From the NCBI GenBank assembly GCA_963664815.2, contig CAXXHB010000003.1, positions 2,528,001 through 2,592,000 of the forward strand: DNA of 64,000 bases, in the 5' to 3' direction. The stretch comes from Spirochaetota bacterium. GTDB lineage: Bacteria > Spirochaetota > UBA4802 > UBA5550. Positions 1 through 64,000 of this stretch are shown here, piece after piece. Both the position numbers and the translations under genes were made by a program. The notes beneath the pieces were generated by a model. It was not told the DNA's origin. It did no database searches and saw only the letters and a program-made list of their open reading frames with translations. How positions within the stretch are numbered: the stretch's first letter is position 1; the number at the start of each line of letters is the position of its first letter.

Positions 1-1086
1 AATTTTGCCCGGATAAATCCGCTTGTTTCCTCCATTGTCTGGCTGAATTCCGGCTCACAGCATTTACTGTCAAGAAATGCGTGAGTAACCCCCTGGATGC
101 AGATATAACGCACCAGATTCCCCGCGTCAGAAAGCTTATCAGCAAACTTTTTCGCATCATCGCGCAGAATATCAAACTGGGCGGTTATTATCAGGGCCGG
201 AGGCATATTCCGGGCATCTGCATTCAGCGGCGATGCTCTGTATCCGGCTCTGATACCAGGATCCGGGATATAACATCGTATCACTTTTTTTAAAAATTCC
301 GAGTCAAGTCCGTAACCCGTCGAAAAACGTTTCATTGACTCTGCAGATGATTCGGCGAGATTGACTGCTGGATAATACAGAATTACACCCTTTATGCATC
401 GATTGCCAATTGATTCGAAAACAGCCGACGAGGCGGCGAGATTTCCTCCGGCGCTGTCACCAGCCAGATAAATCCGGGTTGGATCACCATTGTACCTGAA
501 AGCATTGAGACGCGCCCATTGTATCGTCCTGGCGCAATCCTCAAACGCAGCAGGATAGGGATTTTCCGGCGCAAGCCTGTAATCAACGGAAATAACTACA
601 GAACGGGCTGCACGGCAGATTCCTGAGGCTATATGAGCCGCTCCGGACGCTGATCCGAAGATCCATCCCCCCCCGTGGAGATATATCACAACGGGAAATC
701 TCTCAGTTGCGGTAAATTCATCCGGTGAATATATCCTGAGTTGAAGGTTTCCTGCCCCGTCTTTGACCGGAAGATTTTCGTATTTTATCCCTTTCATTGA
801 AAATGGTACCGGGGGGTTTGTGGTTTCATCCCGAAGCTTTTTCAACACAGAGTAATCACCCGCCAATGCTTTATCAAGGGCGCTGATCAGAAAGTCTGAA
901 AACTGTGCCGTATATTGCTTCAACTCGGCTGAGACTTCTGCCTTCAGATCCTTATCGGAGGGATTCTCCATGCATGTCGAAAACGTCCAATACTCCTGTT
1001 GACCTGATTTTGAACAACGGGATGGCAGAGCGGCAATAAGGCATACCCATAATGCCAAAACGACGGTTTTACCTGAAATTTTCATT
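1..1086 (-). pseudogene. alpha/beta hydrolase (GDXG lipase/esterase), frameshifted; runs off the window start
   Basis: ATG at 1086 with a signal-like N-terminus; YLHGGGW near 660-690; no continuous ORF in the track. Confidence 0.7.
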
Positions 1087-1226
1087 GTATCAACATCTCC
1101 TTATCTGTTATCCCTGACCTTATCTTGAAACCGGTATCAACCGCATAATCGGAATTTGATGAGATTTGCCATAAAAAATAACGAACAGGGATATCATTTT
1201 TATCAGAATAATATCCGTGCATAGTG

Positions 1227-2588
1227 CTAAACATAACGATACCTCGTACGGTTGCGTGAAAAGAAAAATACAGACACGCCCAGACTTATAAATTCGGCGA
1301 GCGGAACCGCCAGCCACACGCCTTTTACTCTGAGAAGCCCGGGAAGAGTTATGATGCCCAGCGCAATAAAGAAACTCCGTGAAAACGCAAGTATGGCGGA
1401 AAGTGTACCGTTAGAAAGCGCGGTGAACATCGCCGATGTAAAAATATTAAATCCGGCAAACAGAAACGCGAAAGGGAAAATAAAAAATCCTGTGCGGGTA
1501 ATAGCGTATACCTGTGAACCTTCAGGAGCGAAAATCCCGGCGAGCATTCCTCCGGAGGACAATGCAAAAACAGATACTGAAATTGAAACGGCGAGTATTA
1601 CAGTTGAAGAAATTTTAACTACCCTTTTAAGCTGCCGGTGATTACGACTTCCGTAATTGTAGCTTATTACCGGGGCTACGCCCATTGAGAAACCGATGAA
1701 GAATGTCGTTAAAAGGAACTGCGAGTAAATCATAATTGTTATCGCGGCAACGCCGTCCTCGCCTGCAAGCACCATCATTGCCGCGTTGAAAAGAAAAGTC
1801 GTTACTGCGGCTGAAAGCTGCCCTACCATCTCGGAAGAGCCGTTGAAGGCGCATTCGCCCAACACACGCAGGTCGGGTTTGTGTACCTGGAAAAAAAGCG
1901 TGCCACCATTATTGAGGAAGAAAAAGAGAATTCCGGCAACCGCCGGAATGGAATAGCCGATGCAGTTTGAAAACGCGGCTCCTTTGATTCCCATTGGAAA
2001 GACGAAGATGAAGAGGTAATCGAAAAACGCGTCAGCAAGACCCGCCGCGATGCAGAGCTTCATGCCAAGCCCCGGCTTTCCCGCCGTTACGAAGAGGCTG
2101 GCAAAGAGAACCTGCAGCATATTAACCGGAGCAAAGATCAGAAGCACCCCGAGATAGCTGCGGCAGTAGGGGAGAAGCGTGACGCTCGCTCCGAGTGCGT
2201 GAAGAAGCGGATCGAGATAAATCAGACCGGTTATGGTAAAAAGAATGCCGATTACAACAGTTGCAGCGGTAATCAGCGTGAAATCCCTGCGGGCCCCGCT
2301 GTCGTCTCCACACCCCATTTTCCGCGCGATGATGGCACTTCCGCCAGTTGCTAGCATCGTTGCAAGTCCGACAATGAGATTTATGACGGGTGTTACGATG
2401 TTGATCGCGGAAAGAGCATCAGTATTCACACCACGGGCGACGAAGATCGTATCGAGGATGGTATAAAGTCCGAAAAAAATCATCATCAGGATCGTCGGGA
2501 AAGCGAATCGGAAAAGCGAGCGTGCATCGAAATCCTCGGCAAGCGCGTTTTGCACGGGTGAAATATCTGTGGTTTGTTCATTAAACAT
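1227..2588 (-). CDS. MATE family efflux transporter
   Basis: 453 aa, about 12 TM segments, MATE motifs (LYTILDTIFVAR, GIKGAA, GVWLAVPLAE). Confidence 0.93.
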   Translation of the reverse strand: MFNEQTTDISPVQNALAEDFDARSLFRFAFPTILMMIFFGLYTILDTIFVARGVNTDALSAINIVTPVINLIVGLATMLATGGSAIIARKMGCGDDSGARRDFTLITAATVVIGILFTITGLIYLDPLLHALGASVTLLPYCRSYLGVLLIFAPVNMLQVLFASLFVTAGKPGLGMKLCIAAGLADAFFDYLFIFVFPMGIKGAAFSNCIGYSIPAVAGILFFFLNNGGTLFFQVHKPDLRVLGECAFNGSSEMVGQLSAAVTTFLFNAAMMVLAGEDGVAAITIMIYSQFLLTTFFIGFSMGVAPVISYNYGSRNHRQLKRVVKISSTVILAVSISVSVFALSSGGMLAGIFAPEGSQVYAITRTGFFIFPFAFLFAGFNIFTSAMFTALSNGTLSAILAFSRSFFIALGIITLPGLLRVKGVWLAVPLAEFISLGVSVFFFSRNRTRYRYV

Positions 2589-3236
2589 ATATCATATCCT
2601 TTTGTGTGTTATAGCATTTGACGAAATAATTTATACGCTGTCATTCCGAGCCATAGCACCCGACTTTTCACGATAAAATGTGATGATTGTCTGTTTATGC
2701 CCAATCCGCCCCCCGATCGATTTGATAAAAAGCGTATGCGCGATGAATCGATTGCGACAAAGCGGATATATTCCCGAAATCCCGATGCCTGACATGTTAT
2801 TGTCATTCATACAAGATTGTATATCATACAACAGATGCTGACGTCTTCATCGTTATTGCGCTTTATCTTATTTTCCCTGACCTGACAGTTGCAATTAATA
2901 ATATAAAGAGAAGCATTGAGGTTTATTGAAGAGAAGGCACTTGCCCATTGTGGGTTATTTATATAGTGGTATACAATGACCGGGCAGTTTTAAAAGTTAA
3001 ATGATATAAAGAAAGTTACACAATTTATGAGCTGTACAGTAAGTTTGAAAGATATTGTTGCTGCTGAATCATTTTTTTATTAATCTGAGACCGTGAAAGT
3101 ATTGTTTAATAACTACGGGGAAGAGAAGAAAAACAAAGTGTCTTTAACTATAATGAAGTATTTTATAACAGTAAAATATGGTATGAATCTTTGGCAATAC
3201 CGTTTTTACCCAGGTGGAATATTAATTGTTTCATCA

Positions 3237-4139
3237 TCAAGAATAGTGAGTATCCCTGGGTATATTCGTCAATATGACCATCTTCTGTGTCGGGTAACCG
3301 AACTCTAAAAGGAGTTCCCCTTCGGCAAATCCCAATTTTTCAAGAGTGTTACGGTGTCCGGTATCAGCTTTATCTCCCTTGCGATAAGAAGTGGTGCTTA
3401 TCTCTTTATGCTCGGACAGTTCACTCATTGCTTTCATAAGGAGCGTGTGAGCTGCCATACCTTGATTGCGATAGAACGGATGTATTCCCAAAAAATCAAT
3501 GCTTCCGGACTTATGCGAAATCATCAGGAGGCCAATGGCAATATCGCCCTGTTTCATAATAAAGGCTCCTTTCTGTGCAATATAACGTTTCAGCGTATCT
3601 ATATGCTCATTTTCGTTTAAACAGGGAAATCCGTCTATAACGAGTCTAAGTAAACGCATCCACTCCGGAATATCTTCCTCACAGGCTAAAATGATTATTT
3701 GATACGTGTGCCATTTGGCCCTGGAATTTGCCCTGAGCGCGGACTCGTCGAATTCGAAACGCATCTGAAGCGGGTAGAATTTCTCATTTTCACGGAACCG
3801 GCTGGGCGGCAGCTTATATCTCGATTTAAAGACAGATGAGAACGCCTGCTGGCTTTCGTACCCCGCATTCAGGGCAATCTCGACAATTGGTTTTTCCGAA
3901 AAAACGAGTAACGCAGCGGCTTCGGTAAGACGCCTCCGCTGGATATAATCATGCATTGTAAGCCCGACTGTCTTTGTAAAAATGCGGTGAAGGTGATAAC
4001 GCGAATAGCCAAGTTCATCTGCCACAGTCTCAAGAGAAAGAGATTCTGCAAGGTTTGCTTCAATGTGGTCGATTGTTGCAACGACGATTTCTATTTTTCC
4101 CATAATTTTGCCTTTCATTTCCGGCAGTATATCATACAT
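3237..4139 (-). CDS. AraC-family regulator with C-terminal GNAT-like domain
   Basis: N-terminal AraC HTH (YSRYHLHRIF, IALNAGYESQQAF); C-terminal FLGIHPFYRNQG acetyl-CoA motif. Confidence 0.88.
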   Translation of the reverse strand: MYDILPEMKGKIMGKIEIVVATIDHIEANLAESLSLETVADELGYSRYHLHRIFTKTVGLTMHDYIQRRRLTEAAALLVFSEKPIVEIALNAGYESQQAFSSVFKSRYKLPPSRFRENEKFYPLQMRFEFDESALRANSRAKWHTYQIIILACEEDIPEWMRLLRLVIDGFPCLNENEHIDTLKRYIAQKGAFIMKQGDIAIGLLMISHKSGSIDFLGIHPFYRNQGMAAHTLLMKAMSELSEHKEISTTSYRKGDKADTGHRNTLEKLGFAEGELLLEFGYPTQKMVILTNIPRDTHYS

Positions 4140-4316
4140 CCGGAGTGTATGTCTTCATCATTCTTGCGCTTTTTTATTACATCACTTCGGTATAGCTCAT
4201 TTCGAAAATCTCGATACAGGCAGTGCATCGCCCGTTATATGCCGTCAGGTGATAATTGAGTCTGCCGGAATGCTGACATCCTTTAGCAACCTCATCCACA
4301 TCTTCAAAGGGAGCGG

Positions 4317-4364
4317 AGGCCAGGCCGGTACTCCGGCGCAGCATTTTTTGCCGCCGTTATGTGC
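4317..4364 (-). repeat. partial attC (R''-side arm)
   Basis: ggccaggccggtactccggcgcagc...gttatgtgc matches the corresponding arm of the intact attC at 39678-39723. Confidence 0.65.
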
Positions 4365-4508
4365 TGTGGCTTCATCTTATATGTAATTGATGTTAAAAAT
4401 TCTTCTTGCAACTTTTAACATCAATTATTCAGACAATTCGCTGAAACATTAAATCTCCTCTAAATTGCAGGCAGTAAATTAAGATGTCACCGTGTGAAGA
4501 TTTATTAT

Positions 4509-4901
4509 TCATTCCTTATCTAACCAGTTGATCGCATCTTCTTCTTTTGTAAACCAATGTTCAGATTCAGACGCTAAGTTATCATATTGATTATTCAAGA
4601 TGGCTAAATGAATATTTTTGTAAAATAATTGCTGGTTAAATACATTACGAAATATTTTTGATAATTTATTATGTGTTTCGATGCTCTCCCAATCAACTTT
4701 ACGAACATCATATATGACTTTTATATGTTCTTGAGATAATGAAAGATTGTTAAAATATTCAGCCAACATTTTCATTCCGGAGAGACCTTTTTCAAATGTG
4801 ATTTTACCTGAATAATCAATCATATATATATTTTTATCTTTTATATGATGTATAAACGTCATGGCAAGTAATCCTATATTGAATAATTTTATTCCACACA
4901 A
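4509..4901 (-). CDS. hypothetical cassette protein (STAS/SEC14, SpoIIAA-like)
   Basis: C-terminal FTKEEDAINWL motif; lies upstream of the partial attC. Confidence 0.55.
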   Translation of the reverse strand: MCGIKLFNIGLLAMTFIHHIKDKNIYMIDYSGKITFEKGLSGMKMLAEYFNNLSLSQEHIKVIYDVRKVDWESIETHNKLSKIFRNVFNQQLFYKNIHLAILNNQYDNLASESEHWFTKEEDAINWLDKE

Positions 4902-4916
4902 CTATCAGTCTTACTC

Positions 4917-5045
4917 TCAATATTCTTTCCTGTTTTTCATATTATCTTTCCACTGGCCTGTATATACCCCGGAGTATCCACAATCATTCCAACTGTATGT
5001 ACCATATCCATTTTTCATACCATCTTTCCACTTGCCATAATACGA
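4917..5045 (-). pseudogene. MORN-repeat gene fragment
   Basis: minus strand translates YYGKWKDGMKNGYGTYSW...YTGQWKD. Confidence 0.6.
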
Positions 5046-5172
5046 TTCAGCATAGAATGAATTTTCTATCTCTCGATTTATCTATAAAGTAATCTGAAGT
5101 AAACATCAGAAAGTATTCAACCAATAAATTCCGGTTTGTGAAAAAGGTTAAAGAGTATGTAAGTGAGGTACA

Positions 5173-5200
5173 AGTTGTCCATTTTTTCGTGGAAATGTCA
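5173..5200. mobile_element. orphan IS3-like terminal inverted repeat
   Basis: tgtccattttttcgtggaaatgtca resembles the IS3 right end at 23068-23095. Confidence 0.5.
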
Positions 5201-5262
5201 AAATATATATTTTAATATTTAACTGCGTAGTTTTATATTAATAAAACAACAGGAGGTAATCA

Positions 5263-6261
5263 ATGAAACAGTTACCCATTTTCAGCATAATAATTATATG
5301 TTTTTTTTACTTTGGTTGTGGCTCTAAATATTGTGCCATGCAAAAAGATACAGTTGGAGCTTTGAAATATAGTGAAGCAAAACAATCAATACAGTGGCAT
5401 AAAGATTTGATAATGAGATTACGAAATAATAATTCCGGGGATACAAACAATAGGCTTTCAGCCATTGGTCATGCGGCAGGTTCATATCAACAATACCCAA
5501 TAGATATATCACTGCCTTCAGATAAAAAAGTTTCTGAATTGATACTCGATAGTATAAAAACACATGATCTTAATGGAATTGAAATAGATGTTCAAATTGA
5601 TAAATCCGGAGATGTATATGTAACTCATGATAGAATAATAGGTGATGATAAGGAGAATATTAAGCAAATTAATAAAAACAGTGAAAAACTGAATGAAGTC
5701 ATAACAACGATATATAAAAACGGATTAAATAATGATATACGTTTATTCATTGAATTAAAAACTTCTTCTCAAGAAGTTACAGATATAGATGAATTATTAA
5801 TAAATGGCATATTAAAATCTATAAAATATGGCATCGATAATAAATCTTTTCAAAATAAAATTCTAAATAATATTTCATTTATTTCATTTAATTATAACAT
5901 GCTTAAAAAGTTCCACGATGAAAATAAAAAAATTGGAATAGTAAACTTCCGATTATATCAAATTATTGCATCCAGCTATAATAAACTATTAACATGGTGC
6001 ATCTGTCCAGCTTTCAGCGTACTAAATGTTGATTTATTGAAAAAAGATGATATTCTTACCGGAATTTGGTTTGATCCAAAAGGAATACCTGATTTTACTA
6101 CAGCTTTTAATGAAATAAATAATTATAGAAAGAACAAAGCTTATGAAATATATATTTCTACTTATGGACTTAGTAAAGACTCTTATGTAAAAGCTTTAAA
6201 AAAGAATAAAGAAGGATTACGTAACATTACTGGTTTGATTTTTGATATCCAAAGACCCTAA
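5263..6261 (+). CDS. glycerophosphodiester phosphodiesterase-like lipoprotein
   Basis: IGH, GIEIDVQ..VYVTHD, LFIELK and FISFN motifs; lipobox-like FGC; ggagg RBS. Confidence 0.75.
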   Translation: MKQLPIFSIIIICFFYFGCGSKYCAMQKDTVGALKYSEAKQSIQWHKDLIMRLRNNNSGDTNNRLSAIGHAAGSYQQYPIDISLPSDKKVSELILDSIKTHDLNGIEIDVQIDKSGDVYVTHDRIIGDDKENIKQINKNSEKLNEVITTIYKNGLNNDIRLFIELKTSSQEVTDIDELLINGILKSIKYGIDNKSFQNKILNNISFISFNYNMLKKFHDENKKIGIVNFRLYQIIASSYNKLLTWCICPAFSVLNVDLLKKDDILTGIWFDPKGIPDFTTAFNEINNYRKNKAYEIYISTYGLSKDSYVKALKKNKEGLRNITGLIFDIQRP

Positions 6262-6262
6262 C

Positions 6263-6482
6263 AGCTTTTGAGATTTTGCATAAAATCGCCATTTACAGTC
6301 TCTCCGCTGATTGGAGAAATATTTATTTTACAGGATTATTATTTTTTCCGGTAAAATCACCGGATTATTACTGCATGTTATTTCAAAGACCGGAAGAAAA
6401 CAATGTTAAAATTCCTATGACTGTTCTGAGTATAATCGAAACATGTTCTGCCCGATGCCAGCGATTTCGTTCAACAAAAGTT
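6263..6482 (+). repeat. repeat B (IS91-like end) with collapsed repeat A
   Basis: gcttttgagattttgcataaaatcgcc...cgttcaac-aaaa-gttatgcg; the hairpin between AAC and GTT is missing. Confidence 0.85.
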
Positions 6483-7128
6483 ATGCGTTGTGCCCGAATA
6501 CTTTTTCAATTTCTTGATAAATCCAAAAATCATCTTTATTGCTATCCAGCTCATTCTTATAAAAATATTTTGATAATACCCATAATCCCATATCTATTTT
6601 TTTATAATCTTTTATTGTAACGCCAAAACGTTCAAGGATTGTATCGATTGCTTTTTTATATAGATCATAAATCTTGAAATCTAATAATTTTTTACCTTTA
6701 ATCATTCCTGTCGATAATAGTATATTTTTAATAAAATCTGAAACCATATTATCGTATATTGGATACTTCGATGGATTATGTAAAGAACAATATTTCGTTG
6801 CAAAAGAATAAAAATCATATTCCTTCCCTCCTTTTGACTTAATCCCATGACCAAGTCGAATTTTATCAACGACTGAAAGCTCTCCTTTTGATAACATATC
6901 ATCAATATTTTTTATAGATAATATATGATTGGACAAGCTGATAACGTCGAAAACTGGTGTAGAATATAATGTTTTTATAACTGTTGTCTTTAATAAAACA
7001 TCTTCAATTTTTTGGTTTAGGGGTATTGCCTTCAGTAATTTTTCAATTGCATTATCAGACAGTCCATAGCGAGGATGTCGTAAGAATATATCTTGGCATT
7101 TAGTAATACTTTCATTCGATAATATCAT
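6481..7128 (-). CDS. hypothetical cassette protein (helix-hairpin-helix glycosylase-like)
   Basis: YSFATKYCSLHNP..YPIYD motif; stop codon TAA lies inside the R'' box (gcaTAAc). Confidence 0.65.
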   Translation of the reverse strand: MILSNESITKCQDIFLRHPRYGLSDNAIEKLLKAIPLNQKIEDVLLKTTVIKTLYSTPVFDVISLSNHILSIKNIDDMLSKGELSVVDKIRLGHGIKSKGGKEYDFYSFATKYCSLHNPSKYPIYDNMVSDFIKNILLSTGMIKGKKLLDFKIYDLYKKAIDTILERFGVTIKDYKKIDMGLWVLSKYFYKNELDSNKDDFWIYQEIEKVFGHNA

Positions 7129-7181
7129 TTTTAATTCACCCTTTCATATAATTAATTCATTAATCATGTTCCCATCATTCA

Positions 7182-7936
7182 GAAATGTCACTCCTGGAGA
7201 CACCCTTTTTATGCATTATAATCACTTGATCAACATACTCCCGCTTCTTCATTATTTTGAAATACTGTCGAGATTTCCCAAGACTCTGTTCATTGTTAGC
7301 AACTCTCAATGATTCAAGTTTATATCCGTACTAAGGATGAACATTCTATATCCGGTTTTGTTTTAATTCTTCTCCGGATTCAGTTGCCACTTTCTCATTT
7401 AGATAAAACCGGAAATCATATGGGAAAGATATATCCCCTGATCTATAATGACTTGTCACCAAGCTGTGACCATATACCGTTCTGCCTTTTGAATGAGAAT
7501 AATGCCACCCGAGACTTTCTATCTTCTTCGGTTTTCCCGGCTTCTCTATCACAGTATCATCTATTATTAAAAAGCCTGTCCCGTTTTTCTTCGCGATACA
7601 TTTTAAAATTCCTGTTAAATATTAAAAGATCTTTAAAGGTCCAATCTGTGTCTCTTATAAACATTATATCATTACTAACATCTCTTGTGTCAACCTGAAT
7701 GGAGTTGAGACTTGAGATTGTATGACGACCATCATATTCTATTATCCCATTCAGCATCTTATTAAAATGCCTCATTTGCTATTTTGAAAAAATTTCTTTC
7801 ACGCTGTAAAATATCTGTCTTCTGTAATCTGTTTTTTATTTATTAGAATTTTTCAAATACTATTCATAATGGAGTAAAAATTAATACTATTTTTATCCCA
7901 TTATCTTTTTTCTTTTAAAAAAACGCCTAGCTCAAA
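7182..7936 (-). mobile_element. IS701-family derivative, internally deleted and degenerate
   Basis: homologous to 35386-36697; same two internal deletions as 19365-20189; left end lost. Confidence 0.85.
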
Positions 7937-8148
7937 TAACTTATTAACTATCAGAAATGTTTTTTAAGTTCATGGAATCATTTTTATACAGAACTTTTCC
8001 TGTTTGAAAAACTTAAGCCCTGTTCAATAACAAAATAATAAAAAAAATGACCAGATTTATAAAACTGGTCGAATTCCCACCGGAACAAACTGTAGAATGC
8101 AGAAAATAAAAATGCGTATAAATACATAATTAAGAGATCATAATAACA

Positions 8149-9567
8149 ATGAAGCGAATTTTGCCGATCATTTTAGCTGCTTTGTTTTGTGCCGCCCCCC
8201 TCAGCGCTGAATACCTTTTTCTGACAGACGGTTCAATAATCGGCGGCAGCATAATAAGCGAAACTGTTACAGCCGTTGTCTTCCGCTCCGCCAGAGATAA
8301 AAAGGTAACAAGATATCCGCGGACCAATGTAATGAGGGTTCTATACACCGAACTCAACATGGGCCGTCTCTATGTTCAGATGAAGAGCGGCGACAATATG
8401 CTGTTATTCATGGTGGATGAAGACCGCACCACATACACCTTCCGCAAAGAACTTTACAAACCGGAAGAACTGAAACTTGAACGGGCTGATGTGCTTTTTG
8501 TGGCAGAACGCAACCCTTCTAAACTTATCGGTAAAGCGGATTATACATCCATTGAAATTGAATGGTATCCCCCTTTTGACGAGATGAAATATTACAATAT
8601 CTACATCAAGAATAAAAAGGAGGACCCGTTTATCGTTGCCGGAACATCTTCAAAAAAATCATTTCATCTGAAAAATCTCAAAGGCAACACAAAATATCTT
8701 ATCTCTGTAACAGGTGTTGATAAAAATAAGGAAGAAACACCACATAGCAACCTTCTTGAGATATCCACACTAAATACTTTACCATACGCACCCGGAGGAT
8801 TGGAGGTTACAGCCAATGAAAATGGTACTGTAACAGCCCAATGGAAGCCGGCAGTTGACCCAGACGGAATAGTGAAAAAATACAGGGTTTTTATTGTCAA
8901 AGGAAAAGATCGAACACTGTTTGGTGAAACAGAGGGCACGCGGATTGTTATAACCAAAAGCCCCTTGAAGATAGACCGTATCCAGGTTGTCTCCGTTGAC
9001 AACAGCGGGGCTGAATCTAAAATCTCCGACATCCGGGCTTTTCAGCCATATACCGGCAGACTGGCGTTTACGCCAATGCTTTTATTCCCCTTTGCTGAGT
9101 TCGGAAAGATGGGATCTGTGGGGTACGGCGGAACGGTTTCATATCTCCATAATGACATTTTTTTCAGGAATACACGAATCGGTCTGGAAGGCGGGTACTT
9201 TTATATTCCGGGAGTGAATTCTCTCAATGATTCTGGCCAGAAGGTTGAAAGAATCAATTTTGTTCCCTTTGGAATAAAGACGGGGTACCAGTTTAATACA
9301 AAAGGCGGATTATACTTATCACCTGCGGTGACCGCCGGGGCGGCGTATATAGACACCGCGTGTGTCAACAGCAGCAAAAATACAGGTATTCTCACTGACA
9401 ACGCGCACAGCGGAATTGATATGATGACGCTTGTATCAGTTAGCGCGGGGTGGAATATTTCAGAAAACTTTTTTTGGGGAATACGCGGAGACTACGGTAT
9501 CCTTTTCGAGAAGGATAAGCTGCTTCATTTCGCCCTTTGCGGTATAGATATGGGCTGGAGGTTCTGA
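8149..9567 (+). CDS. secreted fibronectin type III protein with C-terminal outer-membrane beta-barrel
   Basis: signal peptide, two Fn3-like repeats (LKGNTKYLISVTGVD; W..AVD), terminal GWRF. Confidence 0.75.
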   Translation: MKRILPIILAALFCAAPLSAEYLFLTDGSIIGGSIISETVTAVVFRSARDKKVTRYPRTNVMRVLYTELNMGRLYVQMKSGDNMLLFMVDEDRTTYTFRKELYKPEELKLERADVLFVAERNPSKLIGKADYTSIEIEWYPPFDEMKYYNIYIKNKKEDPFIVAGTSSKKSFHLKNLKGNTKYLISVTGVDKNKEETPHSNLLEISTLNTLPYAPGGLEVTANENGTVTAQWKPAVDPDGIVKKYRVFIVKGKDRTLFGETEGTRIVITKSPLKIDRIQVVSVDNSGAESKISDIRAFQPYTGRLAFTPMLLFPFAEFGKMGSVGYGGTVSYLHNDIFFRNTRIGLEGGYFYIPGVNSLNDSGQKVERINFVPFGIKTGYQFNTKGGLYLSPAVTAGAAYIDTACVNSSKNTGILTDNAHSGIDMMTLVSVSAGWNISENFFWGIRGDYGILFEKDKLLHFALCGIDMGWRF

Positions 9568-9569
9568 TA

Positions 9570-10475
9570 ATGAAAAGAAAATTATTGCTGCTTGTGGTTG
9601 CGGTGTCTCTTCTTTCCTGCAACAACGTGCTGATGGATACCTATGATGAACGATGGAAAGATGAAGCGGTAAACAGTGCAACGGATGGCAGTCAGGAGAT
9701 AACTGCCGCGATATCGGGTGTTACCGCGCCGGTTCTGGGAGCGACTCCGGTAACAAAAATAACAGATACAGACCAGTACACGGGTACTGTTTCCTGGGAC
9801 GGAGGATGGTCATGGTCTTCGCGTTTTGGCGGCAATAAAGCGTATACTGCAACAATAACCCTTACAGCCAAATCCGGTTACTCCTTTACCGGCATTGCGG
9901 CAAACCATTTTACTATCGCAGGTGCAACGAGTGTATTAAACAGTGCTGGTTCAGGCGTGGTGACGGCGGTATTTCCTGCTACAGCCGCAGTGGTTGTAGG
10001 TGATTCAGCCCTGGGGGGGAAGGTTTTATACATACTGGCATCGGGGGACACCGGATATGTTGCCGGAGAACAGCGGGGACTTATTGCAGCCAATTCGGAA
10101 CAGACTACAGGGATCCAGTGGAGTACTCTATCATCATATTCCTTTGGCACTCAAACAGCGCTGGGGACCGGATCTGCCAATACAGATAAAATAATAGCTG
10201 CGTGCGGCGCCGGTACAAACTATGCTGCCGGTCTGGCGCGGTCGTATACTGGCGGCGGATATACTGACTGGTATCTTCCGTCAGAAGATGAATTGACGAT
10301 AATCAGTAATAACAGAAGTACTATCGGCAATTTATCCGAGAGTGACTATTACTGGTGTTCGAGCGAAGTCGCTTACCCGAACTCAGCGCGGGCCATCCTC
10401 ATCAACGGAGGATTCAAATCTCAGGCGAGTATAAGTGGTACTACACTCAGGTTCCGGGCCATACGTTCTTTTTAG
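9570..10475 (+). CDS. lipoprotein with C-terminal DUF1566/CLec-like domain
   Basis: lipobox SLLSC; DWYLPS.DEL, YWCSSE, RFRAIRSF. Confidence 0.8.
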   Translation: MKRKLLLLVVAVSLLSCNNVLMDTYDERWKDEAVNSATDGSQEITAAISGVTAPVLGATPVTKITDTDQYTGTVSWDGGWSWSSRFGGNKAYTATITLTAKSGYSFTGIAANHFTIAGATSVLNSAGSGVVTAVFPATAAVVVGDSALGGKVLYILASGDTGYVAGEQRGLIAANSEQTTGIQWSTLSSYSFGTQTALGTGSANTDKIIAACGAGTNYAAGLARSYTGGGYTDWYLPSEDELTIISNNRSTIGNLSESDYYWCSSEVAYPNSARAILINGGFKSQASISGTTLRFRAIRSF

Positions 10476-10642
10476 TTAAATATTTTCCATACGCTCCTGT
10501 GGATGGAAAATCAGCACATAACTGCCGTTAAATTTCAATCAATTTATATTTTTTTCTACAGGCTCGTTATTCGATGTGGTCGGGTTACAACAGGTTTTTT
10601 GAGATTGAGGATGTCGAAATCAATACAAAAATGTAAAAATCG

Positions 10643-10942
10643 CTACTTTATCTTTTTTAATTTAATCTCAGGAGTAGCACCTAGTGCAAGAGCAACTTTT
10701 CTAAGAAAAGAAAGAGAAACATTTTTATAATTTCCAGATTCAAGACGTGCAATTGCCGGTTGTGAAGTCCCAACTTTCAACGCCAATTCTTTTTGAGTCA
10801 GATTATTAGTTTTTCTTAATTTTATAATTTCTTTGGCAAGAGCAAATTCTTCATTATATGATTCATATGCTTCTTTGAAATCTTTATCCTTCAATTCTTT
10901 TTCAAGTAAAGAATCAAAATTGTATGATTTAATTTTTCTCAT
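10643..10942 (-). CDS. XRE HTH antitoxin (HigA-like)
   Basis: LTQKELALKVGTSQPAIARLESG; downstream of a RelE-like gene. Confidence 0.85.
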   Translation of the reverse strand: MRKIKSYNFDSLLEKELKDKDFKEAYESYNEEFALAKEIIKLRKTNNLTQKELALKVGTSQPAIARLESGNYKNVSLSFLRKVALALGATPEIKLKKIK

Positions 10943-10980
10943 GATTTTGCTCCATGTATGTTTTCATTAATTCTATCGCT

Positions 10981-11187
10981 TTACTTATCTGCTTTTATCA
11001 GTTTATCATCTTTTTTAATAAAACCTGAAGTGATGATATAAATCGAAGATTTAGAATGAGGTTCTTTCAGAAATGGTCCAAATTCTTTCAATAACCCAAT
11101 AGTTCTATATGTCTTTGCTCTGAATTTTGTTTCAAGAGAAGAAATAAATTCATATGCCGTATCAAGAATTTCTATTTTGTAATTCAT
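10981..11187 (-). pseudogene. RelE/HigB (Gp49-like) toxin with internal deletion
   Basis: LKEFGPFLKEPHSK joins directly to IITSGFIKK; the ELR...R.FY core is missing. Confidence 0.7.
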
Positions 11188-11195
11188 ATTAAATA

Positions 11196-11223
11196 AGTAT
11201 ACCAAATGTGGTATACTTGTCAA
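11196..11223 (-). promoter_or_regulatory. sigma70 promoter with palindromic TA operator
   Basis: TTGACA-16-TATACT overlapping the inverted repeat agtatacca..tggtatact. Confidence 0.7.
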
Positions 11224-11307
11224 ACAATAAATGTTTTATTAAAACGGCACAGGACCCGAAAGCCAATTTGACGAGCCAGCTTCTCAAGGCGAGTGCCAAG
11301 GAACAAA

Positions 11308-11333
11308 CGCGTTGTAAGTGTTGTTGTACTTAG
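11308..11333 (-). repeat. partial attC (R''/L'' arm)
   Basis: gcgttgtaagtgttgttgtact resembles gcgttgtaagcgttgttaggtg of the intact attC. Confidence 0.65.
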
Positions 11334-11341
11334 TGGCAAAA

Positions 11342-11854
11342 CTATTTTTTAAGTAATTCATATTTACAAAATAGAGAAATTTTACAACCCGAATTAACCT
11401 CTATTTTTAAATTATCAGTATAATCATTCTCAAGGTCAGTTTTTACTCCTACCAGATAAATTCCATTTGCATTATTAGATTTGGCAATTTCTATAGCTTT
11501 TTTATCAATTTCTTCAAACGCGATATTTGTTTCTGCTTTAACTAATTTTATAAGAGTAGAAGTTTCTGTTGTAACGATCAAATCGATATAACTTCTTTTA
11601 TACTTTTCTAAATCCAGTGGATAAATAACTTCAAAATCTCCTATTTTTTTATATTGAGAATAATTGTTTTTCTGGACATTAACTACTGAATCGATTTTAG
11701 TTCTTTTTTCTTTATCGCTAATTATTAAATTTTTTACAATACAACCTTTAATTGACAACGCATCATCTTTATAGTTCTTGCAATTTTGCGAAGAGCAATT
11801 ACCTGAAACAACAATAGATAATAGAATTATTGAGATTATAATTTTTTTCTTCAT
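11342..11854 (-). CDS. hypothetical secreted or lipoprotein cassette gene
   Basis: 170 aa with signal peptide; duplicated at 20190-20501. Confidence 0.7.
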   Translation of the reverse strand: MKKKIIISIILLSIVVSGNCSSQNCKNYKDDALSIKGCIVKNLIISDKEKRTKIDSVVNVQKNNYSQYKKIGDFEVIYPLDLEKYKRSYIDLIVTTETSTLIKLVKAETNIAFEEIDKKAIEIAKSNNANGIYLVGVKTDLENDYTDNLKIEVNSGCKISLFCKYELLKK

Positions 11855-11910
11855 AAGCTCCTTACATTAACCAGCCATGCTATGTATAACTATTGTAAAT
11901 TTTCTTACTA

Positions 11911-11980
11911 GTCTGCCAGGTCAGAAAGCTCGCCCCCCTCTTTCCCCTCATAAGAACCGTACGTGAAAGTTTTACCACAG
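11911..11980 (-). ncRNA. group II intron 3' end remnant (DVI and half of DV)
   Basis: minus strand ...ttcacgtacggttctt...ctgacctggcagAC. Confidence 0.8.
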
Positions 11981-12128
11981 AACAACATAAACATTTTTAT
12001 TAATTTCATATCAACAGAAAAAGTCAATATCAATCTTGACATAGCAGGAAGTATAGGGCAATAGTTTCATATTCATAATAAAACGTGTGATGAAGAGTCA
12101 TTCATTAATAAATATTCCGGAGGAGAAT

Positions 12129-12707
12129 ATGCATTTTAAAATAAAATCAGCAAGTCTAATAGCGGCCCTAATCTTGATCTTTGGAGCAGTTGCTTTCTTT
12201 GCAAATGAAAGCACCGCGCAGGGAAAGACATACAAGATAGGAGATAAAGGCCCAGCCGGAGGTCGGGTATTTTATGACAAAGGTAATTCTGATGACGGCT
12301 GGAGATATTTGGAAGCAGCACCAGTTGATCAGAGCGTTAAATCAGAATGGGGTTGTTATGAAAAATCAATACCCGGAGCACAAGGTACAGCCATAGGGAC
12401 TGGTAAAAGCAACACGGAGGCTATAGTTAAAAGTTGTGGAGAAGCAAAAATAGCAGCTGAATTATGCACTGCATACAGAGGCGGCGGAAAAAGTGACTGG
12501 TTTTTGCCATCTAAAGATGAGCTTAACCGAATGTATATGAATTTGTATAAAAACGGTGTTGGCGGTTTCGTTGGTACCCTCTATTGGAGTTCGTCTGAGA
12601 ACGATGCTGGCAGCGCCTGGGGGCAGAATTTCTACAGTGGCGCCCAGGGCGACGGCAATAAGGACAACACCTTCAGAGTTCGGGCTGTCCGGGCTTTTAT
12701 CAATTGA
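12129..12707 (+). CDS. secreted DUF1566/CLec-fold protein, putative DGR target (copy 1)
   Basis: ggag RBS before ATG 12129; DWFLPSKDEL, YWSSSE..AW...F, RVRAVRAF. Confidence 0.85.
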   Translation: MHFKIKSASLIAALILIFGAVAFFANESTAQGKTYKIGDKGPAGGRVFYDKGNSDDGWRYLEAAPVDQSVKSEWGCYEKSIPGAQGTAIGTGKSNTEAIVKSCGEAKIAAELCTAYRGGGKSDWFLPSKDELNRMYMNLYKNGVGGFVGTLYWSSSENDAGSAWGQNFYSGAQGDGNKDNTFRVRAVRAFIN

Positions 12708-12851
12708 AATATTTAACTATTTTTACTTTCCCGCTGTAGCGGGTTCAAAAATTTTTAATGGTATCCTATGGCGCTTACTAAACTCAAGGATGAATTGCAA
12801 TAAGGTACGAGCTTAAAATATCAGCAGGAAATATCCGAATACATTGAAGAT

Positions 12852-13188
12852 AAGTATACCCGGAGTTTTTGAGACGTTGCATAAAATCGCCATTTACGGT
12901 CTATCCGCTGACTGGACAAATAATGATTTTACTGGATTATTTTTTTCCGGTAAAATCACCGGATTTTTACTGTATGTTATTTCAAAGACCGGAAGAAAAC
13001 GGTATTCAAATTCCTATGACTGTGCTGAGTATAATCAAAGTATGTTCTGCCCGATATCAATGGTTTTGTCCAACAAAAGTCTTAACATAGCTGCTGTCTG
13101 AAATTTAAAATTATCTGCTTAATATTTTTATACCGCTGATAAAGACCAGCGGTTTTTTTGGGCAGCTACGTTAAGACTTCTATAAGTT
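12852..13188 (+). repeat. repeat B plus repeat A (inverted attC-like hairpin, 13068-13188)
   Basis: gtccAAC-aaaagtcttaacatagctgc...gcagctacgttaagactt-ctataa-GTT. Confidence 0.9.
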
Positions 13189-13445
13189 ATGTGAAGGCGT
13201 TGTATTTTTTGTAGATTTCAACATATTTATCTATCTCGTTGAGTGAAAAAAAGTGAATTTTTTACTTGACTATAGATATGTTTATTACGATTATATTTGT
13301 AAATGGAGTTTATGTTTTGAGAGGTAGTTTTATGATAAAAATATTTACAGAAATAGAAGATATTTAACTGGCAAACGTCGTGTAAGCATGACGTTGAAAT
13401 TGCTATTTTGAAGCTTGAATAGGACAATTTGTAAAAAATTCATTT

Positions 13446-13472
13446 AAAAAAAGACCCAAAGGGTCTTTTTTT
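13446..13472. terminator. intrinsic terminator-like hairpin
   Basis: aaaaaagaccc-aaa-gggtcttttttt at the stop of 13471-14202. Confidence 0.65.
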
Positions 13473-14202
13473 ATACTCCCATTTTTGGCTTAAACTCACT
13501 TTTTTCAGTAAATCTTCTTGCTAATGCTTGGAACCAATCTCCAAAATGCACTGATTTATGCTTATTTCTCCTGTGATTTATGTATATTTCATATATTTTC
13601 CAATTTTTTATAATAAGGCTTCCTATCAAATCAACAACTAAATTTTCATCGTACACATGAGAATAAACACCTCTAGAAATTATTTCATAAACATTAATTA
13701 TATGAAGTAATGCTTCTCTGATTTTTTTTCCATCTTCTGTCATTTGAAAAAAAGATTGATCTTTTTCAAGTTTATAACCACCTTTTTCGTCAATATCACA
13801 AATCCACGAATGCAATATTTCTTCAGTTAGAGGCTTTCTTTCTTCAATTAATTCATCAAGAGTGATAATTTTATTTTTATAATATTCTTTCTGGATATCT
13901 CTGATTTCTTTTCTGTATGTTTGTATTTCTTTGACTAATTTGGGCAATTCAGTCATAGTTGTTTCTCTTCTCTTGAGCCATACATTTTTTTTTGCTTGAT
14001 AGACACCTAAAAGTAATGTAGATACAACTGCAAGGGCGGTAAAAGTTTTAACAACAGGTTCGTTAAATTTTTGGAATTTATATATTGTATAAACATTATA
14101 CAATACAATGGAAAGACCTATACAAATTACCAATATGATTATGAAGTAAACAACACGATCGATGAATTGTTCAATTTCACTTTTTCTTATACTTTTCAAC
14201 AT
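13471..14202 (-). CDS. membrane protein, DUF4760-like
   Basis: two N-terminal TM segments; IINVYEIISRGV...YDENLV...I..RR C-terminus. Confidence 0.65.
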   Translation of the reverse strand: MLKSIRKSEIEQFIDRVVYFIIILVICIGLSIVLYNVYTIYKFQKFNEPVVKTFTALAVVSTLLLGVYQAKKNVWLKRRETTMTELPKLVKEIQTYRKEIRDIQKEYYKNKIITLDELIEERKPLTEEILHSWICDIDEKGGYKLEKDQSFFQMTEDGKKIREALLHIINVYEIISRGVYSHVYDENLVVDLIGSLIIKNWKIYEIYINHRRNKHKSVHFGDWFQALARRFTEKSEFKPKMGV

Positions 14203-14463
14203 TATTTTCTCTCATTTTTGTAATAGTATGTTGTTATCATTGTAAGGCATAAATAATATATCAAGCATCTTATTTTAAATAAAGTGAAATGTCCACATGA
14301 GATAATTGGACAATTTTTTTATGTAAAACGTTTAGTCCAGCCTCCTTCCTGACCAAAAGAATGGGAACGGGATATTCTCCCTGAAACCCGAATAGACGAG
14401 TGGACCATTCATTTAACCCGTCAAGTTGGTCTTGAGTATCAAAAATATCATAAGGGGGATTGA

Positions 14464-15549
14464 TTGTCAATGTTTTATGGGATAGATCTTCACACAGATA
14501 GTTTTAAAGCAGCAGTTTTAGGAGAAAACACGGACGAACTGACAATGGAAACAGTCAGTTTAAAAACAGAAGCATTTAGGAGATTTTTAAGTAAACTGAT
14601 GATTGAGGATTATATAGTCGTTGAGGCATCAACCAATACATTCTGGTTTGTGGAACAGGTTAAAGAATATGTAAAGGAAGTCTATGTTGTAGATCCTTAC
14701 AAGTTTTCAATAATATCGAATTCCAGGAAGAAGACTGATAAGATTGATGCCATTAAACTGGCAAAGAAATTGAAATATTATGTATGCTACGATAAATCAT
14801 CGGATGAATTTCCGATAATCTACGTTCCATCAAAGGAAGTTAGCGAGTTGAGAAGCATGTTTGTAACGTATGAAATGCTCAAGAAACAGGCATGTATGAC
14901 AAAGAACCGTATCAGGTCACTTTTCCGTCAGAATGGTATTTTCGGATTTTCTAAGGAAAATCTTTCATACAACCACATACAGGACAGGATCAGGAGTCTG
15001 CCTGTCAGTGAGGCATTTTTAGTTCAAATCAATATTTTGCTATCAACGCTCAATTCTCTTGAAAATGAAAAAGAGAATATAAAGAAAGCAATTCTGAAGA
15101 AAGGGAAGATATTTTACAGAGAGATACGGATTCTGACAAGTATCCGCGGCATAAGCCCTTTTCTTGCTATCGCAATAATGTCAGATATTGCAGATATTAA
15201 CAGATTTCCCAGTGCTAAAAAACTATGCTCGTATTTAAGAACAGCTCCCCGAATAGATGCATCAGGGAACACAGCACATGTTGGTAAGGTGAATAAACAG
15301 TCAAGGACATTGACTGCCAGTTTAATGACAGAGAGTATAAAGCATTTCATTGATTCAAGTGACAGGCTTTATAAGTTTTATTTTGAAAAAAGGAAAGGTA
15401 AGAATGCCGGAAAGGTTCGTGTTGCAGTAATGCGCAAGATCATCGTTATCATTTATAATATGCTGAAAGAGAATAAAATGTATTACTATACTGATGAAAA
15501 AAACCATGTAGCAAAGATGAAACAATATGAGTCAGCATTAGCTGCATGA
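14464..15549 (+). mobile_element. IS110-family transposase
   Basis: YGIDLH, VVEAS and KTDKIDA (DEDD RuvC domain); LTSIRGI...DINRF..AKKLCSY..SG. Confidence 0.93.
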
Positions 15550-16189
15550 TTTTTTATAAATATTTTTAAAAAGTGTTGATTTTCATCATAGACGACGCCG
15601 CTCATGTCGACGCAGCTCAATACAGGCAGTGCATCGCCTGTTATATGCCGACAGGGGGTCACTGAGCCAGCCGAAGTGCAAACATCCTGTTTGCCCGACA
15701 GAACCGCCTGAGCAACAGCCCGACACAATATTAATGGATTTTAAATTACCGGATTTATAATTTCAAGAATAATTCGTATGTAGAAATTTGAATAAATAAA
15801 CAATTGATTCTTTATAACAACCAATATATCTGCTTTTAAATTACTGTTAAACGATACTTTCCGGAATAAATTATCAGTATTTCTTAATCATCAGAATAAA
15901 AGTATCCATTCATGATCTTCCTACATCCACCACAATCATAATACATCAATATGCAGATAATAATCTACAACCACTCTGCTTCGCCGGAGGTGAACGATAC
16001 CTCACCGGTTCAAGAATCTCTTTCACTACAAGCCTTCCGGTTTTGCATGCAGGGCAGCATGAAAGGTTTTTACCTGTGACGCGCAGATAGATTTAACTCC
16101 ATGTCTGCGGTATACTTTCATTCTTCTTTTGAATTTCGTAAAACTCGCGGCATGCCGCAACAGCCTTCTTTTTTTTCCGGTGAGAGAGA

Positions 16190-16397
16190 ATTCCGAAGTA
16201 CCAACAGGGCAAACAATCTTGCCCTTTGCCGGATGTTTCTTGGTCAGCCTCTGGCGGAGCAGGATGAGCGGAGCAAAGAGCTTCTTGAGGATACAGCTTT
16301 CCTGGTCTGGAAATATTTCAGGATTGATATAACTCTCTGCAGGGAGTGTGGAAAAGGACACATTCATTATATCCATGGCTTGTCGACTTACGGTTAG
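16190..16397 (+). pseudogene. C-terminal fragment of an IS91-like (Y2) transposase
   Basis: NRANNLALCRMFLG...IDITLCRECGKG zinc-ribbon-like tail directly upstream of repeat B. Confidence 0.55.
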
Positions 16398-16448
16398 CTG
16401 TTATAAAGAAGTATATCCGCACAGATTTAAAAACTGTTTTATAGAGAG

Positions 16449-16793
16449 GATAAGTATGCCCGGAGCTTTTAAGATTTTGCATAAAATCGCCATTTACGGT
16501 CTCTCCGCTGACTGGAGAAATAATTATTTTACGGGATTATTATTTTTTCCGGTAAGATCACCGGATTATTACTGTATATTATTTCAAAGACCGGAAGAAA
16601 ACGGTATTCAAATTCCTGTTATGAGTATTCTGAGTATAATCGAAGCATATTCTGCCCGATTCCAGTGGTTTCGTCCAACAAAAGTTTTAACATGGCTGCT
16701 GTCTGAAGATTGAAATTATCTATCTAATATTTTTATACCACTGATAAAGACCCGCGGTTCTTTTGGGCAGCTACGTTTAGACTTCTATAAGTT
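16449..16793 (+). repeat. repeat B plus repeat A (16673-16793)
   Basis: same repeat as 12852-13188; ends in GTTATGTGC. Confidence 0.9.
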
Positions 16794-17282
16794 ATGTGCA
16801 GTACTACCGCGTTTTTTAAAAAATCTGGGAATAAATCTTCCTGTATCCTTACAATATTTTTCATACTCGTTAGGGAAAATAGTTTTTAAATCTTTTTCTT
16901 CTTTTATAATTAGCAAATGCCAAATAGGGTGTAGAATCAATGCCCAAATAATAAATATCCAATTATTTAATAAAAATGCCAAACCAAAATTAAAAAAAGT
17001 TAAAAATGCTGCATACAAAGGATGCCGAAAATATCTCAACGCTCCTGTAGTTATTAATGCCTTACCTCGTAATTTTGGATTTAATGAAACAAGACTCCAA
17101 GTAATTATTATAATGCTAACAATAGTTAATAACACAAAAATAGACACAGGAACAAAATCTTGATTATTAAACACTTGAGGAATATTTAACAAATTTTTTA
17201 AATAAAATGAGATTATTAATAATGCTAAACTTATTAATAATCCAATAGGCCCCGACCCAAATATTCTATTGAAATTATTCAT
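16785..17282 (-). CDS. isoprenylcysteine/phospholipid methyltransferase family membrane protein (cassette)
   Basis: LITTGALRYFRHPLY, EEKDL..IF..EY..Y..TGRFIP; reads through the R'' box. Confidence 0.85.
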   Translation of the reverse strand: MNNFNRIFGSGPIGLLISLALLIISFYLKNLLNIPQVFNNQDFVPVSIFVLLTIVSIIIITWSLVSLNPKLRGKALITTGALRYFRHPLYAAFLTFFNFGLAFLLNNWIFIIWALILHPIWHLLIIKEEKDLKTIFPNEYEKYCKDTGRFIPRFFKKRGSTAHNL

Positions 17283-17317
17283 ATAATTCTCCTTTTCAAA
17301 TATTGCTTGCGGTAGTA

Positions 17318-18080
17318 GTCTGCCAGGTCAGGGAACCCGTACCCCCTTTTCCCAATAAGAACCGTATGTGAAAGTTTCACCACAGGCACTTCCTCCGGAC
17401 GCCCTTTATGCGGCTCAAGCCGTCTAAAGCTGATTATACAATCAGCCGCTGTTATCTGATTTTATTCTCATTTTTCTATAGCAGAAATAATCAGAATCTT
17501 CTTTTAAAAATGGGCTCCTGTCAAGACATATCATTCTGTGCCGTACAATTTTAATGTGTCCCGCAGTAAAGAGAATCTCCTCATCAGAACATAAAGTTTG
17601 AGTCTCTTTTCCTATGCGTTTTACAGTACCGGTTTTTAAGCCATAAAGAATTTTTCATCGTATGTCTGGAACTGCCCCATCTCCATAGAGCCTGAAAAAG
17701 AACAGTATTGGAATTTTTAAAAGGATTCCTTTTAAAACCATTCCCCGGAGCTTTTGAGACGTTGAATAAAATCGCCATTCACGGTCTATCCGCTGACTGG
17801 AGAAATAATTATTTTATGTGATTTTTATTTTTTCCGGTAAAATCACCGGATTTTTACTGTATATTATTTCAAAGACCGGAAGAAAACGGTATTCAAAATC
17901 CTATTTATACTTGTGCTTAGTATTATCGAAGCATGTTCTGCCCGATGTCAGTGGTTTCGTCCAACAGAAGTCTTAACATAGATGCTGCTTGAATTTTAAA
18001 ATTATCTGCTTAATATTTTTATACCGCTAATAAAGATTAGCGGTTTTTTTGAGGCAGCTACGTTAAGACTTCTATAAGTT
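17318..18080. mobile_element. composite repeat: group II intron 3' remnant, linker, repeat B, repeat A
   Basis: intron DV/DVI and RT C-terminus (LFQALWRWG..H..K) on the minus strand; same junction as 20558-21470 and 37932-38643. Confidence 0.85.
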
Positions 18081-18432
18081 ATATGATTTTTTTGGTCCCT
18101 TCATTACACGAAAATCCTCTATTTTTTATTCTTTTTTCTTTTTTATCTTTAACAAATTCAAGTTTATAATGTAACACTGAAAGTATCGGTGTCAGAGTAT
18201 TTAAGCTGATGTTAGTACTTTTTCCTGATCTTAGATTTTGAATCATTGTTGGAGAAACACCTGATTCTTCTGCTAGTTTTCTGACAGAAATTTTATTTTC
18301 TTCCATAGCTTCAATAAGAAATTCAGAAATAAGAAATTTTTCATATCCTTTTTCAAAATCAGCTTTCCATTCCGGGTCTTGCATGAGTTTATCAAATGTA
18401 CTTAATTGTTCGGGGGCTTTATTCTTCTTCAT
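18079..18432 (-). CDS. XRE HTH antitoxin
   Basis: ISVRKLAEESGVSPTMIQNLRSG; stop codon inside the R'' box. Confidence 0.85.
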   Translation of the reverse strand: MKKNKAPEQLSTFDKLMQDPEWKADFEKGYEKFLISEFLIEAMEENKISVRKLAEESGVSPTMIQNLRSGKSTNISLNTLTPILSVLHYKLEFVKDKKEKRIKNRGFSCNEGTKKII

Positions 18433-18811
18433 AATATTTTCCTTCTTTAACTCTTCTTATATAACTTTCTTTATAATTTAATGCTTTAATCTTTTCGTTT
18501 TCAGGTAATTTATCTGATTTTTTCCGAAATGCGTTTGTTACTATGATTGTTTTACCTGTAACGAAGAATGATAAAAATCTTTCCGGTTGAGGTTTAAATG
18601 CGTAAATTTTATCTCCTTCATATCGGAATTTCGTAATGTCATTGATTTTTCCATTATCACCCATTCTCTTGAGAAGGTAGAAAACTTTCTTTTGCATTTC
18701 TGTATCAAGTTCTAATAAATAGTCATAAGCTTGACTATTTCCGGATTCATCATAATACCATTCGATGGTATAAATTTTGCCTTTGTATGCGATGTAGTCT
18801 TTTTTACTCAT
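18419..18811 (-). CDS. RelE/ParE (Gp49-like) toxin
   Basis: KIYAFKPQPERFLSFF...IIVTNAFRKKSDKLP; overlaps the antitoxin gene. Confidence 0.85.
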   Translation of the reverse strand: MSKKDYIAYKGKIYTIEWYYDESGNSQAYDYLLELDTEMQKKVFYLLKRMGDNGKINDITKFRYEGDKIYAFKPQPERFLSFFVTGKTIIVTNAFRKKSDKLPENEKIKALNYKESYIRRVKEGKYYEEE

Positions 18812-18816
18812 AATCT

Positions 18817-18845
18817 AGTGTATCAATATATTTGCACAATGTCAA
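18817..18845 (-). promoter_or_regulatory. sigma70 promoter, probably giving a leaderless TA mRNA
   Basis: TTGACA-17-TACACT ends 5 nt before ATG 18811. Confidence 0.7.
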
Positions 18846-18896
18846 TAGTTTTTTTAGTTTTATTTCAGTGAAAAGTTTATAAAAATACGTCAAGCA

Positions 18897-19134
18897 GAGT
18901 ATCTGCCTGTTATATGCCGGTAAAGGCAGGTGCGCCGATATTGCAATTTTTAAAGTGTTTTGATATACCGGAAAAGTCAATCCTGTTATCGACCAGGGCT
19001 CTCCAGCGGTTTCATCCAACAAAAGTCTTAACATAGCTGCCATCTGAAGATTAAAATTATCTGCTTAATATTTTATACATCTGATAAAGAATGACGGTTC
19101 TTTTGGGGTAGCTACGTTTAGACTCCTATAAGTG
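18897..19134 (+). repeat. variant repeat B plus repeat A (19014-19134)
   Basis: divergent upstream segment ending gcggtttcatccaac, then the typical hairpin; core is GTG instead of GTT. Confidence 0.8.
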
Positions 19135-19154
19135 GGGCGCAGTATATTGAAATA

Positions 19155-19364
19155 TTAATCTATAAGTTTTATAGATATTATTTTAATATCACAAATATCA
19201 TTACCTTTCTCATATGCGGCATCAAATTGTATTTCTTTAATGGTTGTAACGATAGGGTCTATGTTAAATTCTTTTATTGGAATAGTAATTGTATAGGTGT
19301 TATCAGATGGTTTTTTAATAGAATATTGGTCAGATTCATTCAAATAACTCCAAATATTAATTAA
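19155..19364 (-). pseudogene. 3' fragment of a cassette gene truncated by IS701
   Basis: short AT-rich ORF abutting the IS701 end at 19365. Confidence 0.55.
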
Positions 19365-20189
19365 CTCGAGTTAGGCGTTTTTTGGACATAGCTACACCAC
19401 GAGTTTTAGTTTTTTATAAATGTCCCTCTTGGAGACACCCTTTTTATACATTATAATCACTTGATCAACGGACTCCCGCTTCTTCATTATTTTGAAATAC
19501 TGTCGAGATTTCCCAAGACTCTGTTCATTGTTAGCAACTCTCAATGATTCAAGTTTATATCCGTACTAAGGATGAACATGCTATATCCGGTTTTGTTTTA
19601 AATACTTCTCCGGATTCAGTTTCCACTTTCTCATTTAGATAAAACCGGAAATCATATGGAAAAGATATATCCCCTGATCTATAATGACTTGTCACCAAGC
19701 TGTGACCATATACCGTTCTGCCTTTTGAATGAGAATAATGCCACCCGAGACTTTCTATCTTCTTCGGTTTTCCCGGCTTCTCTATCACAGTATCATCTAT
19801 TATTAAAAAGCCTGTCCCGTTTTTCTTAGCGATACATTTTAAAAAATTCCTGTTAACTCTTAAAAGATCTTTACAGGTCCAAGCTGTATCTCTTATAAAC
19901 TTTATATCATTACTAACATCTCTTGTGTCAACCTGAATGGAGTTGATACTTGAGATTGTATGACGACCATCATATTCTATTATCCCTTTCAGCATCTTAG
20001 TAAAATGCCTCATTTGCGGTTTTGAAAAAATTTCTTTCGCCGCTGTAAAGTACTTGTCTTCTGTAATCTGTTGTTTATTTTTTTATCCATGTTAAGTCGT
20101 TTTTAAAATACTATTCATAATGGGGCTTAAAATTAATACAATTTTTTGCCCCATTATCTTTTTTCTTTTAAAAAAACGCCTAACTCAAG
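19365..20189 (-). mobile_element. IS701-family non-autonomous derivative
   Basis: inverted repeats ctcgagttaggcgtttttt / aaaaaacgcctaactcaag; two internal deletions. Confidence 0.9.
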
Positions 20190-20501
20190 TAATTTTATAA
20201 GAGTAGAAGTTTCTATTGTAACAATCAAATCGATATAACTTCTTTTATACTTTTCTAAATCCAGTGGATAAATAACTTCAAAATCTCCTATTTTTTTATA
20301 TTGAGAATAATTGTTTTTCTGGACATTAACTACTGAATCGATTTTAGTTCTTTTTTCTTTATCGCTAATTATTAAATTTTTTACAATACAACCTTTAATT
20401 GACAACACATCATCTTTATAGTTCTTGCAATTTTGCGAAGAGCAATTACCTGAAACAACAATAGATAATAGAATTATTGAGATTATAATTTTTTTCTTCA
20501 T
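20190..20501 (-). pseudogene. truncated duplicate of cassette gene 11342-11854
   Basis: near-identical to 11543-11854, cut by IS701. Confidence 0.9.
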
Positions 20502-20557
20502 AAGCTCCTTACATTAACCAGCCATGCTATGTATAACTATTGTAAATTTTCTTACTA

Positions 20558-21470
20558 GTCTGCCAGGTCAGGAAGCTCGCGCCTCCTTTCTCCCATAAAA
20601 ACCGTACGTGAAAGTTTTACCACAGGCACTTTCTCCGGTCGCCCTTCATACAGCTCAAGCCGTCTAAAGCTGATTATACAACCAACCGCTGTTAGCTGTT
20701 TTTATTCCCGTTTTTCTATAGTAGAAATAATCAGAATCTTCTTTTAAAAATGGGTTCCTGTCAAGACTTATCATTCTGTGCTGCACAATTTTAATGTGTC
20801 CCGCAGTAATGAGAATCTACTCATCAGAACAGAAAGTTTAAGCCCCTGTTACCTATGCGTTTTAAAGTACCGGTTTTTAAGCCATAAAGAATTTTTCATC
20901 GGGTGTCTGGAACTGCCCCATCTCCATAGAGCCTGAAAAAGAACAGTGTTGTGATTTTTAAAGAATTCCTTTTAAAACCATTCCCCGGGAGCTTTTAAGA
21001 CGTTGAATGAAATTGCCATTCACAGTCTATCCGATGATTGCATAAGTACTTCATTTATAATTATTATCAGATAATCTAATAATTGTCTGGACCCTGATTT
21101 ACCTGATTACAGGATGGTCAGGATTCACCTGCCAGTTCCGGAGACTAAATCATGATAATCTTTTAATCCTTTAATCCCGATTCAGATAGCTGTAGTATCA
21201 GGTTTTTACAAGATTTTTTGTTTTTCCGGTAAAATCACCGGATTCTTACTGCATGTTACTTCAAAGACCGTGAGAAAACTGTATTCAAATTCCTGTTATG
21301 ACTATTCTGAGTATAATCGAAGCATGTTCTGCCCCGATATCAGCGGTTTCGTCCAACAAAAGTCTTAACATAGATGCTTCCTGAATTTTAAAATTATCTG
21401 CTTAATATTTTATACATCTGATAAAGAATGACGGTTCTTTTGGGCAGCTACGTTAAGACTTCTATAAGTT
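20558..21470. mobile_element. composite repeat (intron remnant, B, A) with a REP-like insertion
   Basis: as 17318-18080, with an extra palindromic segment at about 21085-21186. Confidence 0.85.
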
Positions 21471-21485
21471 GTACGTCGTTTGATT

Positions 21486-23382
21486 TTATTTTATTGACTC
21501 CATTAGAATGTAAAAATATTTACCTTCCCTAGTTTTATGTAATTGGTACCATGCTTCTAATGTTTTTTCTTTCATTACACCAATTTTTTTAAAAACTTCA
21601 TAAGAAAATTCCAATGGAGCCAATCCTGTAGCAGTTATTAAATTTTCATCAACAACTACAGGATCATTCACATAAAAATTAATTCCTGTATAATCGGAAC
21701 AAAACATTTTTAGAACCTCTTTGTCATTACTCGTATGCTTTCGATTATCCAGCAGTCCTTTTTGCGCTAATGCTATTGTAGCTCCACAAATTGCAGCGAC
21801 TACAACTTTTTTATTAATCACTTCTGCTACTATATTTAATATTTGATCTTCCCCTGATATAGTGGACATTAAGTTAAGCCGAAAATATAATAAATTTGGA
21901 GGCTTACAATGTCAGAGAGAAGTAAATACAGCCCGGAATTTAAGAAAGAGGCTGTAGAATTATTAAGAACCAGCGGAAAGACATCACTTGAAATAGCGAA
22001 TGATCTTGGGATTAAAAGAGATAATCTATTGCGCTGGAATAGGGAAATTGAAACAGAGGAAAGGAATTCCGGGACAATAACAATAAATCCTCAGGATAGT
22101 GAAGAAATTAAACGACTCAAGAAGGAAATGTTGATTCTTAAGCAGGAGCGTGACATTCTAAAAAAGGCTCTGGGCATATTCTCGAAACCACAAGAATGAA
22201 ATATGAATTCATCAAGGAACAGAGTACTGAATTTCCAGTATCGAGGATATGCCAGATTATGGATGTGAGTAAAAGCGGTTATTATGCCTGGCTGAAAGCT
22301 CCAAAGAGTATAAGAGGGCTTGAAAATGAAATACTATTGGAGAGGATAAAATCATCACATGAATCAAGCGGAGAGAGCTATGGCAGCCCCAGAATTCATC
22401 AGGATTTACTTGAAGAAGGTATTTTCTGCGGAATACATAGGGTTGAGAGGCTGATGAATGTGAATGGGATTCATGCAAAGACAAAGAAAAAATTTAAGGC
22501 AACCACTGATTCGGGTCATTCTTTGCCAGTGTCTGAGAATATACTAGACAGGAATTTTACTGTTGAAGAGAAAGATAAAGTATATGTGTCAGATATAACC
22601 TATATCTGGACATTAGAAGGCTGGCTGTATTTATGTATAGTAATGGATTTATTTTCCAGAATGATAGTCGGATGGTCAATGGCAAATCATATGAGAGCTG
22701 AACTTGTTGAAGATGCTTTTAACATGGCCTGTATGAGAAGAAATCCGGGCCCTGGCCTGATATTCCATTCTGATAGAGGTAAACAATATGCCAGCAAATC
22801 CTTCAGGGAATTACTTGAATCAAAGAAATGTATTCAGAGTATGAGCAGGAATGGCAATTGCTGGGATAATGCCTGTGCTGAATCTTTATTTCATTCGATG
22901 AAAACAGAAGAATTTTATTTTAATATTTACAAAACAAGGAATGAGGCTAAGAGAAGTATCTTTAGATATATTGAAATATTTTATAACCGTAAAAGAAGGC
23001 ATTCACATCTGGGTTATAAAAGTCCGGAGATTTTTGAAAGATTAAATCTTAAAATAATGGCTTAACAAAGTGTCCATTTTTTCGGGGGAACATCAATTTT
23101 TTGATTATTTTCATCCATCCAAGTATCGGCTCCCGGTAAAATGAGTAAGTCATTTTCCTTAAATTCAACATCAGCGACATCTTTATCTGGAGTAATAATA
23201 ATCCCTCCCATCGTTTTTATAGGTTTTAAGTTATCGCCTATTTTTATTAATGATATTTTTTCTTTGCTTTTATCTAAATATCTACCACTGTTTAATTCAG
23301 CAATTATAAATCCGATTTCCCAATCAGCTAATGTATCTAATATATACACATAGCAATTTCTACATTTGGTTTCTTTATTCAT
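21486..23382 (-). pseudogene. DJ-1/PfpI family cassette gene interrupted by IS3
   Basis: LADWEIG, LILPGA (5' part) and VAAICGAT (3' part) flank the IS. Confidence 0.88.
21844..23095 (+). mobile_element. IS3-family element (orfA 21909-22199, orfB 22196-23065)
   Basis: TG...CA inverted repeats, 3-bp ATT duplication, DDE motifs (SDITY, HSDRGKQY, DNACAE). Confidence 0.95.
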
Positions 23383-23617
23383 TTTTCCTCCAATAAATCC
23401 TTTCTTTATTGTCCTGGCCAATTCTTCAGCTTGAACAAAGGCTAATCCAATTATTGTTACAAACAAATAAGTTTTAGCTTCATAATTTTATTCTCAGGCG
23501 GTTTTGTTCAAGCTGTGTTATGTGCTGAAAACACGATTACAAAAAGTTTTGTGTAAGCGAAACGAATGTTGAGCTTGAATGCACTTATTTTACTATTATT
23601 CATTTTTTATTATATTC

Positions 23618-26398
23618 TTAATCTATTTTTTGTCTTAACTGGCAGAAACCGTTGTAATATACTCCATCATGATTTAATGGTTTGTAAGCGTCAAATTAAC
23701 CCCATCTTGAAAAAAGATCAATGATATATTACAATACCCTTCATTAAAAAATGGAGGAAGAGATGAGTAAAAGAATTGAATATCAGAAACGCGATATGTC
23801 AAGCATGGAGAAACATATAGCCGCCTGGGAACAAAGCGGGATATCACAAGTTGAGTATTGCAGAGAGAATAAAATACCTCTGTCAACCTTCGGCAACTGG
23901 AAATCAAAAGTAAGTAAAAAATCTCAGAAAGAAATACCATTTATTGAACTGCAGGGGAATTTTTCATATCAGGATGAATATTTTGAATTACTGCTCGATG
24001 ATGGCATGACTTTGAGAATCCGTGAAACCATCCCTGTATCGCAATTACGAAATATCATTCTTGCCATACGGAGGTAGTGATGCTCAGTTTGCAGAGAGAA
24101 ACGAGAATATTTCTTCATCCCGGCAAAACAGATTTTCGGAAGTCAATCAATGGTTTATCCGTCTTTGTTCAGGAGCATATGAAGGAAGACCCTTTCAGCG
24201 GGAATTACTATGTGTTCTGCAACCGGACAAAAAATATGCTGAAGATATTATACTGGGACAGGAATGGTTTCTGCCTGTGGCATAAAAGGCTGGAGGAGGA
24301 TAAATTCCGCTGGCCCCGGATAGCCGAAGATGTCCATGAGATTACCCGCGAGGAATTCCGGTGGCTGTTACAGGGGCTTGACTTCTATAATGCTCATAAA
24401 ATCCGCCGTTATGCAAGCGTGATATAAAAATTAATTGCAATCATGAGGGCATGTTATATGATGTACTCATGATTGCAATGCCCGACAACCTTCCTGATGA
24501 TGTAAACGAGCTCAAGAAAATTATTTCAAACCTGGCAAATGAATACGAAAAAGAAATTCAATATCTTAAAGAGAAAAATAAATTTTTACTTCAAAAGTTA
24601 TTCGGCCGTAAAAGCGAGAAGCTGACTCCCGATGATATTCTACAGGGCCGGTTGTTTGATGAATCAGAATTCAGCTCTGATGAGAATGAAAACGCAGAAG
24701 ATGATTCACCTGAAAAGCTAACCGTTGTTTCATCTCATACACGCCGGAAGACAGGAAAGAAACCTCTTCCGGAATCACTCCCTCGTGTTGATGTTGTACA
24801 TGATATCTCCGAAGAAGAAAAACAGTGTGCCTGCGGGTGCGAGATGAAACGCATTGGGGAAGAAGTTTCTGAAAAGCTTGATATGATTCCTGCGAAAATC
24901 CAGGTGCTTCGTCATATCCGATATAAATATGCCTGTAAAAACTGTGAAGGGAGCGAAAGTGATGAAGCTCCGGTAAAGATTGCGCCATTGCCTCCGCAGA
25001 TTATACCGCAGGGGATTGCAACACCAGGACTTGCGGCATGGGTGCTGGTGAGTAAATTCTGCGATGCGCTTCCTTTTTACCGGCAGGAAAAGCTTTTTTC
25101 CCGGATTGGTGTTGATATTTCACGAGCGACTTTTTGTAACTGGTCCATTATTACACATAGAGGCAGTGAACGGCTGCTCGAACTGATGTGGAGAGATATT
25201 CTTGCGTCTCGGCTTGTTGGCATGGATGAGACGCCGGTGCAGGTTATGAAAGAGCCAGGCCGCAAAAATACAACAAAGTCATACATGTGGCTGTTCCGGG
25301 GTGGAGAAGAAACCCGACCAATTGTGATATTCCGGTATGCTCCGACCCGGGGATCGGAATTCATAAACAGTGAATTTGCGGATTACGAAGGTGTCATCCA
25401 GACCGACGGCTATCAGGGATACAAAACTCTGGGTAAAAAAGAAAAAGTAACACATGCTGTATGCTGGGCACATGTCCGGAGAAAATTCATGGAAGCGATG
25501 AATGGCACCAGTCAGTCTTTTTCACATTCTATAGTATCGATGATAAAAACGCTTTATGATGTAGAAAAAGAAATACGTGAGAATAAATATAACCATGAAG
25601 AGATCAGACAGGTGCGCAATGATAAATCACGTCCAGTAGTGGAAAAGATAGAACAGCAATTGAAAAAGCATGTTCACAGTATTGCACCGGGAAGTCTTGC
25701 CGGTAAGGCAATCTCATACTCATTAAAGCTGTGGCCCCAGTTGTGTGTATATCTTGACAACCCTATTATTCCCATCGACAATAATCATGTTGAAAATGCA
25801 ATCCGCCCTTTTGTGGTGGGACGAAAAAACTGGCTTTTTTCCGGTAGCCCGCGCGGTGCCCATGCCAGTGCCGGATTATATAGCATAATAGAAACGGCAA
25901 AGGCAAATGGTCTTGAGCCATACTGGTATCTTAGATACCTGTTTGAAAAATTACCTGCCTGTACAAGTGATAATGAAATCCGGTCAATTATGCCGAATAG
26001 AATTGATCCTGAAGTTATCAGTAAACTCAGAGGTGGGGTTAATTAAGCACATACAATGGTTTTATCCCAGAAATCAGATATTTTTCGTTCTTTTTAAAAT
26101 CAATGGGAATTAAATCACATGATGTTGTTTTATAAAAAAATATAATCTTTACTGTTTTTGATTTTTCACCTTTTATTAATTCAAGAATTTCAAAAGTAAC
26201 TTCTTGTTCAGAAATATACTTCTTTTTATTTTTATCTTGGGATGTTTGTGTTTCTACTTTAATAACTTTGCCTTTAAAAACTATATCATGACGCATGACT
26301 TGTTTTATTTCATCTGGAGAATCACAAGGGCATGCGTTTAAAATGTAATTACTAAAAACTATAATTAAGATAGATAAAAAAAGCTTATAGTATTTCAT
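23618..26398 (-). pseudogene. TIMP/NTR-like secreted cassette gene interrupted by IS66
   Basis: signal peptide, ACPC, DIVFKGKV; frame continues KPLNHDGVYYNGFCQ after removing the IS. Confidence 0.75.
23684..26054 (+). mobile_element. IS66-family element (tnpA 23751-24077, tnpB 24077-24427, tnpC 24451-26046)
   Basis: gtaagcg / cacatac ends, 8-bp duplication aatggttt, TnpB D.RK..GL, TnpC DNNHVENAIRP. Confidence 0.96.
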
Positions 26399-26478
26399 TA
26401 TTAAACCATTTTCATAAATTGATTAAGTATCTATAATATACGGCCACGGATGGTCGTTGAAAATAGTCTCGCGCTTTT

Positions 26479-26512
26479 GTTCAACGTCTAGCTTACACGA
26501 AGTTGGCACATA
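26479..26512 (-). repeat. partial attC (L'/R' arm)
   Basis: gttcaacgtctagcttacacgaagttg resembles atataacgccttgcttacacgacgttg. Confidence 0.65.
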
Positions 26513-26518
26513 GGGCCT

Positions 26519-26588
26519 CCGGTAAAATTACCGGATTTTTACTGTATGTTATTTCAAAGCGACCGGGAGAAAACGGTATTCAAATTCT
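26519..26588 (+). repeat. fragment of repeat B
   Basis: ccggtaaaattaccggattttt...aaacggtattcaaattc. Confidence 0.8.
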
Positions 26589-27906
26589 ATTCTTTCAAGT
26601 TGTTTATATATTTACCGAAATGTTTATCTTCTTTGAGTGTATGATTTACAACCCAGTCGATTAGCAATATCTGTATTTTGAACATTAAAAAAGTTTTACT
26701 CATTTTGCTTTCATTGATTTCGTTTTTCAATTGCTCAAATTGAACAGTAAATCTTCTATGTTGTATTTTCTGATGATCGATAAATGGATATTTATTATCA
26801 TGAAGATATTTTTCTTCAGTGGTAAAATGCTTAGAAACATAATCATCAAGAAACAAAATGAATTTTTCAATTTCAGATTTTTTATTTTCCTGGTCTACCA
26901 TATGTAAAAGTTTGATGGAGTTAGTTAATAATTCATAATGCTGCTTGTCTATTTCCTCGTTCCCAACTTCAAAATATGAACTCCATTCCAATTGCTGAGT
27001 TAATTCCTTTGTTCCTTCATGTTCTCCGGTTTTTAGGAACATTTTACATCTTTTAAGATAAACTTTTGCTGGTTGGTCATCAGGATTTAGTTTTACACAT
27101 TTATCGAGAAGTTCTTTTGCTTCTTCAATCTGTTTGAAGTGATAATATGCCAATGCTTCTTCAAACATCTGTTTCGTTTCCAGTTTTAGTTTTTTAATTT
27201 CCGGCTCATCCTGATCAAATACTTCATAGACAGACTGAGGCTGGTATTTGCCTTTAACTAATACTCTATCTATGAAACGAATACAATGTTCAGAAGCAAC
27301 CGCTATGTTTCTTAGAGTGTGTTCACTAATAAGTAATTTTACTCCATACTTTTTTGTTAAACTTTCAATTCTTGATGCAAGATTTACTGAATCACTAATT
27401 ACCGTACTTTCCATACGTGAAAAACCACCAATGGTTCCAAGCATCGCAAGGCCAGTATTAAGACCAATTCCAATGTTAATAGGTTTGTAACCGGCCCTTT
27501 TTCTACCTTCATTATAATGTTTGAGCTGCTTTAACATTAATAAAGCACAATGAAGAGCATCGTTTGCATCGTTTGGGAAAATGGCCATAATGGCATCACC
27601 GATAAATTTGTCGATTATCCCATCCTGTACATTGATTATTGGTTCCATTTGACTGAAATATGAATTAATAAAATTAAAATTTTCTTCCGGTGATAGCGTT
27701 TCTGAAAGTGTTGTAAAATCTCTAATATCAGTAAATAGAATTGTAATTTTTTTTTCTATCTGATCTCCTAGTTTCACATCGATGATATTATTCTTACCAA
27801 TTAATTTTAATAATTGATAAGGTACAAATCTATCATATGAACTGATAATCTTTTTTATAAGTTCCGGATTATTTGTAAGATCATTTTCATCTTTCATATC
27901 ATTCAC
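26587..27906 (-). CDS. class III adenylate/guanylate cyclase with TPR-like linker and bacteriohemerythrin domain
   Basis: FTDIRDFT, DKFIGDAIMA, DSVNLASRIE; IDKQH..HFTTEE..H...H..W..NH..ED. Confidence 0.9.
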   Translation of the reverse strand: MNDMKDENDLTNNPELIKKIISSYDRFVPYQLLKLIGKNNIIDVKLGDQIEKKITILFTDIRDFTTLSETLSPEENFNFINSYFSQMEPIINVQDGIIDKFIGDAIMAIFPNDANDALHCALLMLKQLKHYNEGRKRAGYKPINIGIGLNTGLAMLGTIGGFSRMESTVISDSVNLASRIESLTKKYGVKLLISEHTLRNIAVASEHCIRFIDRVLVKGKYQPQSVYEVFDQDEPEIKKLKLETKQMFEEALAYYHFKQIEEAKELLDKCVKLNPDDQPAKVYLKRCKMFLKTGEHEGTKELTQQLEWSSYFEVGNEEIDKQHYELLTNSIKLLHMVDQENKKSEIEKFILFLDDYVSKHFTTEEKYLHDNKYPFIDHQKIQHRRFTVQFEQLKNEINESKMSKTFLMFKIQILLIDWVVNHTLKEDKHFGKYINNLKE

Positions 27907-28033
27907 GGCTTATTCTCTAATTTAATATACAATGTAATTTAACTTTTTCAATAGATATGCACGTTAATTCTTTGGAAATAATTTTGATTCAGTATAGTTT
28001 TTATTATTAGCAGAATAAAAGTTAAGCACGTCG

Positions 28034-28371
28034 ATCTGCCAGGTCAGGAAGATCGCGCCTCCTTCCCCCCATAAATACCGTACGTGAAAGTTTTACCACA
28101 GGCACTTCCTTCGGTCGCCCTTTTTACGGCTCAAGCCGTCTAAAGCTGATTATACAACCAACCGCTGTTAGCATTTTTATTCCCGTTTTTTATATCAGAA
28201 ATAATCAGAATATTCTTTTAAAATGGGTTCTGCCCGATTCCAGTGGTTTCGTCCAACAAAAGTCTTAACATAGATGCTTCCTGAATTTTAAAATTATCTG
28301 CTTAATATTTTATACATCTGATAAAGATTAGCGGTTTTTTTGAGGCAACTACGTTAAGACTTCTATAAGTT
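28034..28371. mobile_element. shortened composite (intron 3' end fused to the end of repeat B, plus repeat A)
   Basis: deletion at the gttc microhomology near 28228. Confidence 0.85.
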
Positions 28372-28617
28372 ATATGAAGGCGGCGCGCTATACAGCAACC
28401 AGTCGCAGCAATACAAGGAAGTATTGCTGCGTTTATAAGAAACCGATTTTACCACAGAACAACATAAACATTTTTATTAATTTCATATCAACAGAAAAAG
28501 TCAATATCAATCTTGACATAGCAGGAAGTATAGAGCAATAGTTTCATATTCATAATAAAACGTGTGATGAAGAGTCATTCATTCATTCATTCATTAATAA
28601 ATATTCCGGAGGAGAAT

Positions 28618-29205
28618 ATGCATTTTAAAATAAAATCAGCAAGTTTAATTGCGGCTTTAATCATGATCTTTGGAGCAGCAGCTTTCTTTGCAAATGAAAG
28701 CAACGCGCAGGGAAAGACATACAAGATAGGGGACAAAGGCCCTGCCGGAGGCTGGGTATTTTATGACAAAGGTAATTCTGATGACGGATGGAGATATTTG
28801 GAAGCAGCACCAGTTGATCAGACTACAAAAGATGGTGCAGAATGGAGTTGCTATAAAAAATCAATACCCGGCGCACGAGGTACAGCCATAGGGACAGGTA
28901 AAAGTAATACAGAGGCTATAGTTAAAAGCTGTGGAGAAGCAAAGATAGCAGCTAAACTATGTACTGCATACAGAGGCGGCGGAAAAAGTGACTGGTTTTT
29001 GCCATCGAAAGATGAGCTTAATCTGATGTATGCAATTTTGTGTGTAAAAGGTGTTGGCAGTTTCGCTGATAACCATTATTGGAGTTCGTCGCAGAACCTT
29101 GCTGGCCTCGCGTGGTACCAGAGTTTCGGCAATGTCCTCAAGAAGGGCACCATCAGGGAGGACAACGTGCTTAGGGTTCGGGCTGTCCGGGCTTTTAACA
29201 ATTGA
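28618..29205 (+). CDS. secreted DUF1566/CLec-fold protein, putative DGR target (copy 2)
   Basis: paralogue of 12129-12707 with a strongly divergent C-terminal segment. Confidence 0.85.
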   Translation: MHFKIKSASLIAALIMIFGAAAFFANESNAQGKTYKIGDKGPAGGWVFYDKGNSDDGWRYLEAAPVDQTTKDGAEWSCYKKSIPGARGTAIGTGKSNTEAIVKSCGEAKIAAKLCTAYRGGGKSDWFLPSKDELNLMYAILCVKGVGSFADNHYWSSSQNLAGLAWYQSFGNVLKKGTIREDNVLRVRAVRAFNN

Positions 29206-29345
29206 ACTATTTAACTATTTTTCTTTTCCCGCGATAGCGGATTCAAATTTTTTTTAATGGTATCCTATGGCGCTTACTGAATTCAAGGATGAATTGCAAT
29301 AAGGTACGAGCTTAAAATATCAGCAGGAAATATCCGAATACATTG

Positions 29346-29663
29346 AAGATAAGTATATCCGGAGTTTTTGAGACGTTGCATAAAATCGTCATTTACGGTC
29401 TATCCGTTGACTGGACAAATAATGATTTTACGGGATTATTATTTTCCCCGGTAAAATCACCGGATTATTACTGCATGTTATTTCAAAGAACGGGAGAAAA
29501 CGGTATTCAAATTCCTATATATACTGTTCGATCCCAGTGGTTTCGTCCAACAGAGTCTTAACATAGTTGTTGTCTGAAGATTGAAATTATCTGTTTAATA
29601 TTTTTATACCGCTGATAAAGACCAGCGGTTTTTTGGGCAGCTACGTTAAAACTTCTATAAGTT
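29346..29663 (+). repeat. repeat B plus repeat A (29545-29663)
   Basis: same repeat family; ends in GTTATATG. Confidence 0.9.
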
Positions 29664-29728
29664 ATATGAAGCGGCCTCTAATAAAAATATATCCGACTTG
29701 AGGCATGGACTCCGAAAGACGGCAATAA

Positions 29729-30271
29729 TTATTGTTCATAAAAAGCCGAACCACTTACAACTAATTCACATAATTTTTCTTTTATTATTTTTATTAAACA
29801 ATCCGTAGTTCTAAAGTTTAGTATCTCATTACGAGTAATAACAATTAATCTAATTCCTTCTTGAAGCGCACTTGAAATTATACTTTGAGATTGTGTAAGA
29901 TCATATTGATTTCCAGTAATCCCATTTGCAGCGATGAAAATTCCAATATCTTGAGCTCTATGTTTTACTTTTTCCTTAAACCATGAAACATCGATGCTGC
30001 CGACAGGAGATGACCAATTCTTACATTCAACCAATATTATATATGGTAAAAAAACTAAGCCACCATTGTTTTTTTCATTCCAAAACGCTACATCAATTTC
30101 TTCAGTATTATGAATGTTCATTTGGTTTCGTCTTGTTACTGAAATTCCAGGTATTTTTTCGAATAAATAGCATATTAAATCTTCTAAAGCTTTACCCTTA
30201 TGTGCGGATACTTGAGCAAGATCGCTTTGATTAAAATAATCTAAAATTTTTCTGGAGGAATAATTAGCCAT
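29729..30271 (-). CDS. Mrr-like PD-(D/E)xK restriction endonuclease
   Basis: KGKALE, EIDV, ILVECKNWSSPV, GIFIAANGIT. Confidence 0.8.
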   Translation of the reverse strand: MANYSSRKILDYFNQSDLAQVSAHKGKALEDLICYLFEKIPGISVTRRNQMNIHNTEEIDVAFWNEKNNGGLVFLPYIILVECKNWSSPVGSIDVSWFKEKVKHRAQDIGIFIAANGITGNQYDLTQSQSIISSALQEGIRLIVITRNEILNFRTTDCLIKIIKEKLCELVVSGSAFYEQ

Positions 30272-31163
30272 TTATTCCTCCTTTATGAGCTAACGTATTT
30301 CTTTTATTCAAAATATATGATGTCAGTTCATTCGTAGCTATTAACTGAATAAATTTCTCAAGACTGAGGAATAATATTAAAGGGTAACGATTTTCATACT
30401 TTTCAAGATTATTGATTAGTATTTCTTTATAAAGAACTAGACCGAGATTCGAATTAGTTGCATTTAAATAATTATTCATTTGAGAATATATCTTAGTAAT
30501 GCTGTTGTCATTTTTAATTGTTTTTTTAAATTCAATTAAAAGTGGATTCTGAATACTTTTTTGTAACTCATCAATCCAGATAGCTAAATCGATTCCTTTA
30601 TCAATTGAATTTGAATTCGAAACACTCGTTATGTGATTAAAATTTGATAAAAAATGTTCAATGTTTTCAATAATTTCACTTTCATTCTCAATCTGATATA
30701 TTTTATTTATAAATTGATTATAATTGAATTTTTTATCAACTTTAGGAATTCTTTTTTGTTCACTTATTTTTTTAGTTTTATTTTTAATATTAAGATTATC
30801 AATAAATACATTTAAGTTAAACGATATAGCATCATAATCATTTTCATTTGCCTTAATATTCGGAAATTCTTTTAAAGTATGGGGAATATCTATATCTGGT
30901 TCATAAATAATAAAGATAGGTTTATTCATTCCTCTTGCTAAACCAAGTTCAAAATAATTATTTTGAGTAAAGTTTTTGTTTATCATCGCACAAACGAAGT
31001 CAGAAGATTTAATTAACTTTTCAATTAGCTGATTAATAGATAAACCTGGTTCAAATGATAAATCAGCAATATCAATATGATTTTCATTAAGGATGTTTTT
31101 GAGGATAAAATTATTTATATTGTTACTAGAGATTAAAAAGCATTTAGTTTTGTTATTATCCAT
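30264..31163 (-). CDS. TIR/nucleoside-deoxyribosyltransferase-like N-domain plus REase-like C-domain
   Basis: IKSSDFV...NNYFELGLARGMNKPI; DKGIDLAIW..LLIEFK. Confidence 0.65.
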   Translation of the reverse strand: MDNNKTKCFLISSNNINNFILKNILNENHIDIADLSFEPGLSINQLIEKLIKSSDFVCAMINKNFTQNNYFELGLARGMNKPIFIIYEPDIDIPHTLKEFPNIKANENDYDAISFNLNVFIDNLNIKNKTKKISEQKRIPKVDKKFNYNQFINKIYQIENESEIIENIEHFLSNFNHITSVSNSNSIDKGIDLAIWIDELQKSIQNPLLIEFKKTIKNDNSITKIYSQMNNYLNATNSNLGLVLYKEILINNLEKYENRYPLILFLSLEKFIQLIATNELTSYILNKRNTLAHKGGING

Positions 31164-31228
31164 AATAATTCCTATAAATATTTTCTTTACTAACCGGGCA
31201 CGGATGCCCGGATATATTTTTTAGGCCG

Positions 31229-31360
31229 GTCTGGTAGGTCAGGGAGCTCGCGCCTCCTTTCTACCATAAGAACCGTACGAGAAAGTTTTACCACAGGCAC
31301 TTCCTCCGGTCGCCCTTCTTACGACTCAAGTCGTCTAAAGATGATTATACAACCAGCTGC
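31229..31360 (-). ncRNA. group II intron 3' end remnant (DV-DVI)
   Basis: ...gtacggttctt...cctgacctaccagAC. Confidence 0.8.
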
Positions 31361-31423
31361 CAATTAAAGTAATATCCCTACCTAATATTTTGATGCAAGA
31401 ATGTAGACAAATACTCATGAATT

Positions 31424-33169
31424 CTAACGGTTTAAATAAAGACTTGATAATTCGCTAACTAAAGAGTCAGATGAGTACGCAGGACTAGTCACAGGGATTC
31501 TGATAATTCTGGTTGAATGTTTACTACTTTTTTTATAATGAATTTCAATTTCTTTTCTTTTTCTTTTATCTGTTTTTGCAATTCTTACAATTTTATCTTT
31601 ACTAATTACCTTTTTTCTACCATATAAAAATCGAATAGTTAAATTATCTTCATAAAATGTATATTTATATACACCTAGTTCAAAGAAAAATAAATAAAAC
31701 GGTAATACTACTAAAACTCCAAATGATAGTATCATAGAAAATAAATTATAATGACTAGAATTACCTACGAGAAAACCATAAACAATTATAACTATTCCCA
31801 TGATTACTTTTATACTATCATCCCAGACTATCATACTGTGAGGCAATGTTAAGCAGTTAGTATAGTGAGCCCAAAAAATGAGACACAGATTTCAATATGA
31901 TGAAGTGTATTTTTCCTTGAAATAAAACACAAGGAGAATTATAAAAGGTAATGAAAAAACGACATAGTAAAGAGTTCAAAGCAAAAGTAGCCATTGATGC
32001 CCTCCGTGGAGAAAAGACAGTACAGGAGTTGGCACAGAAGTATGAGATACACCCGAATCAGGTGACACTCTGGAAGAAGCAGTTAATTGAGAACGCAACT
32101 ACCGCATTTGATAAACATGGTAATGACAAAGAATTAGATGATACTGAAAAGAAACAAGACGAACTTTACAGCCAGATAGGTCAGCTCAAAGTTGAGAATG
32201 ATTTTTTAAAAAAAAAGTACAAGCAACTGTACGGGACAGAGCCGAAGTAGTAGAGCCCGGACATATGAAACTATCAATTAAAGAACAATGTGCAATTCTC
32301 GGCATAAGCCGTTCATCGTATTACTATAAGCCAGAATTGGCATTGAATGAAACCAATGTTGCAATATTGAAAGCTATCATGGAAGAATTAAAGCTTCATC
32401 CGTTTTACGGATATAGGAAGATTACTATAGCCCTTAAGGACATGAGTGTCACAAGAAAGCAGATTAGGTTAATCATGAAAAAGGCCGGACTGCGGGCTAT
32501 TTATCCCGGCAAACGCTTGTCAATACCAGTAAAGATGCATGAGAAATATCCATATCTCCTTCAAGATAAGAATATATGGCTTCCGAATCAGGTATGGGCG
32601 ACAGACATTACGTACATTAAGCTTTCAGGAGGTCATGTATATCTAATTGCTATTCTTGATTTATTCAGCCGGAAGGTGCTTTCATGGAAACTGTCAAATA
32701 CGCTGGATGCAGAATTTTGCGTATCGGCTCTTGAAGAAGCAATAATGACATATGGAACACCGGCGATTTTCAATACAGATCAGGGGAGCCAGTTTACATC
32801 TGAGGCATTTACAGAAAAACTTAAGAGCCATGGGATAAGGATCAGTATGGATGGCAAAGGACGAGCTCTGGATAACATTTATATTGAACGGCTCTGGAGG
32901 TCTCTCAAGTATGAAGAAATATATCTGAATGAATATCGCACCATGGAGAATTTAAAAGCAGCATTGAAAAGATATTTTGATTTTTATAATACTGAAAGAT
33001 TTCACCAGTCACTGGAGTATGCCACACCGGATAAAATATATTATTCGTCATTTAAAGAACAATGTCAGGAAGAAGCAGCTTGAAGGCCTGGAGAGATACA
33101 CCAAAACATTTTAAAATCATGTATTGACAAAAGGGCTCACCTTATAGTATTAAATTTTACATTTTCCAT
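31424..33169 (-). pseudogene. membrane cassette gene interrupted by IS3
   Basis: MENVKFNT (33169) joins NCLTLPHSMIVW after removing the IS. Confidence 0.75.
31861..33144 (+). mobile_element. IS3-family element (orfA 31951-32250, orfB 32265-33083)
   Basis: tatagtgagccc / gggctcacctta inverted repeats, TAG duplication, WATDITY, NTDQGSQFT, DNIYIERLW. Confidence 0.95.
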
Positions 33170-33317
33170 TATCAACCTTCGCTCTATTTTAATTTTAGTA
33201 TATTAAAAAATTTCATATTACTTTTGTAACTCTGACTCAGGTGATACAACATCTATTATCTTTAAAAATTCTAATCTTTTCCCGGCATGGAAGCCGGGTG
33301 TAAATTTTATGCGTCTA

Positions 33318-33700
33318 ATCTGTCAGGTCAGGGAGCCCGTACCCCCTTTTCCCATAAGAACCGTACGTGAAAGTTTTACCACAGGCACTTCCTCCGGTCG
33401 CCCTTCTTACGGCTCAAGCCGTCTAAAGATGATTATACAACCAGCCGCTGTTAGCTGTTTTTATTCCCGTTTTTCTATATCAGAAATAATCAGAATCTTC
33501 TTTAAAAATGGGTTTCTGTCAAGACTTATCATTCTGTGCCGTACAATTTTAATGTGTCCCGCAGTAAAGAGAATCTCCTCATCAGAGCTGAAATTTTAAG
33601 TCCCTGTTTCCTATGTGTTTTAAAGTACCTGTTTTTAAGCTATAAAGAATTTTTCATCGGGTGTCTGAATCTGCCCCATCTCCATAGAGCCTGAAAAGAA
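33318..33700 (-). mobile_element. group II intron 3' remnant with decayed RT/maturase C-terminus
   Basis: DV/DVI plus frameshifted LWRWG..HP.K; ends in AT. Confidence 0.82.
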
Positions 33701-33875
33701 CATAGGGGATGGTGTTTAACTGAAATTTTAACTGTAAGTATGCAGCCGGTTCAGCTCTGCTGATTGGCGCGGCTCTTGCTCTTTACCGCAAGGGGCGTGA
33801 CAAAGGCGGAGCATTGAATTATTTTTTATTATCAAAACACTCTGATTTAAATGAGAAAATTATAAGAAGATTTAT

Positions 33876-34142
33876 CTAACTATCCATATCTTCCTCCTGA
33901 GTTCCGAAAAGAAGAACTATTCTTTCATCACATGATGTCAGTATCGGTTTAAATCCATCTGCCAGCGAAATGGCTTTCATGCGTGCATCTCTTATAATAT
34001 AATCAAAAGCCATAATTTCATCATTATGGATTGTATTTAAATCCCTTAATCCATTTAATGCAAATGATAGTACACAAAATGCCGACATTATATCATTCAG
34101 TTTTTTTTCAACATCATCGGTTTTAAATGCATGTATCTCCAT
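33876..34142 (-). CDS. hypothetical protein divergent from the XRE gene
   Basis: 88-aa ORF sharing a 67-bp intergenic region with 34210. Confidence 0.5.
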   Translation of the reverse strand: MEIHAFKTDDVEKKLNDIMSAFCVLSFALNGLRDLNTIHNDEIMAFDYIIRDARMKAISLADGFKPILTSCDERIVLLFGTQEEDMDS

Positions 34143-34209
34143 TATTATAACCCCGTTATAAATATTATCCTAATTTGGGATATTCTAAAACAGGATTTAT
34201 TATATACAA

Positions 34210-34431
34210 GTGAAAAATTCAATTTATACAAAAGAATATCAGGCTTTTTTACAGGTACTCAAGCAGGCCCGTATTGAAGCGGGGCTGACCCAGTCGGATG
34301 TTGCAAAGAAATTAAAACAGCACCAGTCATACGTTTCCAAATGCGAATCAGGAGAACGGCGTGTTGATGTTGTTGAACTTAAAAAATTTGCCTCTTTATA
34401 CGGGAAAAAGATCAGTGATTTTGTTGAATAA
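34210..34431 (+). CDS. XRE-family HTH regulator
   Basis: ARIEAGLTQSDVAKKL...SYVSKCESGERRVDVVEL. Confidence 0.88.
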   Translation: MKNSIYTKEYQAFLQVLKQARIEAGLTQSDVAKKLKQHQSYVSKCESGERRVDVVELKKFASLYGKKISDFVE

Positions 34432-34594
34432 ATGTCCTGAACAAAGCCTGAATATTGTGTAAGTTAAATAAAATTAAAGAAACCATAAAATAGAACTCTA
34501 CAAGTAAAGCTCTTTAAGCTTTGTTTATTGCATAGACCTTGCTCGTTTCCGCAAGGGGTGTGACAAAGGTGGAACTGTGAAAAAAATTGAAGAA

Positions 34595-35353
34595 TTACTT
34601 CAACAAAAATTCAAGAATCTTCTTACCACCTTCAGTATTTCTTGAAAGATGAGCACCCCGAGTTTCTGAACCGGAATAAACAACAATATTTTTATGTTTC
34701 GGTAGATTCCACATTGAAGCTTTTCGTGTTAATATAATACATGCTTCACCATTACGAACCTTTGGTACAAGATAGTCATTAACCCATTCAAGCATTATTT
34801 GAGATGTATAAAGTTGATTTAATTTTTTGTCAGATAATTTAAAAGATTTTGAATGATAAGGAACCAATTCTAATGCGGCAATATTCTTGGAAACAAAACT
34901 CAATGATTCAGCATAAGAAGGAAGATTTTTCTTTATTTTTACTTCGTCAATAATATCGTTCAATTTGCTTACCCAATATTTACCATGCCAGATAAACTTT
35001 GGATTTAATTTGAAAAAAGGATATGGATCATTTTCTAACTCTTGTTTTATGTTTTTAATCATATATTCTTTGAACAATTTATCATTTGATTCAGCATAGT
35101 AATCTAATATATTAAATCCCGGATTTAAAAGCAGTATAAATACTTTGGCATTTTTTAAATCACCGATATAGGGGACTGGTAACAGACCGAAATGAAATTT
35201 ATGATCTTTTGAACCAAAATCAGAACTATTTATAAATTCATCATAATTTGTATAATTAAAGAAATCTTCACTTCTTAATACATCGTCTTTTTGATGAAGA
35301 TAAGGTTTTCTGTTAAGATTAAAATTCTTCCAGCAACTCAGTAAATCTTCCAT
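34595..35353 (-). CDS. hypothetical protein, uracil-DNA-glycosylase-superfamily-like
   Basis: PVPYIGD..AKVFILLLNPG, LELVPYHS; the track start at 35410 lies inside the IS, so the likely ATG is 35353. Confidence 0.6.
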   Translation of the reverse strand: MEDLLSCWKNFNLNRKPYLHQKDDVLRSEDFFNYTNYDEFINSSDFGSKDHKFHFGLLPVPYIGDLKNAKVFILLLNPGFNILDYYAESNDKLFKEYMIKNIKQELENDPYPFFKLNPKFIWHGKYWVSKLNDIIDEVKIKKNLPSYAESLSFVSKNIAALELVPYHSKSFKLSDKKLNQLYTSQIMLEWVNDYLVPKVRNGEACIILTRKASMWNLPKHKNIVVYSGSETRGAHLSRNTEGGKKILEFLLK

Positions 35354-35385
35354 ACATTGCTCACTAAAATGAATTAAACTAATAA

Positions 35386-36697
35386 CTCGAGTTAGGCGTT
35401 TTTTGGACATAGCTACGCCATGAGTTTTAGTTTTTTATAAATGTCCCTCTTGGAGACACCCTTTTTATGCATTATAATCACTTGATCAACGTACTCCCGC
35501 TTCTTCATTATTTTGAAATACTGTCGAGATTTCCCAAGACTCTGTTCATTGTTAGCAACTCTCAATGATTCAAGTAAAGCATACGCAGCAAATACAAGAG
35601 CACAGTATTTTTCTATTGCCTTCAGTTTCCTCATCTGGTATTGACTCATACCAAGACGATCTTTACAATAAAGATATCCAACTTCAATATCCCAGCGAAA
35701 GCTGTAATATTTCAAGATGCCTTCATTATTCAAGTTCATATCCGTACTAAGGATGAACATTATAGATCCGTCCTTGACTCTCTTTGATATCAGTATAATT
35801 GCATTACCGATACCTTTCAGCCAGACTTCTATCCGTCTGACTTTGAAGGCTTCATCCTTTAATTTTACTTTCTCAAAGGATGAGTTTCTTAAGTTTTTCA
35901 CATAAGCTGACAGCTTATGTTTTTTACCATGCTCTTTAAACTGGAATACTCTATTGCTCTTAAGCGCTCCTATAAGTTCAAATTCCCGGTCTTTTACAGC
36001 TTTTACGACTTTCTCCGATGTGTACCAGCTATCTACTAAACAGTATATCTTATCTCCCGTAAAAGGTTCAAACTTATCTATCAATTCACATGCTATATCC
36101 GGTTTTGTTTTAAATACTTCTCCGGATTCAGTTGCCACTTTCTCATTTAGATAAAACCGGAAATCATATGGGAAAGATATATCCCCTGATCTATAATGAC
36201 TTGTCACCAAGCTGTGACCATATACCGTTCTGCCTTTTGAATGAGAATAATGCCACCCGAGACTTTCTATCTTCTTCGGTTTTCCCGGCTTCTCTATCAC
36301 AGTATCATCTATTATTAAAAAGCCTGTCCCGTTTTTCTTAGCGATACATTTTAAAAAATTCCTGTTAACTCTTAAAAGATCTTTACAGGTCCAAGCTGTA
36401 TCTCTTATAAACTTTATATCATTACTAACATCTCTTGTGTCAACCTGAATGGAGTTGATACTTGAGATTGTATGACGACCATCATATTCTATTATCCCTT
36501 TCAGCATCTTAGTAAAATGCCTCATTTGCGGTTTTGAAAAAATTTCTTTCGCCGCTGTAAAATACTTGTCTTCTGTAATCTGTTGTTTATTTTTTTATTC
36601 ATTAGAGTTTTTAAAATACTATTCATAATGGGGTAAAAAATTAATACTATTTTTTGCCCCATTATCTTTTTTCTTTTAAAAAAACGCCTAACTCAAG
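35386..36697 (-). mobile_element. IS701-family element, full length (transposase 35413-36525)
   Basis: 19-bp inverted repeats, TAA on both flanks, LIIDDT..K, LVDSWY, Y..RW.IE. Confidence 0.93.
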
Positions 36698-36871
36698 TAA
36701 TAATCTAAAAATTGTTTAAAGTATATCAATTAAAATAACTATAACACCTTTCAGATTTTTGAATAAATTGCAGATCAAAGTCAATAATTTATTCAAAAGC
36801 AATATTTTATATTTAACGTGCCTGCTGAGATATAAGCTGGCATGTTTTATTAAATATATCTGCAGCAGAAA

Positions 36872-37145
36872 AAATTATTTTACAGAATTATTATTTTCCC
36901 CGGTAAAATCACCGGATTTTTACTGTATGTTGTTTCAAAGAACGGAAGAAAACGGTATTCAAATTCCTGTTATGACTATTCTGAGTATAATCGAAGCATA
37001 TTCTGCCCGATTCCAGTGGTTTCGTACAACAAAAGTCTTAACATAGCCGCTGTCTGAAGATTAAAATTATCTGCTTAATATTTTTATACCGCTAATAAAG
37101 ACCAGCGGTTTTTTTGGGGCAGCTACGTTAAGACATCTATAAGTT
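36872..37145 (+). repeat. repeat B (partial) plus repeat A (37024-37145)
   Basis: same repeat family; ends in GTTATGTGC. Confidence 0.9.
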
Positions 37146-37197
37146 ATGTGCAGTTCAACACGCTAACTAAAAAATATTTATTCAAACATTGAATGAA

Positions 37198-37866
37198 TTA
37201 ATTTTGAAATAATAATCTATTCTGAATTAATCTACCAAGTTCTGAACTCAACTTTTCAAAGTTTCTATCAAAATCTGATTTTGCAACATTATTTATAACT
37301 TCGTTATTACTAGTAATAATGAACCGATAAACAGTAAGAGTACTTTTTAAGAATTCTGAGATTTCATTGATTTTTAGATCTAAATTTTCAGGCAAGAAAA
37401 TTCTGTTATTATCATATGTATTAATAAAATCAAAACACGATTGTTGTAACACAAACATTCCGTTTGTTCTTGTAATATTTATATATTCTTGCATTTTATT
37501 TTCTGATTGAATAATCATATTTTTTTCAAACAAGCTAAAAGGAGTTTTTGCTAAAATATCACTAAGTTCTTCATCAGTAAGTGTGTCCATGTCTAATGCA
37601 AGGAAATAATTATTAGTATAGAATTGAAGATTTCTTTTATGAATTTGTAGCTTACTCCAGATAATGGGTAGAACTTCGAATTCGCGTTGATTTATTTTAG
37701 AAATACGATCAAATTCAAGGTTTATTTTTTGTTTATATTTCTCAATACTTTTGTTGAATTGCGATTCAATAAATTTATTTCCAAAATATTTAGATAATCC
37801 TATGAATAAAAGTATGGCCGAACCAACCGAAGTAGATGTTGTAATAAAAAATGTCTTTATATCCAT
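37198..37866 (-). CDS. hypothetical cassette protein with N-terminal TM segment
   Basis: 222 aa, ggag RBS, bounded by the cassette inverted repeat ttcaacacgct / agcgtgttgaa. Confidence 0.7.
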   Translation of the reverse strand: MDIKTFFITTSTSVGSAILLFIGLSKYFGNKFIESQFNKSIEKYKQKINLEFDRISKINQREFEVLPIIWSKLQIHKRNLQFYTNNYFLALDMDTLTDEELSDILAKTPFSLFEKNMIIQSENKMQEYINITRTNGMFVLQQSCFDFINTYDNNRIFLPENLDLKINEISEFLKSTLTVYRFIITSNNEVINNVAKSDFDRNFEKLSSELGRLIQNRLLFQN

Positions 37867-37931
37867 AGTTTCTCCTATTAAAAAGATTACTGTTTATATA
37901 AAACGTCGAACGAAAAGTCCAGCGTGTTGAA

Positions 37932-38643
37932 GTCTGGTAGGTCAGGAAGTTCACGCCCCCTTTCCCGTAAGAACCGTACGTGAATGTTCCCCTTCGTACG
38001 GCTCAAGCTGTCTTAAGCTTTCTATACAACCAGCTGCTGTTAGCTGTTTTTATTCCCGTTTTTCGATATCAGAAATAATCAGAATATTCTTTTAAAATGT
38101 GTTCCTGTCAAGACTTATCATTTTGTGCTTTACAATTTTAATGTGTCGCACAGTATTAAGAATCTCCTCATCAGAGCAGAAAGTTTAAGTCCCTGTTACC
38201 TATGTGTTTTAAAGTACCTGTTTTTAAGCTATAAAGAATTTTTCATCGGGTGTCTGAATCTGCCCCATCTCCATAGAGCCTGAAAAAGAACAGTATTGGA
38301 ATTTTTAAAAGGATTCCTTTTAAAACCATTCCCCGGAGCTTTTGAGACGTTGAATAAAATCGCCATTCACGGTCTATCCGTTGACTGGAGAAATAATTAT
38401 TTTATGTGATTTTTATTTTTTCCGGTAAAATCACCGGATTTTTACTGTATGTTATTTCAAAGACCGGTAGAAAACGGTATTCAAAATCCTATTCTATTTA
38501 TACTGTTCGATCCCCGTGGTTTCGTCCAACAGAGTCTTAACATAGTTGTTGTCTGAAGATTGAAATTATCTGTTTAATGTTTTTATACCGCTAATAAAGA
38601 TTAGCGGTTTTTTGAGGCAACTACGTTAAGACTTCTATAAGTT
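37932..38643. mobile_element. composite repeat (intron remnant with canonical DV, B, A)
   Basis: 34-nt DV at 37971-38004, GAGCCGTACGAAGGGGAACATTCACGTACGGTTC on the minus strand. Confidence 0.88.
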
Positions 38644-38713
38644 ATATGACGTTGCACCACCTTTTTATTCTCAAGCGAAACACGATGTTGAGCTTGAATC
38701 ATTTTTTTAAGTC

Positions 38714-39562
38714 CTACCGATATGTCGAATTTGAAAAAGTTATTTTCGTATTATTTAATCCATTTTTTCTTAGATACATTTCAAAATCATATTGCTCAAG
38801 CTTATATTTTGGTCCAAGAACAATCTCTGGTATAAGATTGCTATTAATAGGTTCATCAAATTTTAACTTAAAATAGGAAATAATATCATTATTACATGTC
38901 CTAAAAAAAATGTCAGAAATATTTACATGTAAAAAAATATTTAATAGTAATTCAAGAGTGGGGGTATGAATTATTCGCCATTCTTGTTCATCATAAAATG
39001 TATGATTTTTAAAAATGACAGAATACCGTCTTAATAATATAGCGCATTCTAAACTCGCTAAGTTTTCATCAATAGTTTGTTCATCTAACTGTAATAAATA
39101 ATGTTGCAGGATTCCTGATATAATATTTTTTTGTTCATCAATCTCATATAGTACTGGTTGAAGACCAATGTTATCTTTTTTTGTAATACTAGTCGTTGTT
39201 ATAGGTGACTTTACATCAACATTTAATGCTTCTGTTGAAAATCCTATAGCTACACCCAAACCATCATCAGCATAACTTTTCCATTGACTCAAAACATCAC
39301 CGTTTCCGGAAAAACATGCAATATATGGAATGGAATTATTTATATTGTATGTTTGAACCATTAATGAAATAAAATTTTTATATTTGTCATCAGAAATTTC
39401 TTTAATTTTATCATCTATTAAATGATTAATCCAAATAGTTTCATGATGGTCATTCATCTTTTTACTGTTTGATAACCAGATTTCTTTTGATTGAATGATC
39501 ATAAATAACTTTTCAATGCTACAATAATGATAAATTATTTTTGGTATTTCCATTTTAACCAT
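38714..39562 (-). CDS. DUF2971 domain cassette protein
   Basis: IYHYCS, MND..E, CFS..GDVLSQWKSYAD..GVAIGF, K...F..EQEWR. Confidence 0.88.
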   Translation of the reverse strand: MVKMEIPKIIYHYCSIEKLFMIIQSKEIWLSNSKKMNDHHETIWINHLIDDKIKEISDDKYKNFISLMVQTYNINNSIPYIACFSGNGDVLSQWKSYADDGLGVAIGFSTEALNVDVKSPITTTSITKKDNIGLQPVLYEIDEQKNIISGILQHYLLQLDEQTIDENLASLECAILLRRYSVIFKNHTFYDEQEWRIIHTPTLELLLNIFLHVNISDIFFRTCNNDIISYFKLKFDEPINSNLIPEIVLGPKYKLEQYDFEMYLRKNGLNNTKITFSNSTYR

Positions 39563-39620
39563 CTGTTTTTTATAATCTATGAGCCCACGGATGGGCGATT
39601 AAAAAGTTTTCACGCTTTTT

Positions 39621-39723
39621 GCATATAACGCCTTGCTTACACGACGTTGCGGCTGTCTTTTGCCGCAATGTGCCGAAGGCCAAGCCGGTACTCCGGCGCA
39701 GCGTTGTAAGCGTTGTTAGGTGT
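39621..39723 (-). repeat. intact attC site
   Basis: minus strand ACCTAAC-aac-gcttacaacgctgcg...cgcaacgtcgtgtaagc-aaggc-GTTATAT. Confidence 0.85.
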
Positions 39724-39734
39724 AGTGCTCGAAA

Positions 39735-40931
39735 TTACAACGAAAGAATTGCTTTTTCAAGTAATTCAATGCTGTTTATTATTTTATTACACATATCATA
39801 GAATTGTTTTACATGATTTGTATTTGTTATTGTTTCTTTTGAAATTTTGTGATCAGCCTCAGTACGGTAAGTTTTGATAGTATTAATATTTTCTACAAGG
39901 TTAATATTAAATTCCAATTTGTTCTCTAAAAGCTGTAACAATTGTATTGAACTTAATGGACGTTTTGTTTTAGAATGGATGAACTCATATTCTGAATAGT
40001 TAAATTTCTCTTTAAGAAATATTTTTAATGATTCACTATCAATATTATCTGGTCCAATAATTTTATATAATTCTGAACAACTATCACAAAAGGCTTTTTT
40101 TGTATTTTCAACAGGTGGTCGTAAATAAATGTTTTCAAATATTTTAAAAAGTGGTTTTATTGAAAAATATATATTTAAATTTTTTAATTTTTCTTTTAAT
40201 ATTTCAAAAATATCAGGAAAATCGACATATTCACCATCGTATGTTCTGGAGAGGAATAATTTAAAATTAGTATCATTTGGATCTAAAATAAAATCATTTA
40301 ACTCAAATGAACTCCAATATTTTTGCTCATCATGACTCATTGATTCTAAATCTTTTACAATTACTGATATGGCAGTATTACCATTATTTATTAATTTTTT
40401 CCCAAATCTTATATAAAGATAATTTGTATCTATAGAATCTCCAATGGATGCTATGGAACCACCTGCTAATGAATCATTAACTTCATATTTTTCCGGATGA
40501 TTATAATATCTTCTTAAAACTTCTTCCTTAAAAAATATTAATTCAATTTGATTTGCACCAAGATATAATCTTTTTGCATATTCAGGAATATTTTGTTTTA
40601 CTAAATCAGAGGAATAAAAGAATTGTTCTAAAACAGATTTTGAAGGGAAAAATATATGTGTTTTTATTTTTTTGCCTTGAGGAGATTTTCTTTTTGAACC
40701 AACTTTTATTGAAACAGAATATAATGTAACATTACTATTTATTTTGCCTTTACCTTCTGAAACAAATTTTTCAAATAATTTCATTGCTTCATTGTTGCTT
40801 ATCTTAAAGTATTTATCAAGTTCAATTGCTGATATACCACCGAAACGGTTAAACCAGATTTCTGCACATTTTTTAAGTATTTCATCTTCTGTAATATTAT
40901 AATCCAAAATGCTTTCCTTCAATTGTTGCAA
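39735..40931 (-). CDS. hypothetical cassette protein
   Basis: 398-aa AT-rich ORF; R...H motif (YRTEADH) near the C-terminus. Confidence 0.7.
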   Translation of the reverse strand: MQQLKESILDYNITEDEILKKCAEIWFNRFGGISAIELDKYFKISNNEAMKLFEKFVSEGKGKINSNVTLYSVSIKVGSKRKSPQGKKIKTHIFFPSKSVLEQFFYSSDLVKQNIPEYAKRLYLGANQIELIFFKEEVLRRYYNHPEKYEVNDSLAGGSIASIGDSIDTNYLYIRFGKKLINNGNTAISVIVKDLESMSHDEQKYWSSFELNDFILDPNDTNFKLFLSRTYDGEYVDFPDIFEILKEKLKNLNIYFSIKPLFKIFENIYLRPPVENTKKAFCDSCSELYKIIGPDNIDSESLKIFLKEKFNYSEYEFIHSKTKRPLSSIQLLQLLENKLEFNINLVENINTIKTYRTEADHKISKETITNTNHVKQFYDMCNKIINSIELLEKAILSL

Positions 40932-40946
40932 TTAACTTTTATAGTA

Positions 40947-41522
40947 TTAAATAAAGGTTAGAAACCTATCTATAAATGGCTGTAGGTATGCTTCTAATAT
41001 TCTTCTTGCGAAAAAATCATGCATCATTTTGAAATTATCAACATCCTTATCAAAATCATCTTGCTTCAAATCTTCAAGTTTTAAAGCTTTAAGAGCATCT
41101 TTATGATTTGCAATGGAACAAACGTTTCCGGAAACTAATTCCTTAAATAAATTATACATTATTTTGTGTTTTGAAATTTCGTCATTTTTAGTATCATTTC
41201 TGTTATCTTCTGGATTTATTAAATTTAATATATTTTCATAAAAAACGATTACCTTTAATACATCTAACCAGTCATAGTAAATCTCAATACCGTATCTATT
41301 CTTAATTTCAAATTTAAATAAAAATATAGAATATTTTCTAATATCATAATCTTTCCAGTATTTTTCTTTAGCAATCCTTATCTTTTCATCAAGTGTATCT
41401 TCAAATAATTGTTTGTATTCATAAGAGAAAAATTCTTTTAGTAAATCTATTAACTCCAGTTCATCCTTAATGTTTAGTAATTTTGTTGTAGCTTTTTTAG
41501 TTTCTTCGATAGATGTTATCAT
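40947..41522 (-). CDS. hypothetical cassette protein
   Basis: 191-aa ORF with ggag RBS; first gene of the first cassette. Confidence 0.7.
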   Translation of the reverse strand: MITSIEETKKATTKLLNIKDELELIDLLKEFFSYEYKQLFEDTLDEKIRIAKEKYWKDYDIRKYSIFLFKFEIKNRYGIEIYYDWLDVLKVIVFYENILNLINPEDNRNDTKNDEISKHKIMYNLFKELVSGNVCSIANHKDALKALKLEDLKQDDFDKDVDNFKMMHDFFARRILEAYLQPFIDRFLTFI

Positions 41523-41560
41523 TTTCCACTCCTAGTAACATTACTATAATCAAAAAGTTT

Positions 41561-41660
41561 TTCGAGCATTACACCTAACTTGTACTATCCGAACAATCTT
41601 TCGCACAACACATGAAAAATCCGGAAAAAAGCGAAAGAAGTTACGTATAGTAACCCCTAT
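41561..41660 (-). other. candidate attI / start of the array
   Basis: GTTAGGTGTAATGCTCGAA starts cassette 1 but is not preceded by an attC hairpin. Confidence 0.5.
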
Positions 41661-42439
41661 ATATCCAGTGGACTCTTAATATTCCCGGGTTTCACCGTAC
41701 ATACATGTGTATAAATCATAATTGTATCAGGACTTTACCGTCCTGATAGTTCCTGTATTTTTCGTTACTCTTTTCAGGCAGTTGTGTAGAAAATTTATCA
41801 CTTGATGAGTCATCTTTAACCGTTTTCCGTCCCGGCATTTACAACATCCCGTTGAAACCAGTCCGCACAAACATCCCCTGTTGTTACTCCCCTTCTCCTG
41901 ATCTTTTAATAAACGGTTTCCATGATGCACTCTGCCGGATGGGTCTGTATGCATTTAATTTATTCACTCATTAAACAGCAGTTATTTCAATACTTTTTTT
42001 CAAATATTCAAATAAATATTAGGCTTGTTTCCAAACCAGTATTTGCAACACTCAGGAAACCTTGAGTGGTTTTTTTTAAGGGGCTCCTCCCCTTATACAC
42101 TGTAAAAAAGTTGTCTCTTTTTTATAAAGAACGGTAATTACTTTGTTGAATTGGCTGCTTTGCAATAAAAACATATGATGTGTTATTTGCACAAATCGTG
42201 CCGGAAACTGAAGTACACTTCAGTGATTATACCCCATCTGTCGCCATGTATATGCCTTTTATCCGCCACGAATCCGCCATCTATCCGGCGAAGTAACAGA
42301 AAAATTTTTTTGTTTTTTCAGTAAATTTTTTTAAATTCCCCTGTTTCAGGCGTATTAATGTCAAGCAGGGATGCCCGGTGGGGGCATTATAAGGCGCTCT
42401 CAGATAATTCACACCAGTTTCGGAACCGCCTCTTCAGGT

Positions 42440-42770
42440 TTCTTTAACCACACCGCTCCCCGAGTGTTTCCAGTAAAACTGGAAATGTATCGAGGGGATC
42501 ACTACTGGAAAACTGTTTTCTTAAAATATATTAATAATATCATTCGTCTGAACACGATTACAGGATTAAAGGATTACAGGATTTTGGTTCATGTGCTCTT
42601 TGTTGAGCTCTTTGATGCTGTCCGTAATGTAATATTATCGATATGCCAAGGTCAACTCATGGACAGCTTCTCCCGGTATCTTAAACCACACCGTTCCCCG
42701 AGTGTTTCCAGTGAAACTGGAAATGTATCGAGGGGATCACTACTGGAAAACTTTTTTCTTAAAACTTATT
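42440..42770. repeat. two ~90-bp REP-like direct repeats
   Basis: cacaccg.tccccgagtgtttccagt.aaactggaaatgtatcgaggggatcactactggaaaac at about 42449 and 42687. Confidence 0.8.
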
Positions 42771-43038
42771 AATATTATCAATATACCCGTGTCAGCTCCG
42801 GAACCACCTTTTCCGGTTTCTTTAGCCACACCACTCTCCTGGTTTTTTAAGTGAAACCGTAAATGCTTTATCCTCCCCTCGCCATATGGTGAGGGTCCGG
42901 GGTGAGGTCTGCATCGTGCATCAACTGGTTCAGATTCAAATTCACTGCAGATTTATGACAAAATCCCGACTCTGTTTACAGAGTATTGAGTTTCGCTTAC
43001 ATTTCGTCTCAATTACGCCTCAAACACGTTACATACAG

Positions 43039-43578
43039 CTATAAACGCGCGTTTTTCTCTGTCGGTAACGGAGTTGAAACGGTATTGAAACGATTTTCAG
43101 CAGGGTCTACATACTGCTTAAATCCCGTTTTAATAGCTGTACCTCTGTCTTTTACTGCATTAATATTATTCTGCCCATCTGCTGATTTTCTGTTTTCTGA
43201 ATGATAACAGGTATATTCTGTAACTCTACTGGAAGAAGATACAACAACGGCATCCCCTGTTCCTCCGCTTCCCGATGGTGTTACAGGTGAACCTGGTGCA
43301 ATGCCGCGAAGGTATTCAGACATAAAAAGGTTGTACCCCGACTTTTTCTTCCTCTTTGCCCTGTTTCTGTAGAGAGCCTTCTCCTCCTCCGGAAGCACCT
43401 GCCAGGCCTTAACACCGCCGCCGAAATTACCCCTGCACTTCACCTGCGGTTCAGTTCGCGGATTAGCCGGGATTGTCCGTGCTTTAATGTAGATTTTACC
43501 ATAGCGCCTGTAAAACACAAGACCATCCAGACCTCCATGCGCAGTTCTTAAATAGGGATGAAGCTTAACTTTTGCCAT
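43039..43578 (-). CDS. basic putative nucleic-acid-binding protein
   Basis: G.LDGLVFY....K.Y, PANPRT..Q, W..L.EEEK..Y...A, SGYNLFMSEY. Confidence 0.6.
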   Translation of the reverse strand: MAKVKLHPYLRTAHGGLDGLVFYRRYGKIYIKARTIPANPRTEPQVKCRGNFGGGVKAWQVLPEEEKALYRNRAKRKKKSGYNLFMSEYLRGIAPGSPVTPSGSGGTGDAVVVSSSSRVTEYTCYHSENRKSADGQNNINAVKDRGTAIKTGFKQYVDPAENRFNTVSTPLPTEKNARL

Positions 43579-43865
43579 GAATTTACACTCCTTTATTGCT
43601 GTTATATCTTATCATTATTTATATAGAAACTTATGTCTCTAATAACCAGTGCGGAAAAACAAATGACATGGCGCAAGCAGAATTTTTAAAAAATTTTATA
43701 TGTTAAAATATGTTTTGTTTTGCCCCCTTCGGGGGTAGCATGTTGAATAATAAAAATTCAAAACAGGAAGTATGAATTTTCTATAAATTTTTATTATACT
43801 TTCTAATTATTCAAATATTTTACTTCGACTTCATATACATCGCATAAACCATCCACGACATCTTC

Positions 43866-45392
43866 TCACGCTACTGCAGATTGAATTCCAACCCATCCTA
43901 TATCCGCTACTGCCTTCTGAAGTTTTTTCAGGTTATATGTAATGCCGGCCAGAATCGATATAGTATTACATTTCTTTCGTCCCCGCCAATTCAAACGGCT
44001 CAGACCATTGTTGAATTTCAAGTCAAAGAAATTGTGTTCTTTTCCAATACGCCTGTTATATTTATACTTCCATTCTTCGCTTTGCATTCGATCTCTATAT
44101 TTGAACCAGAGTTCTTTGTTATCAACATAGGTTTTTGATACCGTAAAGACTCTGCTCTTATTTCTATCCTTATCTTTCCAGCATGATGAATAATGCTCAC
44201 ATCCTACACAAAAATTACGGCTCAATGTGAATTTGTACTTATTGTCAGATTTTTCTAATCTCCCCTTTTTCTTACGTTTACCTTTGCAGAAAAAATATAC
44301 TCCATCTTCTTCTTGTTGTACATGATGTTCTCCCTTTATAAACCAGCTCTCTGTAAAATGTAATGGGGGTGCTATATATAAATCTTTACCTTCCTGAATT
44401 AATTCACTCATCTGTGTAATGTTGAAATAACCTTTGTCTAATAAATACTCACTTTCACATTTAACTGCATTGCTTTCTTTAGCAACTTCTACTTTTTCTA
44501 CCATATCTGAAAGCAGGCTTATATCGCTTTCTTTAGATGTGGCCTCTATTGAAAGAAGTATGTCGTTGCTGCAAAATGCCGCCTGCACGTTATATCCCTG
44601 AATATAGCTTTCATCCTTTTTAAGAAGCTTACTCTCACTATCGGTTAAGTTCACTTTTGTTTCAGGTGTGATTCTTTCCTCTTTGACCTCATCCTCATAT
44701 GACTTTATTTTCATCATGATCTGGTCATATTTATTTTTCTGCTTTTCTATCAGATCTTTCTCTTTATTTAATTCTTCTTCGCTTATTTCGTCCTTATCTT
44801 TTAACTCTGATATGTATTTTGCTCTCGCTAAAAGTTTCGCGGATAGGTTCTCATAATGTTTTAGCTTCTTATCGAAACCTTCCTTGTCTCGTGTAAATTC
44901 TTTACTGGCATTACTGCTTATCTTTGTACCGTCTATCATTATTCTGCGCCAGTCTATCAGATTTAATTCTTCAAGTATATATAATAAACGGGCAAAGATA
45001 ACTGGAATCTGATCTGGAAAATCGTTAAGAAAACGGCAAAGTGTCGAATAATCTATTGATCTGCCGCCGCTTAAAAATAAAAATCCGGGATGATTGCGAT
45101 TAAGCATTCTCTCGATCTTTCTCATCGACTCTATCCCCTGGCTTAATCCATATAAAATTACTTTCAATTTTGCCGAGGGCTCTATCGCCTTTTGCCCTAC
45201 CGTATCATTCTTATATTTTTTATCAAATGGTTTTGTATCAACATATTCATCTATGAATCTATCAATTACCTTCTCTATTGAATTATCATCAAATATTTCT
45301 TCCGGATATATTGTTAAAAAATATCCTTGCCCCCTCTCTATAGGTTTATACTTTGCCATGTATAATCTCCATACCTTTGATATTTTCATCAT
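43866..45392 (-). mobile_element. IS1182-family transposase
   Basis: DUF772-like N-terminus, IDGTKI..NAS, NLTDSES, GYNVQAA, LLDKGY. Confidence 0.88.
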
Positions 45393-45446
45393 GGTTTATA
45401 ATTTCCTGCCTGTCAATTAATACTTTGATTAATCAACAGGCAAGGG

Positions 45447-45710
45447 GTGCGGGGGCCGAGCCACGTCGAAGTGTGCGGGGTCTGATGAGTCCAGGTTGCT
45501 GAAAGTATACTTATACAAACAGCTCTTCTTTGCCCCTTCCGGGCGCCCGAGCGTAGCGACAAAGTACCCTTGGGGTAGGTGCGGGGTCAGAGAAGTCTAG
45601 GTTGCTGGAGGTATACTATACAAACAGCTCTGCCTTGCCCCTTCCGGGCGCCCGAGCGTAGCGACAAAGTACCCCCCCCCGGGGTAGGTGCGGGGGCTTA
45701 GCTGCGTCGG
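45447..45710. repeat. tandem ~106-bp GC-rich REP-like repeats
   Basis: two copies of atacaaacagctct..ttgccccttccgggcgcccgagcgtagcgacaaagtaccc. Confidence 0.8.
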
Positions 45711-45969
45711 ATTCAGGGGGTTGGCCGTCAGGCCGGGGGAGTTAATACCCCCCTATCCGCCCGATGGGCACCTTTCCCCATTAATGGGGCAAGGACTGTA
45801 AGAAATGTTTTCTGTTATTTCTCCACCCATTTATGGGGGGAGATGACCGGCGGCCAGAGGGGGCGGTGCGGTGATTCCCGGTACTGTTTTTTCTTGACTT
45901 TATTTTATATCATAAAATCATAAGAATCTTCAGTTTTAATCTGAAGCAAATTCATGGCAGGCTGTATAA

Positions 45970-47256
45970 ATGACACTACAGAAAAACTCCGCAGAAACCA
46001 TAGACGACTCATTTGTCCGTAACACTATCGGTATATCTTCCGTTGAATTTTTCTGGGGCCTTGGTCTCCCTGTTATTTTTGAATCGGCCTTCCTGCAGAT
46101 TTTTCTGAAGCAGATCGGTGCATCCAACAAAACAGTCGGGTTAATACCCTCCATCCTTACAATGGGTGTAATGCTTTTCTCTCTCATCTCCGCATGGTTT
46201 ACATCGCACCTTGTCCATAAAAAACGGGCTGTGGTTCTGTCACATCTGTCAGCCGGAATCCCATTCCTTTTATTCGGAACATTTCTCCCCTATATTGATG
46301 AATCATGCCGTGTCATAATATTCCTTGCCTGTTACACAATATTTGCTCTGGCTCTCGGGCTTATAATGCCCTTATGGCAGAATTTTACAGTGAAAATTTT
46401 CCCGCCAGACAAAACCCTGAAGGCAAGTTCAATAATGATCACTACACAGGTAACTGCAAAGCTCCTGGGAAGCATACTTATTTTCAAAAGCGTGGAGCAG
46501 TATTCGTTTTCAATCAAAAGCGCATCACTTATATTTATCTCTGTAGGGCTTCTCTTTTTTACAGGTTCCTTCTTCTTTCTTATTGTTCATGAACAGCCGG
46601 GGAACAGCCTGCATACAAGATCCGGGCCTCATAACCTGAAATCATTCGCAGCTTCGGCAAAACATATATTTCGAAACAGAAATTATTTAAAATATCTTGC
46701 GGGCACAACAGAAGCCCATTCCACAATCGCGGTTTTATCTTTTTATGCCAACTATGCTGTGGAATTTAAAGGTATTGAAAAAAGCATCGCAGCAGGAATC
46801 TTTGTGGCATGCATTTACTCCTCAGGCGTGCTGACCAATATTCTGCTTGGATGGTTAAATCTTTTTTCTCTTAAAGCAAAATTTATTATAGCAAGAATCT
46901 CTGCAGTTACCGGGACTGTTATACTTATACTGGCAAATACTCTTCCGCTTTTTCTTCTGGTCAGTCTGCTGTTCGGTTTTTCAAGAGGGGTCAACCAGTC
47001 TGCGCATGCACCCGCAGTTAAACTCCTTTCCGGCCTTGATGACGCGACAGATTACTTCGCCATTTCGCCGGTTATTATTTTTCCTGTTTCTTTCAGCATA
47101 CCATTTATATCCGGTATTATTATTGATATGCTTTCCGGCTATGGTGCCGCCTCATATATAACTGTATTTATAATTCTTGCATCTTTGCAGGTTACCGGAC
47201 TTATCTTTACCATATATACAGACTTTAATCCGGGGTTAAAAAATGTTAAAGCTTGA
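45970..47256 (+). CDS. MFS transporter
   Basis: 428 aa with about 12 TM segments. Confidence 0.8.
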   Translation: MTLQKNSAETIDDSFVRNTIGISSVEFFWGLGLPVIFESAFLQIFLKQIGASNKTVGLIPSILTMGVMLFSLISAWFTSHLVHKKRAVVLSHLSAGIPFLLFGTFLPYIDESCRVIIFLACYTIFALALGLIMPLWQNFTVKIFPPDKTLKASSIMITTQVTAKLLGSILIFKSVEQYSFSIKSASLIFISVGLLFFTGSFFFLIVHEQPGNSLHTRSGPHNLKSFAASAKHIFRNRNYLKYLAGTTEAHSTIAVLSFYANYAVEFKGIEKSIAAGIFVACIYSSGVLTNILLGWLNLFSLKAKFIIARISAVTGTVILILANTLPLFLLVSLLFGFSRGVNQSAHAPAVKLLSGLDDATDYFAISPVIIFPVSFSIPFISGIIIDMLSGYGAASYITVFIILASLQVTGLIFTIYTDFNPGLKNVKA

Positions 47257-47617
47257 AGATCTGAGAGAATACTGCATGTCTAAGCAGAATGTTGAAGAGG
47301 ATTTCCCCTTTAATTCCGGCACTCTGACATTTAAAGTCTTCGGGAAAATATTTGCCCTTACCAATATTGACTCCGCAGAGTTCAGTGTAAATTTAAAATG
47401 CCGGCCGGAACATGCGCTGCAGCTTCGTTCAATGTATAAGCAGGTTACACCCGGTTACCATATGAATAAAAAACACTGGAATACCATTCTGATAGACGGG
47501 GCAATCCCCGACAGCGAAATCTGTCTTATGATTGATGAATCATATGAGCTTGTGCTTTCAGGGGTAAGCAGAATATTAAGAGACTCATTACATGGCAATA
47601 CAAATAATAATAAATGA
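47243..47617 (+). CDS. MmcQ/YjbR family DNA-binding protein
   Basis: FKVFGKIFAL, NLKC.P, PGYHMNKKHWN. Confidence 0.92.
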   Translation: MLKLEDLREYCMSKQNVEEDFPFNSGTLTFKVFGKIFALTNIDSAEFSVNLKCRPEHALQLRSMYKQVTPGYHMNKKHWNTILIDGAIPDSEICLMIDESYELVLSGVSRILRDSLHGNTNNNK

Positions 47618-47633
47618 CACTGCAGACAGGCAT

Positions 47634-49379
47634 TTACCTCTCCATAACCCTTCTCACCACGGAAAGGAGATCCTCCAGAGAAAACGGTTTGGCTATAAAT
47701 GCATCAAACCCGTAATTCTTATAGTCTGATAAAACGGGATCATTACTGTATCCCGATATAACAATTGCCCTGAACGGCACACCCTGCTCTCTCATTATCC
47801 TCACAGCCTCCATCCCCCCCATTCCTCCGGGAATTGTCAAATCCGCTATTATCAGATCGACAGGTTTCCCTTCGGCCTCCATCTTTTCAAAAAGATCAAT
47901 TGCTTCACTACCCTCTGTGACAGTATAAATTTTTGCTCCTTCATCTTTCAGCAGTTCCTTCATTATATATCGTAACTGAGGTTCATCATCCATAATTAAA
48001 ACTGACAGATTTCTCAGATTTATAAAGTCATCCGGCGGGGCAATATTTTCGTTTTCTGATTCCGTTTCGCCGTATGATGGCAGATAAAGTATAAATTCCG
48101 AACCATGCCCGATCTCCGATCTTACATCTATACCGCCTCCATGCGTTTTAATGATTGTATGGCATATTGTAAGCCCAAGACCATTACCTCCGTTTTTTGT
48201 AGTAAAGTAGGGATCGAAAATCCTCTTAATGTTTTTGCTCTCTATACCATCCCCTTCATCCTTTATGCTTACAGCTACATAGTCACCTTCCGGAATGAAC
48301 ATTTCATTATTTTCATCCAGGCTGACATTCCGGATAGAAATTGTAATTACACCCCCCGACGGCATCGCCTGGGACGCATTGAGAATTATATTCTGTATAA
48401 CCTGACCAACCTGTCCCCTGTCTATATCCACCTTTGAAATATTATCTTCTGTTTTATATTCAAGCGCTGTTTTTGAACCGCTCATAATGAACTCCGCCGA
48501 TTCCTTTACGACTTCAGCTATATCCGTTATCTGTTTGACAGGCGTGCCGCCTTTGGAAAAAGCCAGCAGCTGTTCAGTCAGCTTTCTCGCCCTCATCCCC
48601 TCCTTTTCAGCTTTTTCAAGAAGAGTAAAAACCTTTTCTTTATTATTTATTTTTTTCCTGGCTAGTGATATATATCCGACTATGGCAGAAAGAATATTAT
48701 TAAAATCATGCGCTATACCCCCGGCAAAAATTCCGAGTGACTCCAGCTTGTGTGATCTTATTGTTTCATCATCTCTCTTTTTCCTGGCGGAAATATTCCT
48801 TATGATAATCAGTATTTTACCTTTGCCGAATTTTATTATTCGCGATTCATAAAACTGCTTCTCCCCCCCCTGATCAAGATCATATTCATAGGACTGCATT
48901 AAACCTGATTTGTTTAAAAGTTCAATTTTTCTTATTGTAAGTTCGGCCACATCAGCCGGAAGAACCTGGGTAATATTTTTCCCTATGAATTCAGATGGAC
49001 TGGCGTATAGTTCGCTTTCATTTTCGTATTTGTAGTCAACAAAGTTATAGCCGGAATCAAGAATAAAAAGCATATCAGGATTTGCATTTATCAGCTCACG
49101 GTTATTTTCTTCCGACTGTGCAAGTTTATCATTGGCAATTTTCAGTTTATTGGAATTCTTCTTTAGTTTTACTGACAGGTAAATTATTATTGAAATCATG
49201 GTTACTGCAGAAAGGAATATGAAGGTTAATACAGGTATTAAGTATCTCTCATTTTGAATAATTACCGGTAAGCCGCCGGGGTAAGCATATAATGGAGAAC
49301 AGAATATTGCATTACATAAAATTATCAAAACAACAACACTGTCTGCCCTGGCCTGATCTGTTATTTTAAATACCCGCAT
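47634..49379 (-). CDS. hybrid PAS histidine kinase / response regulator
   Basis: GIAHDFNNIL, G boxes (FDPYFTTK..GNGLGL), C-terminal REC domain. Confidence 0.93.
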   Translation of the reverse strand: MRVFKITDQARADSVVVLIILCNAIFCSPLYAYPGGLPVIIQNERYLIPVLTFIFLSAVTMISIIIYLSVKLKKNSNKLKIANDKLAQSEENNRELINANPDMLFILDSGYNFVDYKYENESELYASPSEFIGKNITQVLPADVAELTIRKIELLNKSGLMQSYEYDLDQGGEKQFYESRIIKFGKGKILIIIRNISARKKRDDETIRSHKLESLGIFAGGIAHDFNNILSAIVGYISLARKKINNKEKVFTLLEKAEKEGMRARKLTEQLLAFSKGGTPVKQITDIAEVVKESAEFIMSGSKTALEYKTEDNISKVDIDRGQVGQVIQNIILNASQAMPSGGVITISIRNVSLDENNEMFIPEGDYVAVSIKDEGDGIESKNIKRIFDPYFTTKNGGNGLGLTICHTIIKTHGGGIDVRSEIGHGSEFILYLPSYGETESENENIAPPDDFINLRNLSVLIMDDEPQLRYIMKELLKDEGAKIYTVTEGSEAIDLFEKMEAEGKPVDLIIADLTIPGGMGGMEAVRIMREQGVPFRAIVISGYSNDPVLSDYKNYGFDAFIAKPFSLEDLLSVVRRVMER

Positions 49380-49758
49380 ATTTATGTTTATCTTTATTCA
49401 GAGGATTTATAAATAATATAACTCAATAATAATACAAAGTCAAATCCTTACAGTCTTTATTAACCAGGAACATTACGATGTTTTTAAATTATAGCCTGAT
49501 TCACCATTAATTCCTTAATATATATTTTAGTTAAAATAAACAATTATATCTCTCCGCCCCCTTCTCGATGGAGAATAGAGCATTTTCTGTTATATAAAAT
49601 TCAGGATTTATTAGTGAATCCGTAATTATCTTCATTTAACTGAGTTTACTTAAAAAAATAATAGACTCTATATTTAAAATAATTATTATAAGCTCAGATT
49701 TATTGAACTATTAACAACTGTAGCAATCTGGCCAAATGTAAAATATCGGATATGAGAA

Positions 49759-51024
49759 ATGAAGGAAAAGTATGATGTAATAATAATCGGTTCAGGGCCC
49801 TCCGGGCTCGGGGCGGCTTTTCATATATGTGAAAATTCCGGTAAATCCATCCTCCTCCTGGAGAAATCGAAAATAAGTTCAGGGGGCTTAAGAAATGACT
49901 GTAAACAGAATTACACCTACCCTGTGGGATTTTCAACAGAGCACTGGGGGGAAGATGACGCTGACAAAATGCTTGAGATAGTGGCAGAGCATCTGAAACC
50001 GGACTATGTTCAGCAGAGAAATCTCGGTGTATACGTCAAAAGAGCTGAAAACCTCGGAGTAAAGCTTCTTAATATAAAACAGGCTCATGTAGGCACCGAC
50101 AAAGCGAAGGATCTTATTGCAGGTTTAATTTCACAACTCAGGCAGTCGGGTGTAACCGTTGCTCTTGAAACTGAAATGACCGATATTGATTACGGTGAAA
50201 GAACAATTTTTCTGGGCAACGGAGATGCCGTTCAGTTTAATGATCTTGTCCTGGCTCCCGGCAGGGCCGGTTACTCATGGCTTCAGAAAATTATCAGATC
50301 TCTTGATATTAATTACTCGGATAATATTGTTGATGTCGGCGTGCGTATAGAAGCGAAGGAGGAATATTATCCTATTGTTAAAGATTACTATGATCCGAAG
50401 TTTATCTTTCCGGACAATGTGAGGACCTTCTGCACTAACTCCGGTTCAGCTCATATTGTCAAAGAAAAATATGAAAAGTATTATTCGGTAAACGGCCATG
50501 CCTATTCCACTGATAAAACGCCGAACGGGCTCGTCAACTTTGCCCTTTTGAAAACAATAACCCTTACCGATCCTGTGGTAAGCGGCCACCAGTTCGCCGA
50601 AATACTCGGGCTTATGGCCATGCAGCTTTCGGGTGGTCAGCCGATGATGCAGAGAATCGGAGACTTCAGGCTTGGCAAAAGGTCAAAAAAAGAGACATTC
50701 AATGACGACCTTTACTCCTTCAGACCGACTCTTGTAAACGCAACGCCCGGCGACCTGACACTTGCAGTGCCGTCAAAAATACTGCGCGGCATCTGGAAAT
50801 CAATGAAACTTCTGGATACTATTATTCCCGGAATAATGCACCCGTCTACCATCATGTATTATCCTGAAATAAAAACCTACGCTATAAGACCTGACTTTAC
50901 AGACAGTTATTTCAGCGTTAAAAAAAACATCTACATGATCGGAGACGGCGCCGGGACAAGCAGAGGCATCACCGGCGCCTGGGCTTCAGGAATCAGGGCA
51001 GCCAATGGAATACTCCTCAGCTAA
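49759..51024 (+). CDS. FAD-dependent oxidoreductase
   Basis: IIGSGPSG, RTFCTN, VNGH, IGDGAG.SRGI. Confidence 0.88.
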   Translation: MKEKYDVIIIGSGPSGLGAAFHICENSGKSILLLEKSKISSGGLRNDCKQNYTYPVGFSTEHWGEDDADKMLEIVAEHLKPDYVQQRNLGVYVKRAENLGVKLLNIKQAHVGTDKAKDLIAGLISQLRQSGVTVALETEMTDIDYGERTIFLGNGDAVQFNDLVLAPGRAGYSWLQKIIRSLDINYSDNIVDVGVRIEAKEEYYPIVKDYYDPKFIFPDNVRTFCTNSGSAHIVKEKYEKYYSVNGHAYSTDKTPNGLVNFALLKTITLTDPVVSGHQFAEILGLMAMQLSGGQPMMQRIGDFRLGKRSKKETFNDDLYSFRPTLVNATPGDLTLAVPSKILRGIWKSMKLLDTIIPGIMHPSTIMYYPEIKTYAIRPDFTDSYFSVKKNIYMIGDGAGTSRGITGAWASGIRAANGILLS

Positions 51025-51053
51025 AAAATAAAAAATATATAAAGAGGTTCAAC

Positions 51054-51674
51054 ATGTATCACGAGATCAACCATCCTTTTCTTAAACATAAACTTACCGC
51101 ACTCAGGGATGAGAATACAAAACATAAGGAATTCAGGGAGCTTGCAAATGAAATCACCATGCTTATCTGTTACGAAGCATTAAAAAATATCGAGGTTGAA
51201 GACTGTGAAATCCAGACCCCTATGGGTAAAATGACAGGGAAGCGGATGAAAAACGATATTGTTGTAGTACCCATTCTCCGCGCCGGCGTAGGTATGCTTG
51301 ACGGGATTTTAACGCTGGTGCCCAATGCCCGTGTCGGTTTTGTCGGGATGTACAGGGACCATGATACAAAAAAACCTGTAGAATACTACTGCAAACTCCC
51401 TGAGGATGTAATTAACCCTCTTGTCTTTTTAATTGACCCCATGCTTGCCACAGGTGGTTCGGTTGTTGCCACTGTTGATCTTCTCAAGAGAAGGGGTTTT
51501 AACAACATTGTACTGGTTTCCATTATTTCAGCTCCTGAAGGGATTGAAGCGGTTGAAAAGGCTCATCCTGACGTTCAGATTTTCACCGGTAATATTGATG
51601 AATACCTTGATAACAACAAGTATATAATCCCCGGACTTGGAGATGCGGGGGACAGGCTTTTCGGAACAAAATAA
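51054..51674 (+). CDS. upp: uracil phosphoribosyltransferase
   Basis: VPILRAG, IDPMLATGGS, YIIPGLGDAGDRLFGTK. Confidence 0.97.
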   Translation: MYHEINHPFLKHKLTALRDENTKHKEFRELANEITMLICYEALKNIEVEDCEIQTPMGKMTGKRMKNDIVVVPILRAGVGMLDGILTLVPNARVGFVGMYRDHDTKKPVEYYCKLPEDVINPLVFLIDPMLATGGSVVATVDLLKRRGFNNIVLVSIISAPEGIEAVEKAHPDVQIFTGNIDEYLDNNKYIIPGLGDAGDRLFGTK

Positions 51675-51688
51675 TTTCAGTTTTTTTT

Positions 51689-51710
51689 ACAAGGGGCTGC
51701 AGCCCCTTGT
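51689..51710. terminator. hairpin between convergent genes
   Basis: acaaggggctgcagccccttgt palindrome. Confidence 0.55.
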
Positions 51711-51727
51711 GTTGCCGCATAAGACAA

Positions 51728-51997
51728 TCATTTACTTCTGCTGTCCAGTATTCTGTTTGTTATTGAATCGCCGGATTTAAGGATTTTTGATCCACGTGTT
51801 ATTTTACATAAACTTATACCAAGCTCGGATGATATCGCTCTTTGAGGAGCCCCGTCATGGAGCATCTTCATTAAATCCCACCTGAGGGATAGATCTTTCC
51901 TTTCATTCTCTGTCAGAATCTCCATCAGAAATTTTTCTATATCATCCGGGGTGTCAATTCCGGCAAGTATATTGGTTAACTCTTTAAATGCTGTCAT
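51728..51997 (-). CDS. trpR: Trp repressor / YerC-like protein
   Basis: LT.NER..L..RW...PQR.IS.ELGIS..KITRGS. Confidence 0.8.
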   Translation of the reverse strand: MTAFKELTNILAGIDTPDDIEKFLMEILTENERKDLSLRWDLMKMLHDGAPQRAISSELGISLCKITRGSKILKSGDSITNRILDSRSK

Positions 51998-52063
51998 ATT
52001 TATTCCTGAATTATTAATATATTAATTATAAAATATTGTGTTGATTTAAGTAAAGCAAAAAAC

Positions 52064-53419
52064 TCAGTTCTGAATTTCATATTTTTGAAGATAACCGGCC
52101 ATATCAAACTTCCTCTCTATTCCTCTGTCGTTCATATAGCGTACTTTTCCGAATACCGGGATTTCCCTCCACGGCCTGTCGTGTTTCCCGAGACACCATG
52201 CTATGCCGGAATAACTGTTAGGGTCATTGCCATCCAGTGCATACTTGTTATTGAGATAGATCATATATTCAAAAGCTGTATCCGGCCCCTCAGTCCACTG
52301 AATTATTTTTTTGCCCCAGTACATTCTCATATAATTGTGTATTTTCCCTGTTGTTACAAGTTCATTCTGGGCGGCATTCCAGTATACATCGTGAGTCTTC
52401 GCCTTTTCCAGCTCAGTTCTGGTGTAAAGAAACTCCCTGGGATCAGATTCATGTTTTATAAGCGATTCAAGAGCCCAGGATGGTAAAGATCTGATGCTGT
52501 CATAATCCTTGTTGTAATAGACAAAGTTGAAACTCAGCTCCCTCCTGATAATAAGCTCATCAAGATAAACATCACGTCCGGGTGAACCGGTTGATAAAAT
52601 CCTCTGTGCAATATAGACCGGAGAGATATGCCCGAAGTGAAGGTACGGACTCATATGCGAAGTGAAATCAAGCGACGGATCATTTCTCTTCAAAGGATAC
52701 CCGTCAAGCTTTCTACGTATAAAACTGTTCAGCAGCTTAACAGCATTTGATGTCCCCCCTTTAATCCTTCCGGATGAAGCGGCATGTTTATCAATCCCCA
52801 TCTCTTTTAAAACAGAGGCATGTGAACTCATATCAATCCCCTTTAATTTAAAATCAAGGGATGTTTTGTTTACGCGTACATCACTGACCCTGTTCAGATA
52901 CAGGTTTATCAGTTTCATCATTTTAGGCCTGAAGCCTGCTGCCGAGTATTCCTCTCCGGGTGAGGCCGATCTCACCGGAACAATGATATTTGATTCAACA
53001 GCAACAAGCTTTTTCCTGACGTTCACTGCAAGCCTGAATATCAGCTCCTCCTGCTCTTTAAGATACCCGAAATCAGTTACAACTGCAGCGGCATCTTCAG
53101 CAAGGTTTACAACACCATCAAAAGGATGTATCATCCATACAACCATTTTGATATTTCTTTTTTTAAGTTCCCGTGAGGTTTCCGAAAGACCTTCCAGCAT
53201 AAATAGCAGATTCCGCTGATTTACCTCCGGGTAATTTCCGGTAAAACCGAAAAAAACCAGCAGAGGGAGATCAAGCCTGTTTGCCAGGCCGCATGCATAA
53301 ACAAGAGAATGGTTGTGACTGGCCCTTTGAGATGCATGCATCCAGTAGAGAACATAATTACCTTTGACAGTATCAAAGTCATTTAAAACATGAATTCTCT
53401 GTTTCTCTATAGTATTCAT
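52064..53419 (-). CDS. phrB: class II CPD DNA photolyase
   Basis: VLYWM..SQR..HN, SHMSPYLHFGHIS, HNYMRMYWGKK, DG.DPN, HDRPW. Confidence 0.92.
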   Translation of the reverse strand: MNTIEKQRIHVLNDFDTVKGNYVLYWMHASQRASHNHSLVYACGLANRLDLPLLVFFGFTGNYPEVNQRNLLFMLEGLSETSRELKKRNIKMVVWMIHPFDGVVNLAEDAAAVVTDFGYLKEQEELIFRLAVNVRKKLVAVESNIIVPVRSASPGEEYSAAGFRPKMMKLINLYLNRVSDVRVNKTSLDFKLKGIDMSSHASVLKEMGIDKHAASSGRIKGGTSNAVKLLNSFIRRKLDGYPLKRNDPSLDFTSHMSPYLHFGHISPVYIAQRILSTGSPGRDVYLDELIIRRELSFNFVYYNKDYDSIRSLPSWALESLIKHESDPREFLYTRTELEKAKTHDVYWNAAQNELVTTGKIHNYMRMYWGKKIIQWTEGPDTAFEYMIYLNNKYALDGNDPNSYSGIAWCLGKHDRPWREIPVFGKVRYMNDRGIERKFDMAGYLQKYEIQN

Positions 53420-53595
53420 ATTAACATTATATAAAAAACGGGGGATATTTCAAGAATTATCAATCTTAAAGAAACAACAGATTTCAATCTTTCTGCTGTG
53501 GACGTATAAACATTCTTTCACAGACTCCTGTAATTCAGAGACTATACATGACTGCCGGTCTTATATCTGATAAGCACAACCAGGCAGTCATGCCG

Positions 53596-54906
53596 CTAAT
53601 TAATCATTTTTTCAGGCTGGCCTGTAGCATCAATAACCGAAAACCAGAACCTGCTGTTAGGATTGATGAATTTCTTTTTTGAAATTGCAAGATCAATCGG
53701 GACATGGGTGTAATTGTTGTTCCACTGCCCTATAACCAGATCAGTTTTGCCCGCCATGCCGGCATGAACAGCATATTGCCCCAGCTGCGCACAGAAGATC
53801 GAATCATTGGGAACGGCAGGGGCGCTTCTTATCATGTAACTTGGATCTATGTATTTAAGATTTACTTCAATTTTTCTGGATTTAAAATAATCTTCAATTT
53901 TCTCTTTCATGAAAACGCCTATATCTTTAAGCTTTAAATTTCCGGAGGCATCTTTTTCCTGGCTGGCAGAATCTTTTAAAATGAGGTCCTGTCCCGCCCC
54001 TTCGGCAACACATATTACAGCATGCTGTCTCTCCCTGAGCCTGTTCTCAAGATGCTTCAGAAGGCCGTTTTCCCCGTCCAGTTCAAATGGAATTTCAGGC
54101 ACAAAAACATAGTTTACGTCATTCATCGCCATAGTCGCATTTGCGGCAATAAAACCTGAATTCCTCCCCATTAATTTCACAAGGCCGATCCCGTTTGGAG
54201 CGCCCTTCGCCTCCACATGGGCTGACACAACAGCTTCAACGGCCTTTGAAAAGGCTGTTTCGAATCCAAATGAACGCTGAATGTAGCTGATATCATTATC
54301 TATAGTTTTGGGGATACCGACAACTGCAAGATCAAGCTTCCTTCTTTCGGCAATCTGCGCTATAGAATGCGCCCCCTTCAGGGTGCCATCGCCACCAATA
54401 GTATACAGTATATTGATCCTCAGCTTTTCCAGCGTATCCACAAGCTTCTCTATATCATCCGTACCTCCACGGGATGAACCGAGTATTGATCCGCCATCCA
54501 TATGGATTGACTGTACCAGATCAGGGGTAAGTATTATCGGTGCAAATTTTGAATCGGGGTGTAATCCGCTGTACCCGTATCTTATCCCCATTATATACTT
54601 TGCCCCGTACCTGTACCATGATTCCATAACAATGGATCTTATTACGTCGTTTAATCCGGGGCAAAGACCGCCGCATGTAACTACAGCAGATCTTACCTCG
54701 GAAGGCTGGAAATATAAATACTCTCTCGGGCCTGCCAGTTCAAATGTCCTCTCCACGTCTACAGTTGACGGACTGTCTGTTTCCAGCATTACATTATAAA
54801 GCATCCTTTTTGCATCCCGCACAAAATTCATATCGTTAAGCTTGAATTTCTCAAGCAGCGGGGATTTTACTTTAGCCTCTCCAAGTTTTTTAATTTTAAA
54901 AGGCAT
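53596..54906 (-). CDS. pfkA: 6-phosphofructokinase (ATP-dependent)
   Basis: TCGGLCPGLNDVIR, IGGDGT, IPKTIDND, LMGRNSGF. Confidence 0.93.
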   Translation of the reverse strand: MPFKIKKLGEAKVKSPLLEKFKLNDMNFVRDAKRMLYNVMLETDSPSTVDVERTFELAGPREYLYFQPSEVRSAVVTCGGLCPGLNDVIRSIVMESWYRYGAKYIMGIRYGYSGLHPDSKFAPIILTPDLVQSIHMDGGSILGSSRGGTDDIEKLVDTLEKLRINILYTIGGDGTLKGAHSIAQIAERRKLDLAVVGIPKTIDNDISYIQRSFGFETAFSKAVEAVVSAHVEAKGAPNGIGLVKLMGRNSGFIAANATMAMNDVNYVFVPEIPFELDGENGLLKHLENRLRERQHAVICVAEGAGQDLILKDSASQEKDASGNLKLKDIGVFMKEKIEDYFKSRKIEVNLKYIDPSYMIRSAPAVPNDSIFCAQLGQYAVHAGMAGKTDLVIGQWNNNYTHVPIDLAISKKKFINPNSRFWFSVIDATGQPEKMIN

Positions 54907-54924
54907 TGTTCTGCTCCTGAATGA

Positions 54925-55281
54925 TTATTTTATTAAAGTCTTAATATCAAAGTCCCATGAATCAGCCGCATATACTATAATGTCGATTTCATCACATTTA
55001 ATACATGCATCCGACCTTGAAAGCTGTATCGCATATTCAAGTATTTTCTTTTTATTGCCGCTTTTTTTCAGTTCATCTATTTTCGTCTGAAGTAATTCAA
55101 CTGAAGTAATCATCAAATCAGCTTTGTCAAATGCCTCACGATAATCATCAAATCCCATCTCCTCAGCAATCTGATCCATCGTATGAAGTTCAGATTCGGT
55201 AACGATACCATCCGAGTTGATTATATATTTACATATTCCGATTAAAACAATTTTTTCATCTTCAGATAATTTTTTTGGCAT
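54925..55281 (-). CDS. TerB-like protein
   Basis: SDG.V...E and SD....DE motifs. Confidence 0.6.
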   Translation of the reverse strand: MPKKLSEDEKIVLIGICKYIINSDGIVTESELHTMDQIAEEMGFDDYREAFDKADLMITSVELLQTKIDELKKSGNKKKILEYAIQLSRSDACIKCDEIDIIVYAADSWDFDIKTLIK

Positions 55282-55643
55282 ATATTTCTCCTTATTTTTA
55301 TAATAAATTAACCTGAAAGAGGGAAATATTCAACAAAAAGAGATTCAGCAGCTGCATTTGTTTCATATATTTAATTTCCCGGGAATTGTCTAATTTAATT
55401 TGTAATATTCAAAGAAGATTTTGCAGAGAGTTTATGAGTCTAAAATACAGCCGTTACAGATCTATACAGTATAACTCAAATATGAATTATATTATATAGA
55501 TTTCAATGTTAATTCCCTAAAGTATATTTTAGCATAAAAAGCCGTTTATATCTCACGGCCCCCTTCGGCGGCCGGGAGAATAGAGTTTTTATATTAAAAT
55601 AAATTCAGGAATTATCCTGCCGGTAATCATACTTTTATTGAAT

Positions 55644-55889
55644 CTATCCAAGCGCAGCTGAAAAATATTTTACCGGTTCCACGCCATACATTTTTTCAAA
55701 ATCCTTTTTGTTGGGACAAACTTTACATGATGCCCACATCGCGCCTTTTGCAGCCATTATAAGTTTATCATCCAGATTAAGAAAATGAGCGTAACCCTTC
55801 TCATCAACTTTGTAGTTTTGTACAAAGTTAAACCTGCAGGAATCACATTTAACAGAGTTTTCTTTTGATCTATAACTTACAAACGCCAT
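55644..55889 (-). CDS. small cysteine-containing hypothetical protein
   Basis: ggagg RBS before MAFVSY; two CxxC motifs. Confidence 0.6.
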   Translation of the reverse strand: MAFVSYRSKENSVKCDSCRFNFVQNYKVDEKGYAHFLNLDDKLIMAAKGAMWASCKVCPNKKDFEKMYGVEPVKYFSAALG

Positions 55890-55965
55890 GTTGAACCTCC
55901 ATTTATTTTCTATTTTATACACTTAAAAGTGTTTGTAAACAATATAAGCTATTTGTACAGAAATG

Positions 55966-56424
55966 TCAAAGGTGTTTGTACAAAAAAAAATTGACCAATC
56001 TTGCAATGAAGTAGGAACCGGAGAGTAAAAAGAACGGAATTGTTCCGAAAAAAATTGCTATATCTACCCTGTTTACTACAGTAGAATGCAGTACCTTTTT
56101 ACCAAAAAAATTTACATGATAATTCTCCGGATCCTTTGACCTCTGGTATATTTTTACAAAAATCTTTATTTTTACTCCAAGAGTGATAAACATCAGAAAG
56201 CCGGACATAATCCAGACTAACTTCCTGACATCAACTTCAAATAACATATCCGGTTTTGATATAAATAAAACAATACATGCACCCGCGATAGTTATGTTAC
56301 TGATGGTTGTACTGATAAATGCCTGTAAAGATCTTTCAGACTTTCTGGTTACATAAGTGACCAGAGAAAAAATATGCCCCAGAAACGATAAAAATAACGC
56401 TATTAATAATACAGTTATTATCAT
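55966..56424 (-). CDS. hypothetical membrane protein
   Basis: about 4 TM segments. Confidence 0.7.
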   Translation of the reverse strand: MIITVLLIALFLSFLGHIFSLVTYVTRKSERSLQAFISTTISNITIAGACIVLFISKPDMLFEVDVRKLVWIMSGFLMFITLGVKIKIFVKIYQRSKDPENYHVNFFGKKVLHSTVVNRVDIAIFFGTIPFFLLSGSYFIARLVNFFLYKHL

Positions 56425-56601
56425 TCAATTATAATTTAGCTTCCTTTTTAATATATGTTTAACATATGACATTATATATAAGAAATGTTCAGATTTATTT
56501 AACAATAAGTATAAATTTAACATATATTTATAAGTTAGTCAAGAAAAATAATTACAGAAGCTTACGGAGGGTTTGTTTTTGTGAATATATTTTAATCTGT
56601 A

Positions 56602-57645
56602 TTAAGATTTATCGCTTTCAATAATATTCATTCTCGCACTTAATGATGCATATGCCTTTTTTGCTTCAAGTTTTACATTTGTATTGGCGTCGTTCATTGC
56701 ACTTTTAATTGAATTAAGTGCAACAAGAGAATTAAACCTGGATAGGGATCTGATCGCCTCAATTCTTACATCATAATACTTATCAGATAAAAGCTCAACC
56801 AGCGTAGTCATTGAGGAGCTATCCCTCAGGGAGCCTACGGACTTTATCGCTTCAATCCTGATATTTTTGTATTCATCAAAGCATGCCTTATGAAGCAGCT
56901 GCAGGCCAAACTCTTTTTTCTGTTTGCCTATATTTATTACAGTAGTCAGTCTCTTTGAAACGCTTTCATTCATATTCTTGACCATCAGCATAAATGGAGC
57001 ATCTTTCAAAGCGCTTAATGCCCTGTCCGAGCCAATGCTTTTTAATGATTCCTCAGCAACCTTTCTTACTTCAGAACTCGAATCAGTTAAAGAGCCTATA
57101 AGACTGTCCACCCCGATCGGGTTTTTGACGCGTCCAAGCGCATAAACTGTTTCAAGCCTGAATTTTGCGACTGGGTGATTCGCAAACTCCAGGAGATAAA
57201 ACGCCATTGTCTCCATTTCCATTTCACCGATAGATTTAATAGCTTCAACCTGTACAGCAGGTTTTTTATCCTTTAAAGCCAGCGCAAAAATCTGCGTTAT
57301 TTTTTCATTATCCTTGCTGTAGTAATGCGGTAGTATACGCAGAACTTCAATCTGTTCATTGATTGTTCCATGCGAAATTATTTCATTCAGATTATCAATT
57401 ACACCCGTATCACCCATCCTGGCGAAAATCAGAGCAGCTCTCTGTCTGACCTTTATATTCTTATCATCAAGCGCAACGCGCATCTTTTCTGTTATATCTT
57501 TATTGCCATGTGCAATTTCAAATAAAGCTGTTAAAGCCTCCTCCCGTGTCTGTGATCTTCTATGTTTTAAAAGCTGAACCAGTTTTTCCGTCTGACCTGC
57601 ATTTTTAATCTTCTCAATATTCGGTTTAATAAACATATGCACCAT
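56602..57645 (-). CDS. HEAT-repeat protein
   Basis: repeated D....VR..A...LG motifs. Confidence 0.88.
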   Translation of the reverse strand: MVHMFIKPNIEKIKNAGQTEKLVQLLKHRRSQTREEALTALFEIAHGNKDITEKMRVALDDKNIKVRQRAALIFARMGDTGVIDNLNEIISHGTINEQIEVLRILPHYYSKDNEKITQIFALALKDKKPAVQVEAIKSIGEMEMETMAFYLLEFANHPVAKFRLETVYALGRVKNPIGVDSLIGSLTDSSSEVRKVAEESLKSIGSDRALSALKDAPFMLMVKNMNESVSKRLTTVINIGKQKKEFGLQLLHKACFDEYKNIRIEAIKSVGSLRDSSSMTTLVELLSDKYYDVRIEAIRSLSRFNSLVALNSIKSAMNDANTNVKLEAKKAYASLSARMNIIESDKS

Positions 57646-58091
57646 CTTTAATATTAGATTTTTTTGAAAAACATAACAAAACTATCTATACACTTAATTA
57701 ATAAAAATTCAAATATTTTTACGTTTAATATAAATAATATTCAATGTTAATTTCTTAAAGTATATTATTGTTAATTACATCCTCTTTTGAATCGTAAAGT
57801 ATTTGTTCAACACTCTTTAAGTGTTTATACGGGTGATATCAGTTTTTTATAAAAAAAAGTTGAAATATAGATTGATTAATTAAATTGTCAAAAACAGATT
57901 AAAAAACAACTTTTTAAATATTATATATCAGGAATGCATTTAAATTCCTTAATATAGTTTTGAAGTATAATAAACAACTGTTTGTTCCTGTTGCCAATGG
58001 CGGCTGTGAAAACAGAATGTTTCATATTACGTATATTATATAAAGAAGATAGCAATTATTAGTGAAAAATTAAAGATAAAAAAGGTTTTTT

Positions 58092-58298
58092 ATGAATCAA
58101 TTTGGAATCAAAGAAGTGAAACTCTATAATGCCGATACGCTGGAATATGCCGGATCAATGGTCGTTGAAGGCAATTCATGGAACTACAACGATGTCAAGG
58201 ATGATTTTCTTGTCCAGGTGACAACAGGTATGCCCCTGAAGGCCGTTTTTCCATGCCTGATATCTTTTAATCTTGTATACGATATAATTGAAGTCTGA
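58092..58298 (+). CDS. small hypothetical protein
   Basis: 68 aa, co-oriented with the following genes. Confidence 0.55.
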   Translation: MNQFGIKEVKLYNADTLEYAGSMVVEGNSWNYNDVKDDFLVQVTTGMPLKAVFPCLISFNLVYDIIEV

Positions 58299-58309
58299 CA
58301 GAATTAACC

Positions 58310-59185
58310 ATGGGCGATTCAGATAAATTCGATTTTGATTCTCTGCTGGATGAAGACATCCCTGATTCAATCGATGATTTTTTTCCGCTCGATTCCGGGG
58401 CGGAGATAACAGGTGACAAAGAGAGTACAGAAAATTTCGAAAATGATATTGCTGGGATTGAAGAAGTTCCGAAAACAGACTCCTCAACACAAAAGAGATC
58501 CTCTGCTGATTTTTCTCCCGATATGGATGCCCTCCTCCTTACCGCGCAATCCTCAATGATCGTTGAAGCGATGAAACTCATCTCACTCCATGATTTCAAG
58601 TCCAAAAACATGTCAGTTTATTCAGAGGCGATCAAAGGGATTGATCTTTACATGAAAATACTCGAAAGGAACCCTGAAAATTTTAAAAAACTGACTTCAA
58701 TATTATCCACCGATCAGGATTGCATGGATGTCCAGAAAATTACATTTAATCTTTATAAAAATGTAACCGGAGAACTGCCTGAATCCGATACACAAAAGTT
58801 AAAAGCATTTGAACTGATTAATGATAGATTGAAAAATGCATACAACAAATCCTTAATATCGTCATCAATTATCAGCATAAAAAAATATTTCCTTCTGAGC
58901 GGCACTCTTGACCCGAGAAAAGTTGATGAAGAGTATAAAAACGATCCGGTTAAACTTAAAAACCAGTTAAATGTCTATATCCGCAACATTAATATAGGGC
59001 GTATGATGATAAAGTCCGGTAACTATGAAATTGTAAAAGGGATGAAGGGCAAAGAGCTGAATGTCTTTATTGTAAAGGCTGCCCAGTTGCTTGTCTACTA
59101 TTTCGGTTTAACGGGGGAAACCGTGCAGCAGTCATACTACATAAAGCTTTATGAAAACTTTAAAAAATATTTTATCGTCAGATGA
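58310..59185 (+). CDS. hypothetical protein with acidic N-terminus
   Basis: 291-aa ORF whose stop overlaps the next start. Confidence 0.7.
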   Translation: MGDSDKFDFDSLLDEDIPDSIDDFFPLDSGAEITGDKESTENFENDIAGIEEVPKTDSSTQKRSSADFSPDMDALLLTAQSSMIVEAMKLISLHDFKSKNMSVYSEAIKGIDLYMKILERNPENFKKLTSILSTDQDCMDVQKITFNLYKNVTGELPESDTQKLKAFELINDRLKNAYNKSLISSSIISIKKYFLLSGTLDPRKVDEEYKNDPVKLKNQLNVYIRNINIGRMMIKSGNYEIVKGMKGKELNVFIVKAAQLLVYYFGLTGETVQQSYYIKLYENFKKYFIVR

Positions 59186-59940
59186 AAAATAACAGCAATG
59201 ACTTTAAATGGTATTTCCTTGTAACGGTTATACTTATTTTTATCTCCCTGATCTCGTATTCCTTACAGATTTATCTGTTCCACCATAAAACTGACACGTT
59301 TTTCTATTTCCTCCAGGATCTTTCTTTTGTCCCGATTCAGGTTTTAATAGTCACATTTGTCATAGATCGCCTTCTTAAACGACAACAGAGAATAGACCTG
59401 CTCAAAAGGGTTTATGTATCAATAGGAATTTTTTATAATGAGCTGGGTAATGAATTGCTGAGAATTTTTTTTGATGTAACATCCGACAAAGAGGAACTGA
59501 CAAAAAGGCTTGGAATAACCGCATTATGGGATACCAGAGAATTTACAATGGCTGACAAATGGATTAACAGCAATCCTGTAGCAGTTGATGTTCCATGCGA
59601 CAGAGTACAGCAATTAAAAAATCTCCTCGATGATAAAAGAATATTCATACTTAACCTTCTTGAAAACACAAATCTTGCAGAACATGATACATTTACTGAC
59701 ACACTTCTGGCAGTCTGTCACCTGTCTGATGAACTGGCACTCAGAGAGAATATAATAAATATCCCGCCGTCAGACCTGGCGCACCTGGGTATTGACATTA
59801 AAAGAGCTTATAACGGTATCATCAGGGAATGGATTTTATATCTGGATCACATCAGAAAAGAGTATCCCTTTTTATACTCTCTGGCACTGAGATCAAACCC
59901 CTTTAACGGTAAATCTTCTGTTGTTATTGAAGAAAACTGA
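59182..59940 (+). CDS. conserved-looking membrane hypothetical protein
   Basis: two TM segments, DL.F.PIQVL.VT..I, YPFLYSLA.R.NPF. Confidence 0.75.
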   Translation: MKNNSNDFKWYFLVTVILIFISLISYSLQIYLFHHKTDTFFYFLQDLSFVPIQVLIVTFVIDRLLKRQQRIDLLKRVYVSIGIFYNELGNELLRIFFDVTSDKEELTKRLGITALWDTREFTMADKWINSNPVAVDVPCDRVQQLKNLLDDKRIFILNLLENTNLAEHDTFTDTLLAVCHLSDELALRENIINIPPSDLAHLGIDIKRAYNGIIREWILYLDHIRKEYPFLYSLALRSNPFNGKSSVVIEEN

Positions 59941-60057
59941 TCAGACATTCGACATTCCTTAAAATCTTTTTAAGTTGAAATAAATAATGATAATACTTAT
60001 TCTTAAAATGAACGAGTATAATACAAGATACAAAATATTCCGTAAACGGTTATCGAT

Positions 60058-61299
60058 ATGAAAATCATAAAAACATTCCGGCTTGTCTTCAGAAATAAAA
60101 TAATACGGTATTATTATTACAGGATTTCCTCAAGCATGCTTGTAAAACTCCTTGTAATTGGAATTGTTATACTCCTTTCATTTTCCACTTTTACCTACTA
60201 CGTTGAGAAAAAACATATTATTTATAAAGAAGTTGACGGCGTAAAGGTTGAAGACAGCAGCGGTTCAAGCAATATACGCAGTTTAAATGATTCTATCTGG
60301 TGGGCATTTGTTACATCAACAACTGTTGGTTATGGAGATTTCTACCCTGTCACTATTGCCGGACGTGTTTCAGGTGTACTCCTTATGTTTTTCGGAGTGT
60401 CGCTTGTCGGTGTTGTCACAGGTAATATAGCATCAATACTAGTCGAAAGACAATTTAAGGAGGAGAAAGGCTTGAAACCGGTAAAAATGAAAAATCATTT
60501 CATCATCTGCGGATGGAAAAGAGATATGGGGAAAATACTGAAAGATATCATCAGTAAAAACCAGGAGTTTATTCCGCAGGAGATTGTAATAATAAATACG
60601 GCTACTCCGGAAGAAATTGAACTGCTCCGGTCCGAGCCGGACCTTTCAGGAATAAGTTACATTCATGGAGATTATGTTGATGAGAGCGTACTGAATAAAG
60701 CAAATCTCAAATATGCAAAAAAAATTCTGGTTCTTGCTGACAGGCTTGTAACAGGTTCCGTACAGGAGGTTGATTCCAGAACAGTAATGACCATAATAAC
60801 TGTCAAATCCATGTCAAAAACTATATATGCAACCGCGGAATTGCTGGATAACAAGTTTGAAAGATACCTGGTTACAGCAAAGTGTGACGAGGTTATTTCA
60901 ACAACAGAATACAGCAGATCCCTGATAGCAAATGCCTCAACCGGAAGCGGTATTTCGCATGTAGTAAATGAACTGCTTAATGTGAATACACCTGTCGGGT
61001 TTAATACTGTTGTCCCTCCGAAAGATTTAATCGGAAAAAAATATTCAGAACTCGCTTCATTTTATAACAGGCAGAGTAATACTATACTCATAGGGATCCT
61101 TGAGAATACCGGTAATTTCCATTCAAGGAAAATGGAAGCTATTGAACAGGCCCAGAAAACTCCGGATATATCCGCGCTCGTTGACAGCCTTAAGTCCGTC
61201 AAGACAATGACCGCGAACAGACCGGTAATCAATCCATCACCGGATTATATTATCGGCAAACATAGTAAAGCTATAATTATTGAAGGGAGAGGCTGCTGA
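60058..61299 (+). CDS. potassium channel with RCK/TrkA-N domain
   Basis: TTVGYGD selectivity filter, HFIICGW. Confidence 0.93.
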   Translation: MKIIKTFRLVFRNKIIRYYYYRISSSMLVKLLVIGIVILLSFSTFTYYVEKKHIIYKEVDGVKVEDSSGSSNIRSLNDSIWWAFVTSTTVGYGDFYPVTIAGRVSGVLLMFFGVSLVGVVTGNIASILVERQFKEEKGLKPVKMKNHFIICGWKRDMGKILKDIISKNQEFIPQEIVIINTATPEEIELLRSEPDLSGISYIHGDYVDESVLNKANLKYAKKILVLADRLVTGSVQEVDSRTVMTIITVKSMSKTIYATAELLDNKFERYLVTAKCDEVISTTEYSRSLIANASTGSGISHVVNELLNVNTPVGFNTVVPPKDLIGKKYSELASFYNRQSNTILIGILENTGNFHSRKMEAIEQAQKTPDISALVDSLKSVKTMTANRPVINPSPDYIIGKHSKAIIIEGRGC

Positions 61300-61301
61300 T
61301 T

Positions 61302-61811
61302 ATGGGAGTTAAAGATTTTGCAGAGATTGAAAAAAAACTGGTTGAAATACCCTTTTTTAAAAAATATATCGAAAATGAAAAAATTATAAAAACCATAATA
61401 ACACTGTGCGAATTAAGAAGTTTTAAAAAGGGTTCAACAATAATCAATGAGGGGGAACAGGGGGACGAACTGTTTATAGTACTCGATGGTGAAATAGACA
61501 TTATAAAAAAGACAATGCAGAATGAAAAATATGTTGTCACCACCCTTAACGCAAATCTAGGGGGTGTATATGTCGGAGAGCTCGCTCTTATTGATAACGA
61601 TAAAAGATCTGCGACGGTTGAAGCAAAAACGGACTGTGAATGCCTTGTATTGAACAGGGATAACTTTATAAAATTCGGCGATAAATATCCGGAGATAGGG
61701 CTTAATATCACAAGATCAATTGCCATGCAGCTCAGCCAGAAACTCAGAAAAACCGGTTCCGATGTAATAACGCTCTTTTCAGCACTTGTCGAAGAAATTT
61801 CAGGTGACTGA
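61302..61811 (+). CDS. cyclic nucleotide-binding domain protein
   Basis: EGEQGDELFIV..G, GELALID..RSATV.A. Confidence 0.92.
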   Translation: MGVKDFAEIEKKLVEIPFFKKYIENEKIIKTIITLCELRSFKKGSTIINEGEQGDELFIVLDGEIDIIKKTMQNEKYVVTTLNANLGGVYVGELALIDNDKRSATVEAKTDCECLVLNRDNFIKFGDKYPEIGLNITRSIAMQLSQKLRKTGSDVITLFSALVEEISGD

Positions 61812-61816
61812 ATTAT

Positions 61817-62509
61817 ATGAAAAAGAGAGAACGCATAATGATAATCACTGACTCCCTTTCAATGCCGAGACGGGAAGTCGGATATGAAGAGACATGGATC
61901 TTTCATTTTAAAAACAGATTCAGGGAATTCGATATAATAGACAGACCGGCACGCGGAGCAACTTCAATGAGGCTTGTACAGGAAGGGGGTGGCGGACTTG
62001 ACCTGCTCGAGTTATATTCTCCGGACAGAGTCATACTTGAGCTGGGAATGGCCGAATGCGCGCCAAGGCTTTTTAAAAAAAACGGATTTGAACATAAGTT
62101 TATTAATAAATATCTCCCTGAAAAAATAAGAAATGACTACATTAAAGCGATAAGAGAGAGAAGAGGAAGAAAACCGGAATTTACCGACGTTTCACCGGAA
62201 CAGTTCAGGAGCAACATTTACAACTTTGCAGAAAGATGCAAAGCTCTGAATGTAAAACTTGTAATAATGAAAATAATGAGAGCTCCTGATATTTTTCTTA
62301 TGAAAAGCCCGTATGTACAGCAGAATATTGATCTGTACAACAGCATATACGATGAGGCTGCTGCCGCTTTCGAAAATATCACACTGCTCAGCCCCATAAG
62401 CGGGAATCTTGACATCAACACTTTATGCGTAGACGAAGTACATGTAACAGCGGAAGGGCAGAAACTTTATTTTAAAGCAGTTGAGGACTATTTTAAGAAG
62501 AACAAATAA
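61817..62509 (+). CDS. SGNH/GDSL hydrolase
   Basis: TDSL, D..H...G. Confidence 0.82.
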   Translation: MKKRERIMIITDSLSMPRREVGYEETWIFHFKNRFREFDIIDRPARGATSMRLVQEGGGGLDLLELYSPDRVILELGMAECAPRLFKKNGFEHKFINKYLPEKIRNDYIKAIRERRGRKPEFTDVSPEQFRSNIYNFAERCKALNVKLVIMKIMRAPDIFLMKSPYVQQNIDLYNSIYDEAAAAFENITLLSPISGNLDINTLCVDEVHVTAEGQKLYFKAVEDYFKKNK

Positions 62510-62615
62510 CGGGTATATGTTCTATTCTCACCGCCGCCAAAGGCTACGGTGAGAATTAATCGTTTATTCTGCTTAATTTTTTATGGTTAACATATTTTCA
62601 CATATTGAAAATATA

Positions 62616-63605
62616 CTACTTAACTTTAACAGAATTGCTCATAAGACTTTCATCAAATTTAATCTTCAGTTTTTCTGCAATTGATGTATTAATGAAAAGT
62701 TTGCTCCTTTTACTCTTTTCAATCGGAATACTCTTCGGGGAAACTCCTGACATAATTTTTTCAGATGTTTTAACTGCCCATTCGCCATGTTCTTCCGCAA
62801 CTTTAATAAGACCTATCAGAGAGTATTTCATTACCCATTCATTGGTTGTTCCGGTAGGAATTCTGGTATTCTCCAGCATCCACTTCTTCATGGCGCCTTC
62901 ATCCCAGTCTTTTATTTCAACCGTATTGGAGATAATAAGCATATCTACTTTATTCTGTATCTTTAAGAACTCCTTCTTCCATTCATCTGCTGTTTTCACA
63001 TATACTTCTTCACGTAATTTAATTTTCAGCTGCTTTTTATAATTTTCCGCGCTCTTACGGTCGGACTCAAGATCTGATGAAATAAACCCCAGCCTGTCAC
63101 CTTTCGCGTGATCTCTCATGTATCCGATAATTCCATTAATATATTCAATTTCAAGAATTCCGGTAACATTGCTGCAGGGGAAGCCGTACACTGAAGCATC
63201 CCAGTTAACACCGCAAAAGACAAAGGGGAGAGCCGCATTTTTATAATATGGGACTATCAGGTATTTTGCAGCGATATCATCCGATGCTATAACAACATCC
63301 GGTCTATATTCCTCAATAGTTTTTTTCGCTTTTAGTGCTGCATCCTTAATATACTCTTCGGAGGGGTTTCTTTTGGCATCCATTTCAAATACTTTTAATT
63401 TTATATCCGCAGAATCAGCTTCAGCCTTTGCTCCTTTTAAAATACCATCAGACCAGTCATATCCTTTATGATAGGAATTGACGAAAAGAATTTTTTTCCC
63501 TGCGTATGGTTTATTTCCTGCAGACTTATTGCCTACGGTCTGACAATTAAATAAAACTGATATAAAGAGAAGAGCAATCATAAGTGTAATTATTTTATTT
63601 CTCAT
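62616..63605 (-). CDS. ABC-type substrate-binding lipoprotein
   Basis: lipobox LFNC, NSYH.GY.WS, PFVFCGVN, NVTGI.E. Confidence 0.85.
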   Translation of the reverse strand: MRNKIITLMIALLFISVLFNCQTVGNKSAGNKPYAGKKILFVNSYHKGYDWSDGILKGAKAEADSADIKLKVFEMDAKRNPSEEYIKDAALKAKKTIEEYRPDVVIASDDIAAKYLIVPYYKNAALPFVFCGVNWDASVYGFPCSNVTGILEIEYINGIIGYMRDHAKGDRLGFISSDLESDRKSAENYKKQLKIKLREEVYVKTADEWKKEFLKIQNKVDMLIISNTVEIKDWDEGAMKKWMLENTRIPTGTTNEWVMKYSLIGLIKVAEEHGEWAVKTSEKIMSGVSPKSIPIEKSKRSKLFINTSIAEKLKIKFDESLMSNSVKVK

Positions 63606-63698
63606 ATTCCCCCTTTTTTAATTATATATAGATTCAATAAAACTATGTTATAATTATATGTTATACGAGATATACAGTCAATAATAATAACTGCTGAT

Positions 63699-64000
63699 TT
63701 ATTTCCCTGATGGGATTTCTCCCTGATATTGATATAAATATGTTTTAATTTTACCGTTGTAAAGCTTTCTGTTTTTATCTGCCTTTCTCCCGAAAGACTT
63801 TTCAAAGCCTTCATTTGAAGTCATAATAAAAAAAGACCACGAATCAAGCCGGGAAAAAACTTTACCCATCTCCCTGTACAGCTCCAGCACATCTTTTTCA
63901 TTCTGTAACCTCTCTCCATAAGGTGGATTACATACTATACATCCATATTTTTTACTGTTGCTGAATTCACTTAAAGGCTTTTTCTGAAAGACTATACTGT
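63699..64000 (-). CDS. C-terminus of an RlmL-like (THUMP) rRNA methyltransferase, partial
   Basis: CNPPYGERL, RKLYNG.I...YQY. Confidence 0.85.
   Translation of the reverse strand, partial: SIVFQKKPLSEFSNSKKYGCIVCNPPYGERLQNEKDVLELYREMGKVFSRLDSWSFFIMTSNEGFEKSFGRKADKNRKLYNGKIKTYLYQYQGEIPSGK

Follow-up and report, generated by a model that had tools for sequence, protein, structure and literature searches.

Ten copies of repeat A, nine of them full and one collapsed, occur in a cassette array within the window, the whole 64,000-nt stretch of Spirochaetota DNA analysed. Repeat A is commonly preceded by repeat B with a conserved box. Seven 3' remnants of group II introns (M1) lie in the same array, each with a sharp end just upstream of the next gene, together with remnants of IS91-family Y2 transposase genes of two types. 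Repeat A is distributed as follows.

6463..6482 (+): collapsed repeat A, reduced to box-AAC-AA-AAGTT and followed at once by the flank
13068..13187 (+): repeat A, full (arm matches, alignment, fold)
16673..16792 (+): repeat A, decayed; outer stem folds no better than shuffled sequence
17959..18080 (+): repeat A, full; junction overlaps the stop codon of an HTH (HigA-like) ORF, 18079..18432(-)
19014..19133 (+): repeat A, junction GTG; only about 20 nt of B kept
21351..21470 (+): repeat A, inner hairpin broken
28251..28370 (+): repeat A, B deleted to about 20 nt; fused directly to a partial intron remnant
29545..29664 (+): repeat A
37024..37144 (+): repeat A
38524..38643 (+): repeat A; on its variable side, the R'' box of cassette 38714-39562

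All ten lie where the original prediction had placed them. The right arm with its junction (repeat family D13, n = 9) starts in agreement at 13154, 16759, 18046, 19100, 21436, 28337, 29629, 37111 and 38609, and an 18-nt arm is matched 17 times on the two strands of the window, against 0.04 expected. In the collapsed copy the core was lost between short direct repeats. Full copies number 26 genome-wide; relatives were found too in further spirochaete-type genomes and in metagenomes.

The top strand was assigned through linkage to the Y2 gene. The + strand reads GTCCAAC ... GTTAT(R)Y around a 19-bp stem, an imperfect palindrome between R'' and R' boxes of attC type (consensus RYYYAAC..GTTRRRY in the available text of PMC5027507). 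Over 18 bp the outer stem is 94.9% paired in 26 aligned sequences from many genomes. Both sides have changed at 5 of 18 outer-stem pairs and 5 of 8 inner-hairpin pairs. The covariation claimed earlier is confirmed, with a score of 0.133 against 0.105 for shuffled alignments, reached in 0 of 500 shuffles and exceeding every slid control. Extrahelical bases are absent from the stem in alignment and fold; the spacers measure 2 and 6 nt. Being an almost perfect palindrome, the outer stem leaves its own orientation ambiguous. A folding bias towards the minus strand through G.T pairs had been proposed. It holds in the alignment, where two pairs show G.U, in 23 and 9 of the 26 sequences respectively, favouring the strand opposite the Y2 gene; in energy it is modest, with the minus strand of the nine copies more stable as DNA in five and the plus strand in four (mean difference 0.9 kcal/mol). 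Repeat A is a conserved, covarying, attC-like hairpin.

Repeat B and the box precede A as follows.

6263..6462 (+): B and box; begins 2 nt past the stop of + strand ORF 5263..6261
12846..13067 (+): B and box; downstream of + strand Lcl_C-domain gene 12087..12707; terminator-like hairpin at 12946-12963(+)
16395..16672 (+): B and box
17744..17958 (+): B and box
21182..21350 (+): B and box; extra piece at 20985-21067
29345..29544 (+): B and box; downstream of + strand Lcl_C-domain gene 28564..29205
36867..37023 (+): B and box, cut short by a DDE transposase element
38332..38523 (+): B and box

In the sense of the Y2 gene, the stop codon is followed by B (about 200 nt, one terminator-like hairpin within it), the box GTGGTTTCGTCCAAC, 2 nt, the 19-bp stem around another terminator-like hairpin, 6 nt and GTT. 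The box is present on one side of A in 26/26 genomic copies. B had been reported before every copy; it adjoins A at 8 of the 10 window sites and is reduced to its remnant in copies 19014 and 28251. Terminator-like hairpins of B and A all point in the transposase sense (12 sites in 8.9 kb; 4.4 +/- 2.2 when shuffled). The B hairpin and the outer and inner hairpins of A form subterminal palindromes downstream of the transposase gene, as in IS91. An identical internal deletion, joining reference positions 331 and 979, is shared by three window copies lying between different genes; the copies thus spread after decay. Identical flanks of some units lie in segmental duplicates (11906/20553 and C3:3686986/3692393).

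Read on the + strand, homology between copies ends at GTT (AAC when the - strand is read), with GTG in copy 19014, exactly as first described; beyond it only a weak consensus C-R-Y-A-T/C is aligned. The junction is the AAC of the neighbouring cassette's own R'' box. Stop codons of ORFs 6481..7128(-) and 18079..18432(-), earlier placed within that box, both overlap the junction TAAC. On the variable side a convergent cassette gene usually comes to its 3' end: in 21 of the 26 genomic copies an ORF of 50 aa or more on the same strand stops within 80 nt. About 23 distinct variable flanks were counted by eye among the 26. The variable downstream flank typical of attC is found for A only when it is read in the Y2 sense; native E-type sites are variable on both flanks. 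One E-type site of the window is interrupted inside its R'' box by an IS110-family element.

Cassette 38714-39562 opens with TTATATG just past a native site; its last bases, CATATAAC, adjoin A. The native site is listed here.

39620..39722 (-): native C-type attC, gene-sense; the start of cassette 38714-39562 comes from its R'

Start and end are complementary over about 20 nt in 8 of 27 cassette rows (7 distinct cassettes), in agreement with the proposed fusion at a neighbour's R'' box. The claimed inversion is seen as well: A occupies the strand opposite E- and C-type native sites in 5/5 clusters (comparably oriented queries). On its constant side A continues into the tail of its own element, and the AAC/GTT shared by both partners contains the join. 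The relics may have replaced native attC sites; no pair of filled and empty attC alleles was found.

In relatives, a gene for an IS91-family Y2 transposase, partnered by a tyrosine recombinase, has repeat A about 250 nt beyond its stop codon. The full element foreseen in the original prediction, with tyrosine recombinase, IS91-type Y2 transposase, B and A all together, occurs at loci L061 and L075. At L061 a degraded recombinase is followed by a 381-aa Y2 protein (PF04986 2.7e-48, PF14319 3.5e-19), B and A; at L075 the recombinase frame is split and followed by a 381-aa Y2, B and A. L076 has the same recombinase and transposase pair, L065 a shorter transposase frame and then A. Box, hairpin and GTT stand about 250-330 nt past the Y2 stop codon in 6 of the 7 loci examined with both a Y2 frame and its downstream sequence; at L062 the contig ends earlier. 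Y2 proteins at box-bearing loci are 27-39% identical to type 2, except the type-2-like L065 (59%). The L075 element lies forward, directly past another site's 3' arm. It starts with TTGGACTAAACCAC, complementary to the element's own box, and start and R'' box match at 7/7 positions, as in an ordinary cassette. The labels 'mimic' and 'parasitic' first attached to the repeat are conjectural.

In the window, Y2 genes survive as the following remnants.

16119..16394 (+): C-terminus remnant of type-2 IS91-family Y2 (residues 104-198 of the 198-aa relic, 74% identity)
15697..16200 (-): type-1 Y2 C-terminal tail (residues 335-418, 90% identity) at 15949-16200(-), with its 3' region

Both tails precede the copy at 16673, before which a Y2-like tail had been noticed. 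The box of the type-1 remnant is severed after GTC by an IS110-family element. The 198-aa type-2 relic matches PF04986 at 1.4e-24 and sits, antisense, between B and M1 in long unit variants. No intact type-2 transposase gene was found in this genome. Its sole intact Y2 transposase is type 1, 24% identical to type 2 over the matched part; it matches PF04986 and PF14319 as does L061, the profile of a zinc-binding Y2 HUH protein of the IS91 family, and is likewise followed by box, hairpin and GTT. YAAC is fixed beside A, and the other end is closed by ..CAAC in L075 and L061; both differ from the known IS91 tetranucleotides. A is very probably the 3'-terminal attC-type hairpin of a 2.5-kb unit of recombinase and IS91-family Y2 (HUH) transposase, here called type 2. 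The element of the original prediction is found in full in relatives; the window copies (B and A) are decayed, transposase-less relics, not active elements.

The M1 remnants, absent from the earlier account, form the other end of most units.

37931..38320 (-): M1, domains V-VI (RF00029, 41.5 bits, cut-off 40); its terminal ...CCAGAC lies 61 nt ahead of the next ATG
33301..33702 (-): M1 (RF00029, 33 bits); domain V loop carries a 27-nt insert
31229..31360 (-): M1, partial
28035..28230 (-): M1, partial, adjoining A
20556..20972 (-): M1 (RF00029, 33 bits)
17316..17732 (-): M1
11909..11980 (-): M1, final 72 nt only

RF00029 scores 40-59.9 bits at seven further places matching the M1 block, as domains V-VI of a group II intron. 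No D1-D4 intron family is matched even at E = 10 (unit alone searched), M1 retains no open frame and no reverse transcriptase gene, and no similarity was found to the genome's single intron-encoded protein. No displaced native attC remainder was found past the intron-remnant end; such a remainder after A and part of B is present at only three loci elsewhere.

The junctions were probably made site-specifically. Each join would be a single-strand exchange beside YAAC rather than a random breakage. The element's own enzymes would insert a bottom-strand circle in the manner of IS91, after a target tetranucleotide YAAC that matches the one closing the element's other end (..GTCCAAC). Later decay would leave non-autonomous units with a group II intron 3' remnant as far end, and these would then spread within arrays. 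The type-2 hairpin-end anatomy together with inverted, site-specifically joined B and A relics is the best explanation as a whole, favoured tentatively and at a little under an even chance. That the joining enzyme was the element's own Y2 or recombinase is plausible, though it falls short of even. Against joining by these enzymes stand YAAC, which is not among known IS91-family targets, and the lack, past the intron-remnant end, of the native attC remainder expected from simple insertion. The deletion junction common to three copies between different genes, the want of an intact type-2 transposase in this genome and the forward, cassette-like position of the L075 unit also count against this explanation. 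A crossover between G and TT by an integrase and a cut after AAC by a HUH enzyme yield the same sequence; the data therefore cannot separate the two enzymes. Three + strand genes (the two Lcl_C genes and ORF 5263..6261) meet B at one sharp boundary, poorly explained by own-enzyme and wrong-strand models alike.

An integron integrase acting on the wrong strand is a less probable joining enzyme, and A is correspondingly rather unlikely to be the true attC of a recombinase/Y2 cassette inserted backwards at the R'' AAC. A past or donor integrase would have exchanged the bottom strand of A with the folded top strand of a resident attC, cutting in R''. Top-strand attC recombination happens in R'', inverts the cassette and is favoured by loss of extrahelical bases (PMC5027507, available part), and the stem of A is of that kind. 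Its layout, R''-spacer-stem-loop-stem-spacer-R', its box that pairs with the element start as cassette ends do, and the native C and E sites and cassette-like genes around it agree with this origin, as does the integron integrase of 4 of 41 relatives, one of which adjoins an attC-bearing array at L042. This genome (96% complete) is however without one: TIGR02249 finds nothing over cut-off, and the best matches skip model positions 180-234. Among six genomes with Y2 of this group, this one included, that were searched for both features, only G019 has the integrase. The top-strand reaction is 1000-10000 times rarer and, in the part of PMC5027507 available, such insertions are said never to have been observed in arrays, against about 23 different junctions here. 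A 16-nt box conserved across transposases of about 30% identity is also unexpected of a passive cassette.

It is improbable that A is the array's own conserved, VCR-like attC, serving minus-strand genes in ordinary orientation, with box, B and M1 as a conserved leader or insertion at the start of the next cassette. The same-strand gene preceding most copies, the pairing of the R'' before A with the start of the same cassette and the ambiguous orientation of the palindrome accord with it. The variable downstream flank it predicts fails, since box and B are constant in 26/26 and the 5' flank varies, whereas native E sites vary on both sides. At the 3' end of the Y2 unit in L061 and L075, box and B recur in reverse complement, loop and terminators always share the polarity of the Y2 gene, and the implied cassette starts (TTGGAC..) fail to pair with R'' boxes. 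A passive origin is more improbable still. A and B would then be a bidirectional terminator or REP-like module multiplied by duplication and homologous recombination alone, a reading that draws on terminator-like hairpins in both A and B, several units within segmental duplicates and a position between convergent genes at 6263-6482, 12846-13187 and 29345-29664. One triplet joins all the different flanks, the transposase/recombinase pair is linked to the module in other genera and metagenomes, and conservation of the stem exceeds the needs of a terminator, with the box conserved too. The whole A-B-M1 unit has also been considered as a single ORF-less group II intron (5' exon end ..YATAAC, 3' exon start T), as suggested by sharp unit ends on both sides, a 3' end coinciding with that of the RF00029 model, a semi-conserved 5' flank and a first 3' base T in 15 of 19 copies. 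Group II introns typically begin GUGYG. The unit begins TTATAG, matches no domain I-IV family and contains A and B as part of an antisense Y2 unit, with the antisense Y2 relic between B and M1; this reading is close to refuted.

A wider role of the recombinase/Y2 pair is conceivable, if unlikely: the two may be an integrase-independent engine for spirochaete attC-type cassettes, nicking folded hairpins beside YAAC on either strand. Units would be placed forwards at R' or backwards at R'', and decayed B-A units would be mobilised in trans, with the domain VI hairpin, 12 nt and ..GAC as stand-in terminus. Arrays would then be the product of a rolling-circle HUH enzyme, and IS91 ends and attC sites would be linked in architecture. 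Some two dozen different natural junctions, tail to tail, lie precisely where a wrong-strand event would put them. Backwards cassettes are said never to be seen in nature (PMC5027507, as far as available), yet junctions of that kind occur here, in an integrase-less genome, and involve the end of a unit with its own IS91-type transposase and recombinase. Either natural wrong-strand recombination or a second enzyme system reading attC-like hairpins, if true, would change the interpretation of integrase-less arrays.

A literature search, with supplementary files and ISfinder outside its scope, yielded no account of IS91-type transposase units bounded by attC-like sites. Elements of the IS1111-attC group (IS110 family) are mobile elements that insert site- and orientation-specifically in attC; they have a DEDD transposase and are not known to carry an attC-like end of their own. 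The A relics would resemble them in site- and orientation-specific insertion in attC and differ in the transposase family of the type-2 unit.

The following comparisons rest on the available parts of the sources cited. With integron attC of sedentary chromosomal arrays ('Spirochaetes-type'; PMC8352920), A shares the imperfect palindrome, AAC..GTT boxes, spacers, stem and variable loop, the place at the 3' end of a gene unit whose start pairs with the R'' box, and arrays of small strain-specific genes. It differs in the stem without extrahelical bases, cassette-end pairing about 20 nt long, an adjoining 16-nt box conserved across distant transposase lineages, a host without integrase and the opposition of all genomic copies to neighbouring genes. 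Recombination of the top strand at R'' (PMC5027507) predicts exactly the arrangement of A, a backwards cassette at the R'' AAC; it is known from assays alone, as a very rare reaction, in contrast to about 23 distinct natural junctions without an integrase gene. Group IIC-attC introns (PMC3001079) resemble M1 in lying within cassette arrays beside attC-type hairpins, antisense to their polarity; M1 differs in consisting of 3' remnants (domains V-VI) only, without reverse transcriptase gene, in array-gene sense and about 0.2-1 kb from A, not at R''. The IS91 family inserts a bottom-strand circle without target duplication, has subterminal palindromes at both ends and a target tetranucleotide (GTTC, CTTG or GTCC) beside oriIS (PMC13181058). 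The type-2 unit agrees with IS91/ISCR (PMC13181058) in its Y2 with a zinc-binding domain of IS91 type, in palindromes that follow the transposase gene, in the absence of target duplication, in truncated and one-ended derivatives and, apparently, in a short fixed sequence next to the palindromic end, the opposite end being closed by a similar one. The putatively mobile type-2 unit is set apart from IS91/ISCR by its flanking tetranucleotide YAAC, not GTTC or CTTG, by ends that resemble those of an integron cassette and pair in the same way and by its partner tyrosine recombinase.

Repeat A is the terminal hairpin of a transposase unit, stands inverted to the native sites of the array, is joined at one fixed point to many partners, and lies in a genome (5.2 Mb, 38% G+C, three contigs) in which TIGR02249, the integron integrase model, gives nothing over cut-off. 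The 18-nt arm of A matches 17 times over both window strands against 0.04 expected. The repeat search (families D2, D12, D13) yields nine copies of the A right arm with its junction and 8-9 copies of repeat B, ~200 nt parted from A by a conserved box. The nine full copies and the collapsed one lie at the places originally stated:

Copies of repeat A in the window
Starts at 13068, 16673, 17959, 19014, 21351, 28251, 29545, 37024 and 38524, plus strand: nine full copies (repeat search)
6463-6482, plus strand: collapsed copy, core deleted, box-AAC-AA-AAGTT joined directly to the flank

Genome-wide BLAST returns 27 rows of full copies, 26 of them distinct and one a duplicate, besides about eight fragments. 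Copies form five clusters on contig C3, which includes the window at 2528001-2592000 (1.37, 1.97, 2.54-2.57, 3.19-3.21 and 3.69 Mb), plus single copies. The family is defined by BLAST and alignments. In alignment A1, conservation is high from AAC to ~17 nt past the far GTT; upstream of AAC just a weak consensus, C-R-Y-A-Y, is left. Four copies contain a promoter-like match (10 of 12) on the plus strand (13082-13111, 17973-18002, 19028-19057, 21365-21394); over the whole region such matches are not enriched (46 versus 37.2 +/- 6.1).

The consensus fold consists of a 3-bp AAC/GTT box pair, an outer stem of 18-19 bp and an inner hairpin. Of the 26 aligned sequences, six come from this genome; the remaining 20 are from relatives, further public genomes and metagenomes. 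Across them, pairing in the outer stem is 94.9%. Both-side changes occur at 5/18 outer-stem and 5/8 inner-hairpin pairs, and the covariation score is above all 500 shuffles and every slid control. Copies 16673 and 29545 no longer form the outer stem. The proposal that G.T pairs favour folding of the minus strand holds at the level of conserved sequence: at two stem positions the window minus strand has G.U, in 23/26 and 9/26 sequences, where the plus strand would have A.C mismatches. As an energy bias it is weak, the minus strand being the more stable DNA fold in 5/9 window copies and the plus strand in 4/9. On the plus strand, and not on the minus, T runs come after both A's inner hairpin and a hairpin within B; terminator-like sites number 12 in 8.9 kb versus 4.4 +/- 2.2 in shuffles.

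One flank of A is the box and the start of B in 26/26 genomic copies. This constant flank is the tail of the element itself. The opposite flank varies, with ~23 versions counted among the 26 copies. An ORF (at least 50 aa) running against the sense of the Y2 transposase ends within 80 nt of AAC in 21/26 copies.

Window ORFs ending beside A
6481..7128: ORF
16785..17282: methyltransferase-like
18079..18432: HTH gene
DJ-1-like gene
Mrr-like gene
37198..37866: ORF
38714..39562: ORF

A is oriented by the constancy of its box-and-B flank and by its linkage to Y2. Spacer asymmetry (2/6, versus 3/5 and 2/5 in the native C- and E-type sites) was dropped for this purpose; attC sites beside a true integrase on a relative's contig (L042) show 5/3, 5/5 and 1/3. 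Box-first queries for A and for E- and C-type sites match opposite strands in 5/5 clusters, and the predicted inversion of A relative to native attC types holds in each.

Followed in gene sense, the C-type site 39620-39722 runs from ACCTAAC through 3 nt, a 7-bp arm, loop, matching arm and 5 nt to GTTATAT. The cassette after it starts TTATATG and ends CATATAAC; A begins at the next base. Fusion exactly at the neighbour's R'' box, as foreseen in the original prediction, is seen for example where A directly follows the end of cassette 38714..39562. The 12-nt stretch ahead of A recurs reverse-complemented in 8/27 rows, from seven distinct cassettes, at a plausible cassette start 0.5-3.3 kb upstream (at most 2 mismatches over 12 nt; other matches look like chance). 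In four of these rows an identifiable E- or C-type 3' arm precedes the start, with complementarity of ~20 nt. The variable flank is therefore the neighbour cassette's own R''-type end, and two units lie tail to tail sharing AAC/GTT. Cassette starts and ends in these arrays, the unit of the second Y2 lineage (type 1) included, are ~20-nt inverted repeats, far beyond 7-nt R boxes.

For empty against filled sites, two cassette proteins have no orthologue in 63 genomes of the family, save one distant match at 34% identity. A search of 4 same-genus genomes for ORF 5263..6261 found nothing, and paralogous cassettes within the genome, taken as empty/filled pairs, are duplicates only. Three plus-strand genes, the Lcl_C-domain paralogues 12087-12707 and 28564-29205 and the unassigned 332-aa ORF 5263-6261, stop 2-140 nt short of a single, sharp B boundary, with B+A beside them as if serving as their 3' module.

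At other genomic sites, long forms of the unit hold, between B and the next block, a plus-type-strand open frame of 196-198 aa. The frame is the C-terminal half of an IS91-family Y2 transposase (PF04986, 1.4e-24), here type 2. Queried against 122 genomes of the order, this relic has matches in 11, this genome counted. Locus L061 (genome G016) carries a complete 381-aa transposase (PF04986 and PF14319) downstream of a broken tyrosine-recombinase gene. After the transposase come, in order, a B-like stretch, GTGGTTTCGTCCAAC as the box, 2 nt, the stem and loop of A, 6 nt and GTT. A metagenome scan gives 25 loci. Locus L075 has the L061 layout at 76% protein identity; its left end, TTGGACTAAACCAC.., lies directly 3' of another attC-like site's 3' arm and is complementary to its own box (7/7 in the R box, 12/14 past it). 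The tyrosine recombinase and/or IS91-like transposase expected upstream of B+A is therefore present in both L061 and L075. Type 1 has a single intact unit in this genome:

C3:3695386-3697429, minus strand: intact type 1 unit, 287-aa recombinase and 418-aa Y2

It starts with TTGAACAAAACCGCC after a C-type attC, and its far end consists of the box GGCGGTTCTGTCCAAC plus a 60-nt 'E-type' hairpin. Among seven further Y2 loci with downstream sequence, six have the box, a hairpin unrelated in sequence, 5-6 nt and GTT, 250-330 nt past the stop codon; of their proteins, that of L065 is type-2-like and the other five are only 27-39% identical to the type 2 Y2. Four loci show A, B and a type-2 Y2 tail on one strand lying back to back with a type-1 tail and its 3' region on the other, the two tails joining at homologous RFFG/RYFG codons in three:

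Composites of A, B and type-2 tail with a type-1 tail (G000, this genome)
Window 15949-16792
G000:C3:1964273-1965293
G000:C3:3587397-3588021
G000:C3:3689452-3690533

The unit query matches 11/41 relatives (this genome counted), mostly over A alone. The exact two-arm A pattern occurs in 12 stretches of species-representative genomes, ten titled spirochaete lineages and two other MAGs. TIGR02249 is over cut-off in 4/41 relatives. A is absent by BLAST from the relatives' integrase-bearing contigs L041-L044, and a crude attC pattern scan of these gave mostly noise.

The far end of A-B-M1 units is the 390-nt block M1, a group II intron 3' remnant with seven copies in the window and 19 in the genome. 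Rfam matches to domains V-VI on the minus strand comprise one of 41.5 bits at 37932-38006 (cut-off 40) and two below cut-off, at 33322-33417 and 20562-20658; seven other places matching the block score 40-59.9 bits. For M1, no 5' part, D1-D4 match or protein remnant was found. Its end is sharp, ..CCTGACCTRSCAGAC, with T as the next base in 15/19 copies; the next ATG of the window copies lies 31-123 nt past it. On the long reference copy, A+B occupies 24-331, the antisense Y2 relic 402-989 and M1 979-1368. A 331|979 deletion is common to three window copies, each between different genes (17316-18080, 20556-21475, 37931-38643). A as target hairpin or 5' part of a class C group II intron was rejected on the lack of a domain I-IV match, on the non-canonical unit start and on ownership of A and B by an antisense Y2 unit. 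The domain V loop bears a 27-nt insert at 20562-20658 and 33322-33417 and, on locus L018, at 5967-6067, 9281-9381 and 16805-16905; at 37932-38006 it is normal. A short G+C-rich hairpin, CCGGC..GCCGG, lies 15-30 nt past the M1 end and before the next gene start in at least 5/19 copies (e.g. G000:C3:2559224, 2561313, 3686339).

The M1-to-gene joints are best read as putative places where introns long ago entered the base of attC hairpins; one paralogue comparison fits. In this single case, C3:1368985 versus 1382457, an intron remnant stands in place of about the first 18 nt of the cassette, which suggests that it may have replaced them. Alternatively, and speculatively, the domain VI hairpin, 12 nt and ..GAC could have acted as a substitute terminus. 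A complete group II intron in gene sense lies mid C-type attC-like site, with site halves on either side, at L018:2615-4450 (G000:C3:3194615-3196450, minus strand); it has D1-D4-2 (116.6 bits), a 413-aa reverse transcriptase and domains V-VI (51.6 bits) and differs from M1. An apparently complete ORF-less group II intron with a tetraloop-receptor-like motif and domains V-VI (56.1 bits) lies between two genes in G034, a genome of another family of the order (L033:745-1590). A second reverse-transcriptase-like frame (581 aa; G000:C3:1364617-1365141; PF00078, 59.5 bits) sits on the 1.37-Mb cluster's edge.

An insertion at 14464-15720 with an IS110-family transposase gene (14464..15549, plus strand) cuts an E-type box after GTC, just before CAAC; it presumably resembles the attC-targeting IS1111 group. 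Other insertion sequences in the array are three DDE_5/IS4-like copies, two IS3-family and one IS66-family (7127-7800, 19362-20038, 35383-36550; 21909-23065; 23751-26046; 31951-33083). Defence-type cassette genes, as in chromosomal integrons, lie at 18079-18811, 29729-31163 and 38714-39562, and include a Gp49/HigB-like and HTH pair, an Mrr-like nuclease by a weak TIR-like protein, and a DUF2971/AbiGi-like protein.

The junctions probably formed by site-specific single-strand exchange beside AAC. It is quite possible, as a tentative reading, that the element's own Y2 enzyme, perhaps with the recombinase, makes the joins. In the available portion of PMC13181058, IS91-family elements insert a bottom-strand circle beside a target tetranucleotide resembling that ending terIS, without duplication. 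YAAC flanks A, and the other end of full units closes ..GTCCAAC or ..GTTCAAC. Any attC carries YAAC on each of its strands, so units could lie forward (L075, type 1) or backward. The box is kept across distant transposases, which favours a cis site recognised by proteins of the element itself. Joining by an integron integrase acting on the top strand of the resident site is somewhat less likely. In excerpts of PMC5027507, that reaction cuts in R'' and inverts the cassette, is 1000-10000-fold rarer and was 'never observed' in arrays. The transposase and integrase routes leave the identical junction sequence. Neither accounts for the spread of already-decayed units or for the missing displaced native core after M1; a displaced core (E-site 3' half) follows A and 25-70 nt of B at three loci only (C3:1374125, 1375519, 1386228).

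A literature search, with supplements and ISfinder outside its scope, found no paper that describes IS91-type units lying between attC-like sites, or backwards cassette junctions in nature. Spirochaete attCs are a known conserved type in the accessible part of PMC8352920. As judged from sequence, A is attC-like in look and would be so in working; unlike attC, it is without extrahelical bases, and the genome is without an integrase. Group II introns in attC sites are known from the text available of PMC3001079, and M1 stands in the opposite relation to genes from these. By protein the unit is a member of the IS91 family, but its ends and flanking tetranucleotide are unlike those of described members.

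Follow-up and report, generated by a model that had tools for sequence, protein, structure and literature searches.

Probable relics of a group IIB-like intron at a fixed offset in an integron-like cassette array of a Spirochaetota bacterium

The cassette array and its intron relics

The window analysed here is composed of 64,000 nucleotides (nt) of the forward strand (2,528,001 to 2,592,000) of contig CAXXHB010000003.1, assembly GCA_963664815.2, from a Spirochaetota bacterium (GTDB lineage Bacteria; Spirochaetota; UBA4802; UBA5550), and window coordinates count from its first letter. It carries gene cassettes separated by repeats of 190-345 nt, with the boxes C.KCRYATAAC and GTTATNYGMAA, in which each cassette start pairs with the cassette's own end. 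Folded as single-stranded DNA, the inter-cassette unit gives one long hairpin with the two boxes paired (z = -3.45; none of 200 shuffles was as good). Besides the copy of module A in Table 1, further copies end at 13185, 16790, 19131, 21467, 28368, 29660, 37142 and 38640. The repeats had been labelled attC in the preliminary description, a label that is not established when they are compared with the attC definition (imperfect inverted repeats of about 60-140 nt with RYYYAAC and GTTRRRY boxes), given their length and the lack of a detectable integron integrase. The best matches to TIGR02249 in the genome score 220.7 and 164.6, below the cut-off of 265, and leave unmatched model positions 180-234, which we take to be the integron-specific domain; for NF011946 the score is 159.7 against a cut-off of 435. 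One recombinase (P0008) passes the XerA-type model NF040815 (235 versus 220). The array resembles an integron without being a canonical one. Having long family-wide repeats and Xer-like (here XerA-like) recombinases but no integron integrase, it may deserve separate study.

A motif search of the window found CTGACCTRNCAGAY on the minus strand at 11911, 17318, 20558, 28034, 31229, 33318 and 37932, bearing out all seven intron 3' ends of the preliminary description, which had delimited the region as 11911-38290. When one mismatch is allowed the motif has eight matches in total, a number reached by none of 100 shuffles. The regions upstream of the seven sites align as a single repeat family and represent the 3' parts, of 70-415 nt each, of a single group II intron family. 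They lie on the strand that carries most cassette ORFs, with the same polarity as the repeats. The seven sites are dead 3' relics of this family. Relic 2, whose reverse transcriptase (RT) tail starts at about codon 393 of 500, is fused on its upstream side to the long module A, and the 5' end of relic 6 joins unrelated DNA without module A. The 3' flanks of relics 1 and 3 are one duplicated cassette (family D14, 99%). Relic 1 abuts the upstream region of an Lcl_C lipoprotein gene on the opposite strand.

Table 1. Intron relics, cassette ends and associated elements in the window
Feature	Position	Strand	Description
Relic 1	11911..11980	-	70 nt; 3' part of extended domain V, and domain VI
IS91-family (Y2) transposase, C-terminal piece	16227..16394	+	56 residues; antisense to cassettes, adjoins a module A
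Right end of cassette after relic 2	16791..16810	-	cassette-specific repeat GCGGTAGTA + 11-nt box CTGCACATAAC
Left end of cassette after relic 2	17309..17317	-	TACTACCGC directly after the intron's last base
Relic 2	17318..17732	-	about 415 nt; broken RT tail, extended domain V, domain VI
Module A (long inter-cassette, about 345 nt)	17733..18077	-	starts TTATAGAAGTCTTAAC...; first ~135 nt form a long hairpin
Relic 3	20558..20972	-	about 415 nt; built as relic 2; RF00029 33 bits
Relic 4	28034..28228	-	about 195 nt; fused to module A position ~141
Relic 5	31229..31360	-	132 nt; domain V triad mutated to AGT
Relic 6	33318..33702	-	385 nt; RF00029 33 bits
Right end of cassette after relic 7	37143..37164	-	AGCGTGTTGAA + CTGCACATAAC
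Relic 7	37932..38320	-	389 nt; sole window copy with canonical 34-nt domain V

The Rfam family RF00029 (domains V-VI) reports three of the seven window copies at E <= 10. Only the match at 37932-38006 exceeds the gathering score (41.5 versus 40), those at 33322 and 20562 reaching 33 bits; genome-wide, nine copies lie above the cut-off. The AGC triad and 34-nt domain V first attributed to the family hold together only for the 37932 copy among the seven, which folds into a domain V of this length followed by a domain VI. Five others (17318, 20558, 28034, 31229 and 33318) have a domain V of 59 nt with a 25-nt insertion, and the 11911 copy is incomplete, without the 5' strand of the domain. The triad is AGC in five of the six window copies that keep this strand and AGT at 31229. 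The 34-nt form occurs in 3 of 19 copies genome-wide and the 25-nt insertion in 15 of 19. A full-length copy, named as a check in the preliminary description, was found neither in the window nor in the genome: the D1-D4 Rfam families have no window match at E <= 10, RF02012 (D1D4-7) has no match in the whole genome, and no copy retains domain I. The four window copies long enough to be read all have interrupted reading frames. Judged by their sequence, the copies are relics, not introns able to splice.

Lineage of the intron

The LWRW..HP.K tail described earlier is readable in four of the seven copies (17318, 20558, 33318 and 37932), the other three being too short. These last ~105 codons are all that remains of the intron protein gene, and the RVT_1 and GIIM matches in the genome belong to other elements, except for a weak GIIM piece at 3686628. 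The tail shares 85% identity with a full-length metagenome protein (P0002, 500 aa; RVT_N, RVT_1 and GIIM) in which Pfam finds no nuclease domain, and full-length metagenome relatives carry RT and maturase domains (TIGR04416, 347 bits). The closest solved relative of the full-length proteins matching the tail is 6ME0 chain C, which we take to be a T.el4h-type group IIB intron protein. To this chain P0002 scores 516 bits (E = 7e-154 over residues 15-486 of 500), compared with 142 to LtrA and 107 to the GsI-IIC RT. The 562 residues of 6ME0_C extend about 80 beyond the aligned part, whereas the relatives found here end at that point, with no Pfam nuclease domain. RNAs of more distant relatives match RF02012, and the AGC triad differs from CGC, the triad of class C. 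On these scores and RNA features the lineage is IIB-like, not IIC, in agreement with the preliminary description. The family is likely of the chloroplast-like (CL)/IIB kind, with a protein lacking an endonuclease domain.

The 3' junction and the proposed homing site

Each cassette following a relic had been described as lacking exactly its first 11 nt. This is exact in three of the seven window copies, where the 3' flank and the far end of the cassette form a perfect inverted repeat that lies precisely 11 nt before the next module (17318, 9 nt; 31229, 6 nt; 37932, 11 nt). The 11-nt box expected before TACTACCGC (17309..17317) is missing, the partner TTCAACACGCT of the cassette end after relic 7 stands at 37921-37931, directly after the intron end, and the 3' flank CGGCCT of relic 5 pairs with the cassette end at 29672-29677. 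The fourth case, 11911/20558 (GTTGTACTTAG before tagtaa), is a weak one: judged by eye, the observed TAGTAA agrees at four of six positions with TGGCAA, the sequence expected from the far end at 11323-11339. No inverted repeat was found for 28034 and 33318, and a clear one is therefore absent in four of the seven. Genome-wide, 15 ends are testable, each lying no more than 8 kb from a module. In six of them an inverted repeat of 6-11 nt without mismatch falls at offset 11, and the other offsets between 0 and 30 give none; mismatched controls yielded one match in 206 pairs x 31 offsets. Two further cases are at 1103537, and at 1372808 (by eye, one mismatch). The intron 3' junction thus lies at a fixed 11-nt offset. 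Four distinct cassettes in the genome have both ends intact.

Fourteen empty sites elsewhere in the genome are composed of a conserved hairpin, TTAAC, the 11-nt box GTTATNYGMAA and then cassette-specific sequence, an arrangement that is likely to be the homing site. A 10-bp hairpin lies just upstream of every one, and about 50 nt upstream of the insertion point are conserved in sequence across them. Their 5' side ends in A in all 14 and in AA in 12, which overturns the earlier proposal of a 5' exon ending in AG; the AG had been deduced by complementing the opposite cassette end, and in intact cassettes the two ends do not match at this position. T at +1 occurs in 14 of 18 distinct occupied sites and in 5 of 13 distinct empty ones, a difference that is not significant after duplicate removal (Fisher p = 0.06). 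The last six bases deduced for the 5' exon vary between occupied cassettes, which fits strict EBS1 pairing poorly.

The best explanation overall, to which we assign a probability of roughly 0.7, is that a IIB-type intron homed to cassettes of a chromosomal array, entering their left recombination site on the strand of the cassettes, and then decayed. The intron's 3' junction falls exactly on the boundary between the 11-nt box and that part of the terminal inverted repeat which is specific to the cassette. The site may be read by ordinary IIB pairing, EBS2/EBS1 with AACGTTAT.YG.AA and EBS3 with T at +1. Synthesis of cDNA may have been primed at the replication fork, as is known for endonuclease-less introns according to the account of fork-primed insertion in PMC4424553. 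This fits the orientation of all 19 listed ends, whose intron sense is on the strand with leading-strand G>C skew, although orientation with replication is confounded with that of the cassette genes; an additional copy near 1.10 Mb runs counter to replication. Later deletions, and recombination among the many repeats, would have cost the intron its 5' two kilobases and the cassettes their left site, and these cassettes would therefore no longer have a complete pair of ends. The likely cost to the host array is that relic-preceded genes are probably no longer movable as cassettes, since none of the 14 genome-wide examples of the conserved left-end hairpin module lies in the window and the 11-nt left box is missing from the three relic-preceded window cassettes with matchable ends.

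Alternative explanations and known systems

At least 19 3' ends of the intron are present in the genome, and 18 distinct sequences follow them, each beginning at the intron's last base. The 5' ends of thirteen long copies cluster within ~40 nt, and at least four different contexts lie upstream of them; the common upstream junction is with module A in five copies and with the transposase fragment in four, while their 3' flanks differ. These shared upstream junctions with differing 3' flanks indicate that the copies have been reshuffled by recombination, and it is uncertain how many of the insertions were truly independent. It is conceivable, if rather doubtful, that the uniform ~400-nt stubs arise from a site-specific process instead of random decay, each event removing the left site and freezing the cassettes. 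One candidate would be abortive retrohoming that halts at one place on the intron RNA and leaves dead-on-arrival copies, as in LINE elements; another would be deletion by the array's own Xer-like recombinase, acting within the intron gene on a pseudo-site that contains GTT. If so, intron invasion would turn a mobile array into a fixed one.

The preliminary description favoured targeting at a fixed offset from a hairpin. This is not needed, because the conserved 50 nt could be read by ordinary IIB base pairing, and we regard as unlikely an IIC-like mode in which the intron gauges its position by a set distance from a DNA hairpin or folded repeat and does not read sequence. The inter-cassette fold, the 10-bp hairpin before every empty site and the differing IBS1 bases deduced among cassettes are consistent with it, and section 10 of PMC7923331 speculates on such a role for IIB introns. 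However, the lineage is IIB/CL, and the passage on homing-site recognition in PMC4424553 ascribes it to all lineages but class C; the conserved 5' exon makes sequence reading sufficient; and the relatives L013 and L008 are at unrelated sites, where no such hairpin was seen.

Alternatively, a few insertions could have given many copies, the truncated relics spreading by duplication, unequal crossing-over and gene conversion, in which case the sites would say little on target choice. The duplicated unit at 11911 and 20558, the identical junctions with module A and with the transposase, and a mosaic-looking, star-like tree of copies that does not follow junction type all argue for some such spread. 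As the whole explanation it is nonetheless decidedly improbable: eighteen different sequences begin at the intron's last base, the cassette side is without homology, and homologous exchange can neither create such junctions nor set one offset relative to each cassette's own inverted repeat. A precise junction before unrelated DNA is what reverse splicing produces. Retention of the stub for an array function (a promoter, terminator or structured RNA before cassettes) is very improbable, since the clustered start points in several contexts, the extended domain V and the outward promoters shown in IIC-attC introns (PMC3001079) are set against a promoter-like count at 16700-18200, around relic 2, not above shuffles (8 versus a mean of 5.8), a divergence of 3-20% between copies, broken frames in all four readable window copies, and three window copies that are far shorter.

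Identity with IIC-attC introns was rejected on the strand of the cassettes, the AGC triad and the scores of 516 versus 107 bits. To our knowledge, until 2021 only class C introns were known in cassette arrays, inserted against the cassette direction. In that year a report followed of one IIB intron that lies behind an attC and has the direction of the cassettes; its targeting was only speculated on (PMC7923331). Going by that account, homing of a IIB intron to an array recombination site is a rare, previously reported habit, and the present case is not unprecedented. With IIC-attC introns such as S.ma.I2, as described in PMC3001079 and PMC4424553, it has in common a lineage specialised on array recombination sites, with many targets per genome. 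In contrast, IIC-attC introns occupy the bottom strand, against the direction of cassette transcription (PMC3001079), whereas all seven relics are on the cassette strand, minus. On the triad, the relevant statement in PMC4424553 goes only as far as 'CGC for some introns'.

Two systems treated in PMC7923331 (Sonbol & Siam 2021) are closer, in the terms used there. The first is UHB.I2, a group IIB1 intron with a CL1-class protein without endonuclease domain, from a soda-lake metagenome cassette array. It shares the IIB-type RNA, the AGC triad, the endonuclease-less protein, the cassette orientation and the position just downstream of an attC-type repeat, a likeness at the level of description. 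UHB.I2 is one full-length copy at one site, whereas at least 19 truncated copies are present here, with a junction known to base resolution (11 nt past GTT) and with vacant sites at hand for comparison; so many base-resolved insertion sites together with unoccupied ones make a defined homing site testable. The second is the pair H.ha.F1 and H.ha.F2 from Halorhodospira halochloris, IIB fragments that are truncated at the 5' end, have class E proteins and lie in an attC cluster devoid of an integrase. In both cases only domains V-VI and part of the protein gene are left, hairpin structures lie upstream, and the cassette cluster has no neighbouring integron integrase. The differences are the protein, of class E there and with a closest solved relative of IIB/CL type here, and the number of copies, two there and at least 19 with a shared truncation point here.

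Intron relics and their lineage

A pattern search of the window, which spans G000:C3:2528001-2592000, found the motif CTGACCTRNCAGAY on the minus strand at seven positions, a number that was reached by none of 100 shuffles. The sequences upstream of the seven sites align as one family, and the seven group II intron 3' ends claimed in the preliminary description are real. As an observation that description largely holds, and its interpretation is right in part. The Rfam model of domains V-VI reports three of the seven relics, only one of which (37932-38006) is above the gathering score. The long relics consist of a protein tail, namely the ~105 C-terminal codons (...FQALWRWGRFRHPMKN...), and then the 3' strand of domain IV and domains V and VI; stops break the protein frame in all four window relics long enough to be read. 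In the whole genome (G000; 5.2 Mb, three contigs), BLAST identified about 20 copies of the relic segment, and the pattern search 19 intron 3' ends.

Domain V of the relics starts with GAGCC and thus has the AGC triad described earlier. The canonical length of 34 nt, claimed together with the triad, is found in only three of the 19 copies, 37932 among them. In 15 of the 19 an identical 25-nt insertion replaces the terminal loop, with a predicted extension of the helix. None of five relatives has this insertion, as judged from the lengths of their Rfam matches. Either the master copy was already mobile with this unusual domain V, or conversion carried the variant from copy to copy.

Regarding the protein, the best-kept relic tail (P0001) shares 72-85% identity with metagenome proteins 476-500 residues long, in which RVT_N, RVT_1 and GIIM domains are present and a nuclease domain is absent. 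One of these full-length relatives (P0002) passes the NCBI group II RT/maturase model and scores 516 bits (E = 7e-154) with a group IIB intron protein (PDB 6ME0 chain C), against 142 bits with LtrA and 107 bits with the GsI-IIC RT. Among more distant relatives, the intron RNAs match Rfam D1D4-7. The protein scores, these RNA matches and the AGC triad together bear out the proposal of an IIB-like, not IIC, intron; the call, made from pairwise scores, RNA family and triad, is at the IIB-like level.

Coordinates of intron relics, cassettes and neighbouring features (window positions unless a locus or genome is named)
Feature	Position	Strand	Remarks
Relic 1, 3' end	11911	-	70 nt
Relic 2, 3' end	17318	-	~415 nt
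Relic 3, 3' end	20558	-	~415 nt
Relic 4, 3' end	28034	-	~195 nt
Relic 5, 3' end	31229	-	132 nt
Relic 6, 3' end	33318	-	385 nt
Relic 7, 3' end	37932	-	389 nt
Extended domain V	17342-17400, 20582-20640, 28058-28116, 31253-31311, 33341-33400		25-nt insertion
Duplicated cassettes	7127-7800, 19362-20038, 35383-36550; 11540-11839, 20187-20486		
Lcl_C lipoprotein genes	12087-12707, 28564-29205	+	paralogous
DDE transposase gene	43866-45392	-	
IS91-family (Y2_Tnp) piece	16227-16394	+	56 residues
IS91-family (Y2_Tnp) fragment	L003 3005-3592	-	N-terminally truncated
IS91-family (Y2_Tnp) fragment	L004 19191-19772	+	N-terminally truncated
Y2 transposase and XerA-like recombinase genes	G000:C3:3695386-3697429	-	418 and 287 residues
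3.3-kb cassette (L003)	G000:C3:1364274-1367572		intact ends
Different group II intron	G000:C3:3194618-~3196470 (L004 4618-~6470)	-	apparently intact
Conserved inter-cassette unit (L040)	G006:C1:2176001-2194000, 7600-9560		~430 nt

An integron-like array

The cassette genes, which include a HigB/HigA-like pair, an Mrr-type nuclease, an adenylate cyclase and many unknowns, are separated by a long repeat (module A) with nine copies in the window and approximately 32 in G000, in seven or eight arrays. Module A begins TTATAGAAGTCTTAAC GTAGCTGCC, and about 70 nt further on come the complementary GGCAGCTAT GTTAAGACT and then TGTTGGACGAAACC. Upstream of each module A there is cassette-specific sequence followed by an 11-nt box, C.KCRYATAAC. 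Intact cassettes elsewhere in the genome start with a conserved 10-bp hairpin module, TTAAC, the box GTTATNYGMAA and the exact complement of their own far end. Cassettes therefore have terminal inverted repeats of ~20 nt, of which the outer 11 are semi-conserved and the inner 8-11 are the cassette's own. Folded as single-stranded DNA, one complete inter-cassette unit forms a long hairpin (z = -3.45). Eight of 40 related genomes, from several genera, contain the ~135 nt with which module A begins, and two of the eight have the same array layout.

No integron integrase was found in G000, where the best TIGR02249 matches fall short of the cut-off and leave out model positions 180-234; the array is accordingly termed integron-like here and not an integron. 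One G000 recombinase passes the XerA-type model. A cluster look-up of two recombinases gave no names, and none of the ten flanking ORFs scanned in the window encodes a recombinase. The 11-nt boxes with their 6-nt spacer may resemble Xer/dif-type sites.

Several other features of the arrays were recorded. The Y2 transposase and XerA-like recombinase genes lie head to tail ~300 nt upstream of one array's first left-end site (3695088), oriented like its cassettes. Whole cassettes of families D6, D9, D10 and D14 are duplicated within the window array at 78-99% identity. In a genome of the same genus (G006), the conserved inter-cassette unit sets a toxin-antitoxin cassette apart from its neighbours; to our knowledge, its length far exceeds that of any known attC. 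The two lipoprotein genes (DUF1566-type) are on the opposite strand to most cassettes, and each is followed by module A; upstream there is a 70-nt intron stub in one case and an 18-nt trace in the other. The DDE transposase gene (DDE_Tnp_1_6, DUF772) is just past the array's last module. The 3.3-kb cassette encodes an RVT_1-type RT that is not of a group II intron, together with two more large ORFs, and may be a defence-type module.

Insertion point and target

The preliminary description placed the junctions at a fixed 11 nt inside the cassette end. For the 15 intron ends with a module within 8 kb, the 3' flank of the intron end was compared with the complement of the sequence at a set distance before the next module A, using offsets 0 to 30. 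A perfect inverted-repeat run of 6-11 nt was obtained for six of the 15 ends, in all cases at offset 11 and never at another, while mismatched-pair controls gave one match in 206 x 31 trials. The six include the window ends 17318, 31229 and 37932, and further offset-11 cases are 1103537 and, by eye and with one mismatch, 1372808. The fixed offset is thus exact at these three window ends; the fourth case cited for it is weak, and no inverted repeat was found at 28034 and 33318. An inverted repeat at offset 11 means that the intron's last base adjoins the first cassette-specific base, and that the conserved 11-nt box is gone.

Tabulation of the insertion sites, as had been proposed, showed that the 19 ends of G000 precede 18 different 3' flanks; precise junctions before unrelated DNA are what reverse splicing makes. 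At 14 empty sites, which are left cassette ends without intron, the sequence is conserved over ~50 nt ahead of the insertion point. The boxes of all 14 end in A, and those of 12 in AA, so the 5' exon end previously read as AG is not borne out. It is at this 3'-terminal position that the box of an intact cassette departs from the complement of the cassette's far end, which explains why AG was deduced. IIB introns read positions -1 to -13 by EBS1/EBS2 and +1 by EBS3. The stretch at -1 to -13 here is AACGTTATNYGMAA, the most conserved part of the cassette start, and EBS1/EBS2 of the lost domain I would pair with it. A T at +1 is present in 14 of 18 occupied versus five of 13 empty sites (p = 0.06), a preference that is suggestive only. 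According to PMC4424553, homing sites are used by all intron lineages except class C. At all 19 listed ends the intron's sense strand is the one with leading-strand skew (terminus near 1.85 Mb). Fork-primed insertion of endonuclease-less introns would give this bias, but it is confounded with gene orientation. The relics are an extinct IIB-type intron family, once specialised on left cassette ends.

Truncated copies and known introns

A full-length copy elsewhere in the genome, which the preliminary description proposed to seek, was not found: the ORF check upstream of every intron 3' end gave no long RT frame, the three RVT_1 and two GIIM matches in G000 are from other elements, except one weak GIIM piece, and RF02012, the D1-D4 family carried by relatives, has no match there. 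Full-length copies were likewise not found in 60 related genomes (best identity 47%, in G051), 400 genomes sampled from the phylum (the same single G051 match), or the genome (<=56%), metagenome (53-59%) and plasmid (tblastn, all <60%) collections, and the viral contig collection had no match to the intron. Across these searches the top protein identity is 59%. At 33200-34000, contigs of public runs X1-X4 are short repeat fragments with no pointer to a full-length intron, and their loose ends match other G000 copies. The related introns at L008 and L011-L014 occupy other kinds of site and are therefore uninformative on the exon-binding sequences of the G000 intron. In one of them, the metagenome contig starts with domains V-VI (L012 1-70), which run straight into GTGCGAC, the same intron's 5' end; a circular intron, a tandem copy or a wrap-around in the assembly could each give this arrangement.

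The 13 long copies have 5' ends that fall within one stretch of ~40 nt, close to codon 393, and are preceded by module A (five), by an antisense Y2-transposase fragment (four, plus two derived) or by other DNA (two). Judged from the protein, the intact gene reads ATG GTT TCA AAA at this spot, where one junction type has a 3-nt loss and another an insertion. The copies are 3-20% different, and the branching of their star-like tree does not reflect junction type. Old age and recombination among repeats can account for the junctions common to different cassettes but not for the common 5' end point, for which a stop in cDNA synthesis and a recombinase pseudo-site are both possibilities. As a side issue, an IS91-type rolling-circle element may have carried the stubs: antisense Y2-transposase fragments lie between module A and stub in four copies. 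Such a carrier fails to explain the precise 3' junctions before so many different flanks, and the sole full transposase in G000 is just 24% identical to the fragments. Module A as the 5' part of the intron was rejected, as it has no D1-D4 match, its start occurs without any intron in the eight relatives, and it also adjoins the transposase fragment and the lipoprotein gene. A promoter scan of 16700-18200, around relic 2, gave nothing above shuffles. The common 5' end and the domain V insertion are two loose ends that could raise the interest of the family.

The different group II intron of G000 lies in another array, where it occupies, in cassette orientation, the short spacer that separates two cassettes, and ends 35 nt ahead of the cassette start GTTGATATGATA. 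It encodes a 413-residue protein with RVT_1 and GIIM domains, and its RNA scores 116.6 bits with Rfam D1D4-2 and 51.6 bits with D5-D6.

Group IIC-attC introns are described in PMC3001079 as inserting into the bottom strand, opposite to the cassettes; the extinct IIB-type family of G000 differs from them in strand, triad and protein. Sonbol and Siam (PMC7923331) report a full-length IIB1/CL1 intron without endonuclease domain, in cassette orientation and right after attC, together with two 5'-truncated IIB fragments in an attC cluster without integrase, and suggest, without test, that a top-strand hairpin may guide such introns. The G000 family is of the same kind, and extends that case by its many sites, a junction placed to the base, the presence of empty sites and an array of non-canonical type.

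What the first reader, a model, noticed from the sequence alone, without database searches (positions are those of the whole stretch)
12129..29260. Two DUF1566/CLec paralogues with DGR-like variable regions embedded in the array, without RT or template
Seen: 11970-12960 and 28447-29460 are near-identical except the last ~55 codons. There many changes hit positions 1-2 of NNC/NNT codons (gat/ctt, agc/ctc, tac/ggc, agt/aat, gcc/ctc) between fixed tattggagttcg, tgg, cag, ttc and gttcgggctgtccgggctttt. A small GC hairpin follows the stop (cccgc-tgta-gcggg; ccgc-gata-gcgg). Established: DGRs mutate template adenines, typically in AAC codons, into CLec-fold C-termini and use an IMH plus a downstream hairpin; remote targets are known in spirochaetes. 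Some differences (gag/cag, ggc/gtc, a one-codon indel) do not fit one simple template. Inference: remote DGR targets carried inside an integron array, linking two diversification systems.
Basis: partly seen in the sequence, partly recalled or inferred. Interest (0 to 1): 0.78.

Follow-up and report, generated by a model that had tools for sequence, protein, structure and literature searches.

The report
Orphaned DGR target genes in cassettes
Two secreted lectin-like genes still carry the marks and docking signals of a retroelement that rewrites protein tips, but this genome lacks the rewriting machinery, so they are frozen relics of a known kind of system.

Summary
Genes A (12129-12707) and B (28618-29205) are 89-97% identical in their flanks but only 65% identical in a ~110-nt C-terminal block.

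That block is a diversity-generating retroelement (DGR) variable repeat (VR). Metagenome contigs found through its 3' 21-mer include complete DGRs: Lcl_C target, bAvd, template repeat (TR), RT. Against the best-fitting TR (L074), A differs at 20 of 43 TR adenines and 9 of 98 other bases.

A and B also keep the VR-type 3' end, the conserved spacer, a GC hairpin and the first ~12 nt of avd.

The genome (96% complete, 3 contigs) has no matching TR, no Avd and no intact DGR RT. The only DGR-type RT is a C-terminal fragment beside a different, FGE-type target. Contigs from 3 runs of 2 studies show the same A VR. The genes are therefore orphaned targets, not demonstrably active remote ones.

The "integron" is an array of attC-like palindromic repeats. 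There is no integrase in the window, and the nearest integrase-like genes score below the IntI cut-off.

Orphan DGR targets in spirochaetes and DUF1566-class targets are already published.

The parts
12036..12065 (+). Promoter-like site upstream of gene A (TTGACA, 18 nt, AATAGT). The same TTGACATAGCAGG lies upstream of B at 28513-28525.
   Evidence: (consensus scan, 10 of 12 matches). This is a consensus match only; no expression data were available.
12098..12105 (+). (TCAT)n tetranucleotide repeat between the promoter-like site and the ribosome-binding site of A. There are 2 units here and 5 units upstream of B (28575-28594).
   Evidence: Contigs of runs X2, X3 and X5 carry 3 extra units at 12097.
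12129..12707 (+). Gene A, 192 aa: N-terminal hydrophobic signal-like segment plus an Lcl_C/DUF1566 C-type-lectin-like domain.
   Evidence: Lcl_C 40.1 bits, cut-off 34.9. AlphaFold model pLDDT 87.9. Best PDB match is the Legionella Lcl C-terminal domain 8q4e_A, E 5.8e-7, TM 0.77 on the target.
12558..12698 (+). Variable repeat (VR) of A: 141 nt homologous to the template repeat of the L074-type DGRs.
   Evidence: mismatch at 20 of 43 TR adenines against 9 of 98 other bases (p = 1.6e-6). core 115 nt: 18 of 40 against 5 of 75. GC3 0.78 against 0.32 in the rest of the gene.
12678..12698 (+). Invariant GC-rich 3' end of the VR (GTTCGGGCTGTCCGGGCTTTT), with the VR-type base C where the TRs have G or A (IMH-like).
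   Evidence: exact copies only in A and B, one mismatch in C; 86 metagenome stretches share it. Searches show the VR versus TR difference.
12699..12729 (+). Conserved spacer after the VR, including the stop codon (…AATTGAAATATTTAACTATTTTT…).
   Evidence: the same AACAATTTAACTATTTAAC-type spacer occurs in L007, L009 and L017; 43 of 80 metagenome loci pass a loose motif test.
12730..12743 (+). [quoted passage not shown]
   Evidence: One search gives the coordinates. Searches show at least 12 different GC-rich stems, mostly with 3-4-nt loops, at the same place in related loci. The terminator scan did not call it. The function of such hairpins is described in the abstract of PMC3240598.
12768..12779 (+). 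Stub of the avd gene (ATGGCGCTTACT), all that is clearly left of the accessory gene.
   Evidence: One search aligns it with L009, L017, L074, L070 and L046. Intact Avd is 115 aa in L074 (bAvd 76.7 bits). The 58 nt that follow (12778-12835) recur elsewhere in the genome, so they are probably not avd.
12846..13190 (+). Genome-wide repeat of about 300 nt ending in an attC-like imperfect palindrome (13079-13177: GTCTTAAC ATAGCTGC … GCAGCTAC GTTAAGAC), with an internal terminator-like hairpin at 13132-13153.
   Evidence: copies genome-wide; 26 copies of the palindromic end; terminator-like site; 18-bp terminal stem in 12 copies; only 1 compensatory pair.
28618..29205 (+). Gene B, 195 aa, paralogue of A.
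   Evidence: Lcl_C 26.8 bits, below the 34.9 cut-off.
29053..29196 (+). Variable repeat of B, 144 nt, one codon longer than A and TR1. The invariant 21-mer is at 29176-29196.
   Evidence: 21 of 43 TR adenines against 16 of 98 other bases, 3-nt gap (p = 1.3e-4); 20 of 40 against 10 of 75. One search gives the coordinates.
29228..29240 (+). Hairpin after B (CCCGC GATA GCGG), followed by the avd stub at 29267-29278.
29345..29670 (+). The same ~300-nt repeat with its attC-like palindrome (29555-29652) after B.

Best explanation
A and B, and paralogue C elsewhere in the genome, are orphaned target genes of a DGR of the DUF1566/CLec2 class.

Their ancestor sat in a cassette of the form target-avd-TR-RT, as still seen in metagenome loci L070, L074, L081 and L086. 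In such a cassette the RT copies the template repeat into cDNA, misreads adenines, and the cDNA replaces the variable repeat at the C-terminal ligand-binding face of a C-type-lectin-like domain. Homing is guided by the GC-rich VR end (IMH) and a downstream hairpin.

In this lineage avd was cut down to about a dozen bases and TR-RT were lost. The remaining unit (promoter, gene, VR, IMH-like end, hairpin, avd stub) became joined to an attC-like repeat and now exists in two copies 16 kb apart.

Shown:
- homology to complete DGR loci in both coding and non-coding parts;
- an adenine-specific mismatch pattern against the best template;
- absence of a matching TR, of Avd and of an intact DGR RT from this genome.

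Inferred (my odds about 0.5): A and B share the same truncated layout after the hairpin yet differ mainly at template-adenine sites. At least one rewriting therefore happened after the truncation, in trans, in an ancestor or donor that still had a complete element.

Inferred: the proteins are secreted binding proteins whose specificity is now frozen.
For: 1. Complete DGRs with the same VR scaffold.
- The 21-mer scan gave 86 metagenome stretches, of which 80 were fetched.
- 4 of the 80 have a cis TR matching their own VR at 117-119 of 120 positions when TR adenines are allowed to differ.
- Their order is Lcl_C target, 115-aa bAvd, TR, then an RT of about 400 aa with IGNLTSQ and YVDDFV motifs.

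2. Adenine rule against TR1 (the L074 template, 141 nt):
- A: 20/43 adenine sites against 9/98 others (p = 1.6e-6).
- B: 21/43 against 16/98 (p = 1.3e-4).
- C: 21/43 against 16/98.
- Cognate controls: L074 24/43 against 3/98; L086 20/43 against 1/98; L081 12/43 against 2/98.
- Of 16 distinct TRs tried, L074's fits all three paralogues best.

3. Third codon positions are kept, which is the opposite of ordinary divergence. GC3 is 0.70-0.82 in the VR cores against 0.28-0.32 in the rest of the genes.

4. Non-coding conservation. The spacer, the hairpin position and the avd start are shared with loci whose proteins are only 63-68% identical to A.

5. L009 keeps a 40-aa Avd N-terminus nearly identical to L074's Avd. 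tblastn with that Avd finds residues 1-39 in L065, whose downstream sequence matches L009's.

6. No machinery in the genome.
- The RVT_1 search finds 3 RTs: a group II intron RT/maturase (TIGR04416, 436.8 bits), an unclassified 566-aa RT, and a 148-aa fragment 56% identical to residues 232-357 of an FGE-type DGR RT.
- No bAvd.
- No TR by BLASTN, by the 21-mer with up to 4 mismatches, by the exact-or-adenine scan, or by the TR-core pattern.

7. The A VR is covered by contigs with 0 other letters in 3 of the 4 runs laid, from 2 studies.

8. The fold is C-type-lectin-like.
Against: - The fitting template is heterologous. It comes from unrelated metagenome contigs, not from this genome.
- B and C have 10 of 75 non-adenine mismatches in the core, and B has a 3-nt length difference. 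Their own templates differed from TR1, or they have since decayed.
- The adenine test is not fully independent of the fact that loop residues vary, because template adenines sit in the loop codons. The kept third positions are the control for that.
- The genome is 96.2% complete. A DGR on an unassembled phage or plasmid cannot be excluded.
- The runs were available only as contigs, which drop rare variants, so low-level ongoing diversification cannot be ruled out.
- The trans-rewriting step rests on the shared truncated layout. Recombination or gene conversion between cassette alleles could give the same picture.
Confidence: 0.8

Rival explanations
1. Active remote targets. A cognate avd-TR-RT exists in this organism, on an unassembled or episomal element or a resident phage, and still rewrites A and B in trans.
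For: - A and B keep an intact reading frame, the VR-type 3' end, the spacer and the hairpin.
- Remote targets more than 100 kb from the RT are documented, and avd-TR-RT work in trans (passages of PMC5758913).
- The TR core 24-mer occurs on 19 viral contigs.
- Of 15 related metagenome loci with the spacer motif and at least 2,000 nt downstream, only 2 have TR and RT in cis. Stand-alone targets are therefore the common form.
Against: - No matching TR, no bAvd and no intact DGR RT in 3 contigs at 96.2% completeness.
- The TR core was found in 1 of 401 phylum genomes, in none of the other 3 same-genus genomes and in none of the 39 same-family genomes sampled.
- The A VR is identical in contigs of 3 runs from 2 studies.
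- The viral TRs fit A, B and C worse than L074's does.
Confidence: 0.07
2. No rewriting in trans ever occurred. This rivals only the inferred step of the best explanation. A and B are alleles that were each diversified in cis in different donors with complete DGRs. Their shared truncated downstream layout arose later, by recombination or gene conversion with the repeated downstream element.
For: - B's VR is one codon longer than A's. TR and VR of one element are the same length, so one TR cannot have written both.
- VR length variants exist in the family, for example L078.
- The downstream ~300-nt repeat is present in many copies and offers homology for exchange.
- None of the other 7 same-genus genomes has a close orthologue (best 71% identity), so the units look acquired.
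Against: - The unique stretch between the hairpin and the multi-copy repeat (12708-12845) is 92.1% identical between A and B. That is the same level as the upstream and coding flanks, as expected for one ancestral truncated unit.
- Non-adenine sites of the VR differ at 16/98, near the background level, while adenine sites differ at 23/43.
Confidence: 0.4
3. Ordinary paralogue divergence. Diversifying selection on the binding loops of a lectin-like domain produced the pattern, with no retroelement involved.
For: - The fixed residues (YWSSS, W, Q.F, VRAVRAF) are the conserved core of the Lcl_C domain in all 16 aligned homologues.
- Other Lcl_C genes of this genome also vary in the loops.
Against: - Third codon positions are kept and are C/T-rich in an AT-rich gene.
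- Mismatches track the adenines of a real TR.
- The non-coding spacer, hairpin and avd start are homologous to complete DGR loci.
- Seven other Lcl_C genes of the genome have C-terminal GC3 of 0.28-0.56 and lack the 21-mer.
Confidence: 0.03

Closest known systems
[quoted passage not shown] 2016, PMC4891356; passages read)
   Same: - A spirochaete with target genes that keep a VR but have no RT or TR in the genome.
- The relic is recognised by comparison with a TR from another strain (their example: 21 mutations, 19 at TR adenines).
- Interpreted as gain and loss of DGRs.
   Different: - Their targets are, from my recall, FGE-sulfatase/TvpA-type. DUF1566 does not occur in the paper's text.
- Here the class is DUF1566/CLec2.
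- Here the fitting TR comes from metagenomes, not from a sister strain.
- Here the relic units are duplicated and each is followed by an attC-like repeat.
DUF1566/CLec2-class DGRs, category 'd' of Wu et al. 2018 (PMC5758913; passages read), exemplified by the Legionella LdtA DGR
   Same: - Short secreted or lipoprotein targets consisting of little more than a DUF1566 domain, with the VR at the C-terminus.
- This class accounts for 14% (51) of the surveyed DGRs.
- Non-adjacent and remote targets are known.
   Different: A and B have no DGR at all in their genome. A has no lipobox cysteine (sequence), whereas the L086 target has one.
Bordetella phage BPP-1 target recognition elements: IMH plus hairpin/cruciform (Guo et al. 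2011, PMC3240598; abstract read)
   Same: - A GC-rich VR end followed shortly by a small inverted repeat.
- The stem sequence varies between elements while its place is kept.
- In BPP-1 these elements suffice to make a heterologous gene a target.
   Different: - Function is not tested here.
- The stems of A and B are short: 5 and 4-5 bp, against 6-11 bp in most intact relatives.
- The hairpin lies about 30 nt after the VR end rather than immediately after it.
Chromosomal integron cassette arrays and CALINs (attC clusters lacking an integrase); spirochaete integrons (recalled; Wu et al. 2012 appears only in the reference list seen)
   Same: - Repeats in one orientation, each an imperfect palindrome of about 100 nt with paired ends resembling R''-L''…L'-R' and an R'-like GTTAAGA.
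- The repeats separate small accessory genes.
- Integrase-like tyrosine recombinases lie about 4 kb from two other arrays.
   Different: - No integrase in the window.
- The recombinases score below the curated IntI cut-off and match the IntI model in two pieces that leave out model positions 180-234.
- The repeat is nearly identical between copies and carries about 230 nt of extra conserved sequence.
- Genes lie on both strands.
- Copy A has no repeat directly upstream.

Membership tests
Diversity-generating retroelement (complete, functional) | DGR-type reverse transcriptase (IGNLTSQ-type motif 4, YxDD) encoded in the genome | tested here: not met
   Of the 3 RVT_1 matches, one is a group II intron RT, one is an unclassified 566-aa RT, and one is a 148-aa C-terminal fragment lacking model positions 1-145. 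A search with the L074 RT finds only that fragment (33% identity) and the intron RT.
Diversity-generating retroelement (complete, functional) | Template repeat matching the VR except at adenines | tested here: not met
   Own genome: BLASTN with word size 7, the 21-mer with up to 4 mismatches, an exact-or-adenine scan of both strands of all 3 contigs and the TR-core pattern find only the paralogues.
Diversity-generating retroelement (complete, functional) | Accessory gene avd | tested here: not met
   bAvd (PF22296) has 0 matches in the own genome at E <= 0.1. Only a 12-nt start stub remains after A and B.
DGR target gene (variable repeat written by mutagenic homing) | VR differs from a TR almost only at TR adenines | tested here: met
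   Tested against a heterologous TR (L074). A: 20/43 against 9/98. B: 21/43 against 16/98 plus a 3-nt gap. C: 21/43 against 16/98. Cognate controls have 1-3 of 98 non-adenine mismatches. The criterion is clearly met for A. B and C are looser.
DGR target gene (variable repeat written by mutagenic homing) | IMH-like GC-rich VR end that differs from the TR end, plus a downstream hairpin | tested here: met
   A, B and C have C where the TRs have G or A in …CCGGG[C]TTTT. Hairpins lie at 12730-12743 and 29228-29240, at the place of the hairpins in TR-bearing loci. C has lost the hairpin. Function was not tested.
DGR target gene (variable repeat written by mutagenic homing) | VR lies in a C-type-lectin-like ligand-binding domain | tested here: met
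   Lcl_C: A 40.1 bits (cut-off 34.9), B 26.8 bits (below cut-off). Model pLDDT 87.9. Top PDB match is the Lcl C-terminal domain 8q4e_A, E 5.8e-7. C-type lectin domains follow only at E > 0.1.
DGR target gene (variable repeat written by mutagenic homing) | Ongoing diversification (VR heterogeneity within a population) | tested here: inconclusive
   Contigs of 3 of the 4 runs laid cover 12482-12813 with 0 other letters. The fourth has no cover at 12510-12671. Contigs cannot show rare variants, and no raw reads were served.
Integron (cassette array) | Integron integrase IntI | tested here: not met
   TIGR02249: no match over the 265-bit cut-off in the genome and none inside the window. The two array-adjacent recombinases score 220.7 and 164.6 bits. 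One passes NF040815 (XerA/integron-integrase type, 235.3 > 220).
Integron (cassette array) | attC sites: imperfect palindromes with R''-L''/L'-R' pairing, one per cassette, in one orientation | tested here: inconclusive
   There are 26 copies of the palindromic end, all + strand within the window. The terminal stem is 18 bp in 12 aligned copies, but with only 1 compensatory pair because the copies are nearly identical. Rfam has no hit. No attC covariance model was available.
Integron (cassette array) | attI site and cassette promoter next to the integrase | not tested
   Not examined.

The most novel reading that the evidence does not exclude
The unit (gene, VR, IMH-like end, hairpin, attC-like repeat) is a portable, DGR-ready target module.
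- It is moved and duplicated by an integron-like recombination system, independently of any retroelement.
- It keeps its docking signals.
- It can be rewritten in trans whenever a compatible avd-TR-RT, for example a phage-borne one, is in the cell.
A and B would then record at least one such rewriting after avd was truncated. Two diversification systems, cassette capture and retroelement hypermutation, would be coupled through a shared pool of target cassettes.
Probability: 0.2. Interest if true: 0.75.

Novelty: new member of a known kind. Interest (0 to 1): 0.45.

Why it matters
The result turns a suspicious sequence pattern into a firm annotation: two, and genome-wide three to four, relic DGR targets of the DUF1566/CLec2 class in a genome without a working DGR. 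A near-cognate template was recovered from metagenomes.

It shows that DGR history can be read from a target alone. The markers are kept third codon positions, a VR-type 3' end, the spacer, the hairpin and an avd stub.

It adds an observation that could be followed up. Among related metagenome loci with enough flanking DNA, stand-alone targets far outnumber complete elements (13 of 15). Here such stand-alone units sit in attC-like repeat arrays.

If the truncated units were indeed rewritten in trans, target genes could circulate as cassettes apart from their retroelement. I found no paper describing that. The searches were 'diversity-generating retroelement' with 'integron' and 'cassette' (15 papers hold the terms, 10 listed) and with 'attC' (7 papers, 6 listed). 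Only listings were seen, except for passages of PMC4891356.

Tried and rejected
- BLASTN of both units against the genome found paralogues and the downstream repeat, but no template.
- The viral-contig scan with the VR 3' 21-mer gave 0 hits.
- The FGE-type DGR of relative G003 (L025) was tested as a possible template. Best exact-or-adenine score was 82 of 120, so it is unrelated.
- A DNA search with the VR in the 5 genomes holding L006-L009 and L017 found, in 4 of them, one full-length match each (the gene itself), no full-length match in G005, and no second copy anywhere. These are incomplete MAGs.
- The 40-aa Avd stub of L009 gave no Pfam hit and no BLASTP alignment to the FGE-type Avd. It was identified instead by near-identity to the L074 Avd.
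- I first read 12778-12860 as decayed avd. I withdrew that after finding the 58-nt element 12778-12835 elsewhere in the genome.
- Rfam at gathering and E-value thresholds gave nothing for the repeat or the hairpin.
- Read laying: only Logan contigs were served. Run X5 has no cover over 12510-12671. One X1 contig joins 12524 to 12675 with sides of 24 nt, probably another family member. No conclusion was drawn from either.
- Complex prediction, the search for homologous proteins, the search of protein representatives and the protein-atlas search were not used, because the family assignment did not need them.

Full report
**1. What is there**

The window is G000:C3:2528001-2592000. The genome has 5.2 Mb in 3 contigs at 38% G+C, with 96.2% completeness.

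Two units share homology, at about 11970-13180 (A) and 28447-29660 (B). Each holds:
- a promoter-like site;
- a (TCAT)n run;
- a gene of 192 aa (A) or 195 aa (B);
- about 470 nt of shared downstream DNA.

Identity between A and B is 89-97% on both sides of a block at 12570-12677. Inside that block it falls to 64.9%.

A matches Pfam Lcl_C (formerly DUF1566) at 40.1 bits, above the 34.9 cut-off. B scores 26.8 bits, below it. A model built on 16 homologues (pLDDT 87.9) matches the Legionella Lcl C-terminal domain (8q4e_A, E 5.8e-7). C-type lectin domains follow only at E > 0.1.

A third paralogue, C, lies at C3:3207124-3207696. A frameshifted fourth lies near C3:3203012-3203400.

**2. Is the block a DGR variable repeat?**

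Internal evidence. GC3 is 0.78, 0.82 and 0.70 in the 27-28 variable codons of A, B and C. It is 0.32, 0.31 and 0.28 in the rest of the same genes. Ordinary divergence would do the reverse. Seven other Lcl_C genes of the genome show C-terminal GC3 of 0.28-0.56, and none has the 21-mer.

External evidence. Relatives in 19 public genome loci are mostly Spirochaetota and Leptospirales MAGs, 29-67% identical in protein. Several keep the same nucleotides at the VR end. They also keep the non-coding DNA after the stop: a spacer of the type AACAATTTAACTATTTAAC, a small GC hairpin, then …AAATTTTTTAATGG….

A metagenome scan with GTYMGGGCTGTCCGGGCTTTT returned 86 stretches, of which 80 were fetched. In 4 of the 80 (L070, L074, L081, L086) a second copy of the VR lies about 550-600 nt downstream. 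It matches at 117-119 of 120 positions if adenines in the second copy may differ, and at 96-106 of 120 exactly. A fifth locus, L046, has a shorter template.

These loci read Lcl_C target, 115-aa Avd, TR, RT:
- target: Lcl_C 44.2 bits;
- Avd: bAvd 76.7 bits; NCBIfam DivGenRetAVD 67.8 bits, below its cut-off of 80;
- TR: translates as …NNANNAWNQNFNNGDQNNNNKNN…;
- RT: about 400 aa with GLPIGNLTSQ and YVDDFV.

**3.

I used the L074 template (TR1, 141 nt).

| Sequence | Mismatched TR adenines | Mismatched other bases | Fisher p |
|---|---|---|---|
| A | 20/43 | 9/98 | 1.6e-6 |
| B | 21/43 | 16/98, plus a 3-nt gap | 1.3e-4 |
| C | 21/43 | 16/98 | 1.3e-4 |
| L074 (cognate control) | 24/43 | 3/98 | |
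| L086 (cognate control) | 20/43 | 1/98 | |
| L081 (cognate control) | 12/43 | 2/98 | |

Among 16 distinct TRs, TR1 fits A, B and C best. The set comprised 2 from metagenome loci, 1 from a phylum genome and 13 from viral contigs. In the 115-nt core the counts are A 18/40 against 5/75, B 20/40 against 10/75 and C 20/40 against 10/75.

A, B and C carry C at the position in …CCGGG[C]TTTT where the TRs carry G or A. That is the VR-type (IMH) rather than the TR-type end.

Caveats:
- The template is not from this genome.
- Template adenines coincide with loop codons, so the kept third positions are the necessary control.

**4. What is left of the element next to A and B**

After the stop come, in order:
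- the spacer;
- the hairpin, at 12730-12743 in A and 29228-29240 in B;
- ATGGCGCTTACT, which aligns with the start of avd in L009, L017, L074, L070 and L046.

L009 keeps a 40-aa Avd N-terminus that is almost the same as L074's.

Beyond about 12790 the homology to avd is not convincing. The 58 nt at 12778-12835 recur at C3:2201695. From 12846 a repeat of about 300 nt found in many places in the genome begins.

The terminator scan does not call the hairpin. Terminator-like sites lie further on, at 12946-12963 and 13132-13153. In the related loci at least 12 different GC-rich stems occupy the same place. That agrees with the finding in BPP-1 that stem structure matters but stem sequence does not (abstract of PMC3240598).

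**5. Is there machinery in the genome?**

No. RVT_1 finds three places:
- a group II intron RT/maturase (TIGR04416, 436.8 bits);
- a 566-aa RT that reaches no curated family cut-off;
- a 148-aa fragment at C3:3836557-3837027.

The fragment is 56% identical to residues 232-357 of the RT of a complete FGE-sulfatase-type DGR in a relative (L025). It sits directly after an FGE-type target gene, with avd, TR and the RT's N-terminal half gone. That TR type is unrelated to the DUF1566 VR (82 of 120 at best).

Other results:
- bAvd: no match.
- L074-type RT: only the fragment and the intron RT.
- TR: none by four methods.

In the phylum sample, the TR core (up to 2 mismatches) occurs in 1 of 401 genomes (G064, with the start of an RT next to it). 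It occurs in none of the other 3 same-genus genomes and none of the 39 same-family genomes. These are samples, so the finding is 'not found in those searched'.

None of the other 7 same-genus genomes has a close orthologue of A or B. The best is 71% identity, in G327.

**6. Is diversification going on?**

Five runs hold the stretch, all kept as contigs. I laid 4 of them.
- Contigs of X1, X2 and X3 (2 studies) cover 12482-12813 or more with 0 other letters.
- X5 has no cover over 12510-12671.
- No variant letter is listed between 12467 and 12709.

Contigs cannot show rare variants. This shows only that the same A VR is the major form in three data sets.

**7. How it most likely came about**

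The simplest history has four steps:
- a DUF1566-type DGR (target-avd-TR-RT) existed in an ancestor or donor;
- avd was truncated and TR-RT were lost;
- the rest became joined to the repeat;
- the unit was duplicated.

A and B share the same layout after the hairpin, at 92.1% identity over the unique stretch 12708-12845. Yet they differ at 23 of 43 template-adenine sites and at 16 of 98 other sites. I therefore think at least one VR was rewritten after the truncation, in trans. Trans action of avd-TR-RT and remote targets are established (passages of PMC5758913).

Against this, B is one codon longer than A, so one TR cannot have written both. Exchange between cassette alleles could mimic the pattern. 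I put this step at about even odds.

Stand-alone targets seem common in this family. Of 15 metagenome loci with the spacer motif and at least 2,000 nt downstream, 2 have TR and RT, 1 has a near-full avd only, 1 has an avd stub, and 11 have neither. The avd and RT were sought with one tblastn query each, so divergent copies could have been missed.

**8. The 'integron' context**

The downstream repeat ends in a palindrome of about 100 nt: GTCTTAAC ATAGCTGC … GCAGCTAC GTTAAGAC. It has an internal terminator-like hairpin.
- 26 copies of this end occur genome-wide. The 9 in the window are all on the + strand.
- 12 aligned copies give an 18-bp terminal stem, with only 1 compensatory pair.

Copies cluster in at least six regions. 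Two clusters lie about 4 kb from tyrosine recombinases that score 220.7 and 164.6 bits on the integron-integrase model (cut-off 265). They match it in two pieces that leave out model positions 180-234. One passes NF040815, 'site-specific tyrosine recombinase/integron integrase'.

The window has no such gene, and it holds many IS transposases and genes on both strands. Copy A has no repeat directly upstream.

The array is therefore attC-like, and possibly a CALIN-type cluster, but an integron is not established.

**9. Comparison with what is known**

- DUF1566/CLec2 targets make up 14% (51) of surveyed DGRs. Half of them are short proteins.
- T. denticola isolates without RT and TR keep target genes regarded as remnants. 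One was assigned to a foreign TR type by 19 of 21 mutations at adenines.
- The present case is a further member of that kind, in another target class.
- I did not find its cassette-like setting described (listings only).

**10. Verdict**

- The DGR origin is strongly supported.
- Present activity is not supported.
- The integron context is only partly supported.
- Interest is moderate.

Noticed in passing
window 12098-12105 and 28575-28594: A (TCAT)n run lies between the promoter-like site and the ribosome-binding site. It has 2 units before A and 5 before B. Contigs of runs X2, X3 and X5 have 3 more units at the A locus, and two of them otherwise match A with 0 other letters. The targets in L074 and L086 have a similar run upstream (it translates as FIHSFIHSFI). 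This may be a slipped-strand on/off switch.
   Followed up: partly
G000:C3:3836557-3838578 (outside the window; L003): A decayed FGE-sulfatase-type DGR. The target gene is intact and is followed, after 160 nt, by only the C-terminal 148-157 aa of the RT. avd, TR and the RT N-terminal half are missing. An intact counterpart is L025 in relative G003.
   Followed up: yes
window 37932-38006 (-), 33322-33417 (-), 20562-20658 (-): Group II intron domain V/VI matches. One is above the Rfam gathering score (41.5 bits) and two are below it (33 bits each), all inside the repeat array. A group II intron RT/maturase lies in another array at C3:3195077-3195739. This recalls the attC-targeting group II introns, which I cite from memory only.
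   Followed up: no
window 9537-10475 (+): A third Lcl_C protein in the window, 312 aa and 29.2 bits (below cut-off), lies 1.6 kb upstream of A and just after an fn3 protein (8149-9567). Its C-terminus has GC3 of 0.56 and ends …RFRAIRSF, but it lacks the 21-mer. It may be an older relic.
   Followed up: partly
window 12778-12835 and G000:C3:2201695-2201752: A 58-nt element, 88% identical between the two places. It lies between the avd stub and the large repeat in A and B, and in an intergenic region elsewhere. Its nature is unknown.
   Followed up: no
L027-L106 (metagenome loci): Among relatives that share the VR 3' 21-mer and the spacer and have at least 2,000 nt downstream, 13 of 15 have no TR or RT in cis. 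L090 keeps a near-full avd without TR or RT within 8 kb. Stand-alone targets seem to be the rule in this DGR family.
   Followed up: partly
G000:C3:1364233-1365933 (L002 1117-2817): A 566-aa RT that reaches no curated family cut-off (best: group II RT model at 70.4 bits, Drt3a at 59.8 bits). It lies next to another cluster of the attC-like repeats at C3:1.367-1.390 Mb. It could be a defence-type RT.
   Followed up: no
L128-L146 (viral contigs): The TR core CAGAACAACAACAATAAGAACAAT is exact in 19 viral contigs whose TR ends differ from the A/B type. The CLec2 template core is shared between phage and cellular DGRs.
   Followed up: partly
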